From an uncultured delta proteobacterium (lineage in GTDB: Bacteria; Desulfobacterota; BSN033; UBA1163), in assembly GCA_963828805.1 (NCBI GenBank), contig CAWHGS010000019.1, forward strand, positions 7,089 through 71,088: 64,000 nt of DNA. Direction: 5' to 3'. The position numbers and the translations under genes were made by a program. The first letter of the stretch is position 1. The number at the start of each line of letters is the position of its first letter. Shown here one piece after another: positions 1-64,000 of this stretch. The notes under the pieces were generated by a model. That model searched no databases and had not been told where the DNA came from. It saw nothing but the letters and a program-made list of their open reading frames with translations.

Positions 1-14
1 GAGAGTGTTGAATC

Positions 15-1022
15 ATGCGCTTACCCCGGTTTGATTATTTTGAGCCCAAGTCTCTGTCAGAGACATTAACGCTGCTCTCAACCCATGCAGACGGAGTGGT
101 AAAGGCAGGCGGAACAGATCTTCTTCCAAGATTGAAATGGAAATTGGTTGAGCCAACATGCCTCATCAACCTGAAAGGGTTGTCGGATCTCGATTTTATA
201 CGAAGAGACGATCAGGGCAACCTTTCCATCGGCGCCATAACACCGCTGTCGAAAATCGAAACCTCGCCCCTGGTCCGAAGGTATTTTGGAGCGTTGGCAG
301 AGGCGCTATCTCACCTTGGATCTCCGGAAGTACGCCACATGGGGACGTTAGGAGGCAATGCCTGTTTGGATACGAGGTGCCAGTACTACAATCAGTCCCC
401 CCTCTTCCGAAAAGGGGCGGAGCCTTGCCTTAAGGTCGGTGGGGCAAAATGCTATGTCTCCAGAAAAGGAAATCAGTGCCATGCCCTTTTCTGCGCGGAC
501 ACCGTCCCCCTGCTCATCGCCTCAGACGCAAAGCTGATCATTGCATCCTCACGAGGCGAACGGTCTGTCTCTCTTCAGGATTTCTATACAGGGGATGGGA
601 AAACCCCTTTTCACCTATCGCAAAATGAGCTCGTCGTTGAGGTGCAGATACCCAAAAGGGTGGAAGGGACACAGGCCTTCTATCTTAAATACCGTTTTCG
701 AGATGCCGTCGATTTTCCACTCGTCGGGGTCGCTCTTTCGGGAGTGAAGGGCCAGGACATTGGCTTCAAAGAGATAAGGGTGGTTGCCGGAGGCGCAACC
801 CCGGCGCCGGTTCGATGTTTAAAGGCTGAGGAGATCTTAAAAAACGAAAAGATCACCGATCCCGTTCTGGAAGAGGCCGGGGAAGTCGCCGCGAAGGAGG
901 TGCCGATTGTCTCCAGCAGTCTCTGTCCGGTTTCCTATAGAAAGACCCTGGTCAAGCAGTTGGTGATCCGTGGAGCCCGAATGTTTTCAGGCCAGGCGAG
1001 AGGAGGCCTTCAGAGTGATTAA
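15..1022 (+). CDS. FAD-binding (medium) subunit of a molybdenum hydroxylase, HcrB-like with extra 4-Cys Fe-S loop
   Basis: 335-aa ORF with an AGGTDLLPRLK FAD_binding_5-type motif. After LGGN comes C122-x15-C138-x7-C146-x8-C155. It is followed directly by the 2Fe-2S and Mo subunit genes. Confidence 0.85.
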   Translation: MRLPRFDYFEPKSLSETLTLLSTHADGVVKAGGTDLLPRLKWKLVEPTCLINLKGLSDLDFIRRDDQGNLSIGAITPLSKIETSPLVRRYFGALAEALSHLGSPEVRHMGTLGGNACLDTRCQYYNQSPLFRKGAEPCLKVGGAKCYVSRKGNQCHALFCADTVPLLIASDAKLIIASSRGERSVSLQDFYTGDGKTPFHLSQNELVVEVQIPKRVEGTQAFYLKYRFRDAVDFPLVGVALSGVKGQDIGFKEIRVVAGGATPAPVRCLKAEEILKNEKITDPVLEEAGEVAAKEVPIVSSSLCPVSYRKTLVKQLVIRGARMFSGQARGGLQSD

Positions 1023-1503
1023 AAGCCTGATCGAATTGTCTGTCAATGGAGATCGCTACGAGGTTGCCGTTCAATCTCATTGGACCCTTCTGGAGGTCCT
1101 CAGAGGCGAGCTGGGGCTTACGGGCACAAAGGAGGCTTGCGACATGGGGACCTGCGGGGCCTGTACCGTCCTGATGGATGGAAAGCCCGTCCTGTCTTGC
1201 CTGATCCTCGCCGTCGAAGCCCAGGGGAAACAGATTACCACCATTGAAGGAATGAGAGCGAAGGATGGAAAGCTTCACGCCCTCCAGGAGGCCTTCTTAA
1301 ACTTCGGGGCAGTTCAATGCGGATTCTGTACTCCCGGAATGATCCTGGCCGGCAAGGCCCTCCTTGACGAAAATGAGAGCCCCTCCGAACGTGAAATCAG
1401 GAAGGCCCTCGCCGGCCACTTTTGCAGGTGCACAGGATATGTAAAAATAGTCGAGGCCGTTCGCTCAGTCGCATCAGGAAAAAGGAGCATGACGAATGAA
1501 TGA
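1015..1503 (+). CDS. [2Fe-2S]-binding small subunit of molybdenum hydroxylase (CoxS/HcrC-like)
   Basis: ORF 970-1503. Likely GTG start at 1015, with AGGAGG at 1001-1006 and a GTGATTAA overlap with the upstream stop. Motifs CDMGTCGACTV, CGFCTPG and CRCTGY. Confidence 0.9.
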   Translation: MIKSLIELSVNGDRYEVAVQSHWTLLEVLRGELGLTGTKEACDMGTCGACTVLMDGKPVLSCLILAVEAQGKQITTIEGMRAKDGKLHALQEAFLNFGAVQCGFCTPGMILAGKALLDENESPSEREIRKALAGHFCRCTGYVKIVEAVRSVASGKRSMTNE

Positions 1504-3877
1504 CGACTGGTTATCCGTTGTCGGAAAGCGTCTGCCTCGAGTGGATGGGCTTTCCAAAGTGACCGGAGAAGCAATATACGATTCTGATTTTCAGATTCCG
1601 GGCATGCTTCACGGCGGGGTTCTCCGGAGCCCTTACCCCCATGCCAGGATCCTCCATATTGACACCGGCGGGGCGGAAAAACTTGCAGGGGTAAAAGCGG
1701 TCATCACGGCCAAGGATACCCCCCGGGTCCCCTACGGGGTTCTGGTCTACGATGAGCAGATCCTGGCTACCGATAAAGTGAGATATATCGGAGATGAGGT
1801 CGCAGCAGTAGCAGCGATAGACGAGGATACGGTAGAAGAGGCCCTCGATCGGATCCGCGTCGATTACGAGATACTCCCTGCCGTTTTTGACCCTGAAAAG
1901 GCCCTGGAACCCGGCGCACCCGTGATCCATCTGGAAAGCTCCTCGAACCTTGCAGCCCACTTTCATGTCGAGCGGGGAGATGTGGAGTCCGGTTTCCGGA
2001 AGGCTGATGTCGTTTTGGAAAAGAGGTTCTTCACCCCCTGTGTCAGTCAGGCCATCCTTGGGACGACAGGGTGTGTAGCCAGCTTTGACGCGAGCGGGAG
2101 GCTCACCCTCTGGCTTTCTTCGATGGATATGTTCGCCCATCGAAAAGGGCTTGCCCGGGCCCTCCAGATGGCTGAGGGAAGAATCAACCTCATTCGAAAG
2201 TACTGTGGCGGGGCCTTCGGATCGAAGAACTCGATGGAACCCATCTATCCCATCTGTGCCTGCCTGGCGAAGAAGGCCGGTAAACCCGTTCGGCTCTACA
2301 AGAATCGTGAAGAAGAGTTCATCTCGGGCCGCCCCAGACCGTCTTCCATCATCGACTGCAAAGCCGGGATCAGGCGGGATGGAACCCTCACTGCCCGGCA
2401 AACGAAGATCGTCATGGACGCAGGGGGCTACGCCAATCTTGCTCCCCTGCTCGTCACAACTCTGGGGAACCGCGGGGATAATCTTTATCAGATTGAGAAC
2501 ATTAAAACGGATGGGCAGGCGGTCTATACGAATAATATTCCCGGAGGGGCCTATCGTGGATTCGGAAGTCCGCAGAGTCTATTTGTTTTCAACTCGATGA
2601 TAGACATGCTTGCGGAGGCCATCGGGATGGATCCGCTGGAAGTGCAGCTCAAGAACTGTGTCCGCCCCGGAGCCATTTCTCCCCATGGCTGGAAGATTGG
2701 AAGCTGTGGGATCAGGGAGTGCCTTGAAAAGGTGGCCCAGGAAACCCGTTGGGGAGAACGCCGGATTCACAAGATACAGGCAAGGGGGATGGGCATCGCC
2801 TGCCAGATCCATCCCTGCGACATGAGGTATTGGAAGGGCTTCATGGAATCGGTCGTCTACGTTAAGGTTCTTGAGGATGGCAGGGTGCTGATCAACACCG
2901 GAGAACACGAATACGGACAGGGCCATGAAACGGTGGTGGCCCAGATCGTGGCCGAGGTCCTTGGAGTAACTTTAGAAGACGTCCGCGTGCTCGAAGGCAG
3001 CACGGACACATCCCCGTACAGTATCGGGCCCGTCGCATCCAGGTTGACGATCAGCGGAGGGATGGCCGCGAAGTTAGCCGCCGAGGATGCAAAGGTTCAG
3101 TTGTTGAAACAGGCAGCCGAGATGATGGAGACAGGGACGAAGGATCTGGCCGTTCAGGGAGGCAGAATCTTTCTCAAGAAATCTCCCGATCGATTTCTGA
3201 CGATCGGCGAGGTGGCCCATGCGCGCCAGCATCGAGCCGGAGGATCGGAGATCGTGGGCAAGGGGGTCGATAAACGGGACACCGATTTTGTCTATGTCTG
3301 CCCGCCTCCGGGTGAGGATCAGAAGCGGCCTGTCCAGACCTTTGCCCATTACGGAAACCCAAGCACGGCCTACTTTTTTTCAGCCCAGGTGGTCGAAGTC
3401 GAGGTGGATACCGAGACGGGAAGGGTCAAGGTCCTCCGTCTCGTTCAGGCCGATGATCTTGGAAAGGCCATCAACCCCATGATGGCCGAGGGACAAACAG
3501 AAGGAGGGACGACCCAGGGATTGGGGTTTTCACTCACAGAGGAGATGCTTGGCGATGCCCATGGCAGGATTCTAAACGCAAACCTGCTCGACTACCGGAC
3601 CTTTACGGCCATGGATGTTCCGGAGATCAGAACCATCCATGTGGAGTCAATGGAACCTCGCGGACCCTTCGGCGCCAAGGGCCTCGGGGAATCTTCCCAG
3701 AACTGCTCCGGGGGCGCAATGGCGAATGCCATTTACGATGCCATTGGCGTGAGAATCACCAGCCTCCCGATCACGCCGGAAAAGATTCTGAAGGCCCTCA
3801 AAGAAAAATCAACCCATTCGACTCCCCGGTCTGAAGCCCGGGGTATGCTCAGGGTTGATACTGAGCGGCGCTTTTAA
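1496..3877 (+). CDS. molybdopterin-binding large subunit, xanthine dehydrogenase/aldehyde oxidase family (HcrA/CoxL-like)
   Basis: 793-aa intact ORF with an ATGAATGA overlap with the small-subunit stop. N-terminal VTGEAIYDSDF hammerhead-type start, GGAFGSK, and C-terminal GPFGAKGLGES motif. Confidence 0.9.
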   Translation: MNDDWLSVVGKRLPRVDGLSKVTGEAIYDSDFQIPGMLHGGVLRSPYPHARILHIDTGGAEKLAGVKAVITAKDTPRVPYGVLVYDEQILATDKVRYIGDEVAAVAAIDEDTVEEALDRIRVDYEILPAVFDPEKALEPGAPVIHLESSSNLAAHFHVERGDVESGFRKADVVLEKRFFTPCVSQAILGTTGCVASFDASGRLTLWLSSMDMFAHRKGLARALQMAEGRINLIRKYCGGAFGSKNSMEPIYPICACLAKKAGKPVRLYKNREEEFISGRPRPSSIIDCKAGIRRDGTLTARQTKIVMDAGGYANLAPLLVTTLGNRGDNLYQIENIKTDGQAVYTNNIPGGAYRGFGSPQSLFVFNSMIDMLAEAIGMDPLEVQLKNCVRPGAISPHGWKIGSCGIRECLEKVAQETRWGERRIHKIQARGMGIACQIHPCDMRYWKGFMESVVYVKVLEDGRVLINTGEHEYGQGHETVVAQIVAEVLGVTLEDVRVLEGSTDTSPYSIGPVASRLTISGGMAAKLAAEDAKVQLLKQAAEMMETGTKDLAVQGGRIFLKKSPDRFLTIGEVAHARQHRAGGSEIVGKGVDKRDTDFVYVCPPPGEDQKRPVQTFAHYGNPSTAYFFSAQVVEVEVDTETGRVKVLRLVQADDLGKAINPMMAEGQTEGGTTQGLGFSLTEEMLGDAHGRILNANLLDYRTFTAMDVPEIRTIHVESMEPRGPFGAKGLGESSQNCSGGAMANAIYDAIGVRITSLPITPEKILKALKEKSTHSTPRSEARGMLRVDTERRF

Positions 3878-3948
3878 CCCCGATTTAAAAATAGCGGGGT
3901 TTGGCGCCGTCGAACGTATCAGAAGGCAATTCCTGAGGAGATACGGCG

Positions 3949-4986
3949 ATGAAAAAGATTGACATCGAAGCCCACTTCTTTACGAAAGAGTATGAAGAGG
4001 CGATGCTCCGGAGAAAAGAGTTCCCGAAAATGGAGATGGGTGAGGATGAAAGACACCAGAGATTCGTCAAGTGGATGTTTCGGCCGGATTTGTGGGCCAA
4101 AAATCCCTTCAGCCTTCATCAGAGATTACTGGACCTGGGAGAGAATCGATTGCGGGAGATGGACGAGAACGGGATCGACGCCCAGGTGCTGAGCCTTCCA
4201 GCCATCGGCTGCGAACAACTCGAAGCCCAGGAGGCAACGATTCTCACCCGGAAGATCAACGACGAGCTCTCCAGGGTGATCAGGAAACATCCGGACCGGT
4301 TCATCGGTTTGGCCGAGATCGCTCCACAGGACCCGGAAAAGGCTGCGGATGAACTCGAACGGGCCGTCAAAGAACTGGGATTTAAAGGGGCAAAGGTAAA
4401 TTCAAATATCAGGGGAGAGTATCTCGATCAGAAGAAGTACTGGCCCATCTTTGAAAGGGCAGAAAGGCTCGATGTGCCGATTTCCCTTCACCCGAGCATT
4501 CCCTCGCCGCGCATGGTTGAGCCTTATGCGGATTATGGTTTCATGCTGGCCGGGCCTACACTGGGATTTATTGCCGAGACCTCTCTCCATGCCGTCCGCT
4601 TGATCTTGGGCGGTGTCTTCGATCAATACCCCGGACTAAAGATTATCTTAGGTCACATGGGTGAGGCCTTGCCCTTCTGGCTATCGCGGATCGATATCCT
4701 GTGGCAAAGCCAGGGTCTACAATCGGGACTCAGTCCCAAAATGAAGAGGAGACCGAGCGACTATGTGAAGGAGAATTTTATCTTCACAATCAGCGGGGTC
4801 TTTTTTCAACCTGCATTCATCTGCACCTATCTTGCTTTAGGAGCCGATCGGATTGCCTTTGCCGTAGACGCTCCTTTCGAAAGCTACAAGAAGGCGGTCG
4901 ACTTCATGGACTCACTCTCCATCTGCGATTCGGACAAAGAGAAAATATATCACTTGAACGCAGAGAAACTATTTAAGATAAGGTAA
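3949..4986 (+). CDS. amidohydrolase_2 family protein, ExH-type (gamma-resorcylate/LigW-like hydroxyaryl-acid decarboxylase candidate)
   Basis: 345-aa ORF. N-terminal KIDIEAHF (Glu-x-His rather than His-x-His), internal SLHP and GHMGE motifs typical of PF04909. Confidence 0.8.
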   Translation: MKKIDIEAHFFTKEYEEAMLRRKEFPKMEMGEDERHQRFVKWMFRPDLWAKNPFSLHQRLLDLGENRLREMDENGIDAQVLSLPAIGCEQLEAQEATILTRKINDELSRVIRKHPDRFIGLAEIAPQDPEKAADELERAVKELGFKGAKVNSNIRGEYLDQKKYWPIFERAERLDVPISLHPSIPSPRMVEPYADYGFMLAGPTLGFIAETSLHAVRLILGGVFDQYPGLKIILGHMGEALPFWLSRIDILWQSQGLQSGLSPKMKRRPSDYVKENFIFTISGVFFQPAFICTYLALGADRIAFAVDAPFESYKKAVDFMDSLSICDSDKEKIYHLNAEKLFKIR

Positions 4987-5063
4987 TAGAGACTGAGTCA
5001 TAAGCGAATAATCGGTTATCCTCAGGAAGTCTTTAATTGTGTCACTTCAGAGAGGGATTGGGC

Positions 5064-6870
5064 ATGGAGAATATTTTCGGGAAGATACTCAAAATAGACC
5101 TGACCACAAGAACGACCGAGACCATCCGGTTGGAGGAGGACCTCTATTTGAAATACTTGGGTGGCCGGGGACTTGGCAGTTATATCCTCTACCATTGGCT
5201 CAAAGAGGGAACCCAACCTCTCGATCCAGCCAACTGGATACTTTTTTCTGGTTGGTCCTGTCACGGGGACTCTGGTGCCAACTGCGATTAAATATGTCGT
5301 CATCACGAAATCTCCTCTGACAGGAGCCTGGCTTGATTCCTATTCAAGCGGCCGGATCGCCTGGGAAATCAAGAAGGCCGGTTGGGATGGCCTTGCCCTT
5401 ACCGGCAGGGCTTCCGAACCCCTCTTTATATCTATAGAAGATAACCGGGTCGAATTCCGGGATGCCTCTAAATTATGGGGAAAGGGATCCTTCGAAACCG
5501 AAAGTTACATGCTGAAGGAGACGAAGAATGCCGGCACACTGGTCGTTGGGCCTGCGGCCGAAAATGGAGTCAAATTTGCAGGGATCAGAAGCGATTTTTA
5601 CCGTTGTGCGGGGAGGGGCGGAGCGGGTACGGTACTGGCTTCGAAGAATGTCAAGGCGATTGCCATCAAAGGCACCGGGGATATTCAGTGCCACAACATG
5701 AGAGGCCTTGCTGGATAGGAGACGGCAGTTCATTGATAGGGCAAAAACCTCGCATTCGACACTGGCACTGAGGACCTACGGCACGGGAATGGCGATGAGC
5801 ATCACCAACGAAGCGGGGATGCTGCCCACAAAGAACTTTCAGCTGGGTGAATTTGAGCAGGCCTTGGGCTCTATTGACGGGGAGGCCGTCTTAATAAATA
5901 AGGCCCGGACTAAAGGCTGTCATAGCTGCATCATGCCTTGCGGTCATCTTACTAGGAACAAATCGGGGGATTTGATTAAATCTCCTGAATACGAGACATT
6001 AGCCCTATTGGGCTCGAACATCGGGATTGCTGATTTTAGCTTTGTAGCCGCGGCCAATCATCTCTGCGATGATCTGGGCATGGATACGATATCAACCGGA
6101 GGCGTGATTAGTTTTGCGATGGAATGTTTCGAGCGTGGAATCCTGACTAAAACCGATACCAATGGGTTGGATCTTACCTTTGGGAACAGGGATGCGGCAC
6201 TGTGCTTATTGAAGATATCGCCTATCGGAGGGGCTTGGGCCAAATTTTATCGGAAGGAGTGAGGGAGGCTGCCCGGCAGATAGGAGGCGAGTCATTTCGA
6301 TACGCGATGCACGTCAAAGGGATGGAGCTTCCCGGATACGACCCCCGGGGAGCCTTTGGGTCCTATCTCTCTTACTCGGTCAATCCCAGAGGAGGGTGTC
6401 ACCGGCGAGCCTGGCCGCCCAAGTTTGAGATCTTAGGGAATGTACCCCCGTATGAGTGGAAAGGAAAGGCAAGTCTGATTAAAGATATGTTCGACGAACG
6501 GATCATTCTGCACTGCTTGCTGGTATGCGATTTTCCCGCCAACTTCTTAAACATCACCCTTGAAGAGTACGTCTCCATGCTGAACGATGTTACGGGGGGC
6601 GGATTTACGCTTGAGGCGCTTCGCGGTCTTGCGGACCGGGTGGAAACCCAGATCCGTCTCTTTAATTGCCGGGAAGGTCTCACCAGGGAAGATGACACGT
6701 TGCCATTGCGCTTTTTCCGTGAACCTTTTCAGAAGGGAGCGCCCCAAGGCCGTGTCCTTGAGAGGCATGATTTCGAACGGATGCTGGAGGAGTACTATTC
6801 CCTTCGGGGTTGGAATAAAGACGGATCTCCCAAAAAAGAGACATTAGCCAATCTTGGAATCACGCCCTGA
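5064..6870 (+). pseudogene. aldehyde:ferredoxin oxidoreductase (tungsten AOR family), three frame breaks
   Basis: Four consecutive ORF pieces (5037-5291, 5161-5718, 5708-6262, 6202-6870) read as one AOR: MENIFGKILKIDL..., VGPVTGT...KSPLTG, RTYGTG, CHSCIMPC, GMDTISTG, GYDPRG. Breaks lie near 5240, 5705 and 6205. ATG at 5064 follows GAGGGA. Confidence 0.8.
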
Positions 6871-6993
6871 TAGCACGAGACTTCGCCGGCCTCCCTGTGT
6901 TCCTTGATCTTGTATCTTGGTTGTGAGACGAACGGGCGCCAATCCTTCCCCATACCCCTTTCCTTCTTATCACCTCTTTATGAATCGCAGGAA

Positions 6994-7728
6994 TTATTTA
7001 TATTCAAATACCTCGCCGGGTTTCCAGCGCACCACGATGACATGCGGTGCCCGAATCCTTGTCTCCTCAACAAGTCTGTTATAAGCCAGCTTCTGGTTTG
7101 GAAAGGTATCATAATGAATGGGAACAAGATACGTGGGGTGAAGGAGCGCGGCGGCATAAGCAGCCTCCCGATAACCCATATTATACTTTCCGCCGACGGG
7201 GACAATGGCAATTTCGGGACTGTAGAGGTCCCGTATGATTGCCATATCCCCGAAGACCCCCGTGTCGCCTCCGTAATAGATGGAAGGTCCTCCTTTGAAC
7301 TCGATCACATACCCGACCGATCCGGAGCCAGGCATCACGGTCTTGTCTTTCCTCCATTCTTCTCCCAGTATTTCGGAGGTATGAACGGCATTGACCATCG
7401 TTATCGTGAAGTGCTCAGCCTCCCAGCTCCCACCAATATTGAGAGGAGTTGTTCCTTCATCGTATTTCAGACCATATTTTTCGACATAGAATCCGATCTC
7501 GGGGCTACAGATAAAAACAGCACCGGTCTTTTTGACAATCTCAATGGAATCTCCGAGATGATCGTCGTGTCCATGGGTGACACAGACCGCATCAACCTTC
7601 TTAATCTTTTCCATTTTTATCGGACACGCCGGGTTATCCCGGATCCACGGGTCAAACAGGACGACGTTCCCGTGCGACTCCACCTTAACCGAGGCATGAC
7701 CCAACCAGGTAATTTTCGCCTTACTCAT
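6994..7728 (-). CDS. MBL-fold metal-dependent hydrolase (UPF0173-like)
   Basis: 244-aa ORF with ITWLGHASV...DPW...VCVTHGHDDHLGD motifs. Confidence 0.8.
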   Translation of the reverse strand: MSKAKITWLGHASVKVESHGNVVLFDPWIRDNPACPIKMEKIKKVDAVCVTHGHDDHLGDSIEIVKKTGAVFICSPEIGFYVEKYGLKYDEGTTPLNIGGSWEAEHFTITMVNAVHTSEILGEEWRKDKTVMPGSGSVGYVIEFKGGPSIYYGGDTGVFGDMAIIRDLYSPEIAIVPVGGKYNMGYREAAYAAALLHPTYLVPIHYDTFPNQKLAYNRLVEETRIRAPHVIVVRWKPGEVFEYK

Positions 7729-7850
7729 CTCTGACTCCCTCCTTTCCCTTTCTTCTCTTCGCCGGTGGCTTAGAAGGCAAGCTGATTTCCTGATCCTTCC
7801 TTCAGGACGGGCTAACCATACCTACCCACGCATTCAATGTCCCGTTGAGG

Positions 7851-8229
7851 TTAAACCTTATCAAAGTAAGTATGGGAGACGGTAAAACCAACGAAATTGT
7901 CCAGGCGGAGGGGACTGACAATTTCCAGAGCTTCCGTATCCTCTATGTAATCCACACCGTGCGGGACAGTTTGAAGGAACAACCCAAATGTCTCCGGGTC
8001 CCAAAACCTTCGGAGCATCCTTTCCTGTCCTGACCTTCATCTGGCCTTTGTGGATCAGAATCATCTGTTCCGGCTCATGGTGATGCATGTCGATGTGGAC
8101 GCCCTTTTTGGCCTTGATGTCGGTCAGCATGATCTTCTCGCCACTCATAATTCGAACTCTGATTTCCATTCCCGGCAAATAATAGACCCCTCGTTCGGGA
8201 AAATCTTCCCAGCGATGATAGTATCCCAT
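7851..8229 (-). CDS. cupin domain protein (one frame break near 7968)
   Basis: ORF 7861-8229 carries a cupin core (HHHEPEQMILIHKG...GPGDIWVVPSN). Removing one base near 7968 gives VPHGVDYIEDTEALEIVSPLRLDNFVGF...FDKV with a stop at 7851-7853. Confidence 0.65.
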
Positions 8230-8379
8230 TGCTTCTTGCTCCTTTCAATTGAATTTGCCTCTTCGGGATGCATTCCTTCGTCCCGTCGGTCTTTCTTGAG
8301 ACGATAAGCATGGAATGAATCTTGGAGAGATGTGATACCGGCGGGTTCGTTCATTACAGCTCTCATCGGAAGACACCGA

Positions 8380-9084
8380 CTATATTCCCAGAAAGCGATT
8401 TCGAACCTCCTGGTTTCCCTCTAACTCCTGTGGAGATGAAGAATAGACAACCCGACCTCGAGAGATCACATGGATATAGGCAGCGACCTTGAGGGCAAGG
8501 GGCATATTCTGTTCTACCAGCAGGATGGAAAACCCTTCTTCCTTCAATCGTAAAATGACATCGCCCACTGCACGCACCAAAACAGGGGCTAACCCCTCCG
8601 TAGGTTCATCCATCAGTAAGAGTTCCGGGTCTCCCATCATGGCCCGGGCAATCGCCAACATCTGCTGTTCTCCGCCACTCAAACTGCTGCTCGATTGATT
8701 TAAACGTTCCTGAAGTCTCGGGAAAAGCTCATAGATTCTCTCCAGAGTCCATTTCCCGGACTCCTTGAAAACGCCAATGGTCAGGCTTTCCCTCACAGAA
8801 AGCGACCGAAACATTCGCCTTCCTTGAGGCACTAACCCCATCCCCATCCTGACCCGGTCATAAGGACGAAGTGTTGTCACCTCTCTGTCTTTGAAGAATA
8901 TTTTCCCCATTTTTGGGCACGTAAAACCAATCGCTGTACGGATGAGGGTTGTCTTTCCCATCCCGTTTCGACCCAGCATGGCTGTGATCGCCCCTGCAGG
9001 AATATTCAGAGATATTCCCTGGAGGACATAGCTGTCTCCGTAATAGGTATGAACATCTTCCATCCTTAACATATCGCTGCTCAC
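8380..9084 (-). CDS. livF: ABC transporter ATP-binding protein, LivF type
   Basis: 234 aa with Walker A GRNGMGKTT, signature LSGGEQQM and Walker B LLLMDEP. It overlaps the livG stop. The substrate may not be branched-chain amino acids. Confidence 0.9.
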   Translation of the reverse strand: MSSDMLRMEDVHTYYGDSYVLQGISLNIPAGAITAMLGRNGMGKTTLIRTAIGFTCPKMGKIFFKDREVTTLRPYDRVRMGMGLVPQGRRMFRSLSVRESLTIGVFKESGKWTLERIYELFPRLQERLNQSSSSLSGGEQQMLAIARAMMGDPELLLMDEPTEGLAPVLVRAVGDVILRLKEEGFSILLVEQNMPLALKVAAYIHVISRGRVVYSSSPQELEGNQEVRNRFLGI

Positions 9085-9869
9085 CCGGTGCCGAGGTAGA
9101 CTTCTTGAACCGTTTTGTTCGATTGAATATCTTCTTTGTTCCCCTCGGCCAGTACCTTGCCGAAATTCAATACCGTTATGAAGTCAGTGAGTTCATAGGC
9201 CACATCCATGTCGTGCTCAATAATGAGAATGGTTATCGTCTTCTCTAATTTTTTTACCATGGAAACCATCATCGCCGATTCGGCGGGGGCGAGACCAGCC
9301 GTGGGTTCATCCAAGAGGAGGAGTCGAGGTTCTCCTAAGAGGGCCATGCCTATCTCGACCTGGCGCTGTTCGCCGTGGGAGAGGTTTTTAACGGCTACAT
9401 TGCGTTTTTCGACCATGCCCACCCTTTCCAGAATGTCATCCGCCTTACGGTAGAGCTGACGGTATTTCAAAACGGATCGAAGCATGACAAACTTGGTTTT
9501 TTCTAAGGCCTGTGCCGCCAGGATAAGATTCTGAAGCACTGTTAGTTTGGGAAAGAGATTCGTGATTTGAAATGTTCTGGATACACCGAGATAGGCGCGG
9601 TGGTGGGCAGGAAGACGGGTAATGTCCTTTCCGAACAACGAAATCTTTCCGCTTGTAGGTAACAGCTCGCCACTGATGAGATTGAAGAAGGTGGTCTTCC
9701 CTGCGCCATTGGGGCCGATGATTCCTCTTCGTTCTCCCTCTCTCACCGTAAGATTTACCTGACTTAAAGCATCCAGACCACCAAACTTTTTAGAGAGATC
9801 CTCGACAACCAAGCAAACCTGATCTTCGCTGGCCCATTTTGAGTTTGGATCTTTTCTCTTTTCCATCAT
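9081..9869 (-). CDS. livG: ABC transporter ATP-binding protein, LivG type
   Basis: 262 aa with GPNGAGKTT, the SRTFQ motif, LSHGEQRQ and LLLLDEPTAGL. Confidence 0.9.
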   Translation of the reverse strand: MMEKRKDPNSKWASEDQVCLVVEDLSKKFGGLDALSQVNLTVREGERRGIIGPNGAGKTTFFNLISGELLPTSGKISLFGKDITRLPAHHRAYLGVSRTFQITNLFPKLTVLQNLILAAQALEKTKFVMLRSVLKYRQLYRKADDILERVGMVEKRNVAVKNLSHGEQRQVEIGMALLGEPRLLLLDEPTAGLAPAESAMMVSMVKKLEKTITILIIEHDMDVAYELTDFITVLNFGKVLAEGNKEDIQSNKTVQEVYLGTG

Positions 9870-9904
9870 CTGGGTCTATTCGCATCCATAAATAGGATAA
9901 ATGG

Positions 9905-9941
9905 GGTTGAGATGAAAAGGCTGCTCCTTTCCATCTCAACC
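9905..9941 (-). promoter_or_regulatory. intercistronic stem-loop between SBP gene and livG
   Basis: GGTTGAGATGAAAAGG / CCTTTCCATCTCAACC arms (15 of 16 paired) with a 5-nt loop, in the 100-bp gap after the SBP stop. Confidence 0.5.
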
Positions 9942-9969
9942 TCCCTCTTGCCCGTTATTTCCCCTTTCG

Positions 9970-11217
9970 CTATTTGCAGTCTTTACAGGGTGGATAATCA
10001 CGGCTGTAAGACGGTTGTTTAATAAACTCCTCAGGGTTGTACTTCCAGAATTGGCTGACTTTCGGAATGGTAGCAATCACTGTATTCTGCAAGTCTTCCT
10101 TCCCCCTCTCCACTTTGCGGATATAAATATTGTGGACAGCATTATTGTAATTGTCCATCTCTAATGGACCTCTCGGCGCATCGGCGATCTTCGTTTTCTT
10201 CAAAGCCTCCACTAATTTTCCGCTGTCTTCGACATTCCCATTGATCGATCTTATCGCAGCAAAAAGCCACCGCATATTGGTGTATACCATTTCAGAGTAA
10301 AAAGAAGGAACAAAACCGTAACGTCTGCGATATTCCTGTACAAACTTCTTCGCATTGGGAGTGTCAAGAGCCGCACTCCAACTATTTGCGCTGATAATAC
10401 CGAGAGCTTCATCGCCCATAAAGCGCAGGGCGTGTTCATCCACGAAGGTGGGTCCCCCGAGGATTTTCATTTTCCCTTTGAGTCCAGCCTCCTCAAACTG
10501 CTTCGTGAAGCGGAGCGAAAAACTTCCCCAATAGAGGCAACAAACCGCATCGGCCTCTTGATTGATCTGAGAGATATAGGGAGCAAAATCCAAAACATTC
10601 ACGGGCGTCCAGATCATCTGGATTACCTTTCCACCCGCCTCTTCAAAGGTGCGATGAAAGGCTTGAATGTTATCATAGCCAAACGTGTAGTCGAGGCTCA
10701 TGGTAACAACCTTTTTGACCCCGAGGTTCTTGTATGCCCATTCTCCAAAAGGATGCATGACCTGGATTCCAGAGGAAATAGGTCGAAAGAGATAGGGGGA
10801 ATCCTTCTTAAAAGTAATATCCGAAGGGGATGCCGCCATGGTGAGGAAGGGAAGCTTTTTTTCATGGACATAGGGAGCAATCGCTCCGTTGACGCTCCCC
10901 AGCATAACGCCCGTTAAAACGTGGATGCCATCTTCCGTCACAAGCTTTCGCGCCTTGGCAAGCCCTTGCGCTGGCTTCAATGCGTCGTCTTCAACATAAA
11001 CCTTGACGGGACGGCCCGCAATCTTACCCCCGACATCATCGACGCACATGTTAAGCGCATCAACCATATCCTTCGCGTTTGCAGCGGCGGGTCCTGTCAG
11101 GGGCACAATAAACCCTATCTTAATAGGTTTCTGCTGTGCCAGGGATGGATCGATGCCTACCACGAAAAGTAAACCAACAGCAATCACCAGTACCATCATT
11201 CTGCGCATCATCGTCAT
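9970..11217 (-). CDS. periplasmic substrate-binding protein, LivK/type-1 PBP family, with C-terminal CxxC
   Basis: 415 aa with a signal peptide (MMVLVIAVGLLFVVG...AQQ) and IKIGFIVPLTGPAA. It ends in YSRDYPPCKDCK. Confidence 0.85.
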   Translation of the reverse strand: MTMMRRMMVLVIAVGLLFVVGIDPSLAQQKPIKIGFIVPLTGPAAANAKDMVDALNMCVDDVGGKIAGRPVKVYVEDDALKPAQGLAKARKLVTEDGIHVLTGVMLGSVNGAIAPYVHEKKLPFLTMAASPSDITFKKDSPYLFRPISSGIQVMHPFGEWAYKNLGVKKVVTMSLDYTFGYDNIQAFHRTFEEAGGKVIQMIWTPVNVLDFAPYISQINQEADAVCCLYWGSFSLRFTKQFEEAGLKGKMKILGGPTFVDEHALRFMGDEALGIISANSWSAALDTPNAKKFVQEYRRRYGFVPSFYSEMVYTNMRWLFAAIRSINGNVEDSGKLVEALKKTKIADAPRGPLEMDNYNNAVHNIYIRKVERGKEDLQNTVIATIPKVSQFWKYNPEEFIKQPSYSRDYPPCKDCK

Positions 11218-11278
11218 TCTCCTTTCATGGTTTGTTTCTGAATAGATTTCGTTTCCAAAAGCAGAGTTCCTTCCATCC

Positions 11279-12235
11279 CTACTCTTGGTGTTTACCCAAA
11301 ACTCGTTTCAAATACCCATAAATTCCTTCGGGAGTGTAAAACACGGTCAGGATAAAAAGAAGACCCATGATCATCATCCATCGATGAACATAAACACTGA
11401 CGAAATTCTTTATAAATACGATAACTCCTGCACCCAGGATTGCCCCAAAAAGAGTTCCTGGACCGCCAAAAGCCACCATAAGCAACGCCTCTAAAGAAAA
11501 GAAAACATCCACGTCCATGGGGCTTACGAAGCCATTATAGAAAGCCCAGAGGACTCCTGAAAAGCCGGAGATAGCCCCCGTGATAATAAAAATAAAGTAC
11601 TTATGAAGCCAAACATTATATCCCAGGACCCGCATTCTGGACTCGCTCTCCCGGATGCCGACCAAGGTCTGGCCGAAAGGAGATTGAATGATACGGACCA
11701 TCAATCCTAAGATGATGATGAAGAAGAACAGAGTGAAATAATAGAAGTTTAGGCTATCCTTGAGAGACAAGGAAGATCCCAATGTGGGTCGGATAATATC
11801 GACAATGCCGTTGTCACCGTTCGTGAAGGAAACCCATCGATTTGCAAGTCCCCAGACGACCATGCCCAGCGCCATAGTGATCAAAAGGAAATAGTGGCCT
11901 TTCGCCCGAAGCGCCAGGAGTCCAAACAGAGCCGCTGCAAAAGCGGCAAATAAAACACCGAAAACCATCGCTTCCGCAAAGGAGCCCTGGTAGCGCGTGA
12001 TCAAAATTGCAGTGGAATAGGCGCTCAATCCCATGTAGGTTGCGTGCCCAAAGGAGGGCATTCCCGTATAACCCATCAGGATGTCGAGGCTCATCGCCAC
12101 AATCGCCCAGATGAGCATTTGGGTCAGAAGTTCTACCACGTAACTTGAAGCAAAAAGAGGAAGGATCAACAACACCACGCTTGCCCCGATGAGTGCCAAG
12201 AGGGTGATCCTTCTTCCCAGCAGTTGCTTCAGCAT
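11279..12235 (-). CDS. livM: ABC transporter permease, LivM type
   Basis: 318-aa polytopic hydrophobic ORF whose start abuts the livH stop (ATGA-type junction at 12235). Confidence 0.85.
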   Translation of the reverse strand: MLKQLLGRRITLLALIGASVVLLILPLFASSYVVELLTQMLIWAIVAMSLDILMGYTGMPSFGHATYMGLSAYSTAILITRYQGSFAEAMVFGVLFAAFAAALFGLLALRAKGHYFLLITMALGMVVWGLANRWVSFTNGDNGIVDIIRPTLGSSLSLKDSLNFYYFTLFFFIIILGLMVRIIQSPFGQTLVGIRESESRMRVLGYNVWLHKYFIFIITGAISGFSGVLWAFYNGFVSPMDVDVFFSLEALLMVAFGGPGTLFGAILGAGVIVFIKNFVSVYVHRWMMIMGLLFILTVFYTPEGIYGYLKRVLGKHQE

Positions 12236-13092
12236 CAGGTGGCCCTCCCGAAAAGACCGCTTGGCCGAACAGCTAAAATAACGGCCATGGGAGCAAACAT
12301 GGTGAAATAAGAGAGTTCAGGGAAGATCGCTTTTCCAAAATTATCGATGAGACCCACAATGATGCTTCCCACAACGGCTCCTCGAAGGCTCCCGCAACCG
12401 CCGACGATCACCGTCACAAAAGCGAACGGAAGTATCTCAAAATCTACCCCGGGGAATACGCTCAGATAGGCGCTCCCTACAACCCCGGCCAGAGCCGCCA
12501 AACCGCCGCCCAGAGCAAAAGCTCCTGAAGATACCAACGGAAACTTGATTCCAACCCCTTCGGCCATCTCCCGATCATCCACCGAAGCCCTCAGCATGGC
12601 TCCGAACCTTGTCTTTTCCTGAAGCCACCAAAGGCCCACAGCTACTGCCGTGGCTAAAGCGATGAGGAATACTCTGAACCCGGGAAAAATAAGCTTCCCG
12701 ATCTTTATGCTCTTTGTGAGGTAAGCGGGAGCTACCAGCCAATGGGGGTCCCCTCCCCAGATCACTAAGGCGAGGTCCTGGAAAAAAAACATGAAACCTA
12801 CGGTAATAAGAAGTTGCCCCAGGAGTTTCCCTTCCAGCACCCTAAGAAAAAAACGCTCCATGAACACGGCTAAGAGGATACCGACGATCATCCCACAAAC
12901 AATAGCGAGATAGAAATTCCCTGACCACCACATCACGGTGAGCCCCACATAACCTCCCAGGAGGTAGTAAGAGGCGTGCGCCAGATTCACAATGTCCATG
13001 ACCCCGAAAATGATGGACAACCCGCTCGCCAAGAGAAAGATGATGGCGCCATACGAAATCCCGTTGAAGGTCTGCATGATGATGAATCTCAT
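12235..13092 (-). CDS. livH: ABC transporter permease, LivH type
   Basis: ORF 12235-13134. The start at 13092 (MRFIIMQTFNGISYG...) aligns with the paralog start MAVQFWIIQSLNGVAYG at 59101. Confidence 0.85.
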   Translation of the reverse strand: MRFIIMQTFNGISYGAIIFLLASGLSIIFGVMDIVNLAHASYYLLGGYVGLTVMWWSGNFYLAIVCGMIVGILLAVFMERFFLRVLEGKLLGQLLITVGFMFFFQDLALVIWGGDPHWLVAPAYLTKSIKIGKLIFPGFRVFLIALATAVAVGLWWLQEKTRFGAMLRASVDDREMAEGVGIKFPLVSSGAFALGGGLAALAGVVGSAYLSVFPGVDFEILPFAFVTVIVGGCGSLRGAVVGSIIVGLIDNFGKAIFPELSYFTMFAPMAVILAVRPSGLFGRAT

Positions 13093-13537
13093 GTTTCTTC
13101 CCCTAAGGCAACCCTCTTCAACATGCTTTGTCAACCGTCAGGTTTTTCACACCTTAGATCATTTCAGTTTTTTTGTCAAGAGGAATGACATTTGTGAATC
13201 TGGAATGATCGTATGTCAGTTTCTCTTAGCGATTATCTTACCGCTTCGAGGATTAGCGTTGAGACGAGTAACCTCTGTTTACAGGATTCCGGATATTCTG
13301 GAAATACACGAGAGAATAGAAAAGCTGGAAATAGGGCCTTGAAAAAGGTCATGAGAAGAATGTAATATGGACTGGGTACTTTGAATCGGATATTCCAGTT
13401 CTTTCTTTTGTTCTTACCCTTGGTCAACCATTGAAGATGCTCATGGCCGGTTGGGTCCAAAAACTCTCGGTGTATGATGTATCCCCATTGGAGGCTCCAA
13501 ATTCGAATATTTCGAGAACTCAAAAGGAGTCAATGAG

Positions 13538-14807
13538 ATGCCCAGTGCAAGTAGGATCAAAAATCGGGTGGCAATTGTAAGGATTGATTCTAGACCCTCT
13601 CGGGATGAGATTGACGAAACATTACAAAACCTATTCGCCCTTTTGGGGGGACTGAATAACCTTGTTCCGTCCGAGCGTGCGCCGGGTTTTGGTAAAGCCG
13701 AATGTCACTTTTGCGGAGGCGCCCGACAGCGGCATTACGACTCATCCCTGGCTCGCAGGACTCATCGCAAAGGCATTTAAGGACCTGGGACTTGAAGTTT
13801 ATCTGGGGGAAGCAGGAGGAACGGGCACGGGAAATAATACTCAAAGACAGTTTGAAGTCAATGGTCTTCTGGCGGTGGCCCGAGAACTGGGAATTCCCCT
13901 GAGGGATTTCAAAGACAAGAAGGAGGAGACCGTTGAGGTTAAAGTCCCTCACGGGGTTGTTGTAAAAAATTACTTTATTGCCAAAGCGGTAATGGAAGCG
14001 GATTTCAGAGTGAGTGTGCCGGTTGTTAAAACGCATTGTGAGACGACGATGACCTGTTCTTTAAAAAACATGAAGGGTGCACTGCCCTCGGACGAACTCA
14101 AAGCCCGACTTCATTCTCTTGATCTCAATTCTCACCTTGTTGATCTCAACAGCATCATAAAACCTCACCTTTCGATTATTGATGGGATCATGGGACTCAT
14201 GGGATATGGACCCGGCAGGCCAGGAATTCCCATGAATCTGGGCCTCTTGGTCGGAGGGAATGAAGCCCTCTCCGTAGATGCGACCTGCGCCCGTATCTTC
14301 GGTTATGAGCCTTACGAAATAGAACATTTGAGATTGGCTGAAGAAAGGGGGTTTGGAAGTTCCCGATCAGAGGATATTGAAATCGTGGGAGAAAAACTAG
14401 TGGACGTTATCTATAGGAACTTCGTAAGACCACCCAAAACCGTGGAAGAGATTTCCAGGTGGCCCCACATTAAAGTCATAAGTGAAGGGGGCTGCACGAG
14501 TTGTATCAGTGGAGTTGCCTATGCCCTTCACGCCTGGGCGCCCCAGGATAAATTAGAGATGGGAAAACCTGTCTCCATTATCATGGGGAGGGATGTCAAC
14601 CCCAGCAAAGGCTACGGACCAAACGTCATTGCTCTCGGCAAATGTACCCAATCTTTGAAAGGGAGGGAGGATGTTACCTTTATCGCAGGGTGTCCTCCCC
14701 CCATCCGGAAACTGATGGAACAGATCAAGAACAAGCTGGGCTATTACGATGAGCCAGCCTGGAAGCCTCCGTATGAGAGTCCTGAGAACCCGGAGGATCC
14801 TCACTAA
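13538..14807 (+). CDS. DUF362 domain protein (one frame break near 13667)
   Basis: ORFs 13538-13780 and 13662-14807 join as ...LGGLNNLV/RPSVRRVLVKPNV... when one C is removed. VKTHCETTMTCSLKNMKG is typical of DUF362. AAGGAG lies 8 nt before the ATG. Confidence 0.7.
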
Positions 14808-14942
14808 ACCTAAGGGGGGTGAGGTCCAGGGGAGCAAGGTTTTCCTCTTTGTTTTTGTCGGTTACGCTATGCTTCATGCCCTATGGCGATGCCATTTTCT
14901 GCATAACATGGAATGGGCCATTCAAGAAAGGAGGATTTCTCA

Positions 14943-15296
14943 ATGATCGAAGGAAGGCTCATAAGACTCTCTGATCTTCAACCGACCTGCCCGCCAGACC
15001 ACAAGGACACCCACTCTTACGAGATTATCTCCAGGAATACCGTGGGGGCGAAGCACATCGAATTCCTCTTGAGCGAGGTTCAACCGGGAGGAGAGGCTGA
15101 AGAAAATATTCACCTTTCTTCAGAGCATGCCTACTTCATGATTTCGGGGGTTGGTGAAGCGAAGGTGGAAGGGAAAACGTTCACCCTTCATCCCGAAGAC
15201 TGCCTCTTTATCCCTCCCGGGGCGAAGCATTCGATCAAGCCTATCGGAGGGCAGGGCATCCGGTTGATCGTTGTTTTTGCGCCTCCTAAAGAATAA
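14943..15296 (+). CDS. cupin domain protein
   Basis: ORF 14913-15296. ATG at 14943 follows AAGGAGG. Cupin-like GGEAEENIHLSSEHAYFMISG...LFIPPGAKHSI. Confidence 0.7.
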   Translation: MIEGRLIRLSDLQPTCPPDHKDTHSYEIISRNTVGAKHIEFLLSEVQPGGEAEENIHLSSEHAYFMISGVGEAKVEGKTFTLHPEDCLFIPPGAKHSIKPIGGQGIRLIVVFAPPKE

Positions 15297-15470
15297 TCCT
15301 TCACACGAATGCATTTTGGCCTAAGGAGTGTGTGATGAATTTTGGTCACTTCTCGGAACGTGTGAAAAAACCAGATGTCTATGCCTCGGGCCAGTCTTGG
15401 GTGCGGATGGAGCGATGTTTTGCAGTCCCATTGGGTATGGCTTAAGCTTCGGTCGTCAGGAGGACGAGAA

Positions 15471-17255
15471 ATGAGAAAATCAGGCCGTGCAGCAAATGTA
15501 GACGCAGTAATCGGAACCGGCAATCTATCGAAAAGGGAGTATAACATTGTTTTGGAGCGTGAGGTTTCTGTGCCTGCGAGCGACGGCGTCACTATTGATG
15601 TTGACCTCGTTCGGCCGGATGGGGACGGGAAGTTCCCTGCACTGCTGTCGATATCACCGTACTCGAAAGAATTTCAGATGGACCGCTTCTGGCCTGGAAT
15701 TTATGGTGGGAGAAGGGTTCGGGGGGTGCCCGATTCTTCGATGGAGATAGGGCCAATAGAGTTTCTTGTCCGCAGAGGTTACGTCCAAATCATTGGCTCC
15801 GTCCGCGGAACAGGAAAATCAGGCGGCACGTACCGGTATATGGATCAACGAGAGGCCAGGGACACATACGATATCGTGGAATGGGCAGCCAGGCAGCCCT
15901 GGTGCAACGGAAGCGTGGGTATGTTAGGGGTCTCCTATTTTGCCTGGAATCAGTTGCCGGCCGCTGCACTCCAGCCACCGCATCTTAAAGCGATCATGCC
16001 CTTTTTCGGGGCGACCGATGCTTACAGAGATGTCTGGTATCATGGCGGAATCCTATCGGCGCATTTTCTTAATTTCTGGGGGTCGATGACGGTCCTCGAT
16101 CTTCACTCGCAGGCCAGTGTGTCCCGGGGGGAAATGGGGGATGAGGCGTTCAAAGAAGCAATCGCCAGCGCCTTGGAAGATAAGGATATCATCGGGCACT
16201 CAATTTTTAATTACAGATCGATTCTGGAAAATCCGGATGCGCTTACCAATGCAGTCAAGGTCGATGTTCTGCTGCACCCCACAGATGGTCCTTACTACCA
16301 AGAACGTTCGGGACATGAGGATAATATTAAGATACCTACCTATATCGGATCGTGTTGGGCCAATTTCAATCTGCACCTGCCCGGGGCGTTCCGGAGCTGG
16401 CAAAACATCAAGGGACCCAAGAAGATGGTCATTGGACCTCCCATCTACCTGGATGCGCCCGTTCACCAGTATCAATGGGAGATCCTTCGATGGTACGACC
16501 ATTGGCTGAAGGGAATAGATACCGGCATCATGGACGAGCCACCGATCAAGATTTTTGTGCCGGGCGCCAATGAATGGAAAATGGCGGAGGATTGGCCTCT
16601 TCCGGATACAAGGTGGATTCCCTTCCACCTTCACACCGGCGGCATTCTATGCGATACGGTAGAGCCATGGCCTGACGCGCCCAGCGCTACCTATGAGGAC
16701 TCTCCGAACAAGCGCGGCAGCCTCAAGTATTACTCGCCTGCGTTGGTCGAAAATACGGAGGTAATAGGCCCAATGGTGTTGAACCTTTACGCCTCCTGTA
16801 GAGGCACCGACATCAATTTCTTTGTTAGCCTGTGGGACGTGGACCCGCAGGGCAAGGAAACTCTGCTGACCAGGGGATGGCTCAAGGGCTCGCACCGGGA
16901 GATAGACCCCGAACGGTCAACACCGTGGCAACCGTTTCACCCCCATACGAATCCAAAGCCGCTCGTACCCGGGCAGGTTTATGAATTCAATATTGAGATC
17001 ATACCGACGGCCAATCTGTTCAAGGTTGGCCACCGGATCTGCCTCAAGATCAGCGGCGCAGATGATGAGTCGCCCCAGGCGATGCTCGACCTGATCAGGG
17101 GACACCATCTTTGGGGTCAAACACCCACTTCGGTTACCATCTACCACGATGCGGATCGTCCATCCTACCTGCTTCTGCCGATTACCCGGGGCAATATCGT
17201 GGGCACCTTTCTTTCAGGAGGTGACATAAGTTTAAGAGAACTGAAGGTGATATAG
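15471..17255 (+). CDS. CocE/NonD family hydrolase (S15 X-Pro dipeptidyl-peptidase fold)
   Basis: ORF 15375-17255. ATG at 15471 follows AGGAGG. VRGTGKSGG...DIVEWAARQPWCNGSVGMLGVSYFAWNQ nucleophile region. Confidence 0.85.
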   Translation: MRKSGRAANVDAVIGTGNLSKREYNIVLEREVSVPASDGVTIDVDLVRPDGDGKFPALLSISPYSKEFQMDRFWPGIYGGRRVRGVPDSSMEIGPIEFLVRRGYVQIIGSVRGTGKSGGTYRYMDQREARDTYDIVEWAARQPWCNGSVGMLGVSYFAWNQLPAAALQPPHLKAIMPFFGATDAYRDVWYHGGILSAHFLNFWGSMTVLDLHSQASVSRGEMGDEAFKEAIASALEDKDIIGHSIFNYRSILENPDALTNAVKVDVLLHPTDGPYYQERSGHEDNIKIPTYIGSCWANFNLHLPGAFRSWQNIKGPKKMVIGPPIYLDAPVHQYQWEILRWYDHWLKGIDTGIMDEPPIKIFVPGANEWKMAEDWPLPDTRWIPFHLHTGGILCDTVEPWPDAPSATYEDSPNKRGSLKYYSPALVENTEVIGPMVLNLYASCRGTDINFFVSLWDVDPQGKETLLTRGWLKGSHREIDPERSTPWQPFHPHTNPKPLVPGQVYEFNIEIIPTANLFKVGHRICLKISGADDESPQAMLDLIRGHHLWGQTPTSVTIYHDADRPSYLLLPITRGNIVGTFLSGGDISLRELKVI

Positions 17256-17598
17256 GAAGAAGGAGAGGGATCTAAGAATCCGAAATCACACATCCAATCC
17301 AGTCAACCCGATCCCCCTTATCGTTCTCAAATCGATTTCGATTTGCCGGCTTCTCTTCTGACAACATCAAGACCTCATCAGTGAGTTCCTTGCCCCATTG
17401 CGGAATGCGGAATGTGAATTGCGGAATTTTCAATCACCAATCGTTGGACGGACCTCACGACGAAGTCTGAAATCCAAAATCGAAAATCAGTCGATAGCCG
17501 CTATTCCAGGAGGGAGATTTTCTGGGCTTTGAGGGAACCTCCGCTCCATCTTGACGACCCACTTGTCTGACTGAATAATTAAGTCAGAGAGGGATGGA

Positions 17599-18597
17599 AT
17601 GGATCACAGGGCCGGCATCCAACTTTTTAGATTCCGTGATTTCTATCCTAATGTTTTGATCGGGATGGCAAGCGATCGGTATGCAGGATGGATCGGGCAG
17701 GTCTACACGGAGGGGCGATACACCCAAGGGATCACTCAGCGGACCCACAAGGTAGGGGATAAGACCTTCGTCGAAAAGGTCCTGCCGGTAGAGAGTGTTC
17801 AAGAGTACTTCGAGCACTTTCCGATTCTTGAAATCGATTACACCTTTTACCGGTTACTTCTTGACGAGGGTGGCAAGCCCACCCAGAATTACCACGTTTT
17901 GAGGAGCTACCGGGGTCACATGACCGACAAGGATTCGGTCATCCTCAAGGTTCCCCAGGTGATTACGGCCAGGAGGTTGAGAAGGGGAGGCGCCTCTGTT
18001 GAGAACGAGACCTACCTGAACCCCAGGATTTTTACGGAGCAGTTTTACAAGCCGGCAAACGAGATCCTCGGGTCTAACCTTGCCGGATTTGCCTTCGAAC
18101 AGGAATACCATCTTAAAAAAGACCGGTTTGAGCCGGATCAGTTAGCGAAGGATCTGGACTCCTTCTTCAGCAAGATCCCGAAAGACACCCGCTACCATAT
18201 CGAGCTTCGCACAGAGGCCTACCTGAGCGATCCGGTTTTTGAAGTCCTTGAGAAACACGGAGTGGGCCTCGTATTCTCCCACTGGACATGGCTGCCTCCT
18301 CTGAGGAAACAATTTGAAAAGACAGGCGGGCGATTCTTCAATTCCGGGAACCAATCGATCATCCGCCTCATCACACCCTTCAGGATGTCCTACGAGGAGT
18401 CCTACGCAAAGGCCTTTCCCTTTGATAAGATGGTCGACGGGATGCTGAATCCCCCGATGATAGAGGATGTGATTGACTTGATCCTGGAGGGGATAAAGAA
18501 CAGAGAGAGGCGGATGATGATCATCATCAACAACCGCGCCGGCGGAAACGGTCCCTTGATTGCACAGTCAATCGCCGCAAGGCTTTTGGCAACATAG
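17599..18597 (+). CDS. DUF72 (UPF0759) family protein
   Basis: 332 aa. The N-terminal IGMASDRYAGWIGQVY...YFEHFPILEIDYTFYR pattern resembles DUF72. Confidence 0.6.
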   Translation: MDHRAGIQLFRFRDFYPNVLIGMASDRYAGWIGQVYTEGRYTQGITQRTHKVGDKTFVEKVLPVESVQEYFEHFPILEIDYTFYRLLLDEGGKPTQNYHVLRSYRGHMTDKDSVILKVPQVITARRLRRGGASVENETYLNPRIFTEQFYKPANEILGSNLAGFAFEQEYHLKKDRFEPDQLAKDLDSFFSKIPKDTRYHIELRTEAYLSDPVFEVLEKHGVGLVFSHWTWLPPLRKQFEKTGGRFFNSGNQSIIRLITPFRMSYEESYAKAFPFDKMVDGMLNPPMIEDVIDLILEGIKNRERRMMIIINNRAGGNGPLIAQSIAARLLAT

Positions 18598-18713
18598 ACG
18601 GGATCTCTGCTTAGTGTTTCGGGTTCACATCGTTCAACTGTCAGAAATTATTATTGCGCTCCCCCTTCTGACTGCGATATTCACCGGGTAACCCTTTTAT
18701 GGTGTGATGCGGT

Positions 18714-19412
18714 TTATGAGGTCCGGTGGCGGTAGCTGACGCAAAAGCCGTCGTCCAAGGTTGCGCTCAGGGTGACGGTATCAAAGTCGGGATGCTTCCG
18801 GATCATCTTCAGGTAATCCTGCATGGAACCGGCCTGGCGGATGGCGTTGTGGACCGCGAGGATTCCGCCCGGGAGAAGCTTCTTCGGGTAGAGTTTGTTG
18901 AAGTAGTCCACTTGCCCCTCTTTGTCGGCATCCATGAAAACGAAATCGAAAGGTCCCTCGATCTTTGTTATCTCTCTGTGGGCGTCGCCCTTGATGAGGC
19001 TGACCCGCTGAGATAAGCCTGCTTCGGCTACATGCCTGCGTGCAAGATCGTATCGCTCTGCGTCGATTTCAAGGGTGGTCAGGCGGCCATCGGTTTCCTC
19101 AAGGCCCAGCCCCATCCAGATCGCCGAATACCCGTGCGACGTACCCAGTTCGAGGACATTCCTTGCACGAGTTGCCTTGACCATGAGATGGAGGAACTCA
19201 CCATCCTTGCGGGGCACGCTCCAAAACTGATATCCCTTGGCGTCCATCTCGTCCAGCAACCGTTTCAGTTGCACGGGGTCGCGTTTGACCGAACCCGGGC
19301 TGCCTTCCGCTCCGCTCGCGAGGGGAGACGGAATCTGCGAGGCAACCGCCAAGAGGGCCCCTCCTGTGGTTTTGAGAAACCCCCGACGACTCAATGACTT
19401 CCCTGTTTTCAT
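18714..19412 (-). CDS. class I SAM-dependent O-methyltransferase (family 3, caffeoyl-CoA OMT-like) with twin-arginine signal
   Basis: 232 aa. N-terminus MKTGKSLSRRGFLKTTGGALLAVA (SRRxFLK Tat motif), VLELGTSHGYSAIWM SAM motif and DFVFMDADK. Confidence 0.85.
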   Translation of the reverse strand: MKTGKSLSRRGFLKTTGGALLAVASQIPSPLASGAEGSPGSVKRDPVQLKRLLDEMDAKGYQFWSVPRKDGEFLHLMVKATRARNVLELGTSHGYSAIWMGLGLEETDGRLTTLEIDAERYDLARRHVAEAGLSQRVSLIKGDAHREITKIEGPFDFVFMDADKEGQVDYFNKLYPKKLLPGGILAVHNAIRQAGSMQDYLKMIRKHPDFDTVTLSATLDDGFCVSYRHRTS

Positions 19413-19433
19413 GGCCCTTCCCCTCCTCTGCGC

Positions 19434-20336
19434 TCAATCGATGTCGATCATGTCATTGCCCGTTCGTAATCCAAGATAGATCCCGCTTCCTAAAATCATC
19501 GTTGCGCCGGCCACAAATGTCAAGGTGAAAGGTTCGTTAAACACGATAATGCCAACGGCAGCGGTTAAAATGGACTCCACCATCAAGAGGGTAGAGCCCT
19601 CGGCTGCACGGATGAAGCGAAATCCATGATTCATGGCTACCTGTCCCAGTAGCCCAAAGGCGGCAGCGATGAGTAGAATCGTTCCATCCGTTAATCCCGG
19701 TATCCGGACACGGCCGAAAACGAAAGGAAGGCTGATCACCGTTCCCACCAAGCAGTGGAAGGCATAGATGACCCGGGAGCTGATGCGTGCCCGCAGGCGT
19801 CTTGTCATGACGCTGTTTGCCCCGCCCAGCACGCCGGCGGCAAGGCCGTAGAGGTGACTCAGCTCAATTCCCTCTCCCCACGGACGGATCAACACGGCGA
19901 TTCCAATGATGGCCGTCACGACGCATAGTGTTCGCTCCCGCGTAAGATGCTCCTTTAAGAAAAGGGCGCCGAGAAAGAGAGCCCATAAGGGGTTCGTGAA
20001 GAACAGGACCATGGTGACGGAAAGGGCGCCGCTCCGGAAGGCGAGAAGCGTCAGGTAGAAAGTTCCAACCCCCGATAACGCACGGAGTATCAAAAGAGGG
20101 TAGTCTTCACTGCGGATGGTTAATCTCTGCCGCAGCAAAGAAGGAAGCATCATGATCGCGCCGAAGCAGAACCGGACAAAGACGATCTCACCCGTAGTGA
20201 AGGAACCAATGAGATATTTCGTAAGGCTATCGAAGACGGCGAAGAAGAAGCAGGCTTCCAGCATGATCACGATGCCATTATCAAAGAAAACAGAAGCCGT
20301 GGCTCCTGATGTTAATGCTCCATTCACCCTGTTCAT
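19434..20336 (-). CDS. DMT superfamily (EamA-like) transporter
   Basis: ORF 19434-20414. Start at 20336 follows AAGGAAG. About 10 hydrophobic segments in two EamA-like halves. Confidence 0.75.
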   Translation of the reverse strand: MNRVNGALTSGATASVFFDNGIVIMLEACFFFAVFDSLTKYLIGSFTTGEIVFVRFCFGAIMMLPSLLRQRLTIRSEDYPLLILRALSGVGTFYLTLLAFRSGALSVTMVLFFTNPLWALFLGALFLKEHLTRERTLCVVTAIIGIAVLIRPWGEGIELSHLYGLAAGVLGGANSVMTRRLRARISSRVIYAFHCLVGTVISLPFVFGRVRIPGLTDGTILLIAAAFGLLGQVAMNHGFRFIRAAEGSTLLMVESILTAAVGIIVFNEPFTLTFVAGATMILGSGIYLGLRTGNDMIDID

Positions 20337-20630
20337 TTCTTCCTTTCGATCGTGAGAGAAACCGTGTTGTAGCGGTCCGGGCATTCGACTTCGATGGAGT
20401 CCTTGTCCCACCACGGATATTTCCCGTCAAGCTCCAATCTTTTCTTCTTCATCCACAGCTGCTCCTCCCCGTTTCACTTTTTTGAAGGGTTCTCATTATA
20501 CCAAATCGAGAAACGTTTCGTTACTGAATTCTAACCAATACGGATAAAATGGCAACTTCAGGGAGTCTGTGCTAAAATTCTTGTGGCAGCAGGTTGTTTC
20601 AAGAATCATCGTACCGCAAGGAGGAAAGGC

Positions 20631-21632
20631 ATGCAGAAAACTCGATGGGTAAAGAAGGGACTCGTCTTTTTCACTTTTTTATTGTTTTTCTTCTCGATCT
20701 TCGAAATGGAGGCCTTTGCAAGGGTAGGCGGAGGAAGGTCATCCGGGAGCCGGGGGTCCCGGTCCTATTCTCCACCGAGATCTTCTTCTCCTTCGCCATC
20801 GACCCAGCCGTCACAACAGCCATCCGCGAAACCGTCTCCACAACCTCAGACTCCTCCCTCATCCCCGACTCCTCTCCAGAGCCCGCCGCCTCAGAGTAGT
20901 TTCCTGAGGGGCCTTGGCGGCGGCATTATGGGAGGCTTAATCGGAGGGATGCTCTTCAGTAGCCTTGGTTTCGGAGCTAACCGTGGCGGCATCGGGGGGG
21001 GCGGCATCGGCCTGTTCGAGATTCTTATCTTCGGCGCCCTGCTTTTCGGTATCTTCTGGTATTTCAAGAGAAGGCGTCAGGTAGCCGCTGCCAAAGCCTA
21101 CGCTCAAAGCACTGCTGAGCCGATCGAACCCTATCAAACCTCCTATGGGCCCTCCGTTGACCAGGCCCATGGAGGAGACGGGGATCTTGAAAAGGGGTTG
21201 GGTTACGTCCGGCAGATGGATTCCTCTTTTGATGAGAAGAAATTCAAGGATCAATGCATGGATCATTTTTTTAAGATTCAGGGGGCCTGGATCAACCGCA
21301 ACCTATCCGGAGTCAAACCTCTCCTCACCGACGAGATGTTTGGGACCATTCAAGGCGATGCAGAAAAACTGAGGGCTGAGAAAAAGGTCAACAAGCTTGA
21401 AAATATTGCGGTCCGGTCCGTCGATATTTCGGAGGTCTGGCAGGAGTCGGGCCAGGATTTCATCACGGTCAGGTTTTACGCCAATCTGCTCGATTATGTT
21501 GAGGACGAGTCGACAGGACAGGTTCTCTCGGGGAGCAAGACAGAGCCCGTCAAATTTGAGGAATACTGGACCTTCACGCGTCCCGTTGGGAATCAGCCCT
21601 GGAAGTTGTCGGCCATCCAGCAGGTGGATTGA
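20631..21632 (+). CDS. Tim44-like domain membrane protein with Pro/Ser-rich linker
   Basis: ORF 20583-21632. ATG at 20631 follows AAGGAGG. N-terminal TM or signal segment, then about 55 aa of P/S/Q low complexity, a Gly-rich TM segment, and a C-terminal Tim44-like domain (FDEKKFKDQCMDHFFKIQGAW...YWTFTRP). Confidence 0.75.
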   Translation: MQKTRWVKKGLVFFTFLLFFFSIFEMEAFARVGGGRSSGSRGSRSYSPPRSSSPSPSTQPSQQPSAKPSPQPQTPPSSPTPLQSPPPQSSFLRGLGGGIMGGLIGGMLFSSLGFGANRGGIGGGGIGLFEILIFGALLFGIFWYFKRRRQVAAAKAYAQSTAEPIEPYQTSYGPSVDQAHGGDGDLEKGLGYVRQMDSSFDEKKFKDQCMDHFFKIQGAWINRNLSGVKPLLTDEMFGTIQGDAEKLRAEKKVNKLENIAVRSVDISEVWQESGQDFITVRFYANLLDYVEDESTGQVLSGSKTEPVKFEEYWTFTRPVGNQPWKLSAIQQVD

Positions 21633-21644
21633 GCTGTCTTCCGT

Positions 21645-21800
21645 CGTCTTAATTAGTGTCTGTCCATAAAGTTCAGTTGTTCCGTCATGCCGGACCTGAT
21701 CCGGTATCCAGAACCTTTTGAGAATACTGGATTCCGGCTTTCGCCGGAATGACACCTTTTTAGGAAACCGTTAGTTTATGAACAGACACTAATTAAGACG
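21645..21800. mobile_element. MITE-like element, copy 1 (156 bp, 26-bp terminal inverted repeats)
   Basis: CGTCTTAATTAGTGTCTGTCCATAAA at 21645-21670 versus TTTATGAACAGACACTAATTAAGACG at 21775-21800 (25 of 26 complementary). Internal hairpins ATGCCGGACCTGATCCGGTAT and ATTCCGGCTTTCGCCGGAAT. It has no coding capacity. Confidence 0.75.
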
Positions 21801-21836
21801 ACTGAAATGCCCTTCGGACATAGAGGAGGTTGGCCG

Positions 21837-23111
21837 ATGAAGATGCTTCCTTTACTCCTTCTTTTACCTTTCGCAACGATGATCGTTCTTATTTCAACCG
21901 AGGTTCATTCGGCTGAGGCACTCCATGTTCGTCTTGTCGGACATAGCGATCTGCAGGGACGTGAAGCCCTTCAGGTCGTTTTGAAGAGAAGTTTTGCCTA
22001 CGTGGGGCACCATCGAGGGGAGGAATATAATCCTCTGACCGGGAAAGCGGAGGCGAACGGAACGACGATCCTGGATGTTTCTGATCCAAAGCAACCCAGG
22101 ATCGTCAAGCATATCCCCGGCTATAGAGGAGCAGAGAGCCGTGCGGTCCAGGTGGTCGAAAAATATTTTGATGGAAAAGATTATCTGCTCCGGAACCAGG
22201 AATCGGGCGAATTTACCGGTTTTGAAGTATGGGACATCACGGACCGGTCCAATCCGATACGCATTTCGACGATAGGCCAATTAAATGCCGCGCACAAAAG
22301 CTGGTGGGATGCCCAAACGGGATACGCTTACCTCTCCGGGACAGCTCCGGGTTGGAAGGGCCAGCACCTCATTGTTTATGACCTGAGGAATCCCTCTCAG
22401 CCAAAATTTGTGACGAACTGGGGACTTCCGGGGCAGCATCCTGCAGAGGGAGGAGGCGGGGTCAGTCTTCATCACCCTGTCATCTCAGGGAACAGGGCCT
22501 ACCTCTCCTACCTCGCGGGTGGAGATGTGGTCATCCTGGACATCGCAGACAAAAACAGGCCAAAGATGATTGCCCATTTAAAGTTTTCTCCTCCCTTTTC
22601 GGGGACCCATACCACGGTTCCCTTCTCCGGGATGAAAACTCCTAACTTCACCAAGGGCTATGGAGATATAAGGAATTTCCTGGTCGTTTCAGAGGAGGCG
22701 ATGGGCTCTGGTTGTCAGGAGATAAGAAAGCAGATCTATATCATCGATGCAACGGAGGAGACGAATCCGATCCCGGTGGCGACGTTTAAAGTTCCGGATG
22801 GAGACTTCTGCGAGCGGGGCGGCCGCTTCGGTCCCCACCAGTTTGCAGAGACAAAGGATGGGGAGATCATCGGAGGGACGCTTCTCTATATCGCTTATTT
22901 TAACGCAGGGTTACGGATCGTCGATATCTCGGATCCATTTAAGCCTAAGGAAGTAGGGTATTATATTCCTCGTACAACGGATAAGACGAAACCGAGGCTC
23001 AAGAAGGTGATCCAGACTAATGATGTGGATCTCGATTATCGGGGCTTGATCTATATTACCGACCGGGCCGGCGCCGGCCTGCACATCCTGGAATACACAG
23101 GTTCCAAATAA
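21837..23111 (+). CDS. exported LVIVD-repeat beta-propeller protein
   Basis: ORF 21807-23111. ATG at 21837 follows GAGGAGG. Signal peptide, then six repeats of the type ILDVSDPKQPRIV, VWDITDRSNPIRI, VYDLRNPSQPKFV, ILDIADKNRPKMI and IVDISDPFKPKEV. Confidence 0.8.
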   Translation: MKMLPLLLLLPFATMIVLISTEVHSAEALHVRLVGHSDLQGREALQVVLKRSFAYVGHHRGEEYNPLTGKAEANGTTILDVSDPKQPRIVKHIPGYRGAESRAVQVVEKYFDGKDYLLRNQESGEFTGFEVWDITDRSNPIRISTIGQLNAAHKSWWDAQTGYAYLSGTAPGWKGQHLIVYDLRNPSQPKFVTNWGLPGQHPAEGGGGVSLHHPVISGNRAYLSYLAGGDVVILDIADKNRPKMIAHLKFSPPFSGTHTTVPFSGMKTPNFTKGYGDIRNFLVVSEEAMGSGCQEIRKQIYIIDATEETNPIPVATFKVPDGDFCERGGRFGPHQFAETKDGEIIGGTLLYIAYFNAGLRIVDISDPFKPKEVGYYIPRTTDKTKPRLKKVIQTNDVDLDYRGLIYITDRAGAGLHILEYTGSK

Positions 23112-23282
23112 TTACCCCCAACCCTTGCCCCTCTCCCTCTCCCTTCGATGAGTCTCACCATGAGGTCTTCCTCCATCAGAGGAGATTGTCCGAAGGATGT
23201 GTTTTTTTATTGATATCGACGGGAAAAATGAACATATTAAAGGGATAGGTATACATGAGAGAAGATCAAAGAGGAGAGGCCG

Positions 23283-25355
23283 ATGATGGAGGGTGAACAT
23301 AAACACACGAATCGATTGATTCACGAGACAAGTCCTTACCTTCTGCAACATGCCCATAATCCGGTGGATTGGAACCCATGGGGTGAAGAGGCTTTGAGCC
23401 GGGCGAAAAAAGAGGATAAGCCCATTCTTCTAAGCATTGGCTACTCCTCCTGTCACTGGTGCCATGTGATGGAAAAGGAATCGTTCGAAGATGAAGGTGT
23501 TGCAAAGATCATGAACGAGCGGTTCATCAACATCAAGGTGGATCGGGAGGAGCGCCCGGATCTCGATGAGATCTACATGAATGCCGTCCAGGTGATGACG
23601 GGAAGCGGGGGATGGCCCATGACCGTCTTTTTGACTCCCGATCTCATTCCGTTTCATGCCGGAACCTATTTCCCGCCTGAGGACCGGGGAGGGATGCCCG
23701 GTTTTCCGAAGGTATTGAACACCGTTTCCGACTATTACCGCACCCACCCGCAGGAAGTGAGTAAAGTGGCAACCCAGATGAGAGACGCTCTCCATCAAAT
23801 CGTGGAGATTGTCCCCTCCAGGGTATCGATGGAAGAGAAGATCCTGTCGAATGCTTTTGAAACCCTGGAACGTCAGTTTGATCCGAATTACGGCGGGTTT
23901 GGCGGAGCCCCTAAATTCCCGAGCAGCATGACCCTCTCCTTTCTTCTCCGCTACTGGAAAAGGACGGGCGCGAAAAAGGCTTTGGAAATGGTCGAGGTGA
24001 CGCTTGAAAAGATGGCCCATGGCGGAATGTATGACCATCTGGGCGGAGGATTTCACCGCTATTCGGTGGATGATCGGTGGCTCATCCCTCATTTTGAAAA
24101 GATGCTCTATGACAATGCCCTTCTTTCCCGAACTTACTTCGAAGCCTACCAGGCAACCCGGAAGGGACACTATCGACGGGTAGGCGAAGAAATCCTTCGC
24201 TATGTTCTCCGTGAGATGAAATCCCCGCAGGGAGGTTTTTACTCCACGCAGGATGCCGATAGCGAAGGCGAGGAGGGAAAGTTCTATGTCTGGACCCGGG
24301 ATCAGATTAAAGAGATTTTGGGCGAGGAAAAAGGGACGGTCCTTTCTGCCTACTACGGGGTGGCGAATCAGGGAAATTTTGAGGAAGAGACAAGTGTCCT
24401 TCACGTTGCCTCCACGCTCGAAAAGGTCTCTGAATTACACGGGATGTCTGTTCCGGACCTAGAGGCCTTACTGGAAAAAGGACGAAACATACTGTTTGCA
24501 GAGAGGGAGAAGAGGATCAAGCCGGGCCGGGACGAGAAAATCCTGACTTCCTGGAACAGCCTGATGATTGCGAGTTTTGTGGATGGATTTAGAGTGACAG
24601 GAGATGAAATTTATCTTGATGCAGCGAAGGGGGGAGCCCGTTTTATTCTCCAGGAAATGAGGAAGGACGGTGACTTGATGAGGGTCCATCATCGGGGAAG
24701 ATGCCGGGTGAAGGGATATTCGGAAGACTACGCCTTCTTCATCCAGTCCCTCATTGACCTCTACGAAGCAACCTTTGAGAGCGAGTGGCTGAGGGAGGCG
24801 GATGAGTTCAATCGAAGAATGATTCACCAGTTCTGGGATGAGAAAAACGGAGGTTTTTTCTTCTCCGGTAAGGAGAACGAATCTCTGATCGCCCAATCGA
24901 AGAGCCCTTATGACAGCGCCATTCCGTCGACGAATTCCGTGGCCGTTTCCAATCTCCTGAGGCTCGGCTTCCTGACCGGAGATGATTCCTTGAAACAGAA
25001 GGCCGAACAGATTCTTCGCCTCTTTTATACCTATCTCTCCGAGCATCCCTCGGGATTCTCCCAAATGCTCTCAGGGTTTTCCTTCTTTCTTGGTCCGGAA
25101 GAAATCGGGATTGTCGGGTCCCAAAAGGATCCCCGGACCCAATCGATGCTCAAGGAGATTTACCGTGCCTTTCTGCCCAATAAGATCCTGAGTTTCAAAG
25201 AACCGGAAGAAGAGATAAAAGGGACCTGGTTTCCCTTTCTGAGAGATGTCCGGGTGACGGGAGCGCCGGCCGTTTTTGTCTGTAAGGATTTCACGTGCCT
25301 GCCGCCGGCAAGGGATGAAAAAGAGCTGAGGAAAGATTCTATCGTAGACGTCTGA
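23283..25355 (+). CDS. thioredoxin-domain / DUF255 protein (YyaL-like, six-hairpin glycosidase-like C-terminus)
   Basis: 690-aa intact ORF with [29 protein letters not shown]...[20 protein letters not shown]...[11 protein letters not shown]. Confidence 0.9.
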
Positions 25356-25469
25356 GCCTGGGTTTGAGCAGTCCATTCGTTGGAAAATAGCATGGCGCAT
25401 AGGGCATAGCGCATAGCGTAACTTCCTAAATCAAAAACTGAGTTTCATGGTTCGCGGGTAGCGCCGCCG

Positions 25470-25512
25470 GCATGGGACATTAATTGGAAAATAACCCAAA
25501 TTACTCCCTCTC
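25470..25512. repeat. intergenic repeat module GCATGGGNCATTAATT..AAAATAACCCAAATTACTCCCTCTC, copy A
   Basis: Near-identical string at 40057-40102, with a degenerate copy at 39965-39990. Confidence 0.8.
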
Positions 25513-25556
25513 TTGGAAGGCTGTGTCGTAATTACTACTTTGTCACTCCTAACCCT

Positions 25557-25592
25557 TGTCCTGAACTCGTTTCAGGATTGTTTCAGGGTCTC
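25557..25592. repeat. REP-like palindromic element (CCTGAACTCGTTTCAGG type), left of fur
   Basis: TGTCCTGAACTCGTTTCAGGATTGTTTCAGGGTCTC. The reverse complement of 26226-26253 is TGTCACCCTGAACTCGTTTCAGGGTCTC. Confidence 0.75.
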
Positions 25593-25650
25593 TTAAGTTC
25601 TTGATTTTGTTAAATGTGAAAACTGGGGGTGGACAAGTCAAACGCCCCAC

Positions 25651-25678
25651 TTGACACCAATAAGATTTTTTTTTATTC
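25651..25678 (+). promoter_or_regulatory. candidate sigma70-type promoter of the fur-family gene
   Basis: TTGACA at 25651-25656, a 16-nt spacer, then TATTCT at 25673-25678. It is immediately followed by the palindromic box. Confidence 0.45.
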
Positions 25679-25682
25679 TCTT

Positions 25683-25700
25683 AATGAAAATATTTTCATT
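25683..25700. promoter_or_regulatory. perfect 18-bp AT-rich palindrome, candidate Fur-family operator (autoregulation)
   Basis: AATGAAAATATTTTCATT is its own reverse complement. It lies 17 nt upstream of the fur-family ATG and just after the putative -10. Confidence 0.6.
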
Positions 25701-25716
25701 CTTTCTTTAACCAATT

Positions 25717-26136
25717 ATGAACAAAGAGTTTTTTAAAGATTTGATCCGCGGGAACAACCTGAGGTTAAGTCACCCCAGGTATCTGATCTATCAGGAGCTT
25801 TCTTCCGCTCCGGCGCCATTGAGCCCCCAGGAACTCTATCATTCCCTTCATAAGAAGAGGCGAAAGGTCGGCCTTACATCGATCTATCGGTGCCTCGATC
25901 TTTTCGAATCCCTTGGGATCGTTTTCAAGATCTCGATTCGGCCCAATGTCAAATACAAACTCTGCGATTCAGATCACCATCATCACCATATTGTCTGTAA
26001 GGGATGCGGCAGAGTGGTTGAGTTGAATTTCTGTGACATATCGGATTGGGCGGGAAAAGTGACCAGGCAAACGGGCTACGAGGTGACGGATCATCAGCTC
26101 AATTTTTATGGTTTCTGCAAAGCCTGCAAGTCTTAA
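25717..26136 (+). CDS. Fur-family metalloregulator (Fur/Zur/Nur type, metal not assignable)
   Basis: 139 aa with a winged-helix N-terminus, DSDHHHHHIVCKGCG and a C-terminal FCKACK (two CxxC pairs). Confidence 0.85.
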   Translation: MNKEFFKDLIRGNNLRLSHPRYLIYQELSSAPAPLSPQELYHSLHKKRRKVGLTSIYRCLDLFESLGIVFKISIRPNVKYKLCDSDHHHHHIVCKGCGRVVELNFCDISDWAGKVTRQTGYEVTDHQLNFYGFCKACKS

Positions 26137-26185
26137 ATACCCCCTAAAGAAGTAAACTCGTAAGAATCGGGGGAAAAAGTATGTC

Positions 26186-26253
26186 ATGCTGAACTTAATT
26201 CAGCATCTAAAAATCCAGGACTAACGAGACCCTGAAACGAGTTCAGGGTGACA
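26186..26253. repeat. two REP-like hairpins downstream of fur
   Basis: ATGCTGAACTTAATTCAGCAT (26186-26206, perfect 8-bp arms) and GAGACCCTGAAACGAGTTCAGGGTGACA (26226-26253). Confidence 0.75.
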
Positions 26254-26382
26254 GATTTGGAATTTTACGAAGCCATCACTAAAATGGACAGATGGGTTTT
26301 TAAAACTTTTGTGGCCTATCTGTCTGCAATTTAGAGTTATTTCTATACCGATCGTATAGAGGGTGTTTAACAGGAGGGACTC

Positions 26383-27177
26383 ATGTCTCACATTCACCTC
26401 CCCGACGGGGTTCTACCCGTGTGGCTGTGGGTTTCAGGGTATATCGTCATGGTTCTCATTGGCGCCGTCCTTTTCCGACTTATCGGAAAAGGGGATGTGT
26501 CCAGGCGGCTTCCCCTGCTTGGGATGATGGCTGCTGCGATGGTCCTGGGCGCCGCAGTCGAGATCATTCCCATTGCCTATCATGTGAACCTGACCGTCAT
26601 TTCCGGAATCTTGCTGGGGCCTTCCCTGATCTTTCTGGCAACCCTTGTCGTCAATGTGATCCTGGCCCTGTTTGGCCATGGGGGAATCACCGTGATCGGA
26701 TTAAACACCCTTATCCTTTCGATTGAGGGGATCCTTGGATATTATTTCTTCAAACTCTTCTGGAGGGTCTTTAAGAGATTGACCCGTTCGACGGCGCTAA
26801 GCCCCACCTTTGAAGGCCGGGACGGGAAGCGCCGCTCAGGGTTGACCCCTGCCGTCTTTCCGGCCACTTTTCTGGCCCTGATGGTCTCCACTTTCTCCAT
26901 GATCGGAGTCGTCAGCCTCGGCACTGCCCATTATAACGAACTGATCCATGGGGAGCACCAGCATGGAATCTTCGGATTTGAACTATCAGGCGGGAAGGCT
27001 GATCACCCGGAGAAGGAAATGAAGAAGGAAGCAATCAACTTGAAGCGATTTATCACTATCGTCCTCCCCCTGGGGTTCATCGGGTGGATCCTGGAAGGGG
27101 TGATCACGACCCTCATTGCTCGATATATTTACCGGATCAGGCCTGATTTGCTGAAGTTAGAAGGAGGGGTTTCGTGA
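26383..27177 (+). CDS. cbiM: ECF transporter substrate-capture component, CbiM/NikM-like
   Basis: 264 aa. The N-terminus MSHIHLPDGVL resembles the CbiM MHIPDG motif. Polytopic. GGAGGG RBS. Followed by overlapping Q and O components. Confidence 0.75.
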   Translation: MSHIHLPDGVLPVWLWVSGYIVMVLIGAVLFRLIGKGDVSRRLPLLGMMAAAMVLGAAVEIIPIAYHVNLTVISGILLGPSLIFLATLVVNVILALFGHGGITVIGLNTLILSIEGILGYYFFKLFWRVFKRLTRSTALSPTFEGRDGKRRSGLTPAVFPATFLALMVSTFSMIGVVSLGTAHYNELIHGEHQHGIFGFELSGGKADHPEKEMKKEAINLKRFITIVLPLGFIGWILEGVITTLIARYIYRIRPDLLKLEGGVS

Positions 27178-27800
27178 TTCAGCTCTCGTACCTGGACTAT
27201 TCAGCCGTGGAGGGGAAAAGCCGGCTTCATCGGTATTCGCCCATGGTGAAGATGATCGGGATGGGACTTGTTCTCTTCGGTGTGGTTACGTTGAGAAGCC
27301 TGACCGGACTTCTTTCCCTTTACGCTCTTCTTCTCGCCCTTTTTTTTATGTCCAGAATTCCTCTAAAGATCTTTTCCCTCACTCTCTACCCGCTTATCTT
27401 CGCCCTCTTCTTTATCTTTCTTTCGGGATTTCAAATCTACTTTATCCTTCTTCTCTTTCTCAAGGTCCTCTGCGGATCGACGGGGGTCGTTCTCCTTCTG
27501 GCGACGACGCCTTATCCCAGCATTTTTCGTGCCCTGGGGAAATTCCTTCCCGCCCTTTTTGTGACCGCTCTTTTTTTGACTTACCGATCCGTATTCATTC
27601 TACTCGAGGTGTTTGAGGAGACGGAGCATGCCCTTCATCTCCGAGGAGGGGTTCAGTGGAAACATCCGTGGAGGACCCTGATCAACATCTCAAACGCCTT
27701 CGGCCATCTCCTTATTAAGGGGATCGATAACAGCGAAAAGATGTATGAATCGATGGTGCTTCGGGGGTTTAAAGATAAAATTCATTACCGGGGAGACTAG
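27174..27800 (+). CDS. cbiQ: ECF transporter T component, CbiQ-like
   Basis: 208-aa hydrophobic ORF with a GTGA overlap with the cbiM stop. Positioned between the M and ATPase components. Confidence 0.65.
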   Translation: MIQLSYLDYSAVEGKSRLHRYSPMVKMIGMGLVLFGVVTLRSLTGLLSLYALLLALFFMSRIPLKIFSLTLYPLIFALFFIFLSGFQIYFILLLFLKVLCGSTGVVLLLATTPYPSIFRALGKFLPALFVTALFLTYRSVFILLEVFEETEHALHLRGGVQWKHPWRTLINISNAFGHLLIKGIDNSEKMYESMVLRGFKDKIHYRGD

Positions 27801-27804
27801 GAAC

Positions 27805-28659
27805 ATGAAACAGGGAGAGACCATTGTTGAAATCGAATGCATTACCCATGTCTATCCGGATATGACCAAGGTCCAGATTTGCGGACTCGATTTCATTGTG
27901 AACCATGGGGAGAGAGTGGGCATTTTGGGATCCAATGGTTGCGGTAAGACTACTCTGATCAAACATCTCCTTGGAATTCTGGTGCCTAAAGAGGGAAGCG
28001 TGAAGGTCTTTGGAATCGATCCTGCCAGGGAGTTCTCGAAAGTGAGAGAGAGGATCGGCGTCGTGATGCAGGATATAGACGAACAGATCCTGGGTCCCAC
28101 GGTGTATGATGATATTCTCTTCGCTCCCTTAAACTACGGTATTCCAAAGGCCAAGGCAGAAGCCATGGCAAAGGACGCCATCGAAAAGCTCGATATCACC
28201 CATCTTCAAGACAAGATGGTTCATTACCTCTCCGGCGGTGAAAAAAAGAAGGTGGCCCTGGCAGGGGCGCTCGTCATGGAACCCGAGCTCCTGATCCTGG
28301 ATGAACCCTTTACAGGTCTGGATCCGAAGGCAAGGGTAGACCTCATCCAGATTCTGAATCAATTGAACCGGGAGAGGGGGATCACCCTGATCATGACGCT
28401 GCACGAAGTCGATCTGGTGCCCGAGGTCACGGACATCCTTTATCTCATGCACGGTCACGGAGACCTGAGTGAGCGGGGAACACCCGATGAGATCTTTGGA
28501 AGGTTTCGGGATCTCGAGCGCTACAATTTGGACGAACCCACCCTCACCAAACTCTTTAAAGGACTGAAGAAGGAGGGTCTCGATTTTGGAGATCACCTCC
28601 GGGTCGATGATGCCATCGCCTCAATCAAGAAACACTGGGTGGAAGCAACCCGGAAGTGA
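27805..28659 (+). CDS. cbiO: ECF transporter ATPase, CbiO-like
   Basis: ORF 27745-28659, with the likely ATG at 27805. GSNGCGKTT, LSGGEKKKVALAG and LLILDEPFTGLD. Confidence 0.85.
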   Translation: MKQGETIVEIECITHVYPDMTKVQICGLDFIVNHGERVGILGSNGCGKTTLIKHLLGILVPKEGSVKVFGIDPAREFSKVRERIGVVMQDIDEQILGPTVYDDILFAPLNYGIPKAKAEAMAKDAIEKLDITHLQDKMVHYLSGGEKKKVALAGALVMEPELLILDEPFTGLDPKARVDLIQILNQLNRERGITLIMTLHEVDLVPEVTDILYLMHGHGDLSERGTPDEIFGRFRDLERYNLDEPTLTKLFKGLKKEGLDFGDHLRVDDAIASIKKHWVEATRK

Positions 28660-28691
28660 TCAGGGATCCCCTCTTGTCAAAACGGGGCAAT

Positions 28692-29690
28692 ATGAAGATT
28701 GGAAACCTGCAGATCGATCATCCCCTTTTTCTTGCTCCTCTGTCAGGGATTACCGATTACCCTTTTCGTAAGCTGGCGCAGGAGTTCGGCTGCGGCCTGG
28801 TTTTTACGGAGATGGTGAGTGCCGAGGGGCTGCTGCGGAAGGGGAAGCCTTTTTTGAAAATGGGAGAGGACGAACATCCGGTTTTCGTTCAGCTCAGCGG
28901 CTCGAGCCCGGATGCCCTGGCCCGGGCGGCTGAGATGGCTGAGGAGGCGGGGGCTGACGGGATCGACATCAACATGGGATGCCCATCCAAAAAGGTGACG
29001 GATACAGGAGCGGGAGCCGACCTGATGCGTTTCCCTGACAGAATTGAGGCGATCTTGGAAGGGGTGAGAAAAAGGATTCGATCTCCTCTTACGATCAAGA
29101 TCCGCTCAGGGTGGGATGCCGATCATGTCAATGCGATTGAAATCTCCAGGATCGCGGAGAACTGCGGCGTGAATGCGGTCACGCTCCACCCGAGGACAAG
29201 GGCTCAATGGTTCCATGGCAAGGCGGATTGGAAACTGATCGGTGAGGTGAAGAAGGCGATTCGAATTCCAGTCATTGGAAACGGAGACGTGACCACTCCT
29301 TTGCGGACGAAGAAGATGCTGGAGGAGACCGGATGCGATGGGGTCATGATCGGTAAAGGAGCCCTCGGAAATCCGTGGATCTTCGATCCCGGGAACCGGT
29401 GGTCCATCGAAGACGGGACGGCCATCGTTCCATCTCTGGAGGAAAGGAGAAGAGTGGTCGATCGGCATTATCTCCTGCTTCAGGGTTATTATGGCGATCC
29501 GGAAGCAGTCAAAGAGGTCCGGAGGCATGTTGTCTGGTATACCCGAGGCCTTCCGAAGAGCGCCTCTTTTCGGTCCACGATCTTAGGGGTCAGGGAGAAA
29601 GAAGTCCTGTTTAAGACGATCCAATCCTATTTCGATTCGGTTGAGAGGAAAATGGAATGCCCACCTATCGGGTTGGAGAAAATGGAATAA
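28692..29690 (+). CDS. dusB: tRNA-dihydrouridine synthase
   Basis: ORF 28656-29690, with the start MKIGNLQIDHPLFLAPLSGITDYPFR at 28692. TEMVSAEGL, DINMGCP and a TIM-barrel Dus pattern. Confidence 0.85.
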   Translation: MKIGNLQIDHPLFLAPLSGITDYPFRKLAQEFGCGLVFTEMVSAEGLLRKGKPFLKMGEDEHPVFVQLSGSSPDALARAAEMAEEAGADGIDINMGCPSKKVTDTGAGADLMRFPDRIEAILEGVRKRIRSPLTIKIRSGWDADHVNAIEISRIAENCGVNAVTLHPRTRAQWFHGKADWKLIGEVKKAIRIPVIGNGDVTTPLRTKKMLEETGCDGVMIGKGALGNPWIFDPGNRWSIEDGTAIVPSLEERRRVVDRHYLLLQGYYGDPEAVKEVRRHVVWYTRGLPKSASFRSTILGVREKEVLFKTIQSYFDSVERKMECPPIGLEKME

Positions 29691-30433
29691 GTTACTGGAC
29701 CGACAAAAAGGATGGTTCAGAAGGGAGGGAGACGATCCTCTTTATCCACGGGGCAGGAGGAGGTCAGTTATCCTGGGTTTTTCAAAAGGGTTTTTTTGAG
29801 AAGGAGTTTCATCCCGTCGTCATCGAGCTCCCCGGTCACGGAGAGTCCGGAGGCGAAGGAGAGGAAGAGATCGGGAGATACGCCGAGCACGTCTATGGTT
29901 TTTTGAAAGCCCTGAATCTCCGGCGCCTCCTCCTGGTAGGCCATTCCATGGGCGGGGCGATTGTCCAGGCCCTGGCCGTGACCCATCCGGAGATCGTGCG
30001 GGGAATCGTGCTGGTGGGAACAGGCGCGAGACTGAAGGTTTTGCCTGCGGTTCTGGATGGAATCAACAAGAATTTTGAGGAGACGGTGAGGAGGATTGTT
30101 CAGTACGCCTTCTCCCGTAAGGCCTCTCCGGAGCTGATCGAGGCAGGGGCTGACTATCTTCTGGGCTGCCGTCCCCGGGTCCTCTATGGCGATTTCCTGG
30201 CCTGTGATCGGTTCGATTTTATGAAGGAAGTGAGTAAAATTGATCTGCCTGCTCTGATTCTCTGCGGAGCGGAGGACGAAATGACCCCGGTCAAGTATTC
30301 CGAATTTCTCCATCAGCACATCCGGCCCTCACGGCTCGGGATTCTTCCGGGCGCAGGCCATATGGTGATGATGGAATCCCCTGAGGCCTTCAACCGAGAG
30401 GTCAGAGAGTTTATTCGAGGTATCCGTCCATGA
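29657..30433 (+). CDS. alpha/beta-fold hydrolase
   Basis: 258 aa with the LFIHGAGGG and GHSMGG nucleophile elbow and a C-terminal GAGHMVMME. Confidence 0.8.
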   Translation: MPTYRVGENGISYWTDKKDGSEGRETILFIHGAGGGQLSWVFQKGFFEKEFHPVVIELPGHGESGGEGEEEIGRYAEHVYGFLKALNLRRLLLVGHSMGGAIVQALAVTHPEIVRGIVLVGTGARLKVLPAVLDGINKNFEETVRRIVQYAFSRKASPELIEAGADYLLGCRPRVLYGDFLACDRFDFMKEVSKIDLPALILCGAEDEMTPVKYSEFLHQHIRPSRLGILPGAGHMVMMESPEAFNREVREFIRGIRP

Positions 30434-31323
30434 GACAATGGGTGGCACTGACCCTTCTCATCCCTCAGGAATTCCTGGAGCCGGTCTCTAATTTCCTGAT
30501 GGAGCAAGGAGCCACAGGTCTGGAAGAGGAGATGAGGGAAGATTCAAAAGAGATCGTGCTGAAGGCTTATTTTCCGAGAGACGGGCGAGAGAAGAAAGCG
30601 ATAGCGAGCCTTCATCGGTATATGAGATCTCTTACCACTGTTTTCTCAAAGAAGGTTTCTTACCGGATGTCGACCGCCGTCATACCGGAACAGGATTGGG
30701 GTGAGAATTGGAAGCAATTTTTCAAGCCTGTTCGAATCGGATCAACATTGGTCGTGTTTCCTCCCTGGGAGAAGGCCCGACTGAAAAAAGGCCGGATCCC
30801 GGTGGAGATTACTCCCGGTATGGCTTTTGGCACTGGAACCCATGGAACGACCCAGCTCTGCATTGAGGCCCTGGAGAAAAAGGTGAGGAGACGAAAGGGA
30901 ACCTCTGTCCTCGATGTCGGAACGGGTTCTGGAATTCTGGCCATCGTTGCGGCCAAACTCGGCGCTCAAGAAGTGTGGGGCATCGATACGGACCCGGTGG
31001 CGGTTGAGGTTGCCAGAGAAAACGTGGAGAGAAATGGCGTCAGGGACAGGGTCAGAATCAGAAAAGGAGACGTCCGGAGAATTCAGAAAACATTTGACGT
31101 CGTGGTGGCCAACATCGATTTTAAGGGTCTGAAAAGGTTGAAACTCCCGCTTCTGCGCCACTTGAACGGCAGAGGTTTTCTTATCCTTTCAGGGATTTTG
31201 AAGGAGGAGGAAGACAGGATACGTCACGACTATCTGGAGACCCGGGCCCTCCGTGTTGTTGAGATGAAGCATCGAGAGGAATGGGCCTGTCTCGTCTTTA
31301 GACGAACGGAAATAAAACAATGA
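30430..31323 (+). CDS. prmA: ribosomal protein L11 methyltransferase
   Basis: 297 aa with WKQFFKPVRIG...VFPPWE and LDVGTGSGILAIVAAKLGA...GIDTDPVAV. Confidence 0.85.
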   Translation: MRQWVALTLLIPQEFLEPVSNFLMEQGATGLEEEMREDSKEIVLKAYFPRDGREKKAIASLHRYMRSLTTVFSKKVSYRMSTAVIPEQDWGENWKQFFKPVRIGSTLVVFPPWEKARLKKGRIPVEITPGMAFGTGTHGTTQLCIEALEKKVRRRKGTSVLDVGTGSGILAIVAAKLGAQEVWGIDTDPVAVEVARENVERNGVRDRVRIRKGDVRRIQKTFDVVVANIDFKGLKRLKLPLLRHLNGRGFLILSGILKEEEDRIRHDYLETRALRVVEMKHREEWACLVFRRTEIKQ

Positions 31324-31339
31324 ATTGAAAGGTTCAGAG

Positions 31340-32077
31340 ATGGCCCGATTTTACGTTGCCCGTCCCCGGGTCGAAGAGGGGATCCTGAAGGTCGAAGGGG
31401 ATGAGGTCAGGCATATTCGAAAAGTCCTACGGCTCAGAAGGGGTGATGAAATCCATGTCTTTGATGGTTCAGGAATGGAGTATGAGGGCACGATTGCCGA
31501 GGAGGGACCTTTCTCGGTTTCCATTCGGGTTCGAAATATCTTTCCTTCTCAAAAGGAGTCCGGTTTAGAGATCACATTGGCCCAGAGCTTATTGAAGGGA
31601 GAAAAGATGGATTACCTGGTCCAGAAAGCGATCGAACTCGGGATTAAAAGGATCGTTCCCTTTCTCTCCTCCCGTTCCATTCCCCTCTTGGAGGAGACGA
31701 AACGGCTGGAACGCCATAAGCGATGGGAGAAGATTGCCATTGGAGCCTCCAAGCAATGCGGAAGGGGGGTCCTCCCGAAAATAGATCCTCCCGTATCCTT
31801 TCTTAAAATGCTGGAGATCGCGCCAAAGGATTCGTTGCGGCTCATTCTCTGGGAAAAGGAAGGAGAGAGGCTGAAGGAAGTCCTGGGGAAAAAGGAGAGA
31901 GAAAAAGAGGTCTTTTTTATTGTTGGACCGGAAGGAGGCATGAGTCAGGAAGAGGTTGAGGAGGCGGAGAAAGCTCATTTCATCCCGATCACTTTGGGGA
32001 AAAGAATACTGAGATCTGAGACGTCAAGTCTCTGTCTCCTGAGTATCCTCCAGTATGAATGGGGGGATATGGGATAA
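31340..32077 (+). CDS. rsmE: 16S rRNA (uracil1498-N3)-methyltransferase
   Basis: ORF 31325-32077, with the start MARFYVARP at 31340. HIRKVLRLRRGDEI and C-terminal GPEGG...LGKRILRSETS. Confidence 0.85.
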   Translation: MARFYVARPRVEEGILKVEGDEVRHIRKVLRLRRGDEIHVFDGSGMEYEGTIAEEGPFSVSIRVRNIFPSQKESGLEITLAQSLLKGEKMDYLVQKAIELGIKRIVPFLSSRSIPLLEETKRLERHKRWEKIAIGASKQCGRGVLPKIDPPVSFLKMLEIAPKDSLRLILWEKEGERLKEVLGKKEREKEVFFIVGPEGGMSQEEVEEAEKAHFIPITLGKRILRSETSSLCLLSILQYEWGDMG

Positions 32078-32082
32078 AAAAA

Positions 32083-32110
32083 GGCCGGCTCCAATAGAAC
32101 CGGCCCTTTT
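32083..32110. terminator. bidirectional rho-independent terminator
   Basis: GGCCGG...CCGGCC stem flanked by A7 on the left and T4 on the right. Read on the minus strand, the hairpin is followed by TTTTTTT. It sits between the convergent rsmE and the small minus-strand ORF. Confidence 0.75.
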
Positions 32111-32157
32111 AAAGAAAGGAGGGGTATGAAGCCTGCCTCTGGCAAGCGGGGAAGTCT

Positions 32158-32295
32158 TTAGGCCGCCTTTTTTTCGAGATTGCTTGTGAATTCTTTAAAA
32201 GACTTGCAATCCTGAGCGAGTTTGCATTTCCTCTGGCATACCTCAACGTGAACCTTTGGATTGCCTTTTCTCTTTTCGCACACGAGATAATTCAT
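32158..32295 (-). CDS. 45-aa Lys/Cys-rich small protein (below the ORF-track cutoff)
   Basis: MNYLVCEKRKGNPKVHVEVCQRKCKLAQDCKSFKEFTSNLEKKAA. AGGGGG lies 6-7 nt before the ATG. It has its own promoter-like and terminator signals. Cys pattern C6-x13-C20-x3-C24-x5-C30. Confidence 0.45.
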   Translation of the reverse strand: MNYLVCEKRKGNPKVHVEVCQRKCKLAQDCKSFKEFTSNLEKKAA

Positions 32296-32329
32296 CAAGG
32301 CCCCCTTATTCGTTTCTAATCTGAACTAA

Positions 32330-32359
32330 ATATTAACACGCAAGTCATAAATCTGTCAA
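32330..32359 (-). promoter_or_regulatory. candidate sigma70-type promoter of the small ORF
   Basis: Minus strand reads TTGACA (32359-32354), an 18-nt spacer, then TAATAT (32335-32330). An A/T-rich tract lies upstream. Confidence 0.5.
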
Positions 32360-32676
32360 GAAAAAAATTGGATTGTTACTGATTTATTATCGTTAAATTT
32401 CAATAGGTTATAAATTTAAAAATAAGTAAAATAATAATTTTTGTCTCAATTCCAATGATATTATGTAATATATCGTTATTCTTTAACCTGATGGCAGCAA
32501 GGGAAATGAGAGGATATAATTAATGTAAGTACTTTTAATTAAAAGGGTTTACGAATTATTAGTTGCAAAGAGACTCTTTCCCTTCTGTCGTGATTTCGAG
32601 GCGTGCGGTGTCCGGCATCCACTGTGGTGACTTTGGGCATGGAAATCTCTGTGGCATCCGTACCCGGTGGGTGATG

Positions 32677-33975
32677 TTAGGGGCCTGTTGCGAATCCAAA
32701 TAGTTTTGGCAGCCAGAGGCTGCAAAACGGAACATAAGTAATCATCAGAATGATGATCGTCTTTATCATCAAAAAAGGAAGAAGCTCCCTGACCAGCGGT
32801 TCCATCTTCACCTTTCCTACAGCCTGGGTTGCAAAGAGGACAATCCCTACAGGAGGAGTGATATTTCCGAAATTGACGTTCATGACAAAGATCATGGAAA
32901 AATGAATCGGATCGATCCCAATGGAGTATGCCAGGGGGGCCATGATGGGACCGAATAAAAGAATGTTCGCTGTCACATCGAGCCACATTCCCATCCAGAG
33001 CAGGAAGACGTTCATGATAAGGAGAATGAGCCATGGATAGGGCTTTAAGCCTGTAAAGAGATTCAAAACCTGCTGGGGAACCTGCATCATGGCAAAGGCC
33101 CAGCCGAGAATACTGGCACAGGCGATCACAAAAAAGAGGGTTCCCGAACTATAGGCAGCGTTAAAGAGAACCCTCGGGATTTCCTTAAAATTCATCTTCC
33201 GGTAAATGAAGATTCCTACCAGCAGGGCATAGGCAGCAGCGACAGCAGCCGCTTCCGTTGGCGTAAAGATACCCAGAAAGATTCCTCCCAGTATGATCAA
33301 CGGCATGATGAGGGCGAGTGCCGCATCACGGGTTCCGATCGCCAATTCTTTCACTGAAATAGCCTCTTGCCGTCGTGGATAATTTCGCTTTTTGGCCAGG
33401 TAATGGACGATCACCATATCTCCCACGATCAGGAGAAGTCCGGGGATGATGGCGGCGGCATACATTGCGCCAATGGATGTGTTCATAACGGCCGCATAAA
33501 TGACGATGATAATGCTCGGGGGGATAATGGGATCAGCCACTGCTGAAGCGGCGGTAAGAGCGCACGCAAAACTCTTTCCGTACCCTTCTTTTTCAAGGTT
33601 CGGGATGAAAATCGTTCCCAGGGCAGCGATGTCTCCCAGGGCACTTCCGCTGATTCCACCAAAAACCGCTGTGGTGACCAGCTGGGCCTGCGCAAGGCCT
33701 CCCGGAAGTTTTCCCACAACAGCCCTGGCCCATCGAACGAGCCGCTCGGTCAGGCCCGTTGAGTTCATGAGGTCTCCGGCGAGGATATAGAGAGGGACGC
33801 ATATAAAGACGAAGGAATCCATCCCCTTAAAGATCCGGGTCACGACCATGGGGAAGTAATCAAGACCATTGGTTAAAAGGAAATAGACCATTCCGGTAAC
33901 GCCCATGGATACAGCGATGGACTGCCCCAAAGCCATCAGAAGAACTAAGACGAGGGAGACGAATAAGAGGGTCAC
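32677..33975 (-). CDS. dctM: TRAP transporter large permease
   Basis: ORF 32677-34197. Likely GTG start at 33975 (GTGA overlap with the dctQ stop), giving a 432-aa polytopic protein. Confidence 0.85.
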   Translation of the reverse strand: MTLLFVSLVLVLLMALGQSIAVSMGVTGMVYFLLTNGLDYFPMVVTRIFKGMDSFVFICVPLYILAGDLMNSTGLTERLVRWARAVVGKLPGGLAQAQLVTTAVFGGISGSALGDIAALGTIFIPNLEKEGYGKSFACALTAASAVADPIIPPSIIIVIYAAVMNTSIGAMYAAAIIPGLLLIVGDMVIVHYLAKKRNYPRRQEAISVKELAIGTRDAALALIMPLIILGGIFLGIFTPTEAAAVAAAYALLVGIFIYRKMNFKEIPRVLFNAAYSSGTLFFVIACASILGWAFAMMQVPQQVLNLFTGLKPYPWLILLIMNVFLLWMGMWLDVTANILLFGPIMAPLAYSIGIDPIHFSMIFVMNVNFGNITPPVGIVLFATQAVGKVKMEPLVRELLPFLMIKTIIILMITYVPFCSLWLPKLFGFATGP

Positions 33976-34484
33976 GGCTCCTCCCGAACCTCCTTCTCTC
34001 CGCGTCTCTTCAAGAGGCGGAGGATGAAAAAGGTGAGGTTCAGGAGCATGAGCGCCCCCCCTACGGGAACGGCGAGATAGGGAAGGAACATGGTAATTTG
34101 GAGGCCCGGGGAAATGGTAAAGAAACCGAGTTTCGCAAAGGGGATTCCCCAGAGGATGATGGAGAGGATGAAAAGACCGGTGATCAGGCTTACCCACAGG
34201 CTCAGAGAAACCTGAAGGCGAGGCCTCATTCGCTGGGTGAGAAAATCGATATTGAAGTGTTCTCCATTTTTAAAAGCGAGACCCGAGGCAAGAAGAGCCA
34301 TCCAAATCATGAGATAACGGGCCGCCTCTTCGGTCCATGGGGCAGAGATTTTGAACACATAGCGAAACAGAATCTGGGCCATGGCTAACAGGAAGATCGC
34401 CCCGCTGGCAACGATACAGACCCGTTTCGCCCAGAGGTTGATCTTTTCGACCACCGATGAAAAACGATCCATGATTCTTACCAT
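33972..34484 (-). CDS. dctQ: TRAP transporter small permease
   Basis: ORF 33972-34586, with the likely start MVRIMDRFSS... Four hydrophobic segments, positioned between dctP and dctM. Confidence 0.75.
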   Translation of the reverse strand: MVRIMDRFSSVVEKINLWAKRVCIVASGAIFLLAMAQILFRYVFKISAPWTEEAARYLMIWMALLASGLAFKNGEHFNIDFLTQRMRPRLQVSLSLWVSLITGLFILSIILWGIPFAKLGFFTISPGLQITMFLPYLAVPVGGALMLLNLTFFILRLLKRRGEKEVREEP

Positions 34485-34649
34485 TGAAATCGGCGCCCAA
34501 AATAATTGCGGGATGGCGAAGCAATCTCGGGGACCATGAGATTGCTTCGCCTGCGTGCCGTTCAGGACTTCGGCGTGCCTGCACACCCTTCGTGCTCACT
34601 TTAATAAGAGGCTGTGTCACAACATGAAAAAACCACCTCTGCCTTCTTT

Positions 34650-35684
34650 CTATCGGTACCCTAATTCCTTCTCGGCCTGCTCCGTGGCCTTGAAAGCTTT
34701 ATCAATCCATGCCTTGTCGATCTTCGTTTTCAGGAACTCCACCACGGGTTTTTGTGAGGCCTCTTTAAAGGTCTGCTTCTCTTTGGCCGTAGGCGCATAA
34801 ACCTTCATCCCCTTTTCCTGGATGAATTTTATTCCCTTCTGCTCGAGGGCTGTACAGACCCCCCGGTTGACCGTGGTCGAAACAAAGGCGGCCTGGTCAA
34901 TGGCGCGTTGGAGATCGGCCGGAAGCGATTTATACCACTTGTCCTGGATGATGACGCTGTTGATGCTGTAGAAATGACCATCCAGGGTCATAAATTTCTG
35001 GACCTCGTAAAGTTTGGGAACGAGAAAGGTGGGAACGGCATTCTCCTGACCGTCTGCGACTTTGGTCTGAAGGGATGTATAAAGTTCGCCCCAATCAATC
35101 GTCACAGGGAGCGCTCCCATGGCCTTGACGGTCTCCTGATGGGCCGGGTTGGGCATCACCCGGATCTTGAGGCCTTTCATGTCGGCGACGCTTTTGATCT
35201 CGCGGACATTGTTCGAAAAGCTGCGGAACCCGCCGTTTTCGGTCAGGTGGAGAAGGCGCAATCCCGTCTTTTTCACATAGGCATCCATTATCTCTTTACC
35301 AAAGGGCCCATCCAGAACCTTCCAGGCCACATCCCGATCCTGAAAAATGTAAGGGATTGAGATGACCTGAATCTCTGGAAAATGGTTGGCAATCCAGCCA
35401 TCCCCGACCTGAACTCCCTGGATGATTCCCGTCTTGACCTGCTCCACCCCGGAGGTCATGTCTCCCAGAACTCCTGCGGGATAGAGTTGAACCTCAATCC
35501 TTCCATTGGAGCGCTTCTCGATTTCCGACTTGAGAACGGCATAGGGTTCATTAAACTGAGTCCACTCCACCATGGGGCTGGGAAGGGAGATTTTCATCAC
35601 AATCTCAGCGGATTGGACAGGCATCGGAGTCGATACGGTCCCCAGAAGGATTAAGCCAATCAGACCCAACAACAGTTTTTTCAT
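34650..35684 (-). CDS. dctP: TRAP transporter substrate-binding protein
   Basis: 344 aa with a signal peptide MKKLLLGLIGLILLGTV...QSA and DctP-family core motifs (ENGGFRSFSN). Confidence 0.85.
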   Translation of the reverse strand: MKKLLLGLIGLILLGTVSTPMPVQSAEIVMKISLPSPMVEWTQFNEPYAVLKSEIEKRSNGRIEVQLYPAGVLGDMTSGVEQVKTGIIQGVQVGDGWIANHFPEIQVISIPYIFQDRDVAWKVLDGPFGKEIMDAYVKKTGLRLLHLTENGGFRSFSNNVREIKSVADMKGLKIRVMPNPAHQETVKAMGALPVTIDWGELYTSLQTKVADGQENAVPTFLVPKLYEVQKFMTLDGHFYSINSVIIQDKWYKSLPADLQRAIDQAAFVSTTVNRGVCTALEQKGIKFIQEKGMKVYAPTAKEKQTFKEASQKPVVEFLKTKIDKAWIDKAFKATEQAEKELGYR

Positions 35685-35833
35685 AAAACACCTCCAAAAG
35701 GGAATTAAGTTTCAGATATCAATGAGATATTTAACAAAATTAGGCGTTTATTTCAAGGAAAATCGATCCCGGGTCTTGATTTTCAAGGCACGGGACAAGG
35801 TTTCGATGATGTTGTTGGGGATCCCTGGGAAGA

Positions 35834-36835
35834 TTACCGGGTGGCAAGGAATGTGAATAATTCGCCGAGGACATTGGAGACGATATAAAAAGCATTTCTT
35901 TTCGATTTTAAAGAAACCCCGGTTTCCCGTATGAGGGCGCTTCTTTTACTCACTTCCTTTCGTGCCTGTTCCTTGATCTCTCCCTGGAGCGAAGAGCATT
36001 TTGAGAAATTCGAAACCAGATTTTCTGCCGTCTCATTCAATTCAACCGGTTCGGGTGAAATAGCTCCAACAAAGATCTTCACAACCGGAGCTCGCGTGTC
36101 CTCCGGAAAGGGAGGGGAAAAGCGAAGGGCCACATTGATCATGGCAAAGTCGATGGCTGCCCTGACACTGTATTTCATGAATCTCCCCCAGGTGCCGTCA
36201 GGGGGAACAGGGAGGAGAATCCCTGTCAGGAGGAGCTTTTCGTTTTCACCTGTCACATGGCGCCGAATCATGTCTTGGAGAGGAATGATTCTAAAGTTGC
36301 CCCCATCATAAAGTTCTGCCCTTGCATCAAAAGCCAACAGGACCGGGGCCGTGTCGGAATAATAAAGGGCACGGCAGGTATTGGACCCGGGAACCTGATG
36401 GCACATCTCTCCCTTTAATTTGAAGCATGCAGGCACATTCTTTCGCCAGTATTCCGATTGATTGAAATAGAGACATCTTCTTTCCTGAAAGAGGTTGCCG
36501 CCAACCGTGGCGATGTTTCGGATTTGCGGAGAGGCAACGCTGCGGACGCTCTGGGCCAGGGCAGGGAAGTATGTGTTAACCCGTGAATGGTTTGCAATCT
36601 CTGTCAAGGTGACCATCGACCCGATCCAGAGGCCCTCATCCCTGAGCGCGATCGACTTTAATGACGGGATGTTTTTTAGATCGAGCAGGGAGGCCGGTTT
36701 CTTCACTCCGTATTTGATCAGGGAGATCACATCCGTTCCTCCGGCGAGGAGAGTGATATTGTCCCCCGTCATCAGGACGTCTACTGCCTGATCCAGAGAC
36801 TCGGGAGCCTCATACGATAAACTGCCTTTTAACAT
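35834..36835 (-). CDS. FAD-binding subunit of second molybdenum hydroxylase, HcrB-like 4-Cys loop
   Basis: ORF 35834-36892, with the start MLKGSLSYE at 36835. AGGTDVISL, and VGGN followed by C121-x15-C137-x7-C145-x8-C154. Confidence 0.85.
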   Translation of the reverse strand: MLKGSLSYEAPESLDQAVDVLMTGDNITLLAGGTDVISLIKYGVKKPASLLDLKNIPSLKSIALRDEGLWIGSMVTLTEIANHSRVNTYFPALAQSVRSVASPQIRNIATVGGNLFQERRCLYFNQSEYWRKNVPACFKLKGEMCHQVPGSNTCRALYYSDTAPVLLAFDARAELYDGGNFRIIPLQDMIRRHVTGENEKLLLTGILLPVPPDGTWGRFMKYSVRAAIDFAMINVALRFSPPFPEDTRAPVVKIFVGAISPEPVELNETAENLVSNFSKCSSLQGEIKEQARKEVSKRSALIRETGVSLKSKRNAFYIVSNVLGELFTFLATR

Positions 36836-36863
36836 CGGAAGGATCCTTTTTCCCTTCTGCTTT

Positions 36864-39131
36864 TCACGCCTTTTGAGGCGCCCTGAAGACAAACTCCCTG
36901 ATTAAGGGGAGGGCATCGATCTGCTCGCCTGTGGCTTTTGAGATCGCATTCGCAATGGCCGCAGCCACAGGGACGGCGGGCAGCTCTCCAACGCTTTTTG
37001 CGCCAAAGGGACCCGTGGGCTCATAACTTCCCTTGGCAATATACACATGGATCTCAGGCATATCCAGGGCCGTTGGAATCCTGTAATGCAACAGATCTGA
37101 CGAGGAAGGCTTTTCAGCCCTTTTGTCAAATTCGATCTGCTCCATGATCGCAAACCCCAGACCCATGCCGACGCCGCCCTCTACCTGTCCCCTTACGATT
37201 TCCGGATTAATGGGGGTTCCGACATCCACTGCTTCAATGATCTGTCGGACCTCTACCGTTCTTGTCACTTTATCCACGGCAACCTTGGCCCAGCAGACGA
37301 CGAAAGGAAGTGGGCTCTCCACGGCCTTGAAGCTTGATCGGCCAATGATGGTCGTATTTTTTCGGCCAAAGCTGATTTTGGCAATGGCCTCGCGAAAGGA
37401 GAGAGACACCTCGTCCCCCTCTTTCGGGATGAGTTTGAATTGACCCTTCGCGAAGCGGATCTGTCCGGGATCCGTGCTGTAATGATCCGCCAGGGTAACC
37501 CTGATCCTCTCTATGACGTCCTGGGCAGCCTGACGCACGGCATTGCCCCCGACATAGATCTGGCTACTGGCAAATGTGCCTGTGTCGTAGGGGACGTGAA
37601 GGGTATCGGCTGTTGTCACGGAAATTGTTCCCCAATCGATTCCCAGTTCCTCTGCCGCGATCTGGCTGAAGGTTGTTTCGCAACCCTGACCGATATCGGC
37701 AGACCCGGTGGAGAGATTGACACTTCCATCATCGTTGACAAGGATCAGGCAGGAGCTCATGCCATCGTTGTTCGAAGGCCCTGACGTGTGGCAGGCAAAA
37801 GCAACGCCCCAGGCTTCGGCCCTCTCTTCTATTCCCTTCCGGCCGGCCTCCTTTTCTTCAACCCTCCTTCGGATCTCTTCTCCTCCGTCAACACACTCCC
37901 TGATGGCGCAACTCCGGAGCGGAAAGGTGTGGGCCGGGATCGTCTCACCTGCCTCCAGGTGGTTCATCATCCGGAATTGAATAGGATCCATGCCCAGTTC
38001 CTTGGCGATTTTGTCCATCATTCTTTCTCTCGCAAAGGTGATCTGGGGGTTCCCGTATCCTCTCATCGCTCCGGCAACAGGACCGTTCGTATAGACGCCA
38101 TACCCTTCGTAAAGGTAATGAGGGATCCGATACTGAAACTTCCGGGTCTGAGCTGCCAGGACGATGGGACTGTGGGTGCAATAGGCGCCGGCGTTGAGAT
38201 AGACCTTTGCGTGAAAGGCCTTCAGGTAACCCTCCTTATCCACCCCGACCTTCAGGTGACAACGGGAACCGTGCCGCACGCTGGTTGCAACCATTTCCTC
38301 TTCCCGGGTGTTGATGATTTTTACGGGCCTTTTCACCCATTTCGAGAGCATGGCTCCCACATGCTGGTTGTGGAGTTGCTGCCTGCCCCCGAAACCTCCG
38401 CCCATGGCCGGCTTGATCACCCGGACGCGGTTCTCCGGCAGATCGAGCAGTTCTGCCAGAAGCCTCCGATCCTGAAAAGGGGTCTGCGTATTGCTCCAGA
38501 CAGTTAACGATCCGTCAGCAGCATAGTGACAGATACAGCTCACGGGCTCCATGGCGACATGCTGGACATCGGGCGTGCTGTAGTCTCCCTCAAAAATGGT
38601 TTCGGATTCCGAAAATCCCTTCTCCACCTCTCCCTTGCGAGCTTCTATCTTTTTAAAGATATTGGTCTCAGAATGGTCAGGATGAAGAAGAGGCGCCTCC
38701 TTTTTAAGGGCGTCCTCGATCTCAAAGATGGCGGGGAGAGGCTCGAACTCGACCCCCAGTTTGTCGACGGCTTGTTGACAGAGTTCAGGAGTCAGGGCAA
38801 CAACGGCTGCGATCCTGTCTCCCACATAGAGAGGGTGATCCGTCAGGACGGTTTCGTCCTTGATCAACAGGGGAGAGGGCGGATTGCCCGCACAGTTGAA
38901 GAAGCGTTTGGGAAGATCCCCGGGAAGAAGGATGGCGAGCACTCCCTCCACCTTTTCTGCTTCTGATCGATCGATACGGGTCACCCGGGCATGGGCATAG
39001 GGACTTCGAAGGATGGAGCCGAAAACCATGCCCGGCAAATCGAGGTCATCCGTATACTGCGCCTGTCCTGTGACCTTGGCGATCGACTCATGTCGGGGAT
39101 AAGACTTGCCGATAACCTTAAATGGTTCCAT
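36864..39131 (-). CDS. molybdopterin-binding large subunit of second molybdenum hydroxylase
   Basis: ORF 36864-39203, with the start MEPFKVIGKSYPR at 39131. VTGQAQYTDD, GGGFGGR and GPFGAKSVGE. Confidence 0.9.
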   Translation of the reverse strand: MEPFKVIGKSYPRHESIAKVTGQAQYTDDLDLPGMVFGSILRSPYAHARVTRIDRSEAEKVEGVLAILLPGDLPKRFFNCAGNPPSPLLIKDETVLTDHPLYVGDRIAAVVALTPELCQQAVDKLGVEFEPLPAIFEIEDALKKEAPLLHPDHSETNIFKKIEARKGEVEKGFSESETIFEGDYSTPDVQHVAMEPVSCICHYAADGSLTVWSNTQTPFQDRRLLAELLDLPENRVRVIKPAMGGGFGGRQQLHNQHVGAMLSKWVKRPVKIINTREEEMVATSVRHGSRCHLKVGVDKEGYLKAFHAKVYLNAGAYCTHSPIVLAAQTRKFQYRIPHYLYEGYGVYTNGPVAGAMRGYGNPQITFARERMMDKIAKELGMDPIQFRMMNHLEAGETIPAHTFPLRSCAIRECVDGGEEIRRRVEEKEAGRKGIEERAEAWGVAFACHTSGPSNNDGMSSCLILVNDDGSVNLSTGSADIGQGCETTFSQIAAEELGIDWGTISVTTADTLHVPYDTGTFASSQIYVGGNAVRQAAQDVIERIRVTLADHYSTDPGQIRFAKGQFKLIPKEGDEVSLSFREAIAKISFGRKNTTIIGRSSFKAVESPLPFVVCWAKVAVDKVTRTVEVRQIIEAVDVGTPINPEIVRGQVEGGVGMGLGFAIMEQIEFDKRAEKPSSSDLLHYRIPTALDMPEIHVYIAKGSYEPTGPFGAKSVGELPAVPVAAAIANAISKATGEQIDALPLIREFVFRAPQKA

Positions 39132-39133
39132 GA

Positions 39134-39614
39134 TCAAATTCTCAAGACGTGAGATGCTTTCCTGATAGCCCTTACGATCTTCACGTATCCGGTGCACCGA
39201 CAAAGATTCCCTGAAAGGGCTTCCCGGATCTCTTCCTCGGAAGGGTTCGACTTTTCGTCAAGGAGGGATTTGGCCGACAGGATCATTCCTGGCGTACAAA
39301 ACCCGCACTGAACAGCCCCTTCTTCCACGAAGGCCTCCTGGAGGGGATGGAGTTTTCCTCCCGAAGATAACCCCTCAATGGTCGTGATTTTTTTCCCATC
39401 AGCCTGTACTGCAAGGACCAAACAGGCATTGACTGCTTTGCCGTCCAGAATCACCGTGCAGGCCCCGCAGTGTCCCTTGGTCACATCCTCTTTTCGTGCC
39501 TTTGAGGTTCAGATCCTGACGCAACACGTCTAATAGTGTGGCAGAAGGGCTGGCCATCACCCTGTACGGGATCTGATTTACCTCCAATTCAATTAAGACC
39601 TGTTCGGTCTTCAT
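39134..39614 (-). CDS. [2Fe-2S] small subunit of second molybdenum hydroxylase (one frame break near 39474)
   Basis: ORFs 39399-39614 and 39134-39484 join as ...[16 protein letters not shown]... when one A is removed. CGFCTPG and CRCTGY are present. Confidence 0.8.
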
Positions 39615-39780
39615 TTTGTGAAATCCTCCAGAAAAACTATACAGGGCGTAGTAAACGTGAGGCAGGTGGCGGAGAAGAACTGTGACACCTGATTTATAGA
39701 TATAAGGATCCCAGCCCTTCTGTCAAGTCGTTTGTCCGTGATGAGTGAACTCGGCAGCTGCAAGAACGGGCATGGGGCTA

Positions 39781-39982
39781 TAGTTAGGGTCTGTCCATAA
39801 ACCAAACGTTTTCCAAAAGGTTGTCATTCCGGCGAAAGCCGGAATCCAGGGTTCCTGGTGAAAACCTGGATCCAGTCTTTGAGATGGTTCCCGACTTAGG
39901 TCGGGAAGATGTCTGGATGCCGGATCAGGTCCGGCATGACATAACAACTGAATTTATGGACGGACATTATTTAGAAAATAAC
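39781..39982. mobile_element. MITE-like element, copy 2 (inverted orientation, about 60-bp internal insertion)
   Basis: Its reverse complement matches copy 1 module by module: GTCCGTCCATAAATTCAGTTGTTATGTCATGCCGGACCTGATCCGGCATCCAGA ... TGGATTCCGGCTTTCGCCGGAATGACA...TTTATGGACAGAC. The extra segment has a TCCCGAC/GTCGGGA hairpin. Confidence 0.75.
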
Positions 39983-39986
39983 CCCC

Positions 39987-40032
39987 AAATCCCCCCAACC
40001 CCTCTTTGCCAAAGGGGGGCAGGGGGGGATTT
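39987..40032. repeat. nested palindromic G/C-tract repeat (AAATCCCCCC...GGGGGGATTT type)
   Basis: AAATCCCCCCAACCCCTCTTTGCCAAAGGGGGGCAGGGGGGGATTT. Related hairpins occur at 60917-61069. Confidence 0.7.
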
Positions 40033-40056
40033 TCATGCTTCGTGGGTGCCCTGTGG

Positions 40057-40102
40057 GCATGGGCCATTAATTAGTGTCAAAATAACCCAAATTACTCCCT
40101 CT
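40057..40102. repeat. intergenic repeat module, copy B, followed by a TCCCTCTCCC/GGGAGAGGGA hairpin
   Basis: GCATGGGCCATTAATTAGTGTCAAAATAACCCAAATTACTCCCTCTC, matching 25470-25512. Confidence 0.8.
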
Positions 40103-40283
40103 CCCTGGCGGGAGAGGGGAGGGTGAGGGGGGAACCGCGATGTCCACCACCGGTTTTCAGGTGATTGACAAAAGAGGACCTTTTGTTGGAAATTAGAGCC
40201 ATGGATGGGAGAACCGGTGGGGGAAGATAATCACTTAAACGAACCCCATGATGAGGGGCTGCGATTAGGATAGGAGTTTTTCC

Positions 40284-41573
40284 ATGCCTTTGAAATCAAT
40301 CATTCCCGAAACTCTGCGGAATTTGACTGCAGATGGACGGTTGCTATTTGCAACACGGATTGCGCGCCTCTTTGCTTACGGGTTTCTCTCCGTCATTCTG
40401 GTTCTCTACCTGGTCGAGGCCGGTTTGAGCGAACCGCAGATCGGCCTTCTCCTTACGCTCACGCTGGTCGGCGATACGATTATCTCATTATGGATTACCA
40501 CCTCGGCAGACCGGATCGGAAGACGCAACATGCTCATGGCAGGGGCGATCCTAATGGTATTTGCCGGAGTCCTGTTTGCCGTAACACGCAACTTCGTCTT
40601 TCTTCTGATTGCCGCCACGATCGGTGTCATCAGCCCCAGCGGCAATGAGGTCGGTCCATTCTTATCCATAGAACAGTCGGCGTTATCACAGATTGTGTCA
40701 AACGAACAGCGGACGCAGGTCTTTGCATGGTATAACCTGGTCGGGTCCTTCACCACGGCCCTGGGGTCCCTCAGCGGGGGTGTTCTGGTGCAGGCTCTTC
40801 AGGGAATCGGGGTGAAGCCTCTTGGAAGTTACCGGGCCATTGTCATTGGCTATGCGATCATCGGCGCGATCCTCGGGCTCCTCTTCACGCGTCTTTCTTC
40901 CACGGTGGAAATCCCTCCCGCGGAACAGGGATCCATACCAAAATCAAAGAGGTTTCTGGGTCTTCACAAGTCACGCAAGGTTGTCTTTAAGTTATCGGCC
41001 CTCTTTTCCCTCGATGCCTTTGCCGGCGGATTCGTGCTTCAGAGCATCGTCGCATACTGGTTTTCCGTCCGGTACCATGTCCAGCCGGCCCTTCTGGGAG
41101 GTATCTTCTTTGGGGCAAACATCCTGGCCGGGATCTCGGCGTTGACAGCCGCACGGGTGGCAGCCAGGATCGGATTGATCCGGACGATGGTATTCACGCA
41201 TATTCCATCCAATATTCTGCTGATCCTGGTGCCTCTCATGCCCAATTTGCCTCTTGCGATTATCGTCCTTCTCCTGCGCTTCAGTATCTCCCAGATGGAC
41301 GTGCCCACCCGCCAGTCCTATACCATGGCAGTGGTTGAGCCGGATGAGCGTTCGGCGGCGTCCGGGATTACCGGCATCGCCCGCACCACAGGGTCTTCAC
41401 TTTCCCCGGTTGTCGCAGGTCCGCTGCTGGGTCATGCAGCGATGCTGAGTATTCCATTCTTCGTCGCCGGAGGCCTCAAAATCATCTATGATCTCCTTCT
41501 GTATAGAAGCTTCAGTGCCGTTAAGCCGCCGGAAGAAAAGGCCATCCCAAGACCATTGCTCCCAAAGCCCTGA
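40284..41573 (+). CDS. MFS transporter
   Basis: 429 aa with about 12 hydrophobic segments and a DRIGRR motif after TM2. Confidence 0.8.
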   Translation: MPLKSIIPETLRNLTADGRLLFATRIARLFAYGFLSVILVLYLVEAGLSEPQIGLLLTLTLVGDTIISLWITTSADRIGRRNMLMAGAILMVFAGVLFAVTRNFVFLLIAATIGVISPSGNEVGPFLSIEQSALSQIVSNEQRTQVFAWYNLVGSFTTALGSLSGGVLVQALQGIGVKPLGSYRAIVIGYAIIGAILGLLFTRLSSTVEIPPAEQGSIPKSKRFLGLHKSRKVVFKLSALFSLDAFAGGFVLQSIVAYWFSVRYHVQPALLGGIFFGANILAGISALTAARVAARIGLIRTMVFTHIPSNILLILVPLMPNLPLAIIVLLLRFSISQMDVPTRQSYTMAVVEPDERSAASGITGIARTTGSSLSPVVAGPLLGHAAMLSIPFFVAGGLKIIYDLLLYRSFSAVKPPEEKAIPRPLLPKP

Positions 41574-41796
41574 CGGTATTTATTCGTTTGGTGGTAACAC
41601 GGGTAGCCTGAGGCGCAAACATTTTTGGACTTTGAATGCATGCCCCATGCTTCCCTTTTTTAGGCACCGTTTTCTTTCATCAACGTCTCTGTCTTGGGGT
41701 CGCGTGGAAAATTTGTCGAAAAAATCTTAATGTCCGTGAGGCGAGAACATGACTGAAAGGCTAACCCCGCTAAGCGAGATCTAACAGAGGATTGAA

Positions 41797-43344
41797 ATGA
41801 GGGAAAACAGGGGAAAATATTCTTACAAAGTTCTGTTAGGTTCACACGACTCCCGTCTGAAAAAGGGACCTGCAAGGGAGGTTGTTGACTATCTCTATTC
41901 TCGCTGGCTTCACGCGACACTTCCGGCCTTCGAGGATTTGCTGACTTTTCTGAAGGCTCACCTTGTTGAACTTCATGACAAGAAAGTGATTCCCCGAAAC
42001 GATGCACGAAAGATTCTTGAGACTTTACGATGGATTCAAAAAAAGGGGATTGATCATTTTGAACTCGATCCCAGCATCGAGGATCTGATGCCGAATATAG
42101 AAGCCATCGTCATCAGCAAACTGGGAGAATCGGCAGGCGGAAAGATTCTGACAGGAATGGCCAGGGGAGAACCCATGTATGTTTCCGCTATCCTTCTCCT
42201 TCGGAGGAAGATATTGGATTTATTGAAGGAAGTGTATGGCTTGAGAAAACTGATCATCGCGCTTGCGAGCAGGCATACCGAGACAATCATGCCCGGTTAT
42301 ACTCACGTTCAGCATGCTCAACCAACAACCCTTGGCCACTATCTTGCCTGTGTGGCTGAGGCCTTAGAAACGGATTGTACCCGCTTTGAGAATGCTTATC
42401 AAAGGGTTAACATGAGCCCGGCAGGTTACAGCAGTGCCTGGGGGACCAGCTATCCCACAGACAGGCGGCGCGTTGCATCACTTTTGGGCTTTGATTCGGT
42501 GATTGAAAATACACGATACGCCATGCTTTCTTTTGACCGGGGGATAGAAGCCCTTTCCGCTCTTACGATACTTGCCATCGATATCAATCGTTTTTCAGAT
42601 GACCTCTACTTCTGGTGCACGTTCGAATTTAACATGGTCGATATCGCTGATGAGTATGCGTCGACGAGCTACATTATGCCTCAAAAGAAAAATCCTTATG
42701 CTTTGGAGGAATATCCTGCCCTGGTGCAAAGAGTCTGCTCTGAGTTTATCAGGGTCGCCGAGCTTTCCCGTCTTGTCAGCTTTGGATTGGCAACCCATCT
42801 GAGCGGGAAAAGAACCGATATAACCATGACCCCTTCGAGAATCATCGATGATACGATCGGAGCGATTCAGATGCTACGTGGAATGGTTTCGACTTTGACG
42901 ATCAACGAGAAAGTCATGAGAGAGCGTACCGGTATCAACTTCACGCAGGGAACCGACCTTGCGGACACGCTGGTTCGGGAAAAAGGTCTCTCCTTCAGGA
43001 CAGCCCATAGAATTATCGGTGTCCTCGTTAGAGAGGCGATCCGTCGAAAAATCAGGCCAAGTGAAATCAATTCCGAAATGCTTGATCACGCAGCTCACGA
43101 GATTTTAGGTAAGCCCTTGAAACTTGCTTCACATCGTCTTCTAAGGGCCCTTGACCCGATGGAAGGAGTCAGATCCAGAAGGGGGATTGGAGGCGTTTCG
43201 CCTGAAGCTGTCAGAAATTCGCTGAAAAACCGTTTAAAGAATCTTCAGGAGGAACGACATCGCCTCAAAAAAAGAAAAAGTCAGTTGCTGGTTGCCGAGA
43301 AAAGATTGGGGACTGCTGTTCAAAAAATCTGTTCGATCGGTTAG
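41797..43344 (+). CDS. argininosuccinate-lyase-family (aspartase/fumarase superfamily) C-N lyase, divergent paralog 1
   Basis: 515 aa with PGYTHVQHAQPTTLGHY and the STSYIMPQKKNP signature loop. The N-terminus is atypical and the tail is a charged helix (LQEERHRLKKRKSQLL...). No arg genes are nearby. Confidence 0.8.
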   Translation: MRENRGKYSYKVLLGSHDSRLKKGPAREVVDYLYSRWLHATLPAFEDLLTFLKAHLVELHDKKVIPRNDARKILETLRWIQKKGIDHFELDPSIEDLMPNIEAIVISKLGESAGGKILTGMARGEPMYVSAILLLRRKILDLLKEVYGLRKLIIALASRHTETIMPGYTHVQHAQPTTLGHYLACVAEALETDCTRFENAYQRVNMSPAGYSSAWGTSYPTDRRRVASLLGFDSVIENTRYAMLSFDRGIEALSALTILAIDINRFSDDLYFWCTFEFNMVDIADEYASTSYIMPQKKNPYALEEYPALVQRVCSEFIRVAELSRLVSFGLATHLSGKRTDITMTPSRIIDDTIGAIQMLRGMVSTLTINEKVMRERTGINFTQGTDLADTLVREKGLSFRTAHRIIGVLVREAIRRKIRPSEINSEMLDHAAHEILGKPLKLASHRLLRALDPMEGVRSRRGIGGVSPEAVRNSLKNRLKNLQEERHRLKKRKSQLLVAEKRLGTAVQKICSIG

Positions 43345-43449
43345 ACTTTTTTGCAGACCCGTTGGTTTGATAAGATTCCGAATCCGAAGGCGTGATTCTT
43401 TAATCGATCCGTCAAGGCCTGTAAGAAGGTTTCAAAATAGGAGAATTAA

Positions 43450-44535
43450 TTGATGACACTTCGATTTTCGATTCTTGGGGCGGGAAACGGGGGACAGACA
43501 TTAGCGGGTGATCTCGTGCTCCGGGGGTTCAATGTGGTTGCCGTATATGACCGATTCTCAGAGATGGTCGACCCTATTCGAGAAAAAGGTGGGATTAGCC
43601 TGTTGGGAAAAGTCCTTGAGGGATTTGCGCCCATTCCATTGGCCACTACCGAAATTCGCAAGGCCGTTTTGGAAGCCGATGTCCTTTGGGTCGTTGTCCC
43701 TGCTTATGCTCATGAATACATAGCCACCTCCATGGCTCCCTACCTGCAGGAGGGTCAACTCATCGTTCTCTGTCCGGGTTATCTGGGAGGGAGTCTGCTC
43801 TTTCGACAGATATTCGATCAGATGGGATGCGGTACCAACGTTCAGCTTGCAGAGACGATGATTCTTCCCTACGCGACTCGTCTTGTCGGTCCGGCAATGG
43901 TAGGGGTAAGGGCTATTAAAAAATGGGTCGAGCTCTCCGCCTTTCCTGCCCATGCCACTGCTCTGGTAGTGAAAAAGTTGAAGCAAGCCATGGAACAATT
44001 AACCCCTGGGCCTAACATTCTCGCCACGGGGCTCAACAATCCGAATCCCATTCTTCATGTGGCTGCGGTGCTATTGAATATGGGCCGCTTCGAGTCGGAG
44101 AAAGTCTCCGACGGGTTCGATTTCCAGGATTGGTTTTCTCTTTCCATCGTACGGATTAATGACCTCATGGATCAGGAGAGACTGGCCGTGGCCGAAGGCT
44201 TTGGTTTCGCGGGACTTTCTCTGTCTGAGTTTGATCGCAGAAGCTATGCTCAGGCAAAGCAAGTGGTTCAGCCCCAGGGGCCTATTCCCCCGGGAGCCTA
44301 CAGTATTCCACAGAGATACATTACCGAGGATGTCCCGATGGGTTTAGTTCCTCTATCCCAAATGGCCCGCTTGGCCTCCATTCCTACTCCGACGATCAAC
44401 CTCATGATCCAGCTTGCCTGCCTGGTTCGGAAAGAAAATTATTGGGAGAAAGGACGGACGCTTCAAAAAATGGGCCTAGAGGGACTCAGTATTCCTCAAA
44501 TCTTGCAACGCGTGGAGACGGGAACCAAGAATTAA
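43450..44535 (+). CDS. NAD(P)-dependent opine dehydrogenase family protein
   Basis: 361 aa. N-terminal FSILGAGNGGQTLAGDL Rossmann motif and a C-terminal half with NPNPILHVAAVLLN, typical of the octopine/nopaline dehydrogenase domain. Confidence 0.75.
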   Translation: MMTLRFSILGAGNGGQTLAGDLVLRGFNVVAVYDRFSEMVDPIREKGGISLLGKVLEGFAPIPLATTEIRKAVLEADVLWVVVPAYAHEYIATSMAPYLQEGQLIVLCPGYLGGSLLFRQIFDQMGCGTNVQLAETMILPYATRLVGPAMVGVRAIKKWVELSAFPAHATALVVKKLKQAMEQLTPGPNILATGLNNPNPILHVAAVLLNMGRFESEKVSDGFDFQDWFSLSIVRINDLMDQERLAVAEGFGFAGLSLSEFDRRSYAQAKQVVQPQGPIPPGAYSIPQRYITEDVPMGLVPLSQMARLASIPTPTINLMIQLACLVRKENYWEKGRTLQKMGLEGLSIPQILQRVETGTKN

Positions 44536-44664
44536 GTTGTTCCTCAATTCGTTTTCTGGTAAATTGAGAATTGGCTGAGCAGGTGCGCGAAGCAGATGAG
44601 AATGATGTGATGAAAGAATTTGTTTTAGATCCCTTCTCAGGGAAATCAGAAAAGGAGGATGATC

Positions 44665-46234
44665 ATGGATTCGAAATGGATGAAAGGGATGAGGAGATTT
44701 TGAGTCATGGTTTTGCTGTCAGGTCTAACCCTCAGTGGGCCTCCTGAAAGATCGGAAGCCAAGGAGAAACCTTTAGTCGTTGTCCAGCATGTCAGATGTA
44801 ACCTCCTTCGATCCAACCTCCAGCACCTATGGCCCCAATCGGAATTTTTACGCGAACGTCTTCGATGCCCTGACCGTTTGGGACGAAAAGGAACCGACCA
44901 AATTGGCTCCGATGTTGGCGACTTCCTGGAAAACGATTAACGACAAAACCTGGCAATTTCAACTTCGAAAAGGGATCTCTTTTACAAATGGCGAACCCTT
45001 TAACGCCCAGACTGTGAAATGGAACATTGAATGGCTCATCACGCCAGGAAAACACACGGTTGCCGGGAGCTTTTAACACGATTGAACGGGCAGAGGTCGT
45101 GAATGACCATACGGTCAATGTTATCACTGTAAAACCAGATCCCCTTTTGCCTAAACGATTTGCGGCCTATGGAGGCCAGATGACCCCCCCGGAATATATT
45201 AAGAAAGTGGGGAGAGAGGAGTTTGGTCGCAAACCCATCGGGACAGGCCCCTATATCGCTCAAGGAATGGGTGAAGGATGACCATGTCACCCTGATCCGC
45301 AACGAAAAGTATTGGGGAAGGAAACCGGATTTTCAGGAAGTGATTGTCAAACCCGTTCCGGATGGTTCCACCCGACTGAACATGCTCCTTAACGGGCGAG
45401 GCGGATCTCATCGCCGCGGTTCTTCCGGACCAGATTGACAGGATTAAAGAGAGCAAAATCGCTCATGTTGAAACAGGCCTGGGGGCAATGAACTACGAAT
45501 ATGTGATTAAATGCCAGGAAAGGGCCGCTCAGCGACAGAAGAGTCCGCCAGGCCGTGTAATTATGCCGTAAACAAGGAATTGATCCGGAACAAGCTCTGG
45601 AAAGGCTATGGCACTATTATTAACGGTGCTGTATCACGACCGGTGACTTTGGATAGAATCCTGACATGAAACCCTATCCCTACGATCCAGCCAAGGCCAG
45701 GGAGTTGATCAAGGAGGCAGGATACGAGCCGGGCCAAATCACCTTTGACGTGATGTCCCTGGCCAGTGAGAAAGAATTGACGGAAATCATCTGCGCTCAA
45801 CTGAATGAGGTTGGAATCAATGCGAAACCCCGGATCATTGAAGGTGCGGAACGGGCGAAGATCATCAAGGATGCAAGCCTTTGGGAGGATACAGGGGGTG
45901 CGTCTCTTTGATACAGGCCGGCAGTACCCTTTACGATGCCGACGGCATTCCTTTGGAGGACGAGGCACCCTGACGGACTTTATGGAAACTACTGGGAAGG
46001 TTCTCAACCCGGGCAACCCTGGGGCTTTTATGAGATGATGGAGGAAGCCCGGTACAGTTTGGATCAGGAAAAGCGAAAAAAGATTTATTTTAAAGCCAAT
46101 CAAATCGCTAAGGATGAAGCAATCTCTCTTTTCCTCATTCGAGTATACGTTTATTCACGGGGCAAGCAATCGGGTGAACTATAAGATCGACCAGGGCGGT
46201 CTTGGTCTATTTCGGCCGGATCTACAAAAAGTAG
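44665..46234 (+). pseudogene. family-5 (Opp/Dpp/Nik-type) substrate-binding protein, multiply frame-broken
   Basis: AAAGGAGG RBS before the ATG at 44665. An in-frame TGA at 44701 interrupts the signal peptide. Family-5 SBP pieces are spread over at least 8 frame switches (ORFs 44780-45076, 45027-45281, 45223-45438, 45666-45911, 45936-46184). The end coordinate is approximate. Confidence 0.7.
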
Positions 46235-46279
46235 AAAGCCGGGGCATGAATGCCGTAAGAGGGAAATTTATGGGTTGGT

Positions 46280-47203
46280 ATGATTTTCAAGAAGGTGTTT
46301 CACACCGTTCTTGTTGATCTTTGCGGTCTCTACCTTTGTCTTTTGGTTCCTAAGGATTTCGGGAGATCCGGTGGCTCTGTCTGATGCCCATGGATGCGCA
46401 GAAACAGGACATTGAAGCGCTGAGAAAATCGATGGGGCTCGATGATCCCCAGTGCGTCCAGTACGTGCGGTTTATGAAGAACCTCTGCAAGGGGAGAGCT
46501 TAGGGAATTCGTTTCATTACAAACAGCCAGCCCTGGAGTTATTGGTGGAGCGAATGCCGGCGACGTTTCAGCTGGCTCTCAGCGCGATGCTCTTCGCCAT
46601 TCGTGATGGGCATTCCTTTGGGAATCATCTCCGCAGTGAAACAGGGGAAAGCTTTGGACGCGCTCTGTGTTGGATTGGCGACCATTGGCCAGTCGATTCC
46701 GCTCTTCTGGCTCGGTTTGATGTTGATGCTCATCTTTTCTGTTTTTCTCGGGATTCTGCCCACTTCGGGCCGAGGGACACTGAAGCAGTTGATTCTTCCC
46801 ACGATCACCTTGGGTGCTCTCCCCATGGCAGCCATCGTCCGGCTCTTAAGGGCAAGCATGCTGACAGGCCCTTCAGATGGATTATGTGACGGCAGCGAGG
46901 GCAAAAGGTGTCAGGGAGTTTTGGGTCGTGGTGAAACACGCTTTTCGCAACGCGGCGATTCCGGTCGTGACGTTCATCGGTCTGCAGTTTGGAGCGCTCT
47001 TTGGCGGGGCGGTTGTAACCGAGATGATCTTTGCGTGGCCGGGAGTAGGTCGGCTCGTCGTGCTCGCCATTTATAACCGGGACTACCCCCTGGTTCAGGC
47101 AACCGTGATCTTCCTATCAACCATATTTGTCACCGTCAATTTCGTTGTCGACCTCTTGATACGTCTCCTGGATCCGAGGGTGAGGGTCGGAGGAACAAAG
47201 TGA
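46280..47203 (+). pseudogene. OppB/DppB-type ABC permease, multiply frame-broken
   Basis: Pieces read as ...GDPVAL..., LGNSFHYKQPALELLVERMPATFQLALSAMLFAI, MGIPLGIISAVKQGKALD...GILPTSG and MDYVTAARAKGVREFWVVVKHAFRNA...LLDPRVR, in at least 4 frames. Confidence 0.75.
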
Positions 47204-48089
47204 CGGGCAGCATCCTACAGAGAGACCCGAATGTTTTTTAGGGAGTATCCAAACAAATTTGTTTTGGCTTCCGTCATCATGGGAGGAGCCATCTTCTGTG
47301 CCCTTTTCGCTCCCTGGTTGCGCGCCGCATGATCCCGTGAAGGCGGACCTGGGCGCCCGCCTTATTCCGCCGTTCTTCCAGAAGGGAGGAAGCTGGCAAT
47401 CATCCGCTCGGGACGGATCACATCGGCCGGGACGTTCTGAGTCGGATCATTTACGGGGCGAGAATTTCTCTTGCGGTGGGATTCGTGTCGACGTTCGTCG
47501 GATTCCTGATCGGCGGGCTCCTTGGACTCCTTTCAGGCTATTTCGGCGGAAAAACGGACAGTGCTATCACGAAACTGATGGATATCCAGTTGTCCTTTCC
47601 CTTATCCGTATTTGCGATATTTGTGGTGGGTATCATGGGCCCGAATCTCATGAACGTCATCGTCATCTGCGGGATTACGAGATGGGTCATGTTTGCACGG
47701 GTGGTGCGGGGAGAGGTTCTCTCGGTTCGAGAGAAGGAATTTATCGAAGCGGCGAGGGGTATCGGATGCTCCACGCCCCGAATCCTTCTCCGTCATATCT
47801 TTCCCAATATCATTTCAAGCGTCCTTGTTCTGGCCACCCTCAATATTGGAACCATCATCGTTCTCGAATCGACGCTCAGCTTTCTGGGGCTCGGGGTTCA
47901 GCCTCCCACTCCGAGCTGGGGAAACATGCTGAACGATGGAAAGGCCTACATGGTCCAGGCCTGGTGGATTACGGCCCTGCCAGGGTTGGCGATTATGCTC
48001 GTTGTGTTGAGTGCGAACATGATCGGAGACTACCTGAGCGATCTGGTGAACCCGTACGCAAAACAACTGATGACCACATCGAAGAATAA
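47200..48089 (+). pseudogene. OppC/DppC-type ABC permease, frame-broken
   Basis: Pieces read as ...[17 protein letters not shown]..., [22 protein letters not shown] and the long intact stretch at 47476 onward ([16 protein letters not shown]...[21 protein letters not shown]...). Both ends are approximate. Confidence 0.7.
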
Positions 48090-48107
48090 GGCAACGACCG
48101 ACGATTC

Positions 48108-49100
48108 ATGGGAAACGCGCATCGCTTACTCCGGCATCCGAGAATCTGCACGTCCATTTTCTGACGTTGAGAGGAACAGTCAGAGCCGTCAACGGGGTCG
48201 ATCTCACGGTTCGTGGAAGGGGGAGACGATCGGGATAGTGGGGGAGTCCGGCTGCGGAAAGACCATGACCGGTCTTTCCATTCTCCGGTTGATTCCGAGG
48301 CCGGCTGGAAGAATTGCCCGAGGGAGAAATTGAATTTGACGGGAAAAATCTGCTTGACCCTCACGGAACCTGAGATGCGGAAGATCCGGGGAAACCAGAT
48401 TTCGATGATTTTCCAGGATCCCATGACTTCACTTGAATCCCTGTTACAGTGTTGGCAATCAACTGGGAGAGGTCTTTCGGCTCCACCGGAAAGAATTGAG
48501 ACGGGATGAGATCAGGGAGCGGTGTGTGGAACTGCTTGAAACTGGTAGAGATTCCCATGCCTGAACTCCGCCTCCGGCAATACCCCCATGAATTGAGCGG
48601 TGGGATGCGCCAACGGATCATGATCGCTTCAGCGATTGCCTGCCGTCCCCGCATTCTCATTGCCGATGAGCCGACCACCGCTCTCGATGTAACCATTCAG
48701 GCTCAAATCCTCGAGCTGATCCACAAACTGAGAGAGGAGGTGAACACCTCGGTCCTGTTAATCACCCATAATCTCGGGTTAATGGCTGAAAATGCAGACC
48801 GGGTTGTGGTCATGTATGCAGGACGGATTGTCGAACAAGGCCCGGTCGATGAAGTGATTAACCATGCGGTCCATCCCTATACCCAGGGGCTATTCCGCTC
48901 TATTCCCCGGATGACAAAGGACTTCAAAGAAATGAAGCAGCGTCTCATTGAGATTCCCGGAGTCGTTCCCAGCTTGCTCGCCTTACCCCGGGGATGTGCC
49001 TTTGCCCCCCGCTGTTCGAAACGTGGTGCTATCTGCGACCAACAAGAACCAGAAAGGGTTGAAGTTGGACCTCGATCACGATGTCTGGTGTACCTTATGA
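48108..49100 (+). pseudogene. OppD-type ABC ATPase, frame-broken
   Basis: [71 protein letters not shown] and a C-terminal oligopeptide-ATPase extension, spread over at least 4 frames. The stop overlaps the oppF ATG (ATGA at 49097). Confidence 0.75.
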
Positions 49101-50065
49101 CTGGAAATTCCGAACTATTGGAAGTCACCCAGTTAAAGAAATATTTTCCCTACCGCATGGGGGTTTTCAAAAAGGCCCATATCAAAGCGGTGGATGATGT
49201 CTCCTTCGTTTTGAAAGAAGGAGAAACCCTTGGGCTCGTGGGAGAGAGTGGATGCGGAAAATCGACGACGGCTCGAGCCATACAGCGGCTGATTGAGCCT
49301 ACCGGAGGCCGGATCCTTTTTCAGGGGATGGATATTTGCTCTTTGAAGAGACGTGAACTCCGGCAAGTCCGAAAAGAGATGCAGATGATCTATCAGGACC
49401 CCTATGCCTCTCTGGACCCTCGGATGAGAATCGGAACGATCATGGGGGAACCCTTGGAGGTTCATCATGTCGCCCGAGGGAAAGAGAAAGAGGAAGGGTC
49501 CGGGATCTGTTACAGAAAGTGGGGCTGAAATCAGAGCACATGCGGAGTTATCCGAACGAACTCAGCGGCGGTCAAAGACAGCGCGTGGGAATTGCTCGAG
49601 CCCTGGCACTGCATCCCAAATTAATTGTAGCCGACGAACCGGTATCCTCCCTGGATGTGTCCGTTCAAGCCCAGGTGCTGAACCTGCTTAAGGAACTCCA
49701 GACGCAATTCGGTTTATCCTATCTCTTCATCTCTCATGACTTGAGCGTGGTGACCCATGTGAGCGACCGAATTGCCGTCATGTATCTCGGACAGGATTGT
49801 TGAACTGGCAAGGGATGAGGATCTGTATTTTAATCCTCTCCATCCTTATACAAAGGCCCTTTTCTCTGCAGCTCCGATGGTTGACCGTTCTGCCCGACGG
49901 AAACGAATCCTCCTGCGGGGGGAGATCCCATCCATCCTCGCCCCGCCTCGGGGATGTTCATTCCATATGCGATGTGGTGAGAAGAAGAAGGTCTGCGAAA
50001 TGAAAGAACCTGAATTTCGGGACGTCGGACAGGGCCATTTTGTGGCCTGCCATTTATTTGAATAG
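49097..50065 (+). pseudogene. OppF-type ABC ATPase, frame-broken
   Basis: [55 protein letters not shown] and HPYTKALFSAAP...GHFVACHLFE, in 3 frames (breaks near 49500 and 49790). Confidence 0.75.
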
Positions 50066-50095
50066 GTAAAAGTTCACTGAAAAAGGAGGCTGTCC

Positions 50096-51226
50096 ATGAA
50101 GGGAAAACAGGGAAAAGAGATCAAGATCAAAGGGATCGAAACATATCCGGTCTATATTCCATTCAAAAGAGTCCATAAGATCTCCTTGGGAAGGGCGGGA
50201 GGCAGGGAAATCCTTTTGATTAGGATCCATACGGATCAAGGCATCACCGGAGTGGGTGAGGCCATCGCCCATCCTGCTTTTTCCGGAGAAACACTGGGAG
50301 GCCTCTTGGGCGCAATCCAATATCTGGAAGCATCCCTGATTGGAAAGAATTCCCTCAACATCAACGAAACCCTCATGCTGATGGATAAAACATTGTACGG
50401 AAACTACGGAGCTAAAGCCGCCATTGAAATGGCTCTCTTCGATATCATGGGAAAGTATCTCCAGGCCCCCCTGTGTGACCTCCTGGGAGGGAAGCTGCAA
50501 GATCGATTTCCCTTAAGTCGTTCTGCATCCCAGTCGAACCTTGAGGAGGACCTAAAGGATGTGAAACAATACCTGAAAGACGGATACAAAATCATTAAAA
50601 TTAAGGTGGGAGTTCTCTCTGTCGAACAGGATATCGAAAGGGTTAAAGCCATTCGCGAAATGATTGGACCCCCTATCTCACTTCGGGCCGATGCCAATAC
50701 GTCCTGGGATGTTCCCTCTGCGCTCCGATTTATTCAAGGGGTGGACGATTACCGATTAACCTTTATTGAGCAGCCTATTGCACGGGAAGATGTGGACGGC
50801 CTGGCTTATCTGAGAAGCAAGAGCTCTACTCCTATATTAGCTGATGAAGCTGCGGCCACAGAGCATGATATTTTGAAAATCATCGAAAAGAAAGCGGCAG
50901 ACTTCATTAGCGTCAAGGTCATCAAATCGGGTGGTATTGTAAAGTCCCGAAGAATTGCAGCTCTTGCCGAGTGTGCGGGGATTAGATGCTATCTGGGGTC
51001 TCAGATCGAGACCAGTGTGGGAACAGCCGCCAGCCTTCATTTTGTCCTTTCAGCCAATGAATTCCGTTACGGCGGGGAGATTTACGGCCCCATCTTTTTT
51101 GTGGAAGATGTCGTCAAGAAGTCCCTCAAGATCGACCGGGGATATATTTACCCTCCCGACGAACCCGGATTAGGGGTTGAATTGGATATGGACAAAATAA
51201 AAAAGTTCACCTGTAAAGTGTTCTAG
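50096..51226 (+). CDS. enolase-superfamily enzyme, muconate-lactonizing-enzyme subgroup (racemase, epimerase or cycloisomerase)
   Basis: 376-aa intact ORF with AAGGAGG RBS. YKIIKIKVG (KxK), RADANTSW, FIEQP, ILADE and SVKVIKSGG (second Lys). Confidence 0.8.
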   Translation: MKGKQGKEIKIKGIETYPVYIPFKRVHKISLGRAGGREILLIRIHTDQGITGVGEAIAHPAFSGETLGGLLGAIQYLEASLIGKNSLNINETLMLMDKTLYGNYGAKAAIEMALFDIMGKYLQAPLCDLLGGKLQDRFPLSRSASQSNLEEDLKDVKQYLKDGYKIIKIKVGVLSVEQDIERVKAIREMIGPPISLRADANTSWDVPSALRFIQGVDDYRLTFIEQPIAREDVDGLAYLRSKSSTPILADEAAATEHDILKIIEKKAADFISVKVIKSGGIVKSRRIAALAECAGIRCYLGSQIETSVGTAASLHFVLSANEFRYGGEIYGPIFFVEDVVKKSLKIDRGYIYPPDEPGLGVELDMDKIKKFTCKVF

Positions 51227-51313
51227 GGTGGAATCCAAGAAACTGCTCGGATTTCCTGAGAAACCATTGAACCTTCTACCCGACCAAGTAAATTTTATAG
51301 GTAAGGAGCTTCC

Positions 51314-52466
51314 ATGAAAATCACGAATATTAAAAGCTTCCTCTTTCGTCCTTCTTCGGAGAGGGGTTGGATGGGGCAGAATATCCAGAAACACTGGCTT
51401 TTTGTTAAGGTCGAGACAGATGAGGGAATCACGGGCTGGGGAGAATCTTTTACTCTCAAGGATCGCGAGAGAAGTATCGTTCAGCATATTTCCGAGTTGG
51501 TTCCCTACCTCATCGGGAGGGATCCCAATCAGATAAAGTATTTTACTCACATGATTTATGACAAGTTTGCCGAGAGACGGGGAGGGGCCGATCTCTACTG
51601 TGCCATGAGTGGAATTGAACAGGCCCTCTGGGATATCTTAGGCAAACGTCTTCATTCCCCCGTTTACGACCTCCTTGGAGGACCCTGTCATGAGAAAATC
51701 AGGGTCTATGCCAACGGATGGAGCCGCGGTGCCAAAACACCCCAGGAATTTGCCGAAAGGGCTTTAGAAGTTGTAGAGAAGGGCTTTACGGCCATTAAGT
51801 TCTATCCGGCATCTTTTCTGACCTCCAAGAACGAAAGAGAAGTGGAAAAGGCCGCTGTAGAGAACATGAAAGCCGTTCGTGCAGGCCGTCGGTGAAAATA
51901 TCGACATTCTTGTTGATGCCTGGCGGTTGCCAGAACCTGCTCAAGCGATTCGGATGGCTAAGAGGCTTGAGGAATTCAACCTCTTTTGGTATGAAGAGCC
52001 TGTTCCCTCTGAGAACATAGACGTATTGGCAGAGGTCAGGCAGGCCATCCCTGTGCCCATCGTGACGGGTGAATGTCTTTACACGAAATTTGAATTCAGG
52101 GAGGTACTGGAGAAGCGTGCTGCGGATATTCTCAATCCGGATGTTGGAAGCTGTGGAGGCATCCTCGCACTAAAGGAGATTGCCGCGATGGCCGAGCCTT
52201 ATTATGTCAAGGTTTCTCCCCACAACTTCAATAGTACAACGATCGCTCTGGCTGCAACCATTCAGGTCTCTGCGACTTTGCCCAATTTCCTCATTGCCGA
52301 GTATTTCGTCAATTTCGAAGAGGCCGGCAATTCGATCGTGCAGAACCCTTTCAAAGTGGAGGAAGGATATATTAAGCTGCCCGCCCAACCTGGCCTGGGG
52401 CTCGAATTGGATGAGGCGGTATTAAGAAAACACCCCTTTCAGGAGTTTCCACCAAGGGGATGGTAA
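51314..52466 (+). CDS. enolase-superfamily enzyme, mandelate racemase/galactonate dehydratase-like (one frame break near 51881)
   Basis: ORFs 51314-51895 and 51879-52466 join as ...ENMKAVR/QAVGENIDILVDAW... when one G is removed. VKVETDEGITGWGE, WYEEP, IVTGE and SPHN motifs. Confidence 0.75.
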
Positions 52467-52508
52467 GTTTCAACCCGGAACTTGAAAGAAAATGGACCGG
52501 ACAACCGG

Positions 52509-54020
52509 TTAGCGACTGCCTGAAGCCAATTTCCGGGCAGTGTTTAGCAGGAGGTTCTCTGCCCGACGTCTCTTTTCTCCTCTTCTCTCTAGATTCTTTT
52601 CTTCTTTGAAAAGGTCTTCAAGGGCTTCTTCAGCCAGCCGTTTTACTTCGGCGGAGGCAGTCCCTCCGGGCAAACTCCTTCGCTCAACGCATGCCTCCGG
52701 GAGTAAGGCGGATCGAACCTGGTTTTCCTTCAGCTTGATGGGGTGGCCGATAATTTTAATGGCTTCCTTGTCTACGGTTTGTGCAGTGATGTCCTCCGGT
52801 CTTTTCCCTTTTTGAATCATCGAATCGACCACACCCGCTACAATATGATGGGCCGTACGGAAAGAGACTCCTTTTTCTTTGACCATGAGATCAACCAGAT
52901 CCGTGACTGTTGAAAAAAAGGCACCTGAAAACTCCTTCATCCGATCCACTCGAAACCTCAGGCTCTTCATAAGACCGGGCAGGACGGAAACGACAGAAGA
53001 GGTTGTTTCTAACGCTCCCCAAACAGCGGGCATCACCTCACCGGCCACGTCCCGACTGTGAGTGAACGGAACACCCTTCAGGGTTGTTAAAAGAGCCATT
53101 AGGTTTCCAAAAACATGACCTGCTCTGCCACGGCAATGTTCGAGGATGAAGGGATTCTTTTTCTGCGGCATGATGCTGCTGATTTCGGAATACTCATCCC
53201 CCATCTCAATAAATCCGAATTCGTAAGTATTCCAAAGATAGAGGTCTCCAGAGAGACGACTCAGGTCGCAGCTGGTCATGGCAAGGGCAGAAACGATGTC
53301 AAAGGCATAATCCCGTGAGGCCACAGCATCGAGTGCATTGGGGACAATGTTCCTGAACCCGAGAAGAGAAGCGGTTCGATAACGGTCAATCGGGAAAGTG
53401 ACTCCTGCAAGAGCTCCTGTTCCAAGAGGGCAGTTGTCGAGAGATTGAAAGGCATTTTCGAGCCGCCATGCATCACGGCTCAAGGCATAGGCGAAGCCCA
53501 CAAAATAGTGTCCTAGGCTGATGGGCTGTGCGTGTTGGAGATGGGTATATCCGGGCATGACGCTCTTGGCGTAGGCCTGAGCCAATTGCAGGATGATTTT
53601 TCTAAGCTCGATGAACTTTTTGAGAAGCTGGTCCAAGGGATCTCTCAGAGCCATGCGCTGACCCGTTGCGATGAGGTCATTACGACTTCTTCCCGTGTGC
53701 ATCCTGCCTCCAATATCCTCTCCAATTTGATCGATGATATAGCGTTCGAGATCGAGGTATAACTCCCCGCCGATGCCCGGTTTAACGCGAGCCGGATCCC
53801 CTTTTTCAAGGTCCAGTAACACACTTAAGATAACCCTGGCATCTTTAGGCTCCAGCAGACCTCTCTCCTGAAGCATGATGACGTGAGCGATATTGATGTG
53901 GTTGAAGGGTTTAAATAATCGATGATGGTTGGTATACCAGATCGGAAGGGTCATCCATTCTACAACTTCTTTTGCTAACCCTTTCTTTAATCGTCCGCGG
54001 ACTAAAGCTTCTTTTCCCAT
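52509..54020 (-). CDS. argininosuccinate-lyase-family C-N lyase, divergent paralog 2
   Basis: ORF 52509-54371. Likely start at 54020 (MGKEALVRGRLKKGLAKEVVEW, after AAGGAAG). PGYTHLQHAQPISLGHY, EISSIMPQKKNP and a charged helical C-terminal tail. Confidence 0.8.
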   Translation of the reverse strand: MGKEALVRGRLKKGLAKEVVEWMTLPIWYTNHHRLFKPFNHINIAHVIMLQERGLLEPKDARVILSVLLDLEKGDPARVKPGIGGELYLDLERYIIDQIGEDIGGRMHTGRSRNDLIATGQRMALRDPLDQLLKKFIELRKIILQLAQAYAKSVMPGYTHLQHAQPISLGHYFVGFAYALSRDAWRLENAFQSLDNCPLGTGALAGVTFPIDRYRTASLLGFRNIVPNALDAVASRDYAFDIVSALAMTSCDLSRLSGDLYLWNTYEFGFIEMGDEYSEISSIMPQKKNPFILEHCRGRAGHVFGNLMALLTTLKGVPFTHSRDVAGEVMPAVWGALETTSSVVSVLPGLMKSLRFRVDRMKEFSGAFFSTVTDLVDLMVKEKGVSFRTAHHIVAGVVDSMIQKGKRPEDITAQTVDKEAIKIIGHPIKLKENQVRSALLPEACVERRSLPGGTASAEVKRLAEEALEDLFKEEKNLERRGEKRRRAENLLLNTARKLASGSR

Positions 54021-54258
54021 GGCAGCTTCCTTTCCCAATAGATTGACCTTGCTAGATCCCACCACCCCTCTCAAGAATCTATGCGGTGGCGAGATCTTAT
54101 CCATGAATCCAATATTTTTTGATTTCTTGCCAGAGGAAACTCCAACTAAAAAAATCAAGATCGGCGTTGAAAATGAGCTCGTAATGACCCGATTCTCAGG
54201 GATGCGATCGAGAGGTTGAGGAGAACCTTGATCAAGAAAGGGACGAAGAAATACTTTA

Positions 54259-54993
54259 TTACGGTTGACCTGCCATGAGATCCGGTCCTTGGTCCCCCCC
54301 GATTCCAAGTTGTTCTTCTTTGGTTCGGTCATCCCCGGCGAGCTCCTCCGGCAGGCCCTCGTAGACCACACGCCCCTTGGTCATGATGTAGACCTTGTCG
54401 GCAAGTTCCAGGGCCAGATGCAGGTTCTGCTCTACCAGCAAAATAGCCATGCCTTCGCTGCGCAGCCGCCGGATGGTTTCGGCGACCTGGCGCACCAGCA
54501 TGGGCGCCAAACCTTCCGAGGGCTCATCGAGAAGGAGTAGCCTGGGATGGGTCATCAGCGCGCGACCGATGGCCAGCATCTGCTGCTCTCCGCCGCTCAA
54601 CTGGCTTCCACGGTTCCGGTGTCGCGCCGCCAGGTTGGGGAAGAGGGAGTAGACCCGGCTAAGCGTCCAATCGCCCTGATGGGAGGGGTCGACCCCGATC
54701 ATCAGGTTCTCTTCCGCGGTCAATGTCGGGAAGATCAGCCTGCCCTGGGGCACGAGGCCGACTCCCATGCGGGTGATCAGGTGCGTAGGCGTTGCGGTGA
54801 TGTCGACGCCGGCGAGCACGATCGACCCGGAGGCGGCCGGCGTTAGCCCCATGATGGAGCGCACCAACGTTGTCTTTCCCACGCCGTTGCGCCCCAGGAG
54901 GGCAACGAGGGAACGATCCGGCACGTCCAGCGAGACGCCCTGCAGGACATAACTGCTGTCGTAATAGGTTTCGACATCGCGGATTTCCAGCAT
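54259..54993 (-). CDS. livF: ABC ATP-binding protein, LivF type (GC-rich paralogous operon)
   Basis: 244 aa with GRNGVGKTT, LSGGEQQMLAIG and LLLLDEPSEGL. Confidence 0.85.
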   Translation of the reverse strand: MLEIRDVETYYDSSYVLQGVSLDVPDRSLVALLGRNGVGKTTLVRSIMGLTPAASGSIVLAGVDITATPTHLITRMGVGLVPQGRLIFPTLTAEENLMIGVDPSHQGDWTLSRVYSLFPNLAARHRNRGSQLSGGEQQMLAIGRALMTHPRLLLLDEPSEGLAPMLVRQVAETIRRLRSEGMAILLVEQNLHLALELADKVYIMTKGRVVYEGLPEELAGDDRTKEEQLGIGGDQGPDLMAGQP

Positions 54994-54996
54994 CGC

Positions 54997-55746
54997 TCAG
55001 GGCCCCCCGAGATAGATTTCTTGGACAAGCCGATTCGCGCGGATCTCGTCCAGCGGACCTTCGGCGATCATTTGTCCCTGACTGAGAACCGTCACGGTTT
55101 CGGCCAGCGCAAACGCCACATTCATATCGTGTTCGATGAATAGGAGGGTGATCTTCCGGGGCAGGGTGCGGAGCAGCGCCACGATCCGCGATACCTCGGC
55201 ACGGGCCAGGCCGGCGGTCGGCTCGTCCAGCAAGAGCAGACTGGGGCGGCTCGCCAGGGCCAACCCGATCTCGAGCTGACGCTGTTCCCCGTAGGCCAAC
55301 GAGCCGACCGGCACCGCCTCCCGTCCTGCAAGCCCTACCTGGTCCAGGATGTGATGCGCCTCCTCGACCAGCGCTCCAATCCGTTCGACGACGCGGCAGG
55401 GAATGTATTTCGTCCGTCGGATCCCCTGTACGGCCAGAATGGCGTTCTCAAGCGTGGTGAGCCTCGGGAAGAGGGTCGTCACCTGGAATGTCCGGGCGAT
55501 TCCCATCGCGGCGCGTCGGTACGGCGGGTAGTTCGTGATGTCCTGGCCGCGGAACGAGACGGTGCCGCTGCTCGGCGCGATCTCTCCCGAGAGGATCTTG
55601 AAAAGGGTGGTTTTTCCGGCGCCGTTCGGACCCAGAATCGCCTGTCGGATGCCCTCGCGAACATTCAGGTTGATTCCTGCAAGGGCCTCGAGTCCCCCAT
55701 ACCTCTTGCCCACGCCGGATACTTGCAGACAGAGTTGACCGCTCAT
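54997..55746 (-). CDS. livG: ABC ATP-binding protein, LivG type (GC-rich operon)
   Basis: 249 aa with GPNGAGKTT, ARTFQ, LAYGEQRQLEIG and LLLLDEPTAGL. Confidence 0.85.
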   Translation of the reverse strand: MSGQLCLQVSGVGKRYGGLEALAGINLNVREGIRQAILGPNGAGKTTLFKILSGEIAPSSGTVSFRGQDITNYPPYRRAAMGIARTFQVTTLFPRLTTLENAILAVQGIRRTKYIPCRVVERIGALVEEAHHILDQVGLAGREAVPVGSLAYGEQRQLEIGLALASRPSLLLLDEPTAGLARAEVSRIVALLRTLPRKITLLFIEHDMNVAFALAETVTVLSQGQMIAEGPLDEIRANRLVQEIYLGGP

Positions 55747-55841
55747 CTGGGTCCTCCGACCGGAACGTGCCCCGTCCCGCTCTTTGCGGGATAGGCGGGG
55801 TCAAGGGGCACAATGTGAAATGAAATCACCTTACCGGGAAG

Positions 55842-55860
55842 CCCCGGCCTGTGGCCGGGG
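55842..55860 (-). promoter_or_regulatory. intercistronic GC stem-loop after SBP gene (GC-rich operon)
   Basis: CCCCGGCC TGT GGCCGGGG, a perfect 8-bp stem in the 184-bp gap between the SBP stop and the livG start. Confidence 0.5.
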
Positions 55861-55930
55861 AGCTTCGCTTGCGGGCGCAGCCGCAGATCGTTGTCGGCGC
55901 ATGGCCGGGAGCGTCCCGGCGAATGCGAGA

Positions 55931-57212
55931 TCACTGACAGTTTGTGCAGGGAGGATAATCCCGCGAGTAAACCGGCTTATTCAAGAATACCGATGGGTCA
56001 TACGTCCAGAACTGTGACACGTTGGGTAGCGTAGCGATGACCGTGTTCTGGAGTTCCCCTTTGACCCGGTCCACCCGACGGATGTACTCATTCTCGACGA
56101 CCCCGCCGTACGGATCGAAGCTGATCGGACCTCGCGGAGCGTCGGAGATCTTGACGGCTCGAATGGCATCGACGAGTTCCTTTCCCCCTCCGGGTTTCCC
56201 GCCGGTATTCTCCAACGCTTTGGCGATGACCTGACCCGTTACATAGCCCGCTTCAGCCCGGTAGCCCGGTGCATCCTTGTACTCCTCCTTGAACTTCTTA
56301 ACGAAGGCCTGGGCCTCGGGTGTCTGGAGTACCGCGCTCCAGTGGAGCACTGTGAACAGGCCCGACAGCCTCATCCCCCATGGACTTCAAGACCGCTTCA
56401 TCGGTGACGGCGGCCAATCCGTAGAGGGGGTACTTGTCCTTCAATCCAAACTCGTCCCATTGCAGCAGGAAACGAACGGCGTTACCCCCGGACTGCGCTA
56501 CGACGACGGCATCCACATCCTTCTTGATCTGAGGAAAATAGGGCGCGAAATCCGACGTGGTCTGGGGCGTCCAGATCTTCTGGACAACCTTGCCGCCCGC
56601 ATCTTCGAAGGCCCGCTGGAAACCGCCGACGTTCTCCCACCCGAAGGCGTAGTCGTAGGCGATGATGGCAACGCGCCGCTTGCCCTGGTCGTAGGCCCAC
56701 TTGCCCAACGCGTGCGCCGGCTGGCTGGAGGTCCATCCGGTGCGGATGATCCAGGGCGTGCGCTTGCGTTGAGTGATATCATCGCCGGAGACGACCGGGA
56801 ACAGGCAGGGCGCCTTTGCCCGATCGATGTAGTCTCGGACGGCATAGCCTTCGTTCGCGAGGGTCGGGCCTACGAGAAGGTCAGCCTTATCCTGCTCGAC
56901 CAGCTTGCGTGCTTTCGCCAGCGCGGTATTGGGATCGCCCGAGGTATCCTCCACGATCACCGTGATCTTTCGACCGCCTGCCGTGTAGTTGATTCCCTTG
57001 AGGAAAAGCGTCAGACCACTGAGTGTATCCTTGCCGCTTGAGGCAAAGTTGCCGGTCAGCGCGCCGTAAAACCCGAGCTTGAGGGGCGGCAGACTGCCGA
57101 CGGGGGACGGTGTGCTGGCGGCAGCAGCAACCTGCGGTGGCGCGGCCATTAGACTCGGACCTGCGACGAGGACAACGACCAGAAGCGTGAACAGGGCGTG
57201 TCTTGGTTTCAT
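55931..57212 (-). CDS. LivK-type substrate-binding protein with C-terminal CxxC (one frame break near 56360)
   Basis: ORFs 56298-57626 and 55931-56374 join as ...SMGDEAVG/LFTVLHWSAVLQTPEAQAFVKKF... when one base is removed. Start MKPRHALFTLLVVVLVAG at 57212 (ATGA overlap with the livM stop). It ends in YSRDYPPCTNCQ. Confidence 0.8.
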
Positions 57213-58237
57213 GATTTGCCTCCTGACTGGATGTGAGTTGCCGGCGTTCTCTCCACGTTCTTTCCTTGGGATCGGTCTGATCGCTGGGGAGCGCCGGAGT
57301 TGATTCGAACCATGAGACGGCTCATCATTCCCATGAGGCCGCCCGGCAGGAACATCACGGTGGCGATGTACACGACACCCAGCACCATCATCCATCGCTG
57401 GGTGACCGAACTCATGATCTGACGCATGACGACAATGACGGCTGCCCCGAGACATGGGCCAATGAGCGTGCCCGGCCCGCCGAGGATGACCATCAAGATC
57501 GCGGTCGCCGAGTTGCTGATGGCCAGGGCTTCCGGACTGACGAAACCGGTCAGGTTGGCATTGAGGATTCCTGCCAGTCCCCCGAAGAAGGCGGAGGTGA
57601 GGTACGCCAGGTACTTGTGCAGCCATGTGTGATAGCCGAGCACCTGCATGCGGATTTCCCGCTCACGGATGCCGCGCCAGCTCAGTCCGAAGGGCGAACG
57701 CACGAGCAGGCTGAGCGCCGCCACCGCGATGGCGAACACGACGAAGACGAAGTAGTAATAGGCAAGGGAGCTTTCGAGGCGTCCGACCAGGGGAAGTTCG
57801 GGGCGCATCGGGATCGATAGGCCGTTATCACCGCCTGTTACCGTAGACCACCGATAGGCCAATCCCCAGAGGGCCTGTCCGAGTGCCAGGGAAATCATGA
57901 TGAACGGCAACCCGGAGGTGCGCAGGGCGATGGCTCCGAAGATCATTGCGACCAGCAGGACCACGGCCAGTGCGAGCAGCCCGCTCCCCCAGAAGGACTG
58001 GCCCAGCCGCAGAGCGCTGATGACGGCGGCATAGGCCCCCACCCCGAAAAAGGCGGCGTGACCGAACGAGGTGTACCCCAGGTAGCCGATCAGAACGTCC
58101 AAACTCATCGCGAAGATGGCGAAGATCAGGACGGACGTGAGAACAAAGACGGGATAACTGGGCAGGAAGATCGGGAGCACCCCGAGCGCCAGGATGCTCA
58201 CGATCACCGTCAACACTTGAGCCCTTCGCCACGCCAT
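57209..58237 (-). CDS. livM: ABC permease, LivM type (GC-rich operon)
   Basis: 342-aa polytopic ORF, collinear with the paralog at 11279-12235. Confidence 0.85.
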   Translation of the reverse strand: MAWRRAQVLTVIVSILALGVLPIFLPSYPVFVLTSVLIFAIFAMSLDVLIGYLGYTSFGHAAFFGVGAYAAVISALRLGQSFWGSGLLALAVVLLVAMIFGAIALRTSGLPFIMISLALGQALWGLAYRWSTVTGGDNGLSIPMRPELPLVGRLESSLAYYYFVFVVFAIAVAALSLLVRSPFGLSWRGIREREIRMQVLGYHTWLHKYLAYLTSAFFGGLAGILNANLTGFVSPEALAISNSATAILMVILGGPGTLIGPCLGAAVIVVMRQIMSSVTQRWMMVLGVVYIATVMFLPGGLMGMMSRLMVRINSGAPQRSDRSQGKNVERTPATHIQSGGKS

Positions 58238-58240
58238 CGG

Positions 58241-59101
58241 TTAGCTCCTTGGAATCAGGCCGCTGGGGCGCACGGCGAGAATGATGATCATCGGCACGAA
58301 CAGGGTGAAATAGGAGAGGTCGGGGAACAGGGCCCGGCCGTAATTATCGAGGAGGCCGAGAATCAGGCTGCCGACGAGGGCCCCGTTGATCGACCCGATG
58401 CCGCCGACAATGACGACCACGAGCGTGAGGGGCAGTAGCTCCCAGTCGAGCCCCGGATACACGCTCAGGAACGGGGCCCCCATGACACCGGCGAAGCCGG
58501 CCAGGAGCGACCCGAACCCGAAGGTCAACATGAAGACCTTCTCAATGTTGATTCCCATTGCGCGCGCCATCTCCTGGTTGTCGACCGCGGCCCGAATGAT
58601 GGCGCCCCAGCGCGTTCGTCCCAGAATGATGTTGAGGACTACCGCAATGAGCAGGCCGCTGGTGATGATGAAGAGCCGGTAGGCAGGAAAGCGCATGATC
58701 CACAGGTCGACGGATCTCGCCAGCAGCGCCGGAGGGCGGATGGTCACCGGGTCACCGTGCCAGAGGACGAGAGACACATCGGCGATTATAAGAGCGATGC
58801 CGATGGAGACGAGCACCTGGAGATGCGTGCGACCCAGGAGCCTTCGCATAAACATGCGCTCGGTGACGAATCCGATCCCGAGACCCGTAAGCGTGCCCGC
58901 CACCAGCGCTAGGGGAAAGTTGCCCGTGGTTCGCACGACCGAATAGCCGATGTAGGAGGCGAGAAGGTAGAAGGCCCCGTGCGCCAGGTTGGCGATCTTC
59001 ATCATCCCGAGAATGAGGGAGAGGCCGGCCGACAGGAGAAAGAGCAACATGCCGTAGGCAACACCGTTGAGACTTTGAATGATCCAGAATTGCACTGCCA
59101 C
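58241..59101 (-). CDS. livH: ABC permease, LivH type (GC-rich operon)
   Basis: 286-aa polytopic ORF. The N-terminus MAVQFWIIQSLNGVAYG parallels the paralog. Confidence 0.85.
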   Translation of the reverse strand: MAVQFWIIQSLNGVAYGMLLFLLSAGLSLILGMMKIANLAHGAFYLLASYIGYSVVRTTGNFPLALVAGTLTGLGIGFVTERMFMRRLLGRTHLQVLVSIGIALIIADVSLVLWHGDPVTIRPPALLARSVDLWIMRFPAYRLFIITSGLLIAVVLNIILGRTRWGAIIRAAVDNQEMARAMGINIEKVFMLTFGFGSLLAGFAGVMGAPFLSVYPGLDWELLPLTLVVVIVGGIGSINGALVGSLILGLLDNYGRALFPDLSYFTLFVPMIIILAVRPSGLIPRS

Positions 59102-59455
59102 CTCATCGCCGGGGCAGACTACAGAATGAGCATGATCCGACCCGTCCCCTCTCCCGTGCGGACGAACTCCAGTGCGTCATATAACAAAAAACGGAAAAGT
59201 CTGTCAAGCAGAAGCAAGCTGACGAACCTGCAATTCAGACACTGGACTTCAGACCTCAGACACCGGACTATTTTATATGGGGAATTGACCCTTGAAGCGT
59301 CCTTATCCCTTTTTCTCTTGAGGCTTTACACTCTATTTTCATCTCTCGTCTGATGTCTGAAGTCCCTGCCTGCGGTAGGCAGGTAGGGCCTCTTACTGAC
59401 TGAATCACAGAAGCCGAACACCTCACGCAATTATGCACCGGGCCTTGCAGGCAGC

Positions 59456-60847
59456 TTACAGAGGCAAATCCCTTACATTGGCCACATGATCAAGGTTTTC
59501 AATCATATCCGCCAGAGTTCGTATGCGGCCTTGAGGGGCGGACCCTTCAGCTAAAGAGTAAAATTTGTCACGCAATTCTTTGTGGCTCAAAGGATTCTCC
59601 GGATCACCCTTTGGAAAGTTCACCGTCTTCATCAAGGTTGTTCCAGTCTCCAGGCTCAAATGAATCCGACATCCCCATTCGCCGGGGTATTTCTCATCAA
59701 ATTCCTTTGTCGCGCGAATTTCAACAGGCGGGGCCTTTGACTGAAGTTCTTTATCTTCAAGTCGCTTCATGGAGAATTGTTTTGCCAGCGCTTTTCCATC
59801 CGTCAGAGCAACCGCCACTCCGTAGCGCATGCTGAATTGTGCTGCATTGGGTGAGGTCGGCCATTCTTCACTTCCGCACTGTTTTTTTGCGACGCCATAA
59901 GTCTCTATCTCTACGCCTCTGACCTGATCCGTCTTTAGGCCATGTTCCGCTTTTAGCGATAAGACCGCATCGATTGCAGCATGCATGCTTCGGCAACAGG
60001 CATAGGGTTTGATACTGATCCCTTCAATAAGGTATTCCTCACCCCACTCCTTGGTCACAGCATCGAAATCGTAATGATGACTTGTGGCAGGGAAAAGTCC
60101 TCCGTCGGAAGCTTCTAAAATGTGTGATGGACCCGTCAGGCCTGCCTGGGCCAGCTCGGCGGAGAGAACGCCATGATGGCTCGCCATACCCGCATGAAAA
60201 CGCTTGTTTGCCGCCCCATCGGCCAAAAAAGCCCAGAGGCCGCTGGACTGGGTACCTGCAAGCCCCAGGGCAGAGGTCATCTCATCTTCGGTGAGTCCCA
60301 GAAGAACTCCGGCAGAAGCAGCGGCACCGAATACTCCCAGCGTAGCCGTTGAGTGCCATCCGCGCGCACGATGTTCAGACACATTAATTGCCGCCCCCAG
60401 GCGGTGTGCCACTTCATAACCGATGACGACCGCGCGCAGCACTTCTAGGCCCGTCGCCCCCAGGTTTTCTCCAACGCCTAGGGTTGCAGGGATGATCACT
60501 GTTCCTGCATGAATCTTTGAGCTCCTGTGAACATCGTCCAGCTCCAGGGTGTGCGTCAGAATCCCATTGAAAAGGACGGAAACGAGTAAGGGCATCCTGG
60601 CATTTTGTCCCCAGACCAAAGGTGCGATACGGCCTGCCCCGGGTATGTCGCATCCGCCGGATAGTTCATTCAAGCGGCGAAAAATGTTTCGGTTCATCTC
60701 ATCCTGAGCCCCTCCCAGACCGCATCCGATCGCATCCAGAACACATTTCTTTGCTTTCACCATTGCGGAGGTTGGAATCTTGCTTGAGGGCGTATTGGAA
60801 ATGAAACGGGCAAGCGTTCTGGTCGGAGTTTCATTTTGTAAACTCAT
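59456..60847 (-). CDS. MmgE/PrpD family protein (2-methylcitrate dehydratase / iminodisuccinate epimerase family)
   Basis: 463-aa intact ORF. The N-terminus LARFISNT...KKCVLDAIGCGLGG and overall length are typical of the family. Confidence 0.8.
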   Translation of the reverse strand: MSLQNETPTRTLARFISNTPSSKIPTSAMVKAKKCVLDAIGCGLGGAQDEMNRNIFRRLNELSGGCDIPGAGRIAPLVWGQNARMPLLVSVLFNGILTHTLELDDVHRSSKIHAGTVIIPATLGVGENLGATGLEVLRAVVIGYEVAHRLGAAINVSEHRARGWHSTATLGVFGAAASAGVLLGLTEDEMTSALGLAGTQSSGLWAFLADGAANKRFHAGMASHHGVLSAELAQAGLTGPSHILEASDGGLFPATSHHYDFDAVTKEWGEEYLIEGISIKPYACCRSMHAAIDAVLSLKAEHGLKTDQVRGVEIETYGVAKKQCGSEEWPTSPNAAQFSMRYGVAVALTDGKALAKQFSMKRLEDKELQSKAPPVEIRATKEFDEKYPGEWGCRIHLSLETGTTLMKTVNFPKGDPENPLSHKELRDKFYSLAEGSAPQGRIRTLADMIENLDHVANVRDLPL

Positions 60848-60916
60848 CTTGAATGTTCCTCAATGTCAAATCTTGGCTCTTCGCATAATCGAGTAAGTCA
60901 TTTCTGTTTGTTTTCT

Positions 60917-61069
60917 TCCCCTCTTTAGCCTCCAGCCCATAGGGCTTCCGGCCTGGAGGGCAAAGAGGGGCGAGGGGAGATTTTATCATAAAGAAAGCAT
61001 TTGTTCTTAAAATCCCCCTCCATCCCCCTTTGCCTGTCTATGACAGGAAAAGGATTACCAAAGGGGGAT
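60917..61069. repeat. three consecutive palindromic G/C-tract hairpins
   Basis: CCCCTCTTTAGCCTCCAG / CTGGAGGGCAAAGAGGGG (16 of 18), GAGGGGAGATTTT / AAAATCCCCCTC, and TCCCCCTTTG ... CAAAGGGGGA (perfect 10) enclosing CCTGTC TAT GACAGG. Confidence 0.75.
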
Positions 61070-61214
61070 AATAAGGATCATAGCCATATCTTCATAAGGT
61101 TTTCACCCACTCATTTCTACGCATGAATCTGAACTTTGTTCTGAGTATACCGCAACTTAAATCGCTGCACCTCCGTTATCCTGTTCGGGTCAGAGAGATA
61201 TGGCGGACCCGGTT

Positions 61215-62183
61215 TCAAGTGAACGGATGATGCGCTTCGGTCACTCGCACCAGTCTTAATCCATCTTCCCCGGTTGCGGCGGGTGTCATCTTTCCCGTTA
61301 CAGCGTCAGCAAAGGCTTCGACTTCGCGGAAATAAAGATTTTCCGCCGGATATTCCATCTCATGGCTTTCGCCGGGGGTTCTGATTCTAAGACGGTGCGT
61401 GTCAACCCCGCGCAAAGGTCCGGTCGCCAGCATTCCACCGGTTCCAAAGATTTGAAGGTCGTTGGCGGCAATGGGCATCTCGCGGCTGCAACGAATCGAG
61501 GCTTGGCATCCATTTTCAAATTCAAGGAGGAGTGTGGTGGTTTCATCAGGCCGCCTGCTCACACGGCCCGGATAGGCGAATGCAAAAACCCGCCTGATCT
61601 GATCTCCGATGATCCATTGAACGAAGTCAATCACATGGACGCCTACGTCGGCGAGCGCACCCGCCCCGGCAAGGGCCAATTCATGGCGCCAGCCACTCAC
61701 TCTTGCTTCATGAAGGGGCGCATAACGTTGAACGGAAACCTCCCGGACAGTCCCAATGGAACCTTTCCTTATATAATCCGAGGAAGCCTGAAGTATTTTC
61801 TGGAATCGTAAATGAAGTCCTATCCGGAGCGTAATACCCGCCCCATCGCAGACGTTTAGCATTTCCTCTGCTTCCCTTGCTGTGAATGCCATCGGCTTTT
61901 GGCAAAGGACATGCTTACGGGCCCGGGCGGCAGCCAACACAATGGGGTGATGCAGGGCATTCGGGGTAGCCACATAAACGGCTTCCACCCGGGGATCCTC
62001 TATCAACTTTTCGTAGGAATAGTAAACATGATCAATCCCATGGAAAGAACCAAATTGATCCGCTCTCTCAACGACTGAATCAGCGCAGGCAACCAATTGC
62101 CCGTTGTTTGAAGCCCTGATTGCGGGTGCAATCCATTCATTGGCTAACTGGCCGAGCCCGATAATACCCCAAGAAAGCTTCAT
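61215..62183 (-). CDS. Gfo/Idh/MocA family NAD(P)-dependent oxidoreductase
   Basis: 322 aa with WGIIGLGQLANEW Rossmann start and VYVATPNALHHPIVLAAARARKHVLCQKPMA (EKP-type motif). Confidence 0.85.
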   Translation of the reverse strand: MKLSWGIIGLGQLANEWIAPAIRASNNGQLVACADSVVERADQFGSFHGIDHVYYSYEKLIEDPRVEAVYVATPNALHHPIVLAAARARKHVLCQKPMAFTAREAEEMLNVCDGAGITLRIGLHLRFQKILQASSDYIRKGSIGTVREVSVQRYAPLHEARVSGWRHELALAGAGALADVGVHVIDFVQWIIGDQIRRVFAFAYPGRVSRRPDETTTLLLEFENGCQASIRCSREMPIAANDLQIFGTGGMLATGPLRGVDTHRLRIRTPGESHEMEYPAENLYFREVEAFADAVTGKMTPAATGEDGLRLVRVTEAHHPFT

Positions 62184-62422
62184 ATGATTACCTCCCTAGA
62201 GGGGAAAGTTACATCTAAAATACATACATCAGATAGAAATGACAATATTGTCAAGCAGTTTGAAATCTTTGCTCACTCCAAGTTTTTTCCTTGCCCACCT
62301 CCACTTTTCATTTTACAAGAAGTCCAAGGTGCAAGAGGCCTGATCGGGCCTCAGATGCAGCTTCAAATCCCATGGAAGGAAAAACTGGGGGTGGGCAAGA
62401 GGTTTCTTCATGTTTTTTCATA

Positions 62423-62451
62423 TTGACAGGAAGAACAGATGGGACTAATGT
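62423..62451 (+). promoter_or_regulatory. candidate sigma70-type promoter of rpoD
   Basis: TTGACA at 62423-62428, a 17-nt spacer, then TAATGT at 62446-62451. It lies about 25 nt upstream of the GGGAG RBS and the ATG at 62477. Confidence 0.5.
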
Positions 62452-62476
62452 GAGAGGAGTCATTTCAAGGGAGCAT

Positions 62477-64000
62477 ATGAAAAAAAAGCGCTTTCCAAAA
62501 CATTCAATGGTTTCCAGTCTGCCGAGTCTTTCGACCCCGCTCTCTTTCCCGGACGATGTGAGCGGGCATGGATTGGACATCGATACGATTGGCGAACTCC
62601 GGGGGTTAAATCTGGAGAACATGACTCTTCTGCAGGAGGAAGAGCACGAGCCCATCGAATACGAAGAGATGCCGTTCCCAAAGGTGATAGACCCGGTAGG
62701 TATTTACTTGAAAGAAATAGGGGTCTTCCCATTACTGACCCGCGAAGGGGAAATAGAGATTGCCAGGAAGATCGAGACCGGAAAGAATGAGATCTTAAAT
62801 GGTTTGATCAACTGCCCAATGGCTGTCAGCGAGGTGGTTAAACTCGGGAAGGATCTCCATGAAGGGAGGCTAAAGCTCGACGATTTAACCAATCAGGCCG
62901 ACAATGAAGAGATGACGGTTAAAGAGAAAGAAAACCGGAGAAGAGCTGTTCTCAGCTTAATCGATAAGATTCGTAAAGGGATGAACAGGATTCAACTCCT
63001 TCGGAGGAAGCTGAGACATGAAAGGAATAAATCCCTCAAAACGAAGATCCGGGAGGAAATTGGGAACAAACAAGCTGAGATATTCGATGCTTTTAAACAG
63101 ATCGATCTGAAGGAGAGACATGTCAAGAAAATCGTACAGAAACTTAGGGAGTGGAGCCTCCGGATCGAAAAGTCTCGGCTGAAGCAGAAACGACGTGGCA
63201 AGGCATCACCCATCTCCCGCTCAAAAAAGGGGAAGTCCTTGACGAAAGAAGGTGGCCTATCTCCAAATCAGGTCAAAGAAGCTTTAAAGATGATAGAAAG
63301 GGGGGAGACCAGAGTTGGAGAAGCAAAGAATGAATTTGTGAGGGCCAACTTGAGGTTGGTCATTTCCATTGCCCTGAAACACCAGAATCGGGGACTTCCA
63401 TTGCTCGATTTGATCCAGGAGGGCAACATCGGTTTGATAAGATCGATCGATAAGTTCGACTATAGAAAAGGGTACAAGTTTGCGACCTATGCGACCTGGT
63501 GGATCCGGCAGGGTATGACACGGGCTATCGCTGAACAATCCAGGACCATTGACCTTCCGATGCATGTAACCGAATTCATTAATAAACTGAACCTGATCTC
63601 CCGGCAACTGGTTAAGGAGATGGGGAGGGAGTCCACGCTTGAAGAAATTGCCAAAAGGATGGGAGTATCGCCGGAGAAGATACGGAAGGTTTTGAAACAT
63701 TGCCGAAAGACCCGTTTCTCTTGAAACGCCCATGGGTGACGAAGGGGAGAGCCGGTTAGCGGATTTTATCGAGGACAAGGGAGCGGTTTCCCCTCACGAA
63801 GCAGCAGTAGGCTCTCATTTGGCCAAGTGGATTCGAAAAGTTCTCTCAACGCTTAACAAGAGGGAAGAGAAGATCCTGAGGATGCGGTTCGGGGTCGGGT
63901 TAACCAGGGAGTATACTTTAGAAGAGGTGGGACAGGAGTTCGATATCACCCGGGAAAGAATACGTCAGCTCGAGGCCAAGGCCTTAAAGAAATTGAAAAA
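62477..64000 (+). CDS. rpoD: primary-type RNA polymerase sigma-70 factor (one frame break near 63698; truncated by window end)
   Basis: Region 1.2 is [25 protein letters not shown] and region 2 is [36 protein letters not shown]. After one extra C is removed at about 63698, the read continues [17 protein letters not shown]...[16 protein letters not shown]. Confidence 0.85.

What the first reader, a model, noticed from the sequence alone, without database searches (positions are those of the whole stretch)
40284..62183. Convergent twin operons around two ASL-family C-N lyases, an opine dehydrogenase and an MmgE/PrpD protein: candidate pathway for secondary-amine polycarboxylates
Seen in the sequence:
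- The plus-strand operon carries MFS (40284), ASL-family lyase 1 (41797), opine dehydrogenase (43450), an Opp/Nik-type SBP with two permeases and two ATPases (44665-50065, broken), an MLE-subgroup enolase (50096) and an MR-like enolase (51314).
- Converging on it 42 bp away, the minus-strand operon carries Gfo/Idh/MocA (62183), MmgE/PrpD (60847), LivHMKGF (59101-54259) and ASL-family lyase 2 (54020-52509).
- Neither lyase sits with arg or pur genes. Both share an atypical N-terminus (RLKKGxAxEVV) and charged helical tails.

Established knowledge:
- The aspartase/fumarase superfamily includes EDDS lyase, which adds amines to fumarate or removes them.
- Iminodisuccinate epimerase is an MmgE/PrpD protein.
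- Opine dehydrogenases make or break N-(1-carboxyalkyl) amino acids.
- CntM-type opine dehydrogenases finish staphylopine-like metallophores, whose loci also carry an Opp/Nik importer and an MFS exporter.

Inference: the gene set predicts either catabolism of opine-like or N-(1,2-dicarboxyethyl) compounds, or a nicotianamine-synthase-independent route to an opine-type metallophore. I know of no described pathway with this composition.
Basis: partly seen in the sequence, partly recalled or inferred. Interest (0 to 1): 0.8.

Follow-up and report, generated by a model that had tools for sequence, protein, structure and literature searches.

The report
Decaying opine-like amine-carboxylate breakdown gene cluster
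This stretch carries a partly broken set of genes that most likely once imported and split small nitrogen-linked polycarboxylic acids (opine- or chelator-like compounds), built around two enzymes wrongly labelled arginine-synthesis lyases, and no pathway with this make-up turned up in four searches of the open-access paper library.

Summary
The gene inventory is real at the stated coordinates.

Neither lyase is a true ArgH:
- Both fall outside the canonical ArgH clade.
- Both lack ArgH-invariant motifs.
- Both score 311 and 426 bits on the argH model, against 564-577 for real ArgH.
- No arg or pur genes lie in the window.

Neighbourhood conservation supports a functional unit:
- A Thermodesulfobacteriota MAG has an intact co-directional PrpD-OpDH-Opp-lyase1-lyase2-enolase cluster.
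- Three metagenome contigs carry OpDH-SBP-lyase2-Opp; two of them extend to a downstream enolase and one starts with GntR.
- A Firmicutes MAG links lyase, OpDH, a TRAP importer, GntR, fumarase and malic enzyme.

Importers, GntR/LysR regulators and adjacent fumarase favour catabolism. An opine-metallophore biosynthesis reading is not supported. The substrate is unknown.

Lyase 2 keeps the full succinyl-binding pocket. Lyase 1 does not; its pocket partly parallels XcbC. The MmgE/PrpD protein lacks the tyrosine base of iminodisuccinate epimerase. Liv, Gfo and MFS are not conserved parts.

Verdict: a new variant of known C-N-lyase/opine catabolism, degenerating in this genome. Interest is moderate.

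The parts
40284..41573 (+). MFS transporter, intact. Conserved only in the 97% relative L001, not in the more distant clusters.
   Evidence: Pfam MFS_1 4.9e-34. 96% identical in L001. dN/dS 0.17. Absent from L002, L013 and L015.
41797..43344 (+). Lyase 1: an ASL-like aspartase/fumarase-superfamily lyase of the 'LTG[MR]ARGE / TSYIMPQKKNPY' clade. It is not ArgH.
   Evidence: Lyase_1 + ASL_C2. argH model 310.7 bits against XcbC model 304.7. Motifs and tree. 73% ortholog in L002. dN/dS 0.14.
43450..44535 (+). CENDH-type NAD(P)-dependent opine dehydrogenase, intact.
   Evidence: Octopine_DH 6e-28. PDB 1bg6 (CENDH) 9.4e-55 with no CntM hit. GAGNGG motif and invariant H203, R289, D294. Falls in clade A of the OpDH tree.
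44665..46231 (+). SBP_bac_5 (Opp/Dpp/Nik-type) substrate-binding protein, a pseudogene broken over three frames.
   Evidence: tblastn of the intact L001 and L012 SBPs hits frames 1, 2 and 3. 36 indels against L001 in 44530-47203.
46290..47200 (+). OppB-type permease, a pseudogene.
   Evidence: tblastn hits in frames 1, 2 and 3.
47231..48084 (+). OppC-type permease, a pseudogene.
   Evidence: tblastn of L012 OppC hits frames 1, 2 and 3.
48143..49194 (+). OppD-type ATPase, a pseudogene.
   Evidence: tblastn hits in frames 1 and 2.
49103..50065 (+). OppF-type ATPase, a pseudogene.
   Evidence: tblastn hits in frames 2, 1, 2.
50096..51226 (+). Enolase 1: an MLE-subgroup enolase-superfamily enzyme, a candidate epimerase or racemase, intact.
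   Evidence: MR_MLE_N + MR_MLE_C. Best PDB hit 2p88/2p8b/2p8c at 2.5e-69. 76-83% identical but broken copy in L012.
51314..52466 (+). Enolase 2: an acid-sugar-dehydratase-like (DgoD/ManD-type) enolase-superfamily enzyme, frameshifted near 51880.
   Evidence: Two ORFs. MR_MLE_N and MR_MLE_C fall on separate ORFs. The intact 375-aa ortholog in L002 is 68-74% identical and aligns in two frames.
52509..54020 (-). Lyase 2: an ArgH-like paralogue that keeps the complete succinyl-binding motifs but has an altered amine side (KKNPF, FTHSRDVAGE).
   Evidence: Lyase_1 + ASL_C2. argH model 426 bits against 564-577 for canonical ArgH. Motifs and tree. Orthologs are embedded in OpDH-Opp operons in L013, L015 and L033, and adjacent to lyase 1 in L002. 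dN/dS 0.08.
54259..59101 (-). LivF-LivG-LivK(frameshifted)-LivM-LivH branched-chain-type ABC importer. Membership of the unit is doubtful.
   Evidence: Pfam. GC 0.60-0.61. Only 34-40% identical to the Liv genes near lyase 2 in L012, which are separated from it by three unrelated genes. Absent from L002, L013 and L015.
59456..60847 (-). MmgE/PrpD-family protein, a candidate isomerase, epimerase or dehydratase acting on a substituted succinate, intact.
   Evidence: Both Pfam domains. PDB IDS epimerase 1.7e-41 and B. subtilis IRG1 1.3e-40. H99 is conserved and Tyr145 is replaced by Arg. Non-orthologous PrpD genes occur in L002 and L005.
61215..62183 (-). Gfo/Idh/MocA oxidoreductase. No evidence that it belongs to the unit.
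   Evidence: Pfam. Not found in any related locus.

Best explanation
This is a relic, partly inactivated, of a catabolic gene cluster for one or more imported secondary-amine carboxylates. Candidate substrates are opine-like N-(1-carboxyalkyl) and N-(1,2-dicarboxyethyl) compounds, or natural aminopolycarboxylates.

Proposed route, all steps inferred:
1. Uptake through an Opp-type ABC system with an SBP_bac_5 binding protein.
2. Stereochemical funnelling by enolase-superfamily enzymes and an MmgE/PrpD enzyme, acting as epimerases or isomerases.
3. Beta-elimination by lyase 2, releasing fumarate and an amine.
4. A related elimination by lyase 1 on a substrate whose beta-substituent pocket differs.
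5. NAD(P)+-dependent oxidative cleavage of a remaining N-(1-carboxyalkyl) bond by the CENDH-type opine dehydrogenase, giving a 2-oxo acid and a primary amine.
6. Entry of fumarate and the oxo acid into central metabolism.

In this genome the Opp importer, enolase 2 and LivK are pseudogenes. The lyases, the OpDH, enolase 1, the PrpD protein and the MFS look intact; purifying selection was measured for the MFS, both lyases and the OpDH. The complete pathway is therefore probably no longer functional here.

What is shown: family assignments, motif states, synteny, pseudogenisation and purifying selection.
What is inferred: every reaction, the direction of the pathway, and the substrate class.
For: Synteny:
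- L002 (Thermodesulfobacteriota MAG): an intact PrpD-OpDH-SBP5-OppBCDF-lyase1-lyase2-enolase run, then a second enolase and an M20 peptidase on the opposite strand. Lyase 1, lyase 2 and enolase 2 are 73%, 67% and 68-74% identical to the window's.
- L015: GntR-OpDH-SBP5-lyase2-OppBCDF-enolase. L013 and L033 share the OpDH-SBP5-lyase2-OppB core; L013 also has OppCDF and a downstream enolase.
- L014 (Firmicutes MAG): fumarase a/b, malic enzyme, lyase, GntR, TAXI-TRAP importer, OpDH.
- L011: SBP5-GntR-OppBC, three ASL-like lyases, class I fumarase, a PALP enzyme.
- Lyase-1 clade members at 53-57% identity sit in LysR-TctC-lyase units.
- Plasmids of cultured bacteria carry 'argH' genes embedded in ABC-importer operons.
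- CENDH-like OpDHs on plasmids sit in regulator-importer-OpDH units.

Non-orthologous replacement: the orthologous lyases are paired with OpDHs from two different clades (34% identity) and with PrpDs of 26% identity. This argues that the activities, not just the genes, are coupled.

Not ArgH: motifs and tree, model-score calibration, and no arg or pur genes.

Lyase 2 keeps S111, R112, N113, S280, S281 and N288 of the fumarate pocket.

Selection: dN/dS is 0.08-0.21 for MFS, lyase 1, OpDH and lyase 2.
Against: - No substrate is identified and no enzyme of these clades has been characterised.
- Only 1 of 80 metagenomic loci around OpDH relatives holds an ASL-like lyase. Coupling is confined to two small OpDH clades.
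- Lyase 1 has S111A, N113G and S281Y in the beta-carboxylate pocket, so fumarate release by it is doubtful.
- The PrpD protein lacks the Tyr base of IDS epimerase.
- AFS lyases and opine dehydrogenases are reversible, so direction rests on context only.
- Importers would also serve metallophore re-uptake.
- The intact full cluster was seen in only one other genome (L002).
- Relatives L001 and L012 carry contig names of the 'contig_N' form, which suggests long-read assemblies to me (my reading; no tool confirmed it), so some of their frameshifts may be sequencing errors.
Confidence: 0.55

Rival explanations
1. Biosynthesis of an opine-type or aminopolycarboxylate metallophore without nicotianamine synthase. 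A lyase adds an amine to fumarate, the OpDH reductively condenses a 2-oxo acid onto a second amine, the MFS exports the product and Opp re-imports the metal complex.
For: - The gene order MFS-lyase-OpDH-OppABCDF resembles the cnt operon (order from my knowledge; genes).
- EDDS lyase readily runs in the synthetic direction.
- AFS lyases are used biosynthetically in the XcbC/XcbD pathway.
Against: - The 40-62 kb region holds no CntL/NAS-like or CntK-like gene; every sizeable ORF is assigned to another family.
- The OpDH matches CENDH at 9e-55 and no CntM structure at E<=0.01.
- The SBP's best matches are 5u4o, AccA and YliB. The chains I take to be CntA (5yh5/5yhe, deposited as 'nickel ABC transporter substrate-binding protein') reach only 1e-21.
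- The MFS is missing from L002, L013 and L015.
- Relatives carry GntR or LysR regulators, and fumarase and malic enzyme next to the lyase.
- TctC and TRAP importers replace Opp in other members.
Confidence: 0.08
2. There is no joint pathway. The lyases are redundant or specialised ArgH paralogues, possibly still cleaving argininosuccinate, and the adjacency with OpDH, Opp, enolases and PrpD is fortuitous in a rearranged, IS-rich, decaying genome region.
For: - Both lyases exceed the TIGR00838 argH cut-off.
- The region is a synteny breakpoint with repeats; relatives carry IS elements and many pseudogenes.
- Liv, Gfo and MFS are not conserved neighbours.
- Most OpDH relatives lack lyases nearby.
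Against: - The same family combination recurs in at least five independent loci from different lineages, with different gene orders and non-orthologous members.
- ArgH-invariant residues are replaced: NPD becomes NPY or NPF, YN[KR]D[LM]QE becomes THLSG or THSRDVAGE, and the N-terminal S..FD motif is absent.
- An EDDS-lyase relative scores 442 bits on the same argH model, so passing the cut-off is not diagnostic.
Confidence: 0.1
3. A stereo-inversion or salvage route rather than carbon catabolism. One lyase adds an amino acid or dipeptide to fumarate. The resulting N-succino intermediate is epimerised by the enolase-superfamily or PrpD enzymes. The second lyase then releases the inverted amine. 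This parallels the N-succinyl-amino-acid racemase pathway of Bacillus cereus BC0371.
For: - Two lyases of different clades are conserved together with enolase 2.
- Enolase 1's best solved relative is 2p88, which I recall as the N-succinyl-Arg/Lys racemase BC0371. That activity is confirmed in PMC2948282.
- An M20 peptidase lies next to the cluster in L002.
- The importer is of the peptide type.
Against: - It gives no role to the OpDH, which is the most consistently linked partner of lyase 2.
- L013, L015 and L033 have only one lyase.
- Fumarase and malic enzyme linkage points to net fumarate production.
- The link between PDB entry 2p88 and BC0371 is from memory.
Confidence: 0.1

Closest known systems
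EDDS lyase of Chelativorans sp. BNC1 (PDB 6G3D-6G3I, 6RX8)
   Same: - Belongs to the ASL branch of the aspartase/fumarase superfamily.
- About 500 aa, with the same C-terminal helical extension.
- Catalytic Ser280, Lys and Asn of the SS loop are conserved.
- It is the best solved match of lyase 1 (203-205 bits).
- It has a catabolic role, releasing fumarate from a secondary-amine polycarboxylate.
   Different: - Only 28% (lyase 1) and 33% (lyase 2) identical, no closer than canonical ArgH is to EDDS lyase.
- Amine-pocket residues D290 and Y320 are replaced: Y and not alignable in lyase 1, F and H in lyase 2.
- Q159 is His in both.
- Lyase 1 also changes S111, N113 and S281.
- Both fall in separate clades from EDDS lyase in the NJ tree.
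Iminodisuccinate degradation of Agrobacterium tumefaciens BY6 (IDS epimerase, MmgE/PrpD family, plus a stereoselective C-N lyase)
   Same: - An MmgE/PrpD protein is combined with fumarate-type C-N lyases.
- IDS epimerase is the best solved match of the window's PrpD (1.7e-41).
- The proposed base His99 is conserved.
   Different: - The proposed second base Tyr145 is Arg here, and is also absent in the L002 and L005 PrpDs.
- B. subtilis IRG1 scores equally well.
- The IDS system as cited comprises only an epimerase and a C-N lyase; that it has no opine dehydrogenase, enolases or Opp importer is from my knowledge.
N-(1-D-carboxyethyl)-L-norvaline dehydrogenase (CENDH, Arthrobacter sp. 1C, PDB 1BG6) and bacterial regulator-importer-OpDH units
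   Same: - The OpDH matches CENDH at 9.4e-55 over its full length.
- It has the Rossmann GAGNGG motif and the invariant His/Arg/Asp set.
- Plasmid-borne relatives sit with a regulator and an importer.
   Different: - Here, and in two small OpDH clades, the enzyme is coupled to ASL-like lyases and enolases.
- That coupling is absent from 79 of 80 sampled OpDH loci.
Staphylopine-type cnt operon (CntKLM, CntABCDF, CntE)
   Same: An opine dehydrogenase, an Opp/Nik-type ABC importer and an MFS transporter lie in one stretch.
   Different: - No nicotianamine-synthase-like CntL and no CntK.
- The OpDH is not CntM-like.
- The SBP is not specifically CntA-like.
- Relatives have catabolic-type regulators and fumarase.
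XcbC/XcbD of bacterial coenzyme M biosynthesis (Xanthobacter autotrophicus Py2)
   Same: - Two aspartase/fumarase-superfamily lyases lie side by side with non-canonical substrates.
- Lyase 1 scores nearly as high on the XcbC model (304.7 bits) as on argH (310.7 bits).
- Lyase 1 shares S111A, D114E and the NPYAL motif with XcbC.
   Different: - Only 27% identical.
- No phosphosulfolactate synthase and no ACC-deaminase-like (PLP-dependent) XcbE nearby.
- XcbC has Arg and Lys where lyase 1 has Gly and Tyr.
Argininosuccinate lyase (ArgH, EC 4.3.2.1)
   Same: Same fold, same Pfam domains, same catalytic Ser/His/Lys. Public annotations call these proteins ArgH.
   Different: - Outside the canonical clade.
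- ArgH-invariant motifs are replaced.
- No arg context.
- Embedded in importer and OpDH operons.

Membership tests
Aspartase/fumarase superfamily (class II lyases) | Lyase_1 domain with the SS-loop signature GSSxMPxKxN, and the catalytic Ser, the T-H pair and Lys. | tested here: met
   - Pfam Lyase_1 at 2.4e-41 and 6.9e-50.
- Lyase 1 has TSYIMPQKKNP and GYTHVQHA.
- Lyase 2 has ISSIMPQKKNP and GYTHLQHA.
Bona fide argininosuccinate lyase (ArgH) | Score on the TIGR00838 equivalog model comparable to genuine ArgH. | tested here: inconclusive
   - Both exceed the 279.5-bit cut-off (310.7 and 426.0).
- Canonical ArgH scores 564-577 bits.
- An EDDS-lyase relative scores 442 bits.
Bona fide argininosuccinate lyase (ArgH) | ArgH-invariant motifs: SRNDQ/EV, KKNPD, YN[KRL]D[LM]QE, and the N-terminal S..FD motif. 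| tested here: not met
   - Lyase 1: MARGEPM, KKNPY, THLSG.
- Lyase 2: SRNDLI, KKNPF, THSRDVAGE.
- Both N-termini read RLKKGxAxEVV instead.
- The roles of these residues in argininosuccinate binding are from memory.
Bona fide argininosuccinate lyase (ArgH) | Nests within the clade of canonical ArgH sequences. | tested here: not met
   NJ tree of 60 sequences. The canonical clade (E. coli, Thermus, archaeal) excludes both lyases. The tree has no bootstrap support, so this is indicative only.
Bona fide argininosuccinate lyase (ArgH) | Genomic association with arginine biosynthesis, or being the only argH of the genome. | tested here: inconclusive
   No arg genes in the 64-kb window. The rest of the genome is not available.
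EDDS lyase | Beta-carboxylate pocket Ser111/Arg112/Ser281 and catalytic Ser280 (PMC7586795). | tested here: inconclusive
   Lyase 2 has S, R, S, S, all conserved. Lyase 1 has A, R, Y, S, so only Arg112 and Ser280 are conserved.
EDDS lyase | Amine-pocket residues Asn288, Asp290 and Tyr320, and Gln159 (PMC6973171, PMC12363623). | tested here: not met
   Asn288 is kept. Asp290 is Tyr in lyase 1 and Phe in lyase 2. Tyr320 is not alignable in lyase 1 and is His in lyase 2. Gln159 is His in both.
Opine dehydrogenase, CENDH type (PF02317) | Octopine_DH helical domain above the Pfam cut-off, an N-terminal GxGxxG Rossmann motif, and a conserved His/Arg/Asp catalytic set. | tested here: met
   - 98.2 bits against a cut-off of 30.
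- ILGAGNGGQ motif.
- H203, R289 and D294 are invariant in a 40-sequence alignment.
- 1bg6 matches at 9.4e-55 over residues 5-354.
- The catalytic roles of these residues are from memory.
CntM-type opine metallophore dehydrogenase / cnt locus | CntM-like dehydrogenase together with a nicotianamine-synthase-like CntL. | tested here: not met
   No PDB hit other than CENDH and scallop octopine DH at E<=0.01. No NCBIfam equivalog hit. No NAS-like ORF in 40-62 kb.
Iminodisuccinate epimerase (MmgE/PrpD family) | MmgE_PrpD N- and C-terminal domains plus the proposed bases His99 and Tyr145 (PMC7347537). | tested here: not met
   Both domains are present. His99 is conserved. The Tyr position is Arg (SEHRARGWH against KGHYLAGWH).
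Enolase superfamily, MLE subgroup (racemase/epimerase/cycloisomerase) | MR_MLE_N and MR_MLE_C domains, a KxK motif and a second Lys base. | tested here: met
   - Pfam 1.5e-21 and 5.1e-60.
- The sequence shows KIIKIKVG and SVKVIKSGG. The interpretation of these motifs is from memory.
- Best PDB hit 2p88 at 2.5e-69.
Functional Opp-type ABC importer | Intact reading frames for the SBP, two permeases and two ATPases. | tested here: not met
   - All five genes are split over two or three frames.
- 87 mostly 1-nt, non-homopolymer indels against the 97% relative lie in this stretch, compared with 1 inside the MFS, lyase 1 and OpDH coding regions.

The most novel reading that the evidence does not exclude
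The ArgH-annotated lyase-1 and lyase-2 clades, with clade-specific opine dehydrogenases, enolase-superfamily enzymes and Opp, TRAP or TctC importers, make up an undescribed pathway, seen here in metagenomes and MAGs that include Thermodesulfobacteriota and Firmicutes. It would mineralise natural secondary-amine polycarboxylates: opines of invertebrates or plants, or aminopolycarboxylate metallophores of the EDDS, aspergillomarasmine or iminodisuccinate type. The lyase-1 clade would catalyse a new elimination, because its beta-substituent pocket is remodelled in a way partly parallel to XcbC, and would release something other than fumarate.
Probability: 0.3. Interest if true: 0.7.

Novelty: new variant of a known kind. 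Interest (0 to 1): 0.55.

Why it matters
- If the reading is right, many proteins annotated 'argininosuccinate lyase' in genomes, plasmids and metagenomes are C-N lyases of carboxylate-amine catabolism. These are the roughly 500-aa forms embedded in importer operons.
- The module would point to an unrecognised route by which anaerobes recycle opines or natural chelators. That bears on metal bioavailability and on the fate of biodegradable chelators such as EDDS and IDS.
- The lyases are relatives of EDDS lyase, which is already a valuable biocatalyst for N-substituted aspartic acids. The different amine pockets (Tyr or Phe at position 290, His at 320) and the remodelled pocket of lyase 1 would widen that toolbox.
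- For this particular genome the finding matters less, because the locus is decaying.

Tried and rejected
- **Exact look-ups** of the window's lyase 1 and OpDH found nothing on record.
- **The genome-contig scan** with lyase 1 returned only two loci. The window's species is not among the GTDB representatives.
- **General OpDH-lyase coupling** was tested with 80 metagenomic OpDH loci and rejected. One of 80 has a lyase. 47 of 80 instead carry a B12-binding, MutE-like neighbour. Coupling is confined to two OpDH clades.
- **Sequencing error** as the cause of the Opp frameshifts was considered and rejected.
  - Indels against the 97% relative are concentrated 87 to 1 in Opp compared with the MFS, lyase 1 and OpDH coding sequence.
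  - They are mostly outside homopolymers.
  - They come with higher substitution divergence.
  - Error cannot be excluded for the single frameshifts in enolase 2 and LivK.
- **ArgH membership, EDDS-lyase orthology, IDS-epimerase membership and a cnt-like locus** were each tested by residues or hits and not met.
- **Ligand of the binding protein:** PDB matches (5u4o, AccA, YliB, DppA, NikA) are not informative.
- **Rfam** found nothing in the window.
- **Promoter and terminator scans** were at shuffle level.
- **Literature:** four searches for a described pathway with this composition found none. A published list of argininosuccinate-contacting residues could not be retrieved. Two papers were not held.
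- **Structure prediction** was not run, because the tools return no pocket geometry.

Full report
**1. Observation**

- Plus strand:
  - MFS, 40284-41573.
  - ASL-like lyase 1, 41797-43344.
  - Opine dehydrogenase, 43450-44535.
  - Opp-type ABC system, about 44665-50065.
  - MLE-type enolase, 50096-51226.
  - A second, acid-sugar-dehydratase-like enolase, from 51314.
- Minus strand, converging 42 bp away:
  - ASL-like lyase 2, 54020-52509.
  - LivF, G, K, M, H.
  - An MmgE/PrpD protein, 60847-59456.
  - A Gfo/Idh/MocA oxidoreductase, 62183-61215.

The two lyases are 34% identical. They share the RLKKGxAxEVV N-terminus and a charged C-terminal tail. The larger ORFs scanned by Pfam across the window include no arg or pur gene.

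**2. State of the genes**

All five Opp genes are spread over two or three frames. The second enolase is frameshifted near 51880. LivK is split in two.

I compared the DNA with a 97% relative, L001:
- The MFS-lyase1-OpDH stretch is 94.8% identical. Only one indel lies inside coding sequence.
- The Opp stretch is 89-91.5% identical with 87 indels. These are mostly single bases outside homopolymers.

This distribution is what relaxed selection gives, not uniform sequencing error. Conversely, dN/dS is 0.17 for MFS, 0.14 for lyase 1, 0.21 for OpDH and 0.08 for lyase 2.

The relatives decay differently:
- L001 has an IS21 element between OpDH and the SBP, and a split OpDH.
- L012 keeps lyase 2 but has only a 64-residue OpDH remnant, broken enolases, and no lyase 1 or MFS within the 10 kb examined on either side.

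The locus is therefore degenerating in this lineage. One caution: L001 and L012 come from assemblies with 'contig_N' names, which I take to mean long-read assembly (not confirmed by any tool). Some of their frameshifts may be errors.

**3. The lyases are not ArgH**

Both lyases pass the lenient TIGR00838 cut-off of 279.5 bits, with 310.7 and 426 bits. For comparison:
- Canonical ArgH scores 564-577 bits.
- An EDDS-lyase relative scores 442 bits.
- Lyase-1 clade members score 311-318 bits.

In an alignment numbered on EDDS lyase, canonical ArgH shows SRNDQ/EV, KKNPD and YN[KR]D[LM]QE. The two lyases differ:
- Lyase 2 and its clade show SRNDL, KKNPF and FTHSRDVAGE.
- Lyase 1 and its clade show LTG[MR]ARGE, TSYIMPQKKNPY and SFGLATHLSG.

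Neither has the ArgH N-terminal motif. An NJ tree places both outside the canonical ArgH clade:
- Lyase 1 groups with an 'RGD/RGE' clade that includes the three tandem lyases of L011.
- Lyase 2 lies in a broad clade of roughly 500-aa 'ArgH' paralogues.

The tree has no support values.

**4. Relation to EDDS lyase and XcbC**

EDDS lyase is the best solved match of lyase 1, at 203-205 bits against 183 for Thermus ArgH. The PDB entries are deposited as 'argininosuccinate lyase'; their identity as EDDS lyase is confirmed by PMC6973171. The alignment runs through the C-terminal helical tail.

Identity is low, however: 28% for lyase 1 and 33% for lyase 2. That is no higher than EDDS lyase against ArgH.

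Residue states, using roles published for EDDS lyase:

| Residue group | Lyase 2 | Lyase 1 |
|---|---|---|
| Catalytic Ser280 | kept | kept |
| Beta-carboxylate pocket S111 / R112 / S281 | all kept | A / R / Y |
| N113 | kept | G |
| Amine pocket D290 | F | Y |
| Amine pocket Y320 | H | not alignable |

Lyase 1's changes partly parallel XcbC of Xanthobacter (ARARRE, SKILPQKRNPYALA). XcbC eliminates phosphate from phosphosulfolactate. Fumarate release is thus well grounded for lyase 2 and doubtful for lyase 1.

**5. The other enzymes**

- **OpDH.**
  - It matches CENDH (1bg6) at 9.4e-55 and scallop octopine dehydrogenase weakly. No CntM structure matches.
  - The Rossmann motif and an invariant His/Arg/Asp set are present.
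- **MmgE/PrpD protein.**
  - It matches IDS epimerase (1.7e-41) and B. subtilis IRG1 (1.3e-40) equally well.
  - His99 is conserved, but the proposed second base Tyr145 is Arg. It is also missing in the PrpDs of L002 and L005.
- **Enolase 1.**
  - Its best solved relative is 2p88/2p8b/2p8c.
  - I recall this as the N-succinyl-Arg/Lys racemase BC0371. The activity is confirmed in PMC2948282, but the link to the PDB entry is from memory.
- **Enolase 2.** It matches only uncharacterised 'putative dehydratases'.
- **Binding protein.** I used the intact L001 ortholog. It matches 5u4o, AccA, YliB, DppA and NikA. None is informative about the ligand.

**6. Neighbourhood conservation**

This is the main evidence.

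- **L002**, an uncultured Thermodesulfobacteriota MAG.
  - It holds an intact run PrpD-OpDH-SBP5-OppB-OppC-OppD-OppF-lyase1-lyase2-enolase, with a second enolase and an M20 peptidase on the opposite strand.
  - Lyase 1 (73%), lyase 2 (67%) and enolase 2 (68-74%) are orthologous to the window's.
  - OpDH (34%), PrpD (26%), the MLE-type enolase (35%) and Opp (30-50%) are members of the same families but not orthologs.
- **Lyase-2 orthologs at 65-67% identity.**
  - L015 reads GntR-OpDH-SBP5-lyase2-OppBCDF-enolase.
  - L013 reads OpDH-SBP5-lyase2-OppBCDF, then an unassigned gene and an enolase.
  - L033, a 5.6-kb contig, shows only OpDH-SBP5-lyase2-OppB.
- **L014**, a Firmicutes MAG, links fumarase a/b, malic enzyme, an ASL-like lyase, GntR, a TAXI-TRAP importer and an OpDH.
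- **L011** has SBP5-GntR-OppBC, three tandem ASL-like lyases, class I fumarase and a PLP enzyme.
- **Lyase-1 clade members at 53-57% identity** sit in LysR-TctC-lyase units, once with PrpD genes nearby.
- **Plasmids of cultured bacteria.**
  - 'argH' genes lie inside ABC-importer operons in a Geminicoccaceae bacterium and in Agrobacterium vitis.
  - CENDH-like OpDHs lie in regulator-importer-OpDH units.

**7. A negative result that limits the claim**

I scanned metagenome contigs with an OpDH alignment and obtained 80 loci. Only one contains an ASL-like lyase and four contain an SBP5. 47 instead have a conserved 542-aa B12-binding, MutE-like neighbour.

In the OpDH tree, the lyase- or importer-linked enzymes form two separate small clades:
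- Clade A: window, L016, L017, L018, L014.
- Clade B: L002, L013, L015, L033.

Coupling is therefore not a property of the OpDH family. The same orthologous lyases are nevertheless paired with OpDHs from two different clades, which argues for coupling of the activities.

**8. Direction and mechanism**

Catabolism is favoured by four observations:
- The invariable presence of uptake systems of four different types (Opp, TAXI-TRAP, TctC, and possibly Liv).
- GntR or LysR regulators.
- Fumarase and malic enzyme next to the lyases.
- The absence of the MFS from all but the closest relative.

The metallophore-biosynthesis reading lacks CntL and CntK, a CntM-like dehydrogenase and a CntA-like SBP.

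I propose these steps, all inferred:
1. Import.
2. Epimerisation or isomerisation by the enolase-superfamily and PrpD enzymes.
3. Fumarate release by lyase 2.
4. A related elimination by lyase 1.
5. Oxidative C-N cleavage by the OpDH.

The substrate is unknown. Candidates are opines and natural aminopolycarboxylates.

Liv, Gfo and probably MFS are not established members:
- The Liv block has a foreign GC content (0.60-0.61).
- It is not orthologous to the Liv genes near lyase 2 in L012.

**9. Novelty**

Four full-text searches aimed at a pathway combining these families found none. The known pieces are EDDS lyase, the IDS epimerase plus lyase system, and CENDH.

The module is best described as a new variant of known C-N-lyase and opine catabolism, carried by proteins that public annotation calls ArgH. 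In this window it is a decaying copy, which lowers its value as an experimental entry point. L002 and L015 are better ones.

Noticed in passing
window 5161-6870: An aldehyde:ferredoxin oxidoreductase gene (AFOR_N + AFOR_C) is split into three consecutive ORFs. This is another apparent pseudogene, outside the finding.
   Followed up: partly
window 39820-40130: A cluster of short palindromic or GC-rich repeats (CATTCCGGCGAAAGCCGGAATCC; CCCTCTTTGCCAAAGGGGGGCAGGGGGGGATTTT). It lies just upstream of position 40152, where similarity to the 97% relative L001 begins. It looks like a MITE-like element at a rearrangement breakpoint.
   Followed up: partly
window 54000-58000: The LivF-G-K-M block has GC 0.60-0.61 against about 0.50 for flanking genes, which suggests recent acquisition. 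A second, intact Liv-type system lies at 8380-13134.
   Followed up: partly
L016-L095 (metagenome loci around OpDH relatives): 47 of 80 loci carry a conserved 542-aa gene with a B12-binding domain and weak methylaspartate-mutase E similarity next to the opine-dehydrogenase homolog. It is often accompanied by an ATP-grasp ligase (11 loci), an asparagine synthase (9) or an ornithine cyclodeaminase (6). This is a different and apparently undescribed context for this dehydrogenase family.
   Followed up: partly
L002 3510-5192 (also the 560/543-aa SBPs of L013 and L015): This SBP_bac_5 protein aligns to solved peptide-binding proteins in swapped order. Residues 254-539 match chain residues about 46-322, and residues 45-167 match residues 411-544 of 2d5w. 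This suggests a circularly permuted binding protein or an unusual N-terminal addition.
   Followed up: no
L011 2543-14282: SBP5-GntR-OppB-OppC is followed by three tandem ASL-like lyases, class I fumarase alpha and beta subunits, and a PLP (PALP) enzyme. This looks like a multi-lyase catabolic cluster in its own right.
   Followed up: partly
L001 2881-4236 and 13167-15418; L012: Close relatives of the window carry IS elements (DDE_Tnp_1, IS21 IstA/IstB) and many split genes (AMP-binding, OpDH, OppC, OppF, enolases). This points either to a pseudogene-rich, IS-expanding lineage or to error-prone long-read assemblies.
   Followed up: partly
L097 (Geminicoccaceae plasmid CP122394.1, 18277-33624): An 'argH' gene lies inside an ABC importer operon. 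It is followed by two CoA transferases, an enoyl-CoA hydratase, an adenylosuccinate-lyase-family protein and an MR/MLE enzyme. This is a cultured-organism example of two AFS lyases plus an enolase beside an importer, and could be tested experimentally.
   Followed up: no
window 1-3877 and 35834-39484: Two separate sets of molybdenum hydroxylase (xanthine-dehydrogenase-family) genes flank the region. One of them lies next to a DctPQM TRAP transporter at 32677-35684.
   Followed up: no

Follow-up and report, generated by a model that had tools for sequence, protein, structure and literature searches.

Among described importers of the HAAT family (TC 3.A.1.4), the closest to the one studied here are aromatic-acid importers such as those of Rhodopseudomonas palustris, HbaEFGHI with RPA0668/HbaE and the system with RPA0985. 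Benzoate and 4-hydroxybenzoate are ligands of both RPA0668 and RPA0985 (PMC3223731). The LivJ/LivK-LivHMGF system of E. coli and the Urt urea importer belong to the same superfamily and are built from the same set of subunits. Horizontally acquired genomic islets, in the concept of Lawrence and Ochman, have an atypical composition that is subsequently ameliorated. Classical examples are recognized by sharp compositional borders, a patchy distribution, a compositionally matching donor pool and a drift from GC to AT.

The window analysed here, a stretch of 64,000 nucleotides, contains a gene cluster that shares the five-component architecture with the R. palustris systems. It differs from Hba in the gene order H-M-SBP-G-F, in the C-terminal YSRDYPPCxxC tail of its binding protein (SBP), and in its donor context of amidohydrolase, creatinase-like and dehydrogenase genes without benzoyl-CoA pathway genes. 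All five proteins score far under the NCBIfam cut-offs for the Liv system, and also under those for Urt, so that “Liv” here denotes the architecture only. We interpret the stretch from ~54270 to 59223 as a laterally acquired importer cassette of five HAAT-family genes in a Syntrophaceae-like (Thermodesulfobacteriota) genome of ~52% GC, a reading drawn from sequence comparisons to which we assign a probability of roughly 0.88. The cassette has the four hallmarks of classical islets listed above. However, its ends lack an integrase, a tRNA target, direct repeats and IS elements, it is accompanied by a truncated donor gene and a promoter-like stretch, and identical ends are found in at least two genomic contexts.

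Gene content and transporter family

The 5' limit of the cassette was set at the point where the window, L010 and L012, which have three different upstream sequences, become alignable, and the 3' limit at the point where L011 and L111 part from the window sequence. The features of the region are as follows.

54270-59223, minus strand: putatively acquired cassette, ~4.95 kb, 61.8% GC, with a promoter-like stretch, a donor-gene relic and five transporter genes
59178-59207, minus strand: promoter-like AT-rich stretch with TTGACA (59207-59202), a 17-nt spacer and TTATAT (59184-59179) or TATATG (59183-59178)
59119-59175, minus strand: relic of the 3' end of a donor Zn-dependent alcohol dehydrogenase (ADH) gene, 18 codons (ALEFVRTGEGTGRIMLIL) and a stop, gapless alignment to the donor gene end
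58241-59095, minus strand: LivH-like permease, 284 aa from GTG 59095 (alternative GTG 59101), PF02653
57209-58237, minus strand: LivM-like permease, 342 aa, PF02653
55931-57212, minus strand: periplasmic binding protein (Peripla_BP_6), 426 aa in other strains and two ORFs here, 1282 nt (1281 plus one extra base)
56357-56366, minus strand: frameshift site GTCGGGCCTG, one extra base in the binding-protein gene
55758-55873: “repeat A”, a dispersed, hairpin-rich repeat of the host family, ~116 nt, inserted in the spacer between the SBP gene and livG
54997-55746, minus strand: LivG-like ATPase, 249 aa, PF00005 and PF12399 (BCA_ABC_TP_C)
54259-54993, minus strand: LivF-like ATPase, 244 aa, donor stop codon lost, frame extending 8 codons into recipient sequence
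54199-54269: local low-GC flank common to the window, L010, L103 and L104
59228-59413: “repeat B”, a MITE-like host repeat, ~185 nt, between the PrpD stop codon and the cassette, with 18-nt inverted arms at 59244-59261 and 59348-59365
8380-13134, minus strand: paralogous HAAT operon 1, 49% GC, same gene order and same C-terminal motif of the SBP
41614-54198: strain-variable segment, the “lyase locus”, 12,585 bp, missing in L103, L104 and L011

The cassette encodes two PF02653 permeases, ATPases of the LivG and LivF types and a Peripla_BP_6 protein with a signal peptide, the combination that defines the HAAT family. The binding protein scored 245.8 bits with PF13458 (cut-off 31.7), and its hydrophobic N-terminus, MKPRHALFTLLVVVLVAGPSLMA, qualifies as a signal peptide. 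The best NCBIfam matches were UrtB/LivH and UrtC/LivM for the permeases and UrtD/LivG and UrtE/LivF for the ATPases. None of these scores reached an equivalog cut-off, neither for the Liv system (LivH 66 vs 379, LivM 108.5 vs 366, LivJ/K-type SBP 31 vs 477, LivG 181 vs 362, LivF 211 vs 441) nor for the Urt system (UrtB 152.6 vs 250.3, UrtC 131 vs 296.2, UrtA 56.7 vs 492.75, UrtD 212.8 vs 304.1, UrtE 250.1 vs 285.8). The label LivHMKGF given in the first-pass annotation thus holds for the family architecture, but not as a branched-chain amino-acid or Urt system, and we correct it in this respect: by any curated test, branched-chain amino acids are not the predicted substrate.

In a comparison of the binding protein with PDB sequences, the top match was 4zpj, followed by 4ey3 (E 4.5e-55) and then by 4evq, 4evs and 4f06 (E 1e-35 to 1e-36). 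The last four we take to be R. palustris proteins that bind benzoate derivatives. Our best guess for the substrate is an aromatic or hydroxy-acid-like carboxylate. The cassette would mediate ATP-dependent uptake: the Peripla_BP_6 protein would catch a small carboxylate or amide-type solute in the periplasm, the loaded protein would dock onto a heterodimer of the LivH- and LivM-like permeases, and the LivG- and LivF-like ATPases would power the import.

The order permease-permease-SBP-ATPase-ATPase and the YSRDYPPCxxC terminus of the binding protein are both shared with the AT-richer operon 1, in agreement with the first-pass annotation. The proteins of the two operons are merely 41-52% identical (47% for the LivH-like permease). 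The nearest relatives of the LivM-like permease outside the clade show 75-87% identity, and those of their contigs that were examined consist of DNA with 61-68% GC.

Base composition

The GC-rich block that had been noted from hand counts is real. Positions 54259-59101 have a GC content of 62.0% compared with 51.7% for the genome, which corresponds to a z of ~4.4 among 4,500 windows of 4.8 kb (mean 0.518, sd 0.023), and only C45:1-7300 had a higher value. In 1-kb windows, the GC content was 0.58-0.63 across 54001-59000 vs 0.46-0.54 on either side. The block also deviates in GC3, which is 0.74-0.82 in the five cassette genes, 0.52-0.56 in the flanking genes and 0.606 (sd 0.064) in the genome on average, and in tetranucleotide composition (z=6.3 for the distance to the genome mean). 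Equally deviant tetranucleotide windows numbered 4 out of 2,262, all of them in C45. First codon positions are likewise enriched, with a GC1 of ~0.68 in livG, livF and the binding-protein ORF and 0.61 in livH, compared with 0.56-0.60 in two flanking genes. Overlapping spurious ORFs are dense inside the block, as had been reported. GC3 is not by itself proof of foreign origin, since the native ATP-synthase genes on C39, located within an island of 59-60% GC, reach ~0.75 (0.74-0.76).

The switch in composition had been placed at the livF stop and the livH start. In 200-nt windows, steps occur near these positions, at ~54200-54400 and ~59000-59300, but the putative ends of the foreign DNA lie slightly beyond the coding limits, at ~54270-54279 and 59216-59223.

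Donor-like contigs and cassette borders

Six contigs with 65-68% GC throughout (L093-L098) carry an operon with 80-86% nucleotide identity to the cassette, in a neighbourhood of amidohydrolase, creatinase/M24, SDR, 2-hydroxyacid dehydrogenase, Zn-ADH, transporter and HMGL genes. The tetranucleotide profile of the block correlates with the non-transporter flanks of such contigs at r=0.90-0.94, vs 0.50 with its own genome. Every high-GC contig found differs from the block by 14-20%, and the labels of the clusters at ≥90% identity for the neighbouring genes conflict between Coriobacteriia and Chloroflexota.

In L095-L098, livH is preceded by an intact ADH_N/ADH_zinc_N gene of 341 aa that ends in ALESVRMGERPGRMVLIP and a stop codon, and the relic in the cassette aligns there without gaps. 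The livH gene in L094 is likewise adjoined by an ADH_zinc_N gene. At the other end, livF in the donor-like contigs terminates in LGIGGERV with a stop codon that overlaps the start of the next, HMGL-like, gene, while in the recipients it ends in LGIGGDQGPDLMAGQP and a stop codon. The AT-rich stretch upstream of the relic, which may function as a promoter, is common to recipient copies in differing contexts (the window, L010, L012, L111 and L112). The donor-like contigs lack it and contain ADH coding sequence at the same position. A scan for consensus promoters did not call TTGACA...TTATAT at 59178-59207 because the -10 element is imperfect.

Two host repeats are associated with the cassette. 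Copies of repeat A were found at C21:59585 and C33:47460, and numerous further ones in related genomes of the family. It is present in the cassette in L009-L011 and L103, and missing from the donor-like L093-L095, where the spacer is ~26-100 nt. Repeat B has at least 14 copies in this MAG (G000), with 74-97% identity. It adjoins the cassette in L009, L011 and L103-L106; L010 has a different sequence in its place. We found no tRNA at the cassette ends, and no direct or inverted repeats shared between them. Among the Pfam-annotated neighbours, no recombinase lies closer than ~5 kb to the cassette, and the first ones are reached at ~8 kb or more, in the distal ends of L009 and L010.

Distribution, selection and amelioration

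Eight other assemblies (L009, L010, L011, L100, L103, L104, L105 and L106) reproduce the succession of PrpD gene and cassette, together with the step in GC content. These derive from ENA, JGI and Logan, from several projects and from both short and long reads, and include MEGAHIT “k141” and “contig_N” naming. The first 57-70 nt past the livF stop codon are shared by three of them. In L012, the cassette is located in an unrelated context beside a GntR/C_GCAxxG cluster, and L111 and L112 contain recipient-type copies with 16% divergence.

In the 40 related genomes, the block had no match above 64% identity beyond stretches of repeat size, and the best match in species-representative genomes was 47% at the protein level. 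RpoB shares 87-89% identity with proteins that bear the label Syntrophaceae or Thermodesulfobacteriota. For the flanking PrpD, identity falls from 97% to 61%, and the relatives carry different names. A search of the PrpD neighbourhood in 54 genomes of the family identified no orthologue above 43% identity and no empty site.

Fixed differences relative to the donor-like copies comprise 64 changes from GC to AT vs 15 from AT to GC, and 43 vs 4 at third positions. The GC3 of the cassette genes is 0.71-0.84 in the recipients and 0.82-0.91 in the donor-like copies. Between recipient copies, dN/dS was 0.04-0.16 in comparisons with enough substitutions. Strains rank in the same order by the dS of the cassette as by the dS of the flanking PrpD, with L010 above L011.

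Origin of the cassette

The first-pass annotation had offered lateral acquisition or a chimeric assembly join as explanations, and the data argue strongly for the former. Donor-like contigs of high GC content exist, the relic of a donor gene is retained, change is biased from GC to AT, and many independent assemblies carry the cassette. A block misassembled or misbinned from a co-occurring high-GC organism is highly improbable. G000, a MAG of 64% completeness, has single-base errors throughout, a multi-copy repeat adjoins the right junction, the donor-like L094 belongs to the ENA assembly series that also yielded L009 and L010, and two contigs break off around the left edge (54284 for L009, 54202 for L010). 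However, two precise mis-joins would be required, while the right junction recurs in the eight assemblies from different samples and assemblers, and the sequence past the livF stop in three. The block furthermore contains a host-family repeat that is missing from the donor-like copies, diverges between strains in step with its flanks, and is distinct from every high-GC contig found. The binding-protein gene reads as two ORFs here because of the extra base at 56357-56366. That the shift is genuine and the cassette a decaying pseudo-operon in this strain is improbable, although the diverged copy in L111 has truly lost most of this gene. The gene is intact in L009, L010, L011, L099, L103 and L104, where the site reads GTCGGGCTG (L099, L103, L104) or GTGGGCCTG (L009, L010, L011), both encoding V-G-L. 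The extra base falls exactly at the point of difference between these synonymous alleles, and over 10 nt the window combines both of them, so that this comparison identifies the frameshift as an assembly artefact, a consensus error in an assembly of mixed strains. It is also the sole coding indel of the cassette relative to 98-99% identical short-read contigs that jointly cover all five genes, conserved genes elsewhere in the genome carry frame errors as well, and dN/dS is low.

Two further alternatives concern the source of the sequence. Native genes with a high GC content caused by codon bias tied to expression or by local mutational bias have a precedent in the ATP-synthase island on C39, but this explanation is extremely unlikely considering that GC1 is raised too, that the tetranucleotide profile fits the donor flanks, that the ADH relic, itself non-coding, is matched by a complete homologous gene in high-GC contigs, and that the family relatives contain nothing above 64% nucleotide identity. 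Transfer in the reverse direction, from low-GC Syntrophaceae-like hosts to high-GC organisms, would be compatible with the unresolved base of the tree and with the divergence of up to 16% among the recipient-type copies. It is nevertheless very unlikely, as a gene end truncated to 19 codons cannot be the ancestor of the full ADH gene, the cassette composition equals that of the other genes in the donor contigs and not that of the recipients, and the bias from GC to AT is on the recipient side. Because the nucleotide tree is a polytomy of donor-like and recipient copies, the direction of transfer is deduced from the relic, the composition and the substitution bias rather than from a rooted phylogeny.

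Under lateral acquisition, the cassette would have been excised from a larger cluster of catabolic genes in a bacterium with 65-68% GC, presumably in a single capture, with one breakpoint falling 19 codons short of the end of the Zn-alcohol-dehydrogenase gene upstream, and the other at the very start of the HMGL/LeuA-like gene downstream. In the recipients, the cassette has a short AT-rich promoter-like stretch at its 5' end, and it would have been inherited beside the MmgE/PrpD gene within a species-level clade. Its arrival would have been followed by partial drift to lower GC content, invasion by a host repeat and continued purifying selection. The compositional outlier in the MAG reflects biology and not contamination. 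This is an ordinary but unusually well-documented gene transfer, and no new kind of system: the movement of an operon into an uncultured syntrophic lineage is fully traceable, from the donor-like sequence, both breakpoints, the relic and the promoter-like stretch to amelioration, repeat invasion and selection.

The adjoining strain-variable segment

The segment at 41614-54198 contains two argininosuccinate-lyase-like genes, an octopine-dehydrogenase-like gene, an Opp-type importer and two MR/MLE enolases. In L103 and L104, position 54199 of the window is joined straight to 41613, and in L011 a 1.4-kb aldose-epimerase gene takes the place of the 12.6-kb segment. The description of the cassette as embedded in the lyase locus is therefore accurate for this assembly but not elsewhere, since L103, L104 and L011 have the cassette without the segment.

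Beside PrpD, in L012 and in L111/L112, the cassette ends alike on both sides, with TTGACA...TTATAT and the ADH relic at the 5' end, and its 3' border occurs in three states: with nothing, with the aldose-epimerase gene or with the 12.6-kb opine-like catabolic segment. For these reasons it might be viewed as a discrete, promoter-carrying mobile unit lacking a recombinase, with an insertion hotspot at its 3' border. We regard this as doubtful; if true, it would represent an unrecognised route by which transporter operons move among the genomes of anaerobes.

It had also been suggested that the cassette functionally replaces a broken Opp importer next door. This idea finds no support, given the three assemblies with the cassette but without the segment, the unrelated context in L012, and the state of the Opp genes in L116. 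The latter contig covers 47263-52907 with 94% identity. What it covers, three Opp genes included, is intact; this applies to the genes for the Opp ATPases, to oppC as far as the contig extends, and to the enolase genes. The breaks in the window are therefore most likely assembly errors, and the “broken” Opp genes are probably consensus errors of a mixed-strain assembly.

Composition and gene content of the block

The block at roughly 54270-59223 stands out in base composition from the rest of G000, a 2.5-Mb, 64%-complete metagenome-assembled genome of 58 contigs, in which the window covers C19:7089-71088. In 1-kb windows, the GC content is 0.58-0.63 across 54001-59000 versus 0.46-0.54 on either side, and 200-nt windows place the transitions at about 54200-54400 and 59000-59300. 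The overall value of 0.62 compares with a genomic GC content of 51.7% and lies about 4.4 standard deviations from the mean of 4.8-kb genome windows (mean 0.518, sd 0.023). GC3 averages 0.606 (sd 0.064) over the genome and is 0.52-0.56 in the genes on either side, but 0.74-0.82 in the five cassette genes, where GC1 is likewise raised. The tetranucleotide distance of the block from the genome mean is also extreme (z=6.3), with 4 of 2,262 windows equally deviant, all in contig C45, and an ordinary profile in both flanks. The compositional step that the first-pass annotation had counted by hand is thus real and large by sliding-window GC, GC3 and tetranucleotide deviation. Since the native ATP-synthase genes (C39:21500-29100) form an island of 59-60% GC with GC3 values of 0.74-0.76, GC3 by itself is not decisive for a foreign origin; the highly expressed genes of G000 are GC3-rich.

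A higher GC content than that of the block was found at one place only in G000, the first 7 kb of C45 (4.8-kb windows). No other part of the genome deviates as strongly as positions 1-6500 of this contig (L126), which are located at the contig end and have 63-64% GC (peak 0.64 in 4.8-kb windows). All frames are shattered, there is no Rfam match, and one ORF has a SpoIIE/PP2C-like motif. The region may represent another segment of foreign origin; alternatively, it may be a contig end that is chimeric or of poor quality.

Features of the cassette and its surroundings (window coordinates)
58241-59095, minus strand, LivH-like permease
57209-58237, minus strand, LivM-like permease
55931-57212, minus strand, Peripla_BP_6 binding protein
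54997-55746, minus strand, LivG-like ATPase
54259-54993, minus strand, LivF-like ATPase
55758-55873, hairpin-rich repeat of about 116 nt in the spacer between the binding-protein and livG genes; copies at C21:59585-59700 and C33:47460-47552
59228-59413, MITE-like repeat of about 185 nt with 18-nt inverted arms
41614-54198, strain-variable insertion of 12,585 bp, clean, absent from contigs L103 and L104

The paralogous operon at 8380-13134 (49% GC) has the same gene order and the same YSRDYPPCxxC motif at the C-terminus of the binding protein, as had been pointed out from the sequence. Protein identity between the operons is only 41-52%, indicating old paralogues rather than a recent duplication. 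None of the five cassette proteins reached the NCBIfam equivalog cut-offs for the Liv and Urt systems, and "Liv" is therefore used here as a name for the HAAT architecture only. In those comparisons among recipient copies that had enough substitutions, dN/dS is 0.04-0.16, indicating that the cassette would encode a functional importer.

A scan of 53500-60000 for tRNAs and Rfam families gave no match; a 75-nt multi-copy match, at first taken as a possible tRNA, was rejected as a dispersed repeat. The MITE-like repeat occurs in at least 14 copies in G000 at 74-97% identity (C1, C11, C16, C17, C21, C23, C24, C29, C35, C42-C45 and C57). The 116-nt repeat also recurs many times, at 80-90% identity, across related genomes in the family and class of G000; it entered the cassette after the transfer.

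The cassette in independent assemblies

The first-pass annotation had left open whether the block was a laterally acquired cassette or a chimeric join, by which it would have been wrongly imported from another organism during assembly. The permease was found, exactly or nearly so, on many other contigs in ENA, JGI and Logan. In eight of these (L009-L011, L100 and L103-L106), which include MEGAHIT short-read contigs and contigs named "contig_N", the sequence continues from the MmgE/PrpD flank into the cassette, and the GC step is the same. On the other side, L010, L103 and L104 share with the window 57-70 nt of low-GC sequence past the livF stop. Identity to the window is 94.7-99% and tracks the identity of the flanking genes of each strain, and the strains are ranked in the same order by the dS of the cassette and of PrpD. 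Furthermore, the cassette contains the 116-nt dispersed repeat of the host, which the donor-like copies lack. A wrongly imported block would have none of these features, and the chimeric join is rejected. The adjacency of livF and the lyase gene is seen in this assembly only; the 157-kb contig L010 stops 3 nt short of it. The exact lyase protein at this junction is not on record, and the contigs that a metagenome scan matched to the gene reach no more than its far end.

Source and direction of transfer

Outside the clade of at least 90% identity, relatives of the LivM-like permease form an unbroken range from 75% to 87% identity. The six donor-like contigs on which they are found (L093-L098) have 65-68% GC over their full length and are 80-86% identical to the block at the nucleotide level. 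Their genes form a conserved cluster, ordered as amidohydrolase, creatinase-N/M24, SDR, 2-hydroxyacid dehydrogenase, Zn-alcohol dehydrogenase (Zn-ADH), the five transporter genes and an HMGL/LeuA-like gene; GntR and MmgE/PrpD genes are located close by. The tetranucleotide profile of the block correlates with the non-transporter parts of these contigs at r=0.90-0.94, as compared to 0.50 with its own genome.

The direction is given by a relic of the neighboring donor gene. Positions 59119-59175 align without gaps to the last 18 codons and the stop of the donor Zn-ADH gene, the window reading ALEFVRTGEGTGRIMLIL and L095 ALESVRMGERPGRMVLIP, and the homology stops just upstream of the relic, at about 59176-59183. 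At the other breakpoint, homology ends at the overlap of the livF stop and the HMGL start; the recipient livF has lost its stop and has a frame that is 8 codons longer. Since a truncated gene end can only come from a full gene, the relic shows that the cassette moved out of the high-GC lineage and into the low-GC host. In agreement with this direction, there are 64 GC-to-AT versus 15 AT-to-GC fixed changes (43 versus 4 at third positions), counted at sites with one base in all three donor-like copies and a different one common to four recipient copies, and GC3 is 0.71-0.84 in recipient copies versus 0.82-0.91 in donor-like copies. The nucleotide tree of livH-livM with distant outgroups has a polytomy at its base, and the direction was not drawn from it. 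Together, the donor-like contigs, the relic, the composition match and the GC-to-AT bias support the lateral acquisition of the cassette from a high-GC lineage, a well-documented case of an already known kind.

The taxonomic labels of genes beside the donor-like operon, taken from clusters at 90% identity or more, conflict between Coriobacteriia and Chloroflexota, and a LivM homolog of 74% identity is labelled Sulfotelmatobacter. In L093, the binding protein carries a lipobox along with an extended Ala/Pro linker, features that would point to a monoderm. Species-representative genomes gave LivM matches of 31-47% identity only, and thus no named donor. In L094 (11079-14148), the binding-protein gene is present as a tandem duplicate of 419 aa each; the two proteins are 82% and 79% identical to the recipient-type binding protein, taken from L103.

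On the host side, RpoB of G000 shares 87-89% identity with proteins that carry the labels Syntrophaceae, Desulfobacterota or Thermodesulfobacteriota. Identity among the relatives of the flanking PrpD falls from 97% to 61%, and its named relatives, at 36-45%, are mainly from Synergistota, Bacillota and Desulfobacterales, and some are labelled as archaeal; its profile is quite different from that of the cassette. Repeats aside, none of 40 related genomes matched the block at more than 64%. An empty site was not found, and PrpD has no ortholog above 43% identity in 54 genomes of the family.

Cassette ends and contexts

The upstream sequences of the window, L010 and the recipient-type contig L012 are all different and become alignable from 59216-59223. 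The alignable start precedes a perfect TTGACA by 10-15 nt, followed by 17 nt, TTATAT and the ADH relic. The recipient-type contigs L111 and L112 (84% identity) begin with the same promoter-like element. A consensus promoter scan did not call it. The capture scar is thus common to copies that are up to 16% diverged (dS 0.43-0.68), which implies one old capture that would have been followed by spread or relocation. In L012, the cassette is 93% identical and located behind a 49% GC cluster of GntR/C_GCAxxG, cyclase, acyl-CoA dehydrogenase and CoA-ligase genes, with no orthologs of these flanking genes in G000, so that L012 may come from a rearranged member of this lineage or from a different host. 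No tRNA, recombinase or shared direct or inverted repeats were found at the cassette ends. A deletion in the 16% diverged copy of L111 (1996-2452) has removed the greater part of the binding-protein gene and joined the signal-peptide region to a short internal remnant; a different repeat (…CCCTGAGCTTGTCGAAGGG…) is present both in the spacer and downstream of livF.

The lyase/Opp segment

In L103 and L104, the base corresponding to window position 54199 lies immediately next to 41613, where an MFS gene adjoining an HcrCAB-like operon ends, and in L011 a 1.4-kb aldose-epimerase gene replaces the segment. The 3' border of the cassette thus has three states, and since the two breakpoints are adjacent bases in other strains, we read the 12,585-bp segment as a true strain polymorphism rather than a mis-join. 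It encodes two argininosuccinate-lyase-like proteins, an octopine/nopaline-dehydrogenase-like protein, an Opp-type importer and two MR/MLE enolases, and looks like an opine-type catabolic module. The cassette had been proposed to replace a broken Opp importer functionally. However, the strains without the segment indicate that the cassette is older and exists independently of it. Moreover, an independent JGI contig (L116:1-5631), 94% identical to window 47263-52907, contains full-length enolase, OppD and OppF genes and an oppC frame that is open to the contig end. The same region of the window has many frame breaks, with 28 gap positions in 5.6 kb, and the broken importer is probably an assembly artefact. 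The proposed replacement is thus not supported.

Predicted transport and substrate

From family membership, transport would follow the standard type I ABC import cycle. The nearest solved relative of the binding protein is 4zpj (E 1e-62), followed by 4ey3, 4evq, 4evs and 4f06 (E 1e-55 to 1e-35). We take the latter four to be benzoate-derivative binding proteins of R. palustris. Binding of benzoate and 4-hydroxybenzoate is documented for two HAAT binding proteins, RPA0668 and RPA0985 (PMC3223731). In L103 the recipient context consists of HcrCAB-like and MFS genes, and in L012 it includes genes for CoA ligase and acyl-CoA dehydrogenase; considering these contexts as well, our best guess, made with low confidence, is an aromatic or hydroxy-acid type carboxylate. 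An amide or amino-acid derivative, equally tentative, would fit the donor context as well, with its amidohydrolase, creatinase-like and dehydrogenase genes.

Frame errors

The binding-protein span of 1282 nt is one base over length. Window 56357-56366 reads GTCGGGCCTG, and the same site is GTCGGGCTG in L099, L103 and L104 and GTGGGCCTG in L009, L010 and L011, both of which translate as Val-Gly-Leu. The gene is whole, with 426 aa, in these six assemblies. The window sequence thus combines two co-existing synonymous alleles into a hybrid and is a consensus error, which fits the frame errors also seen in other conserved genes of G000. The rpoD gene beside the locus (62291-64000) is broken in the window, and it is split into two or three fragments in the three other assemblies examined, L009, L010 and L011.
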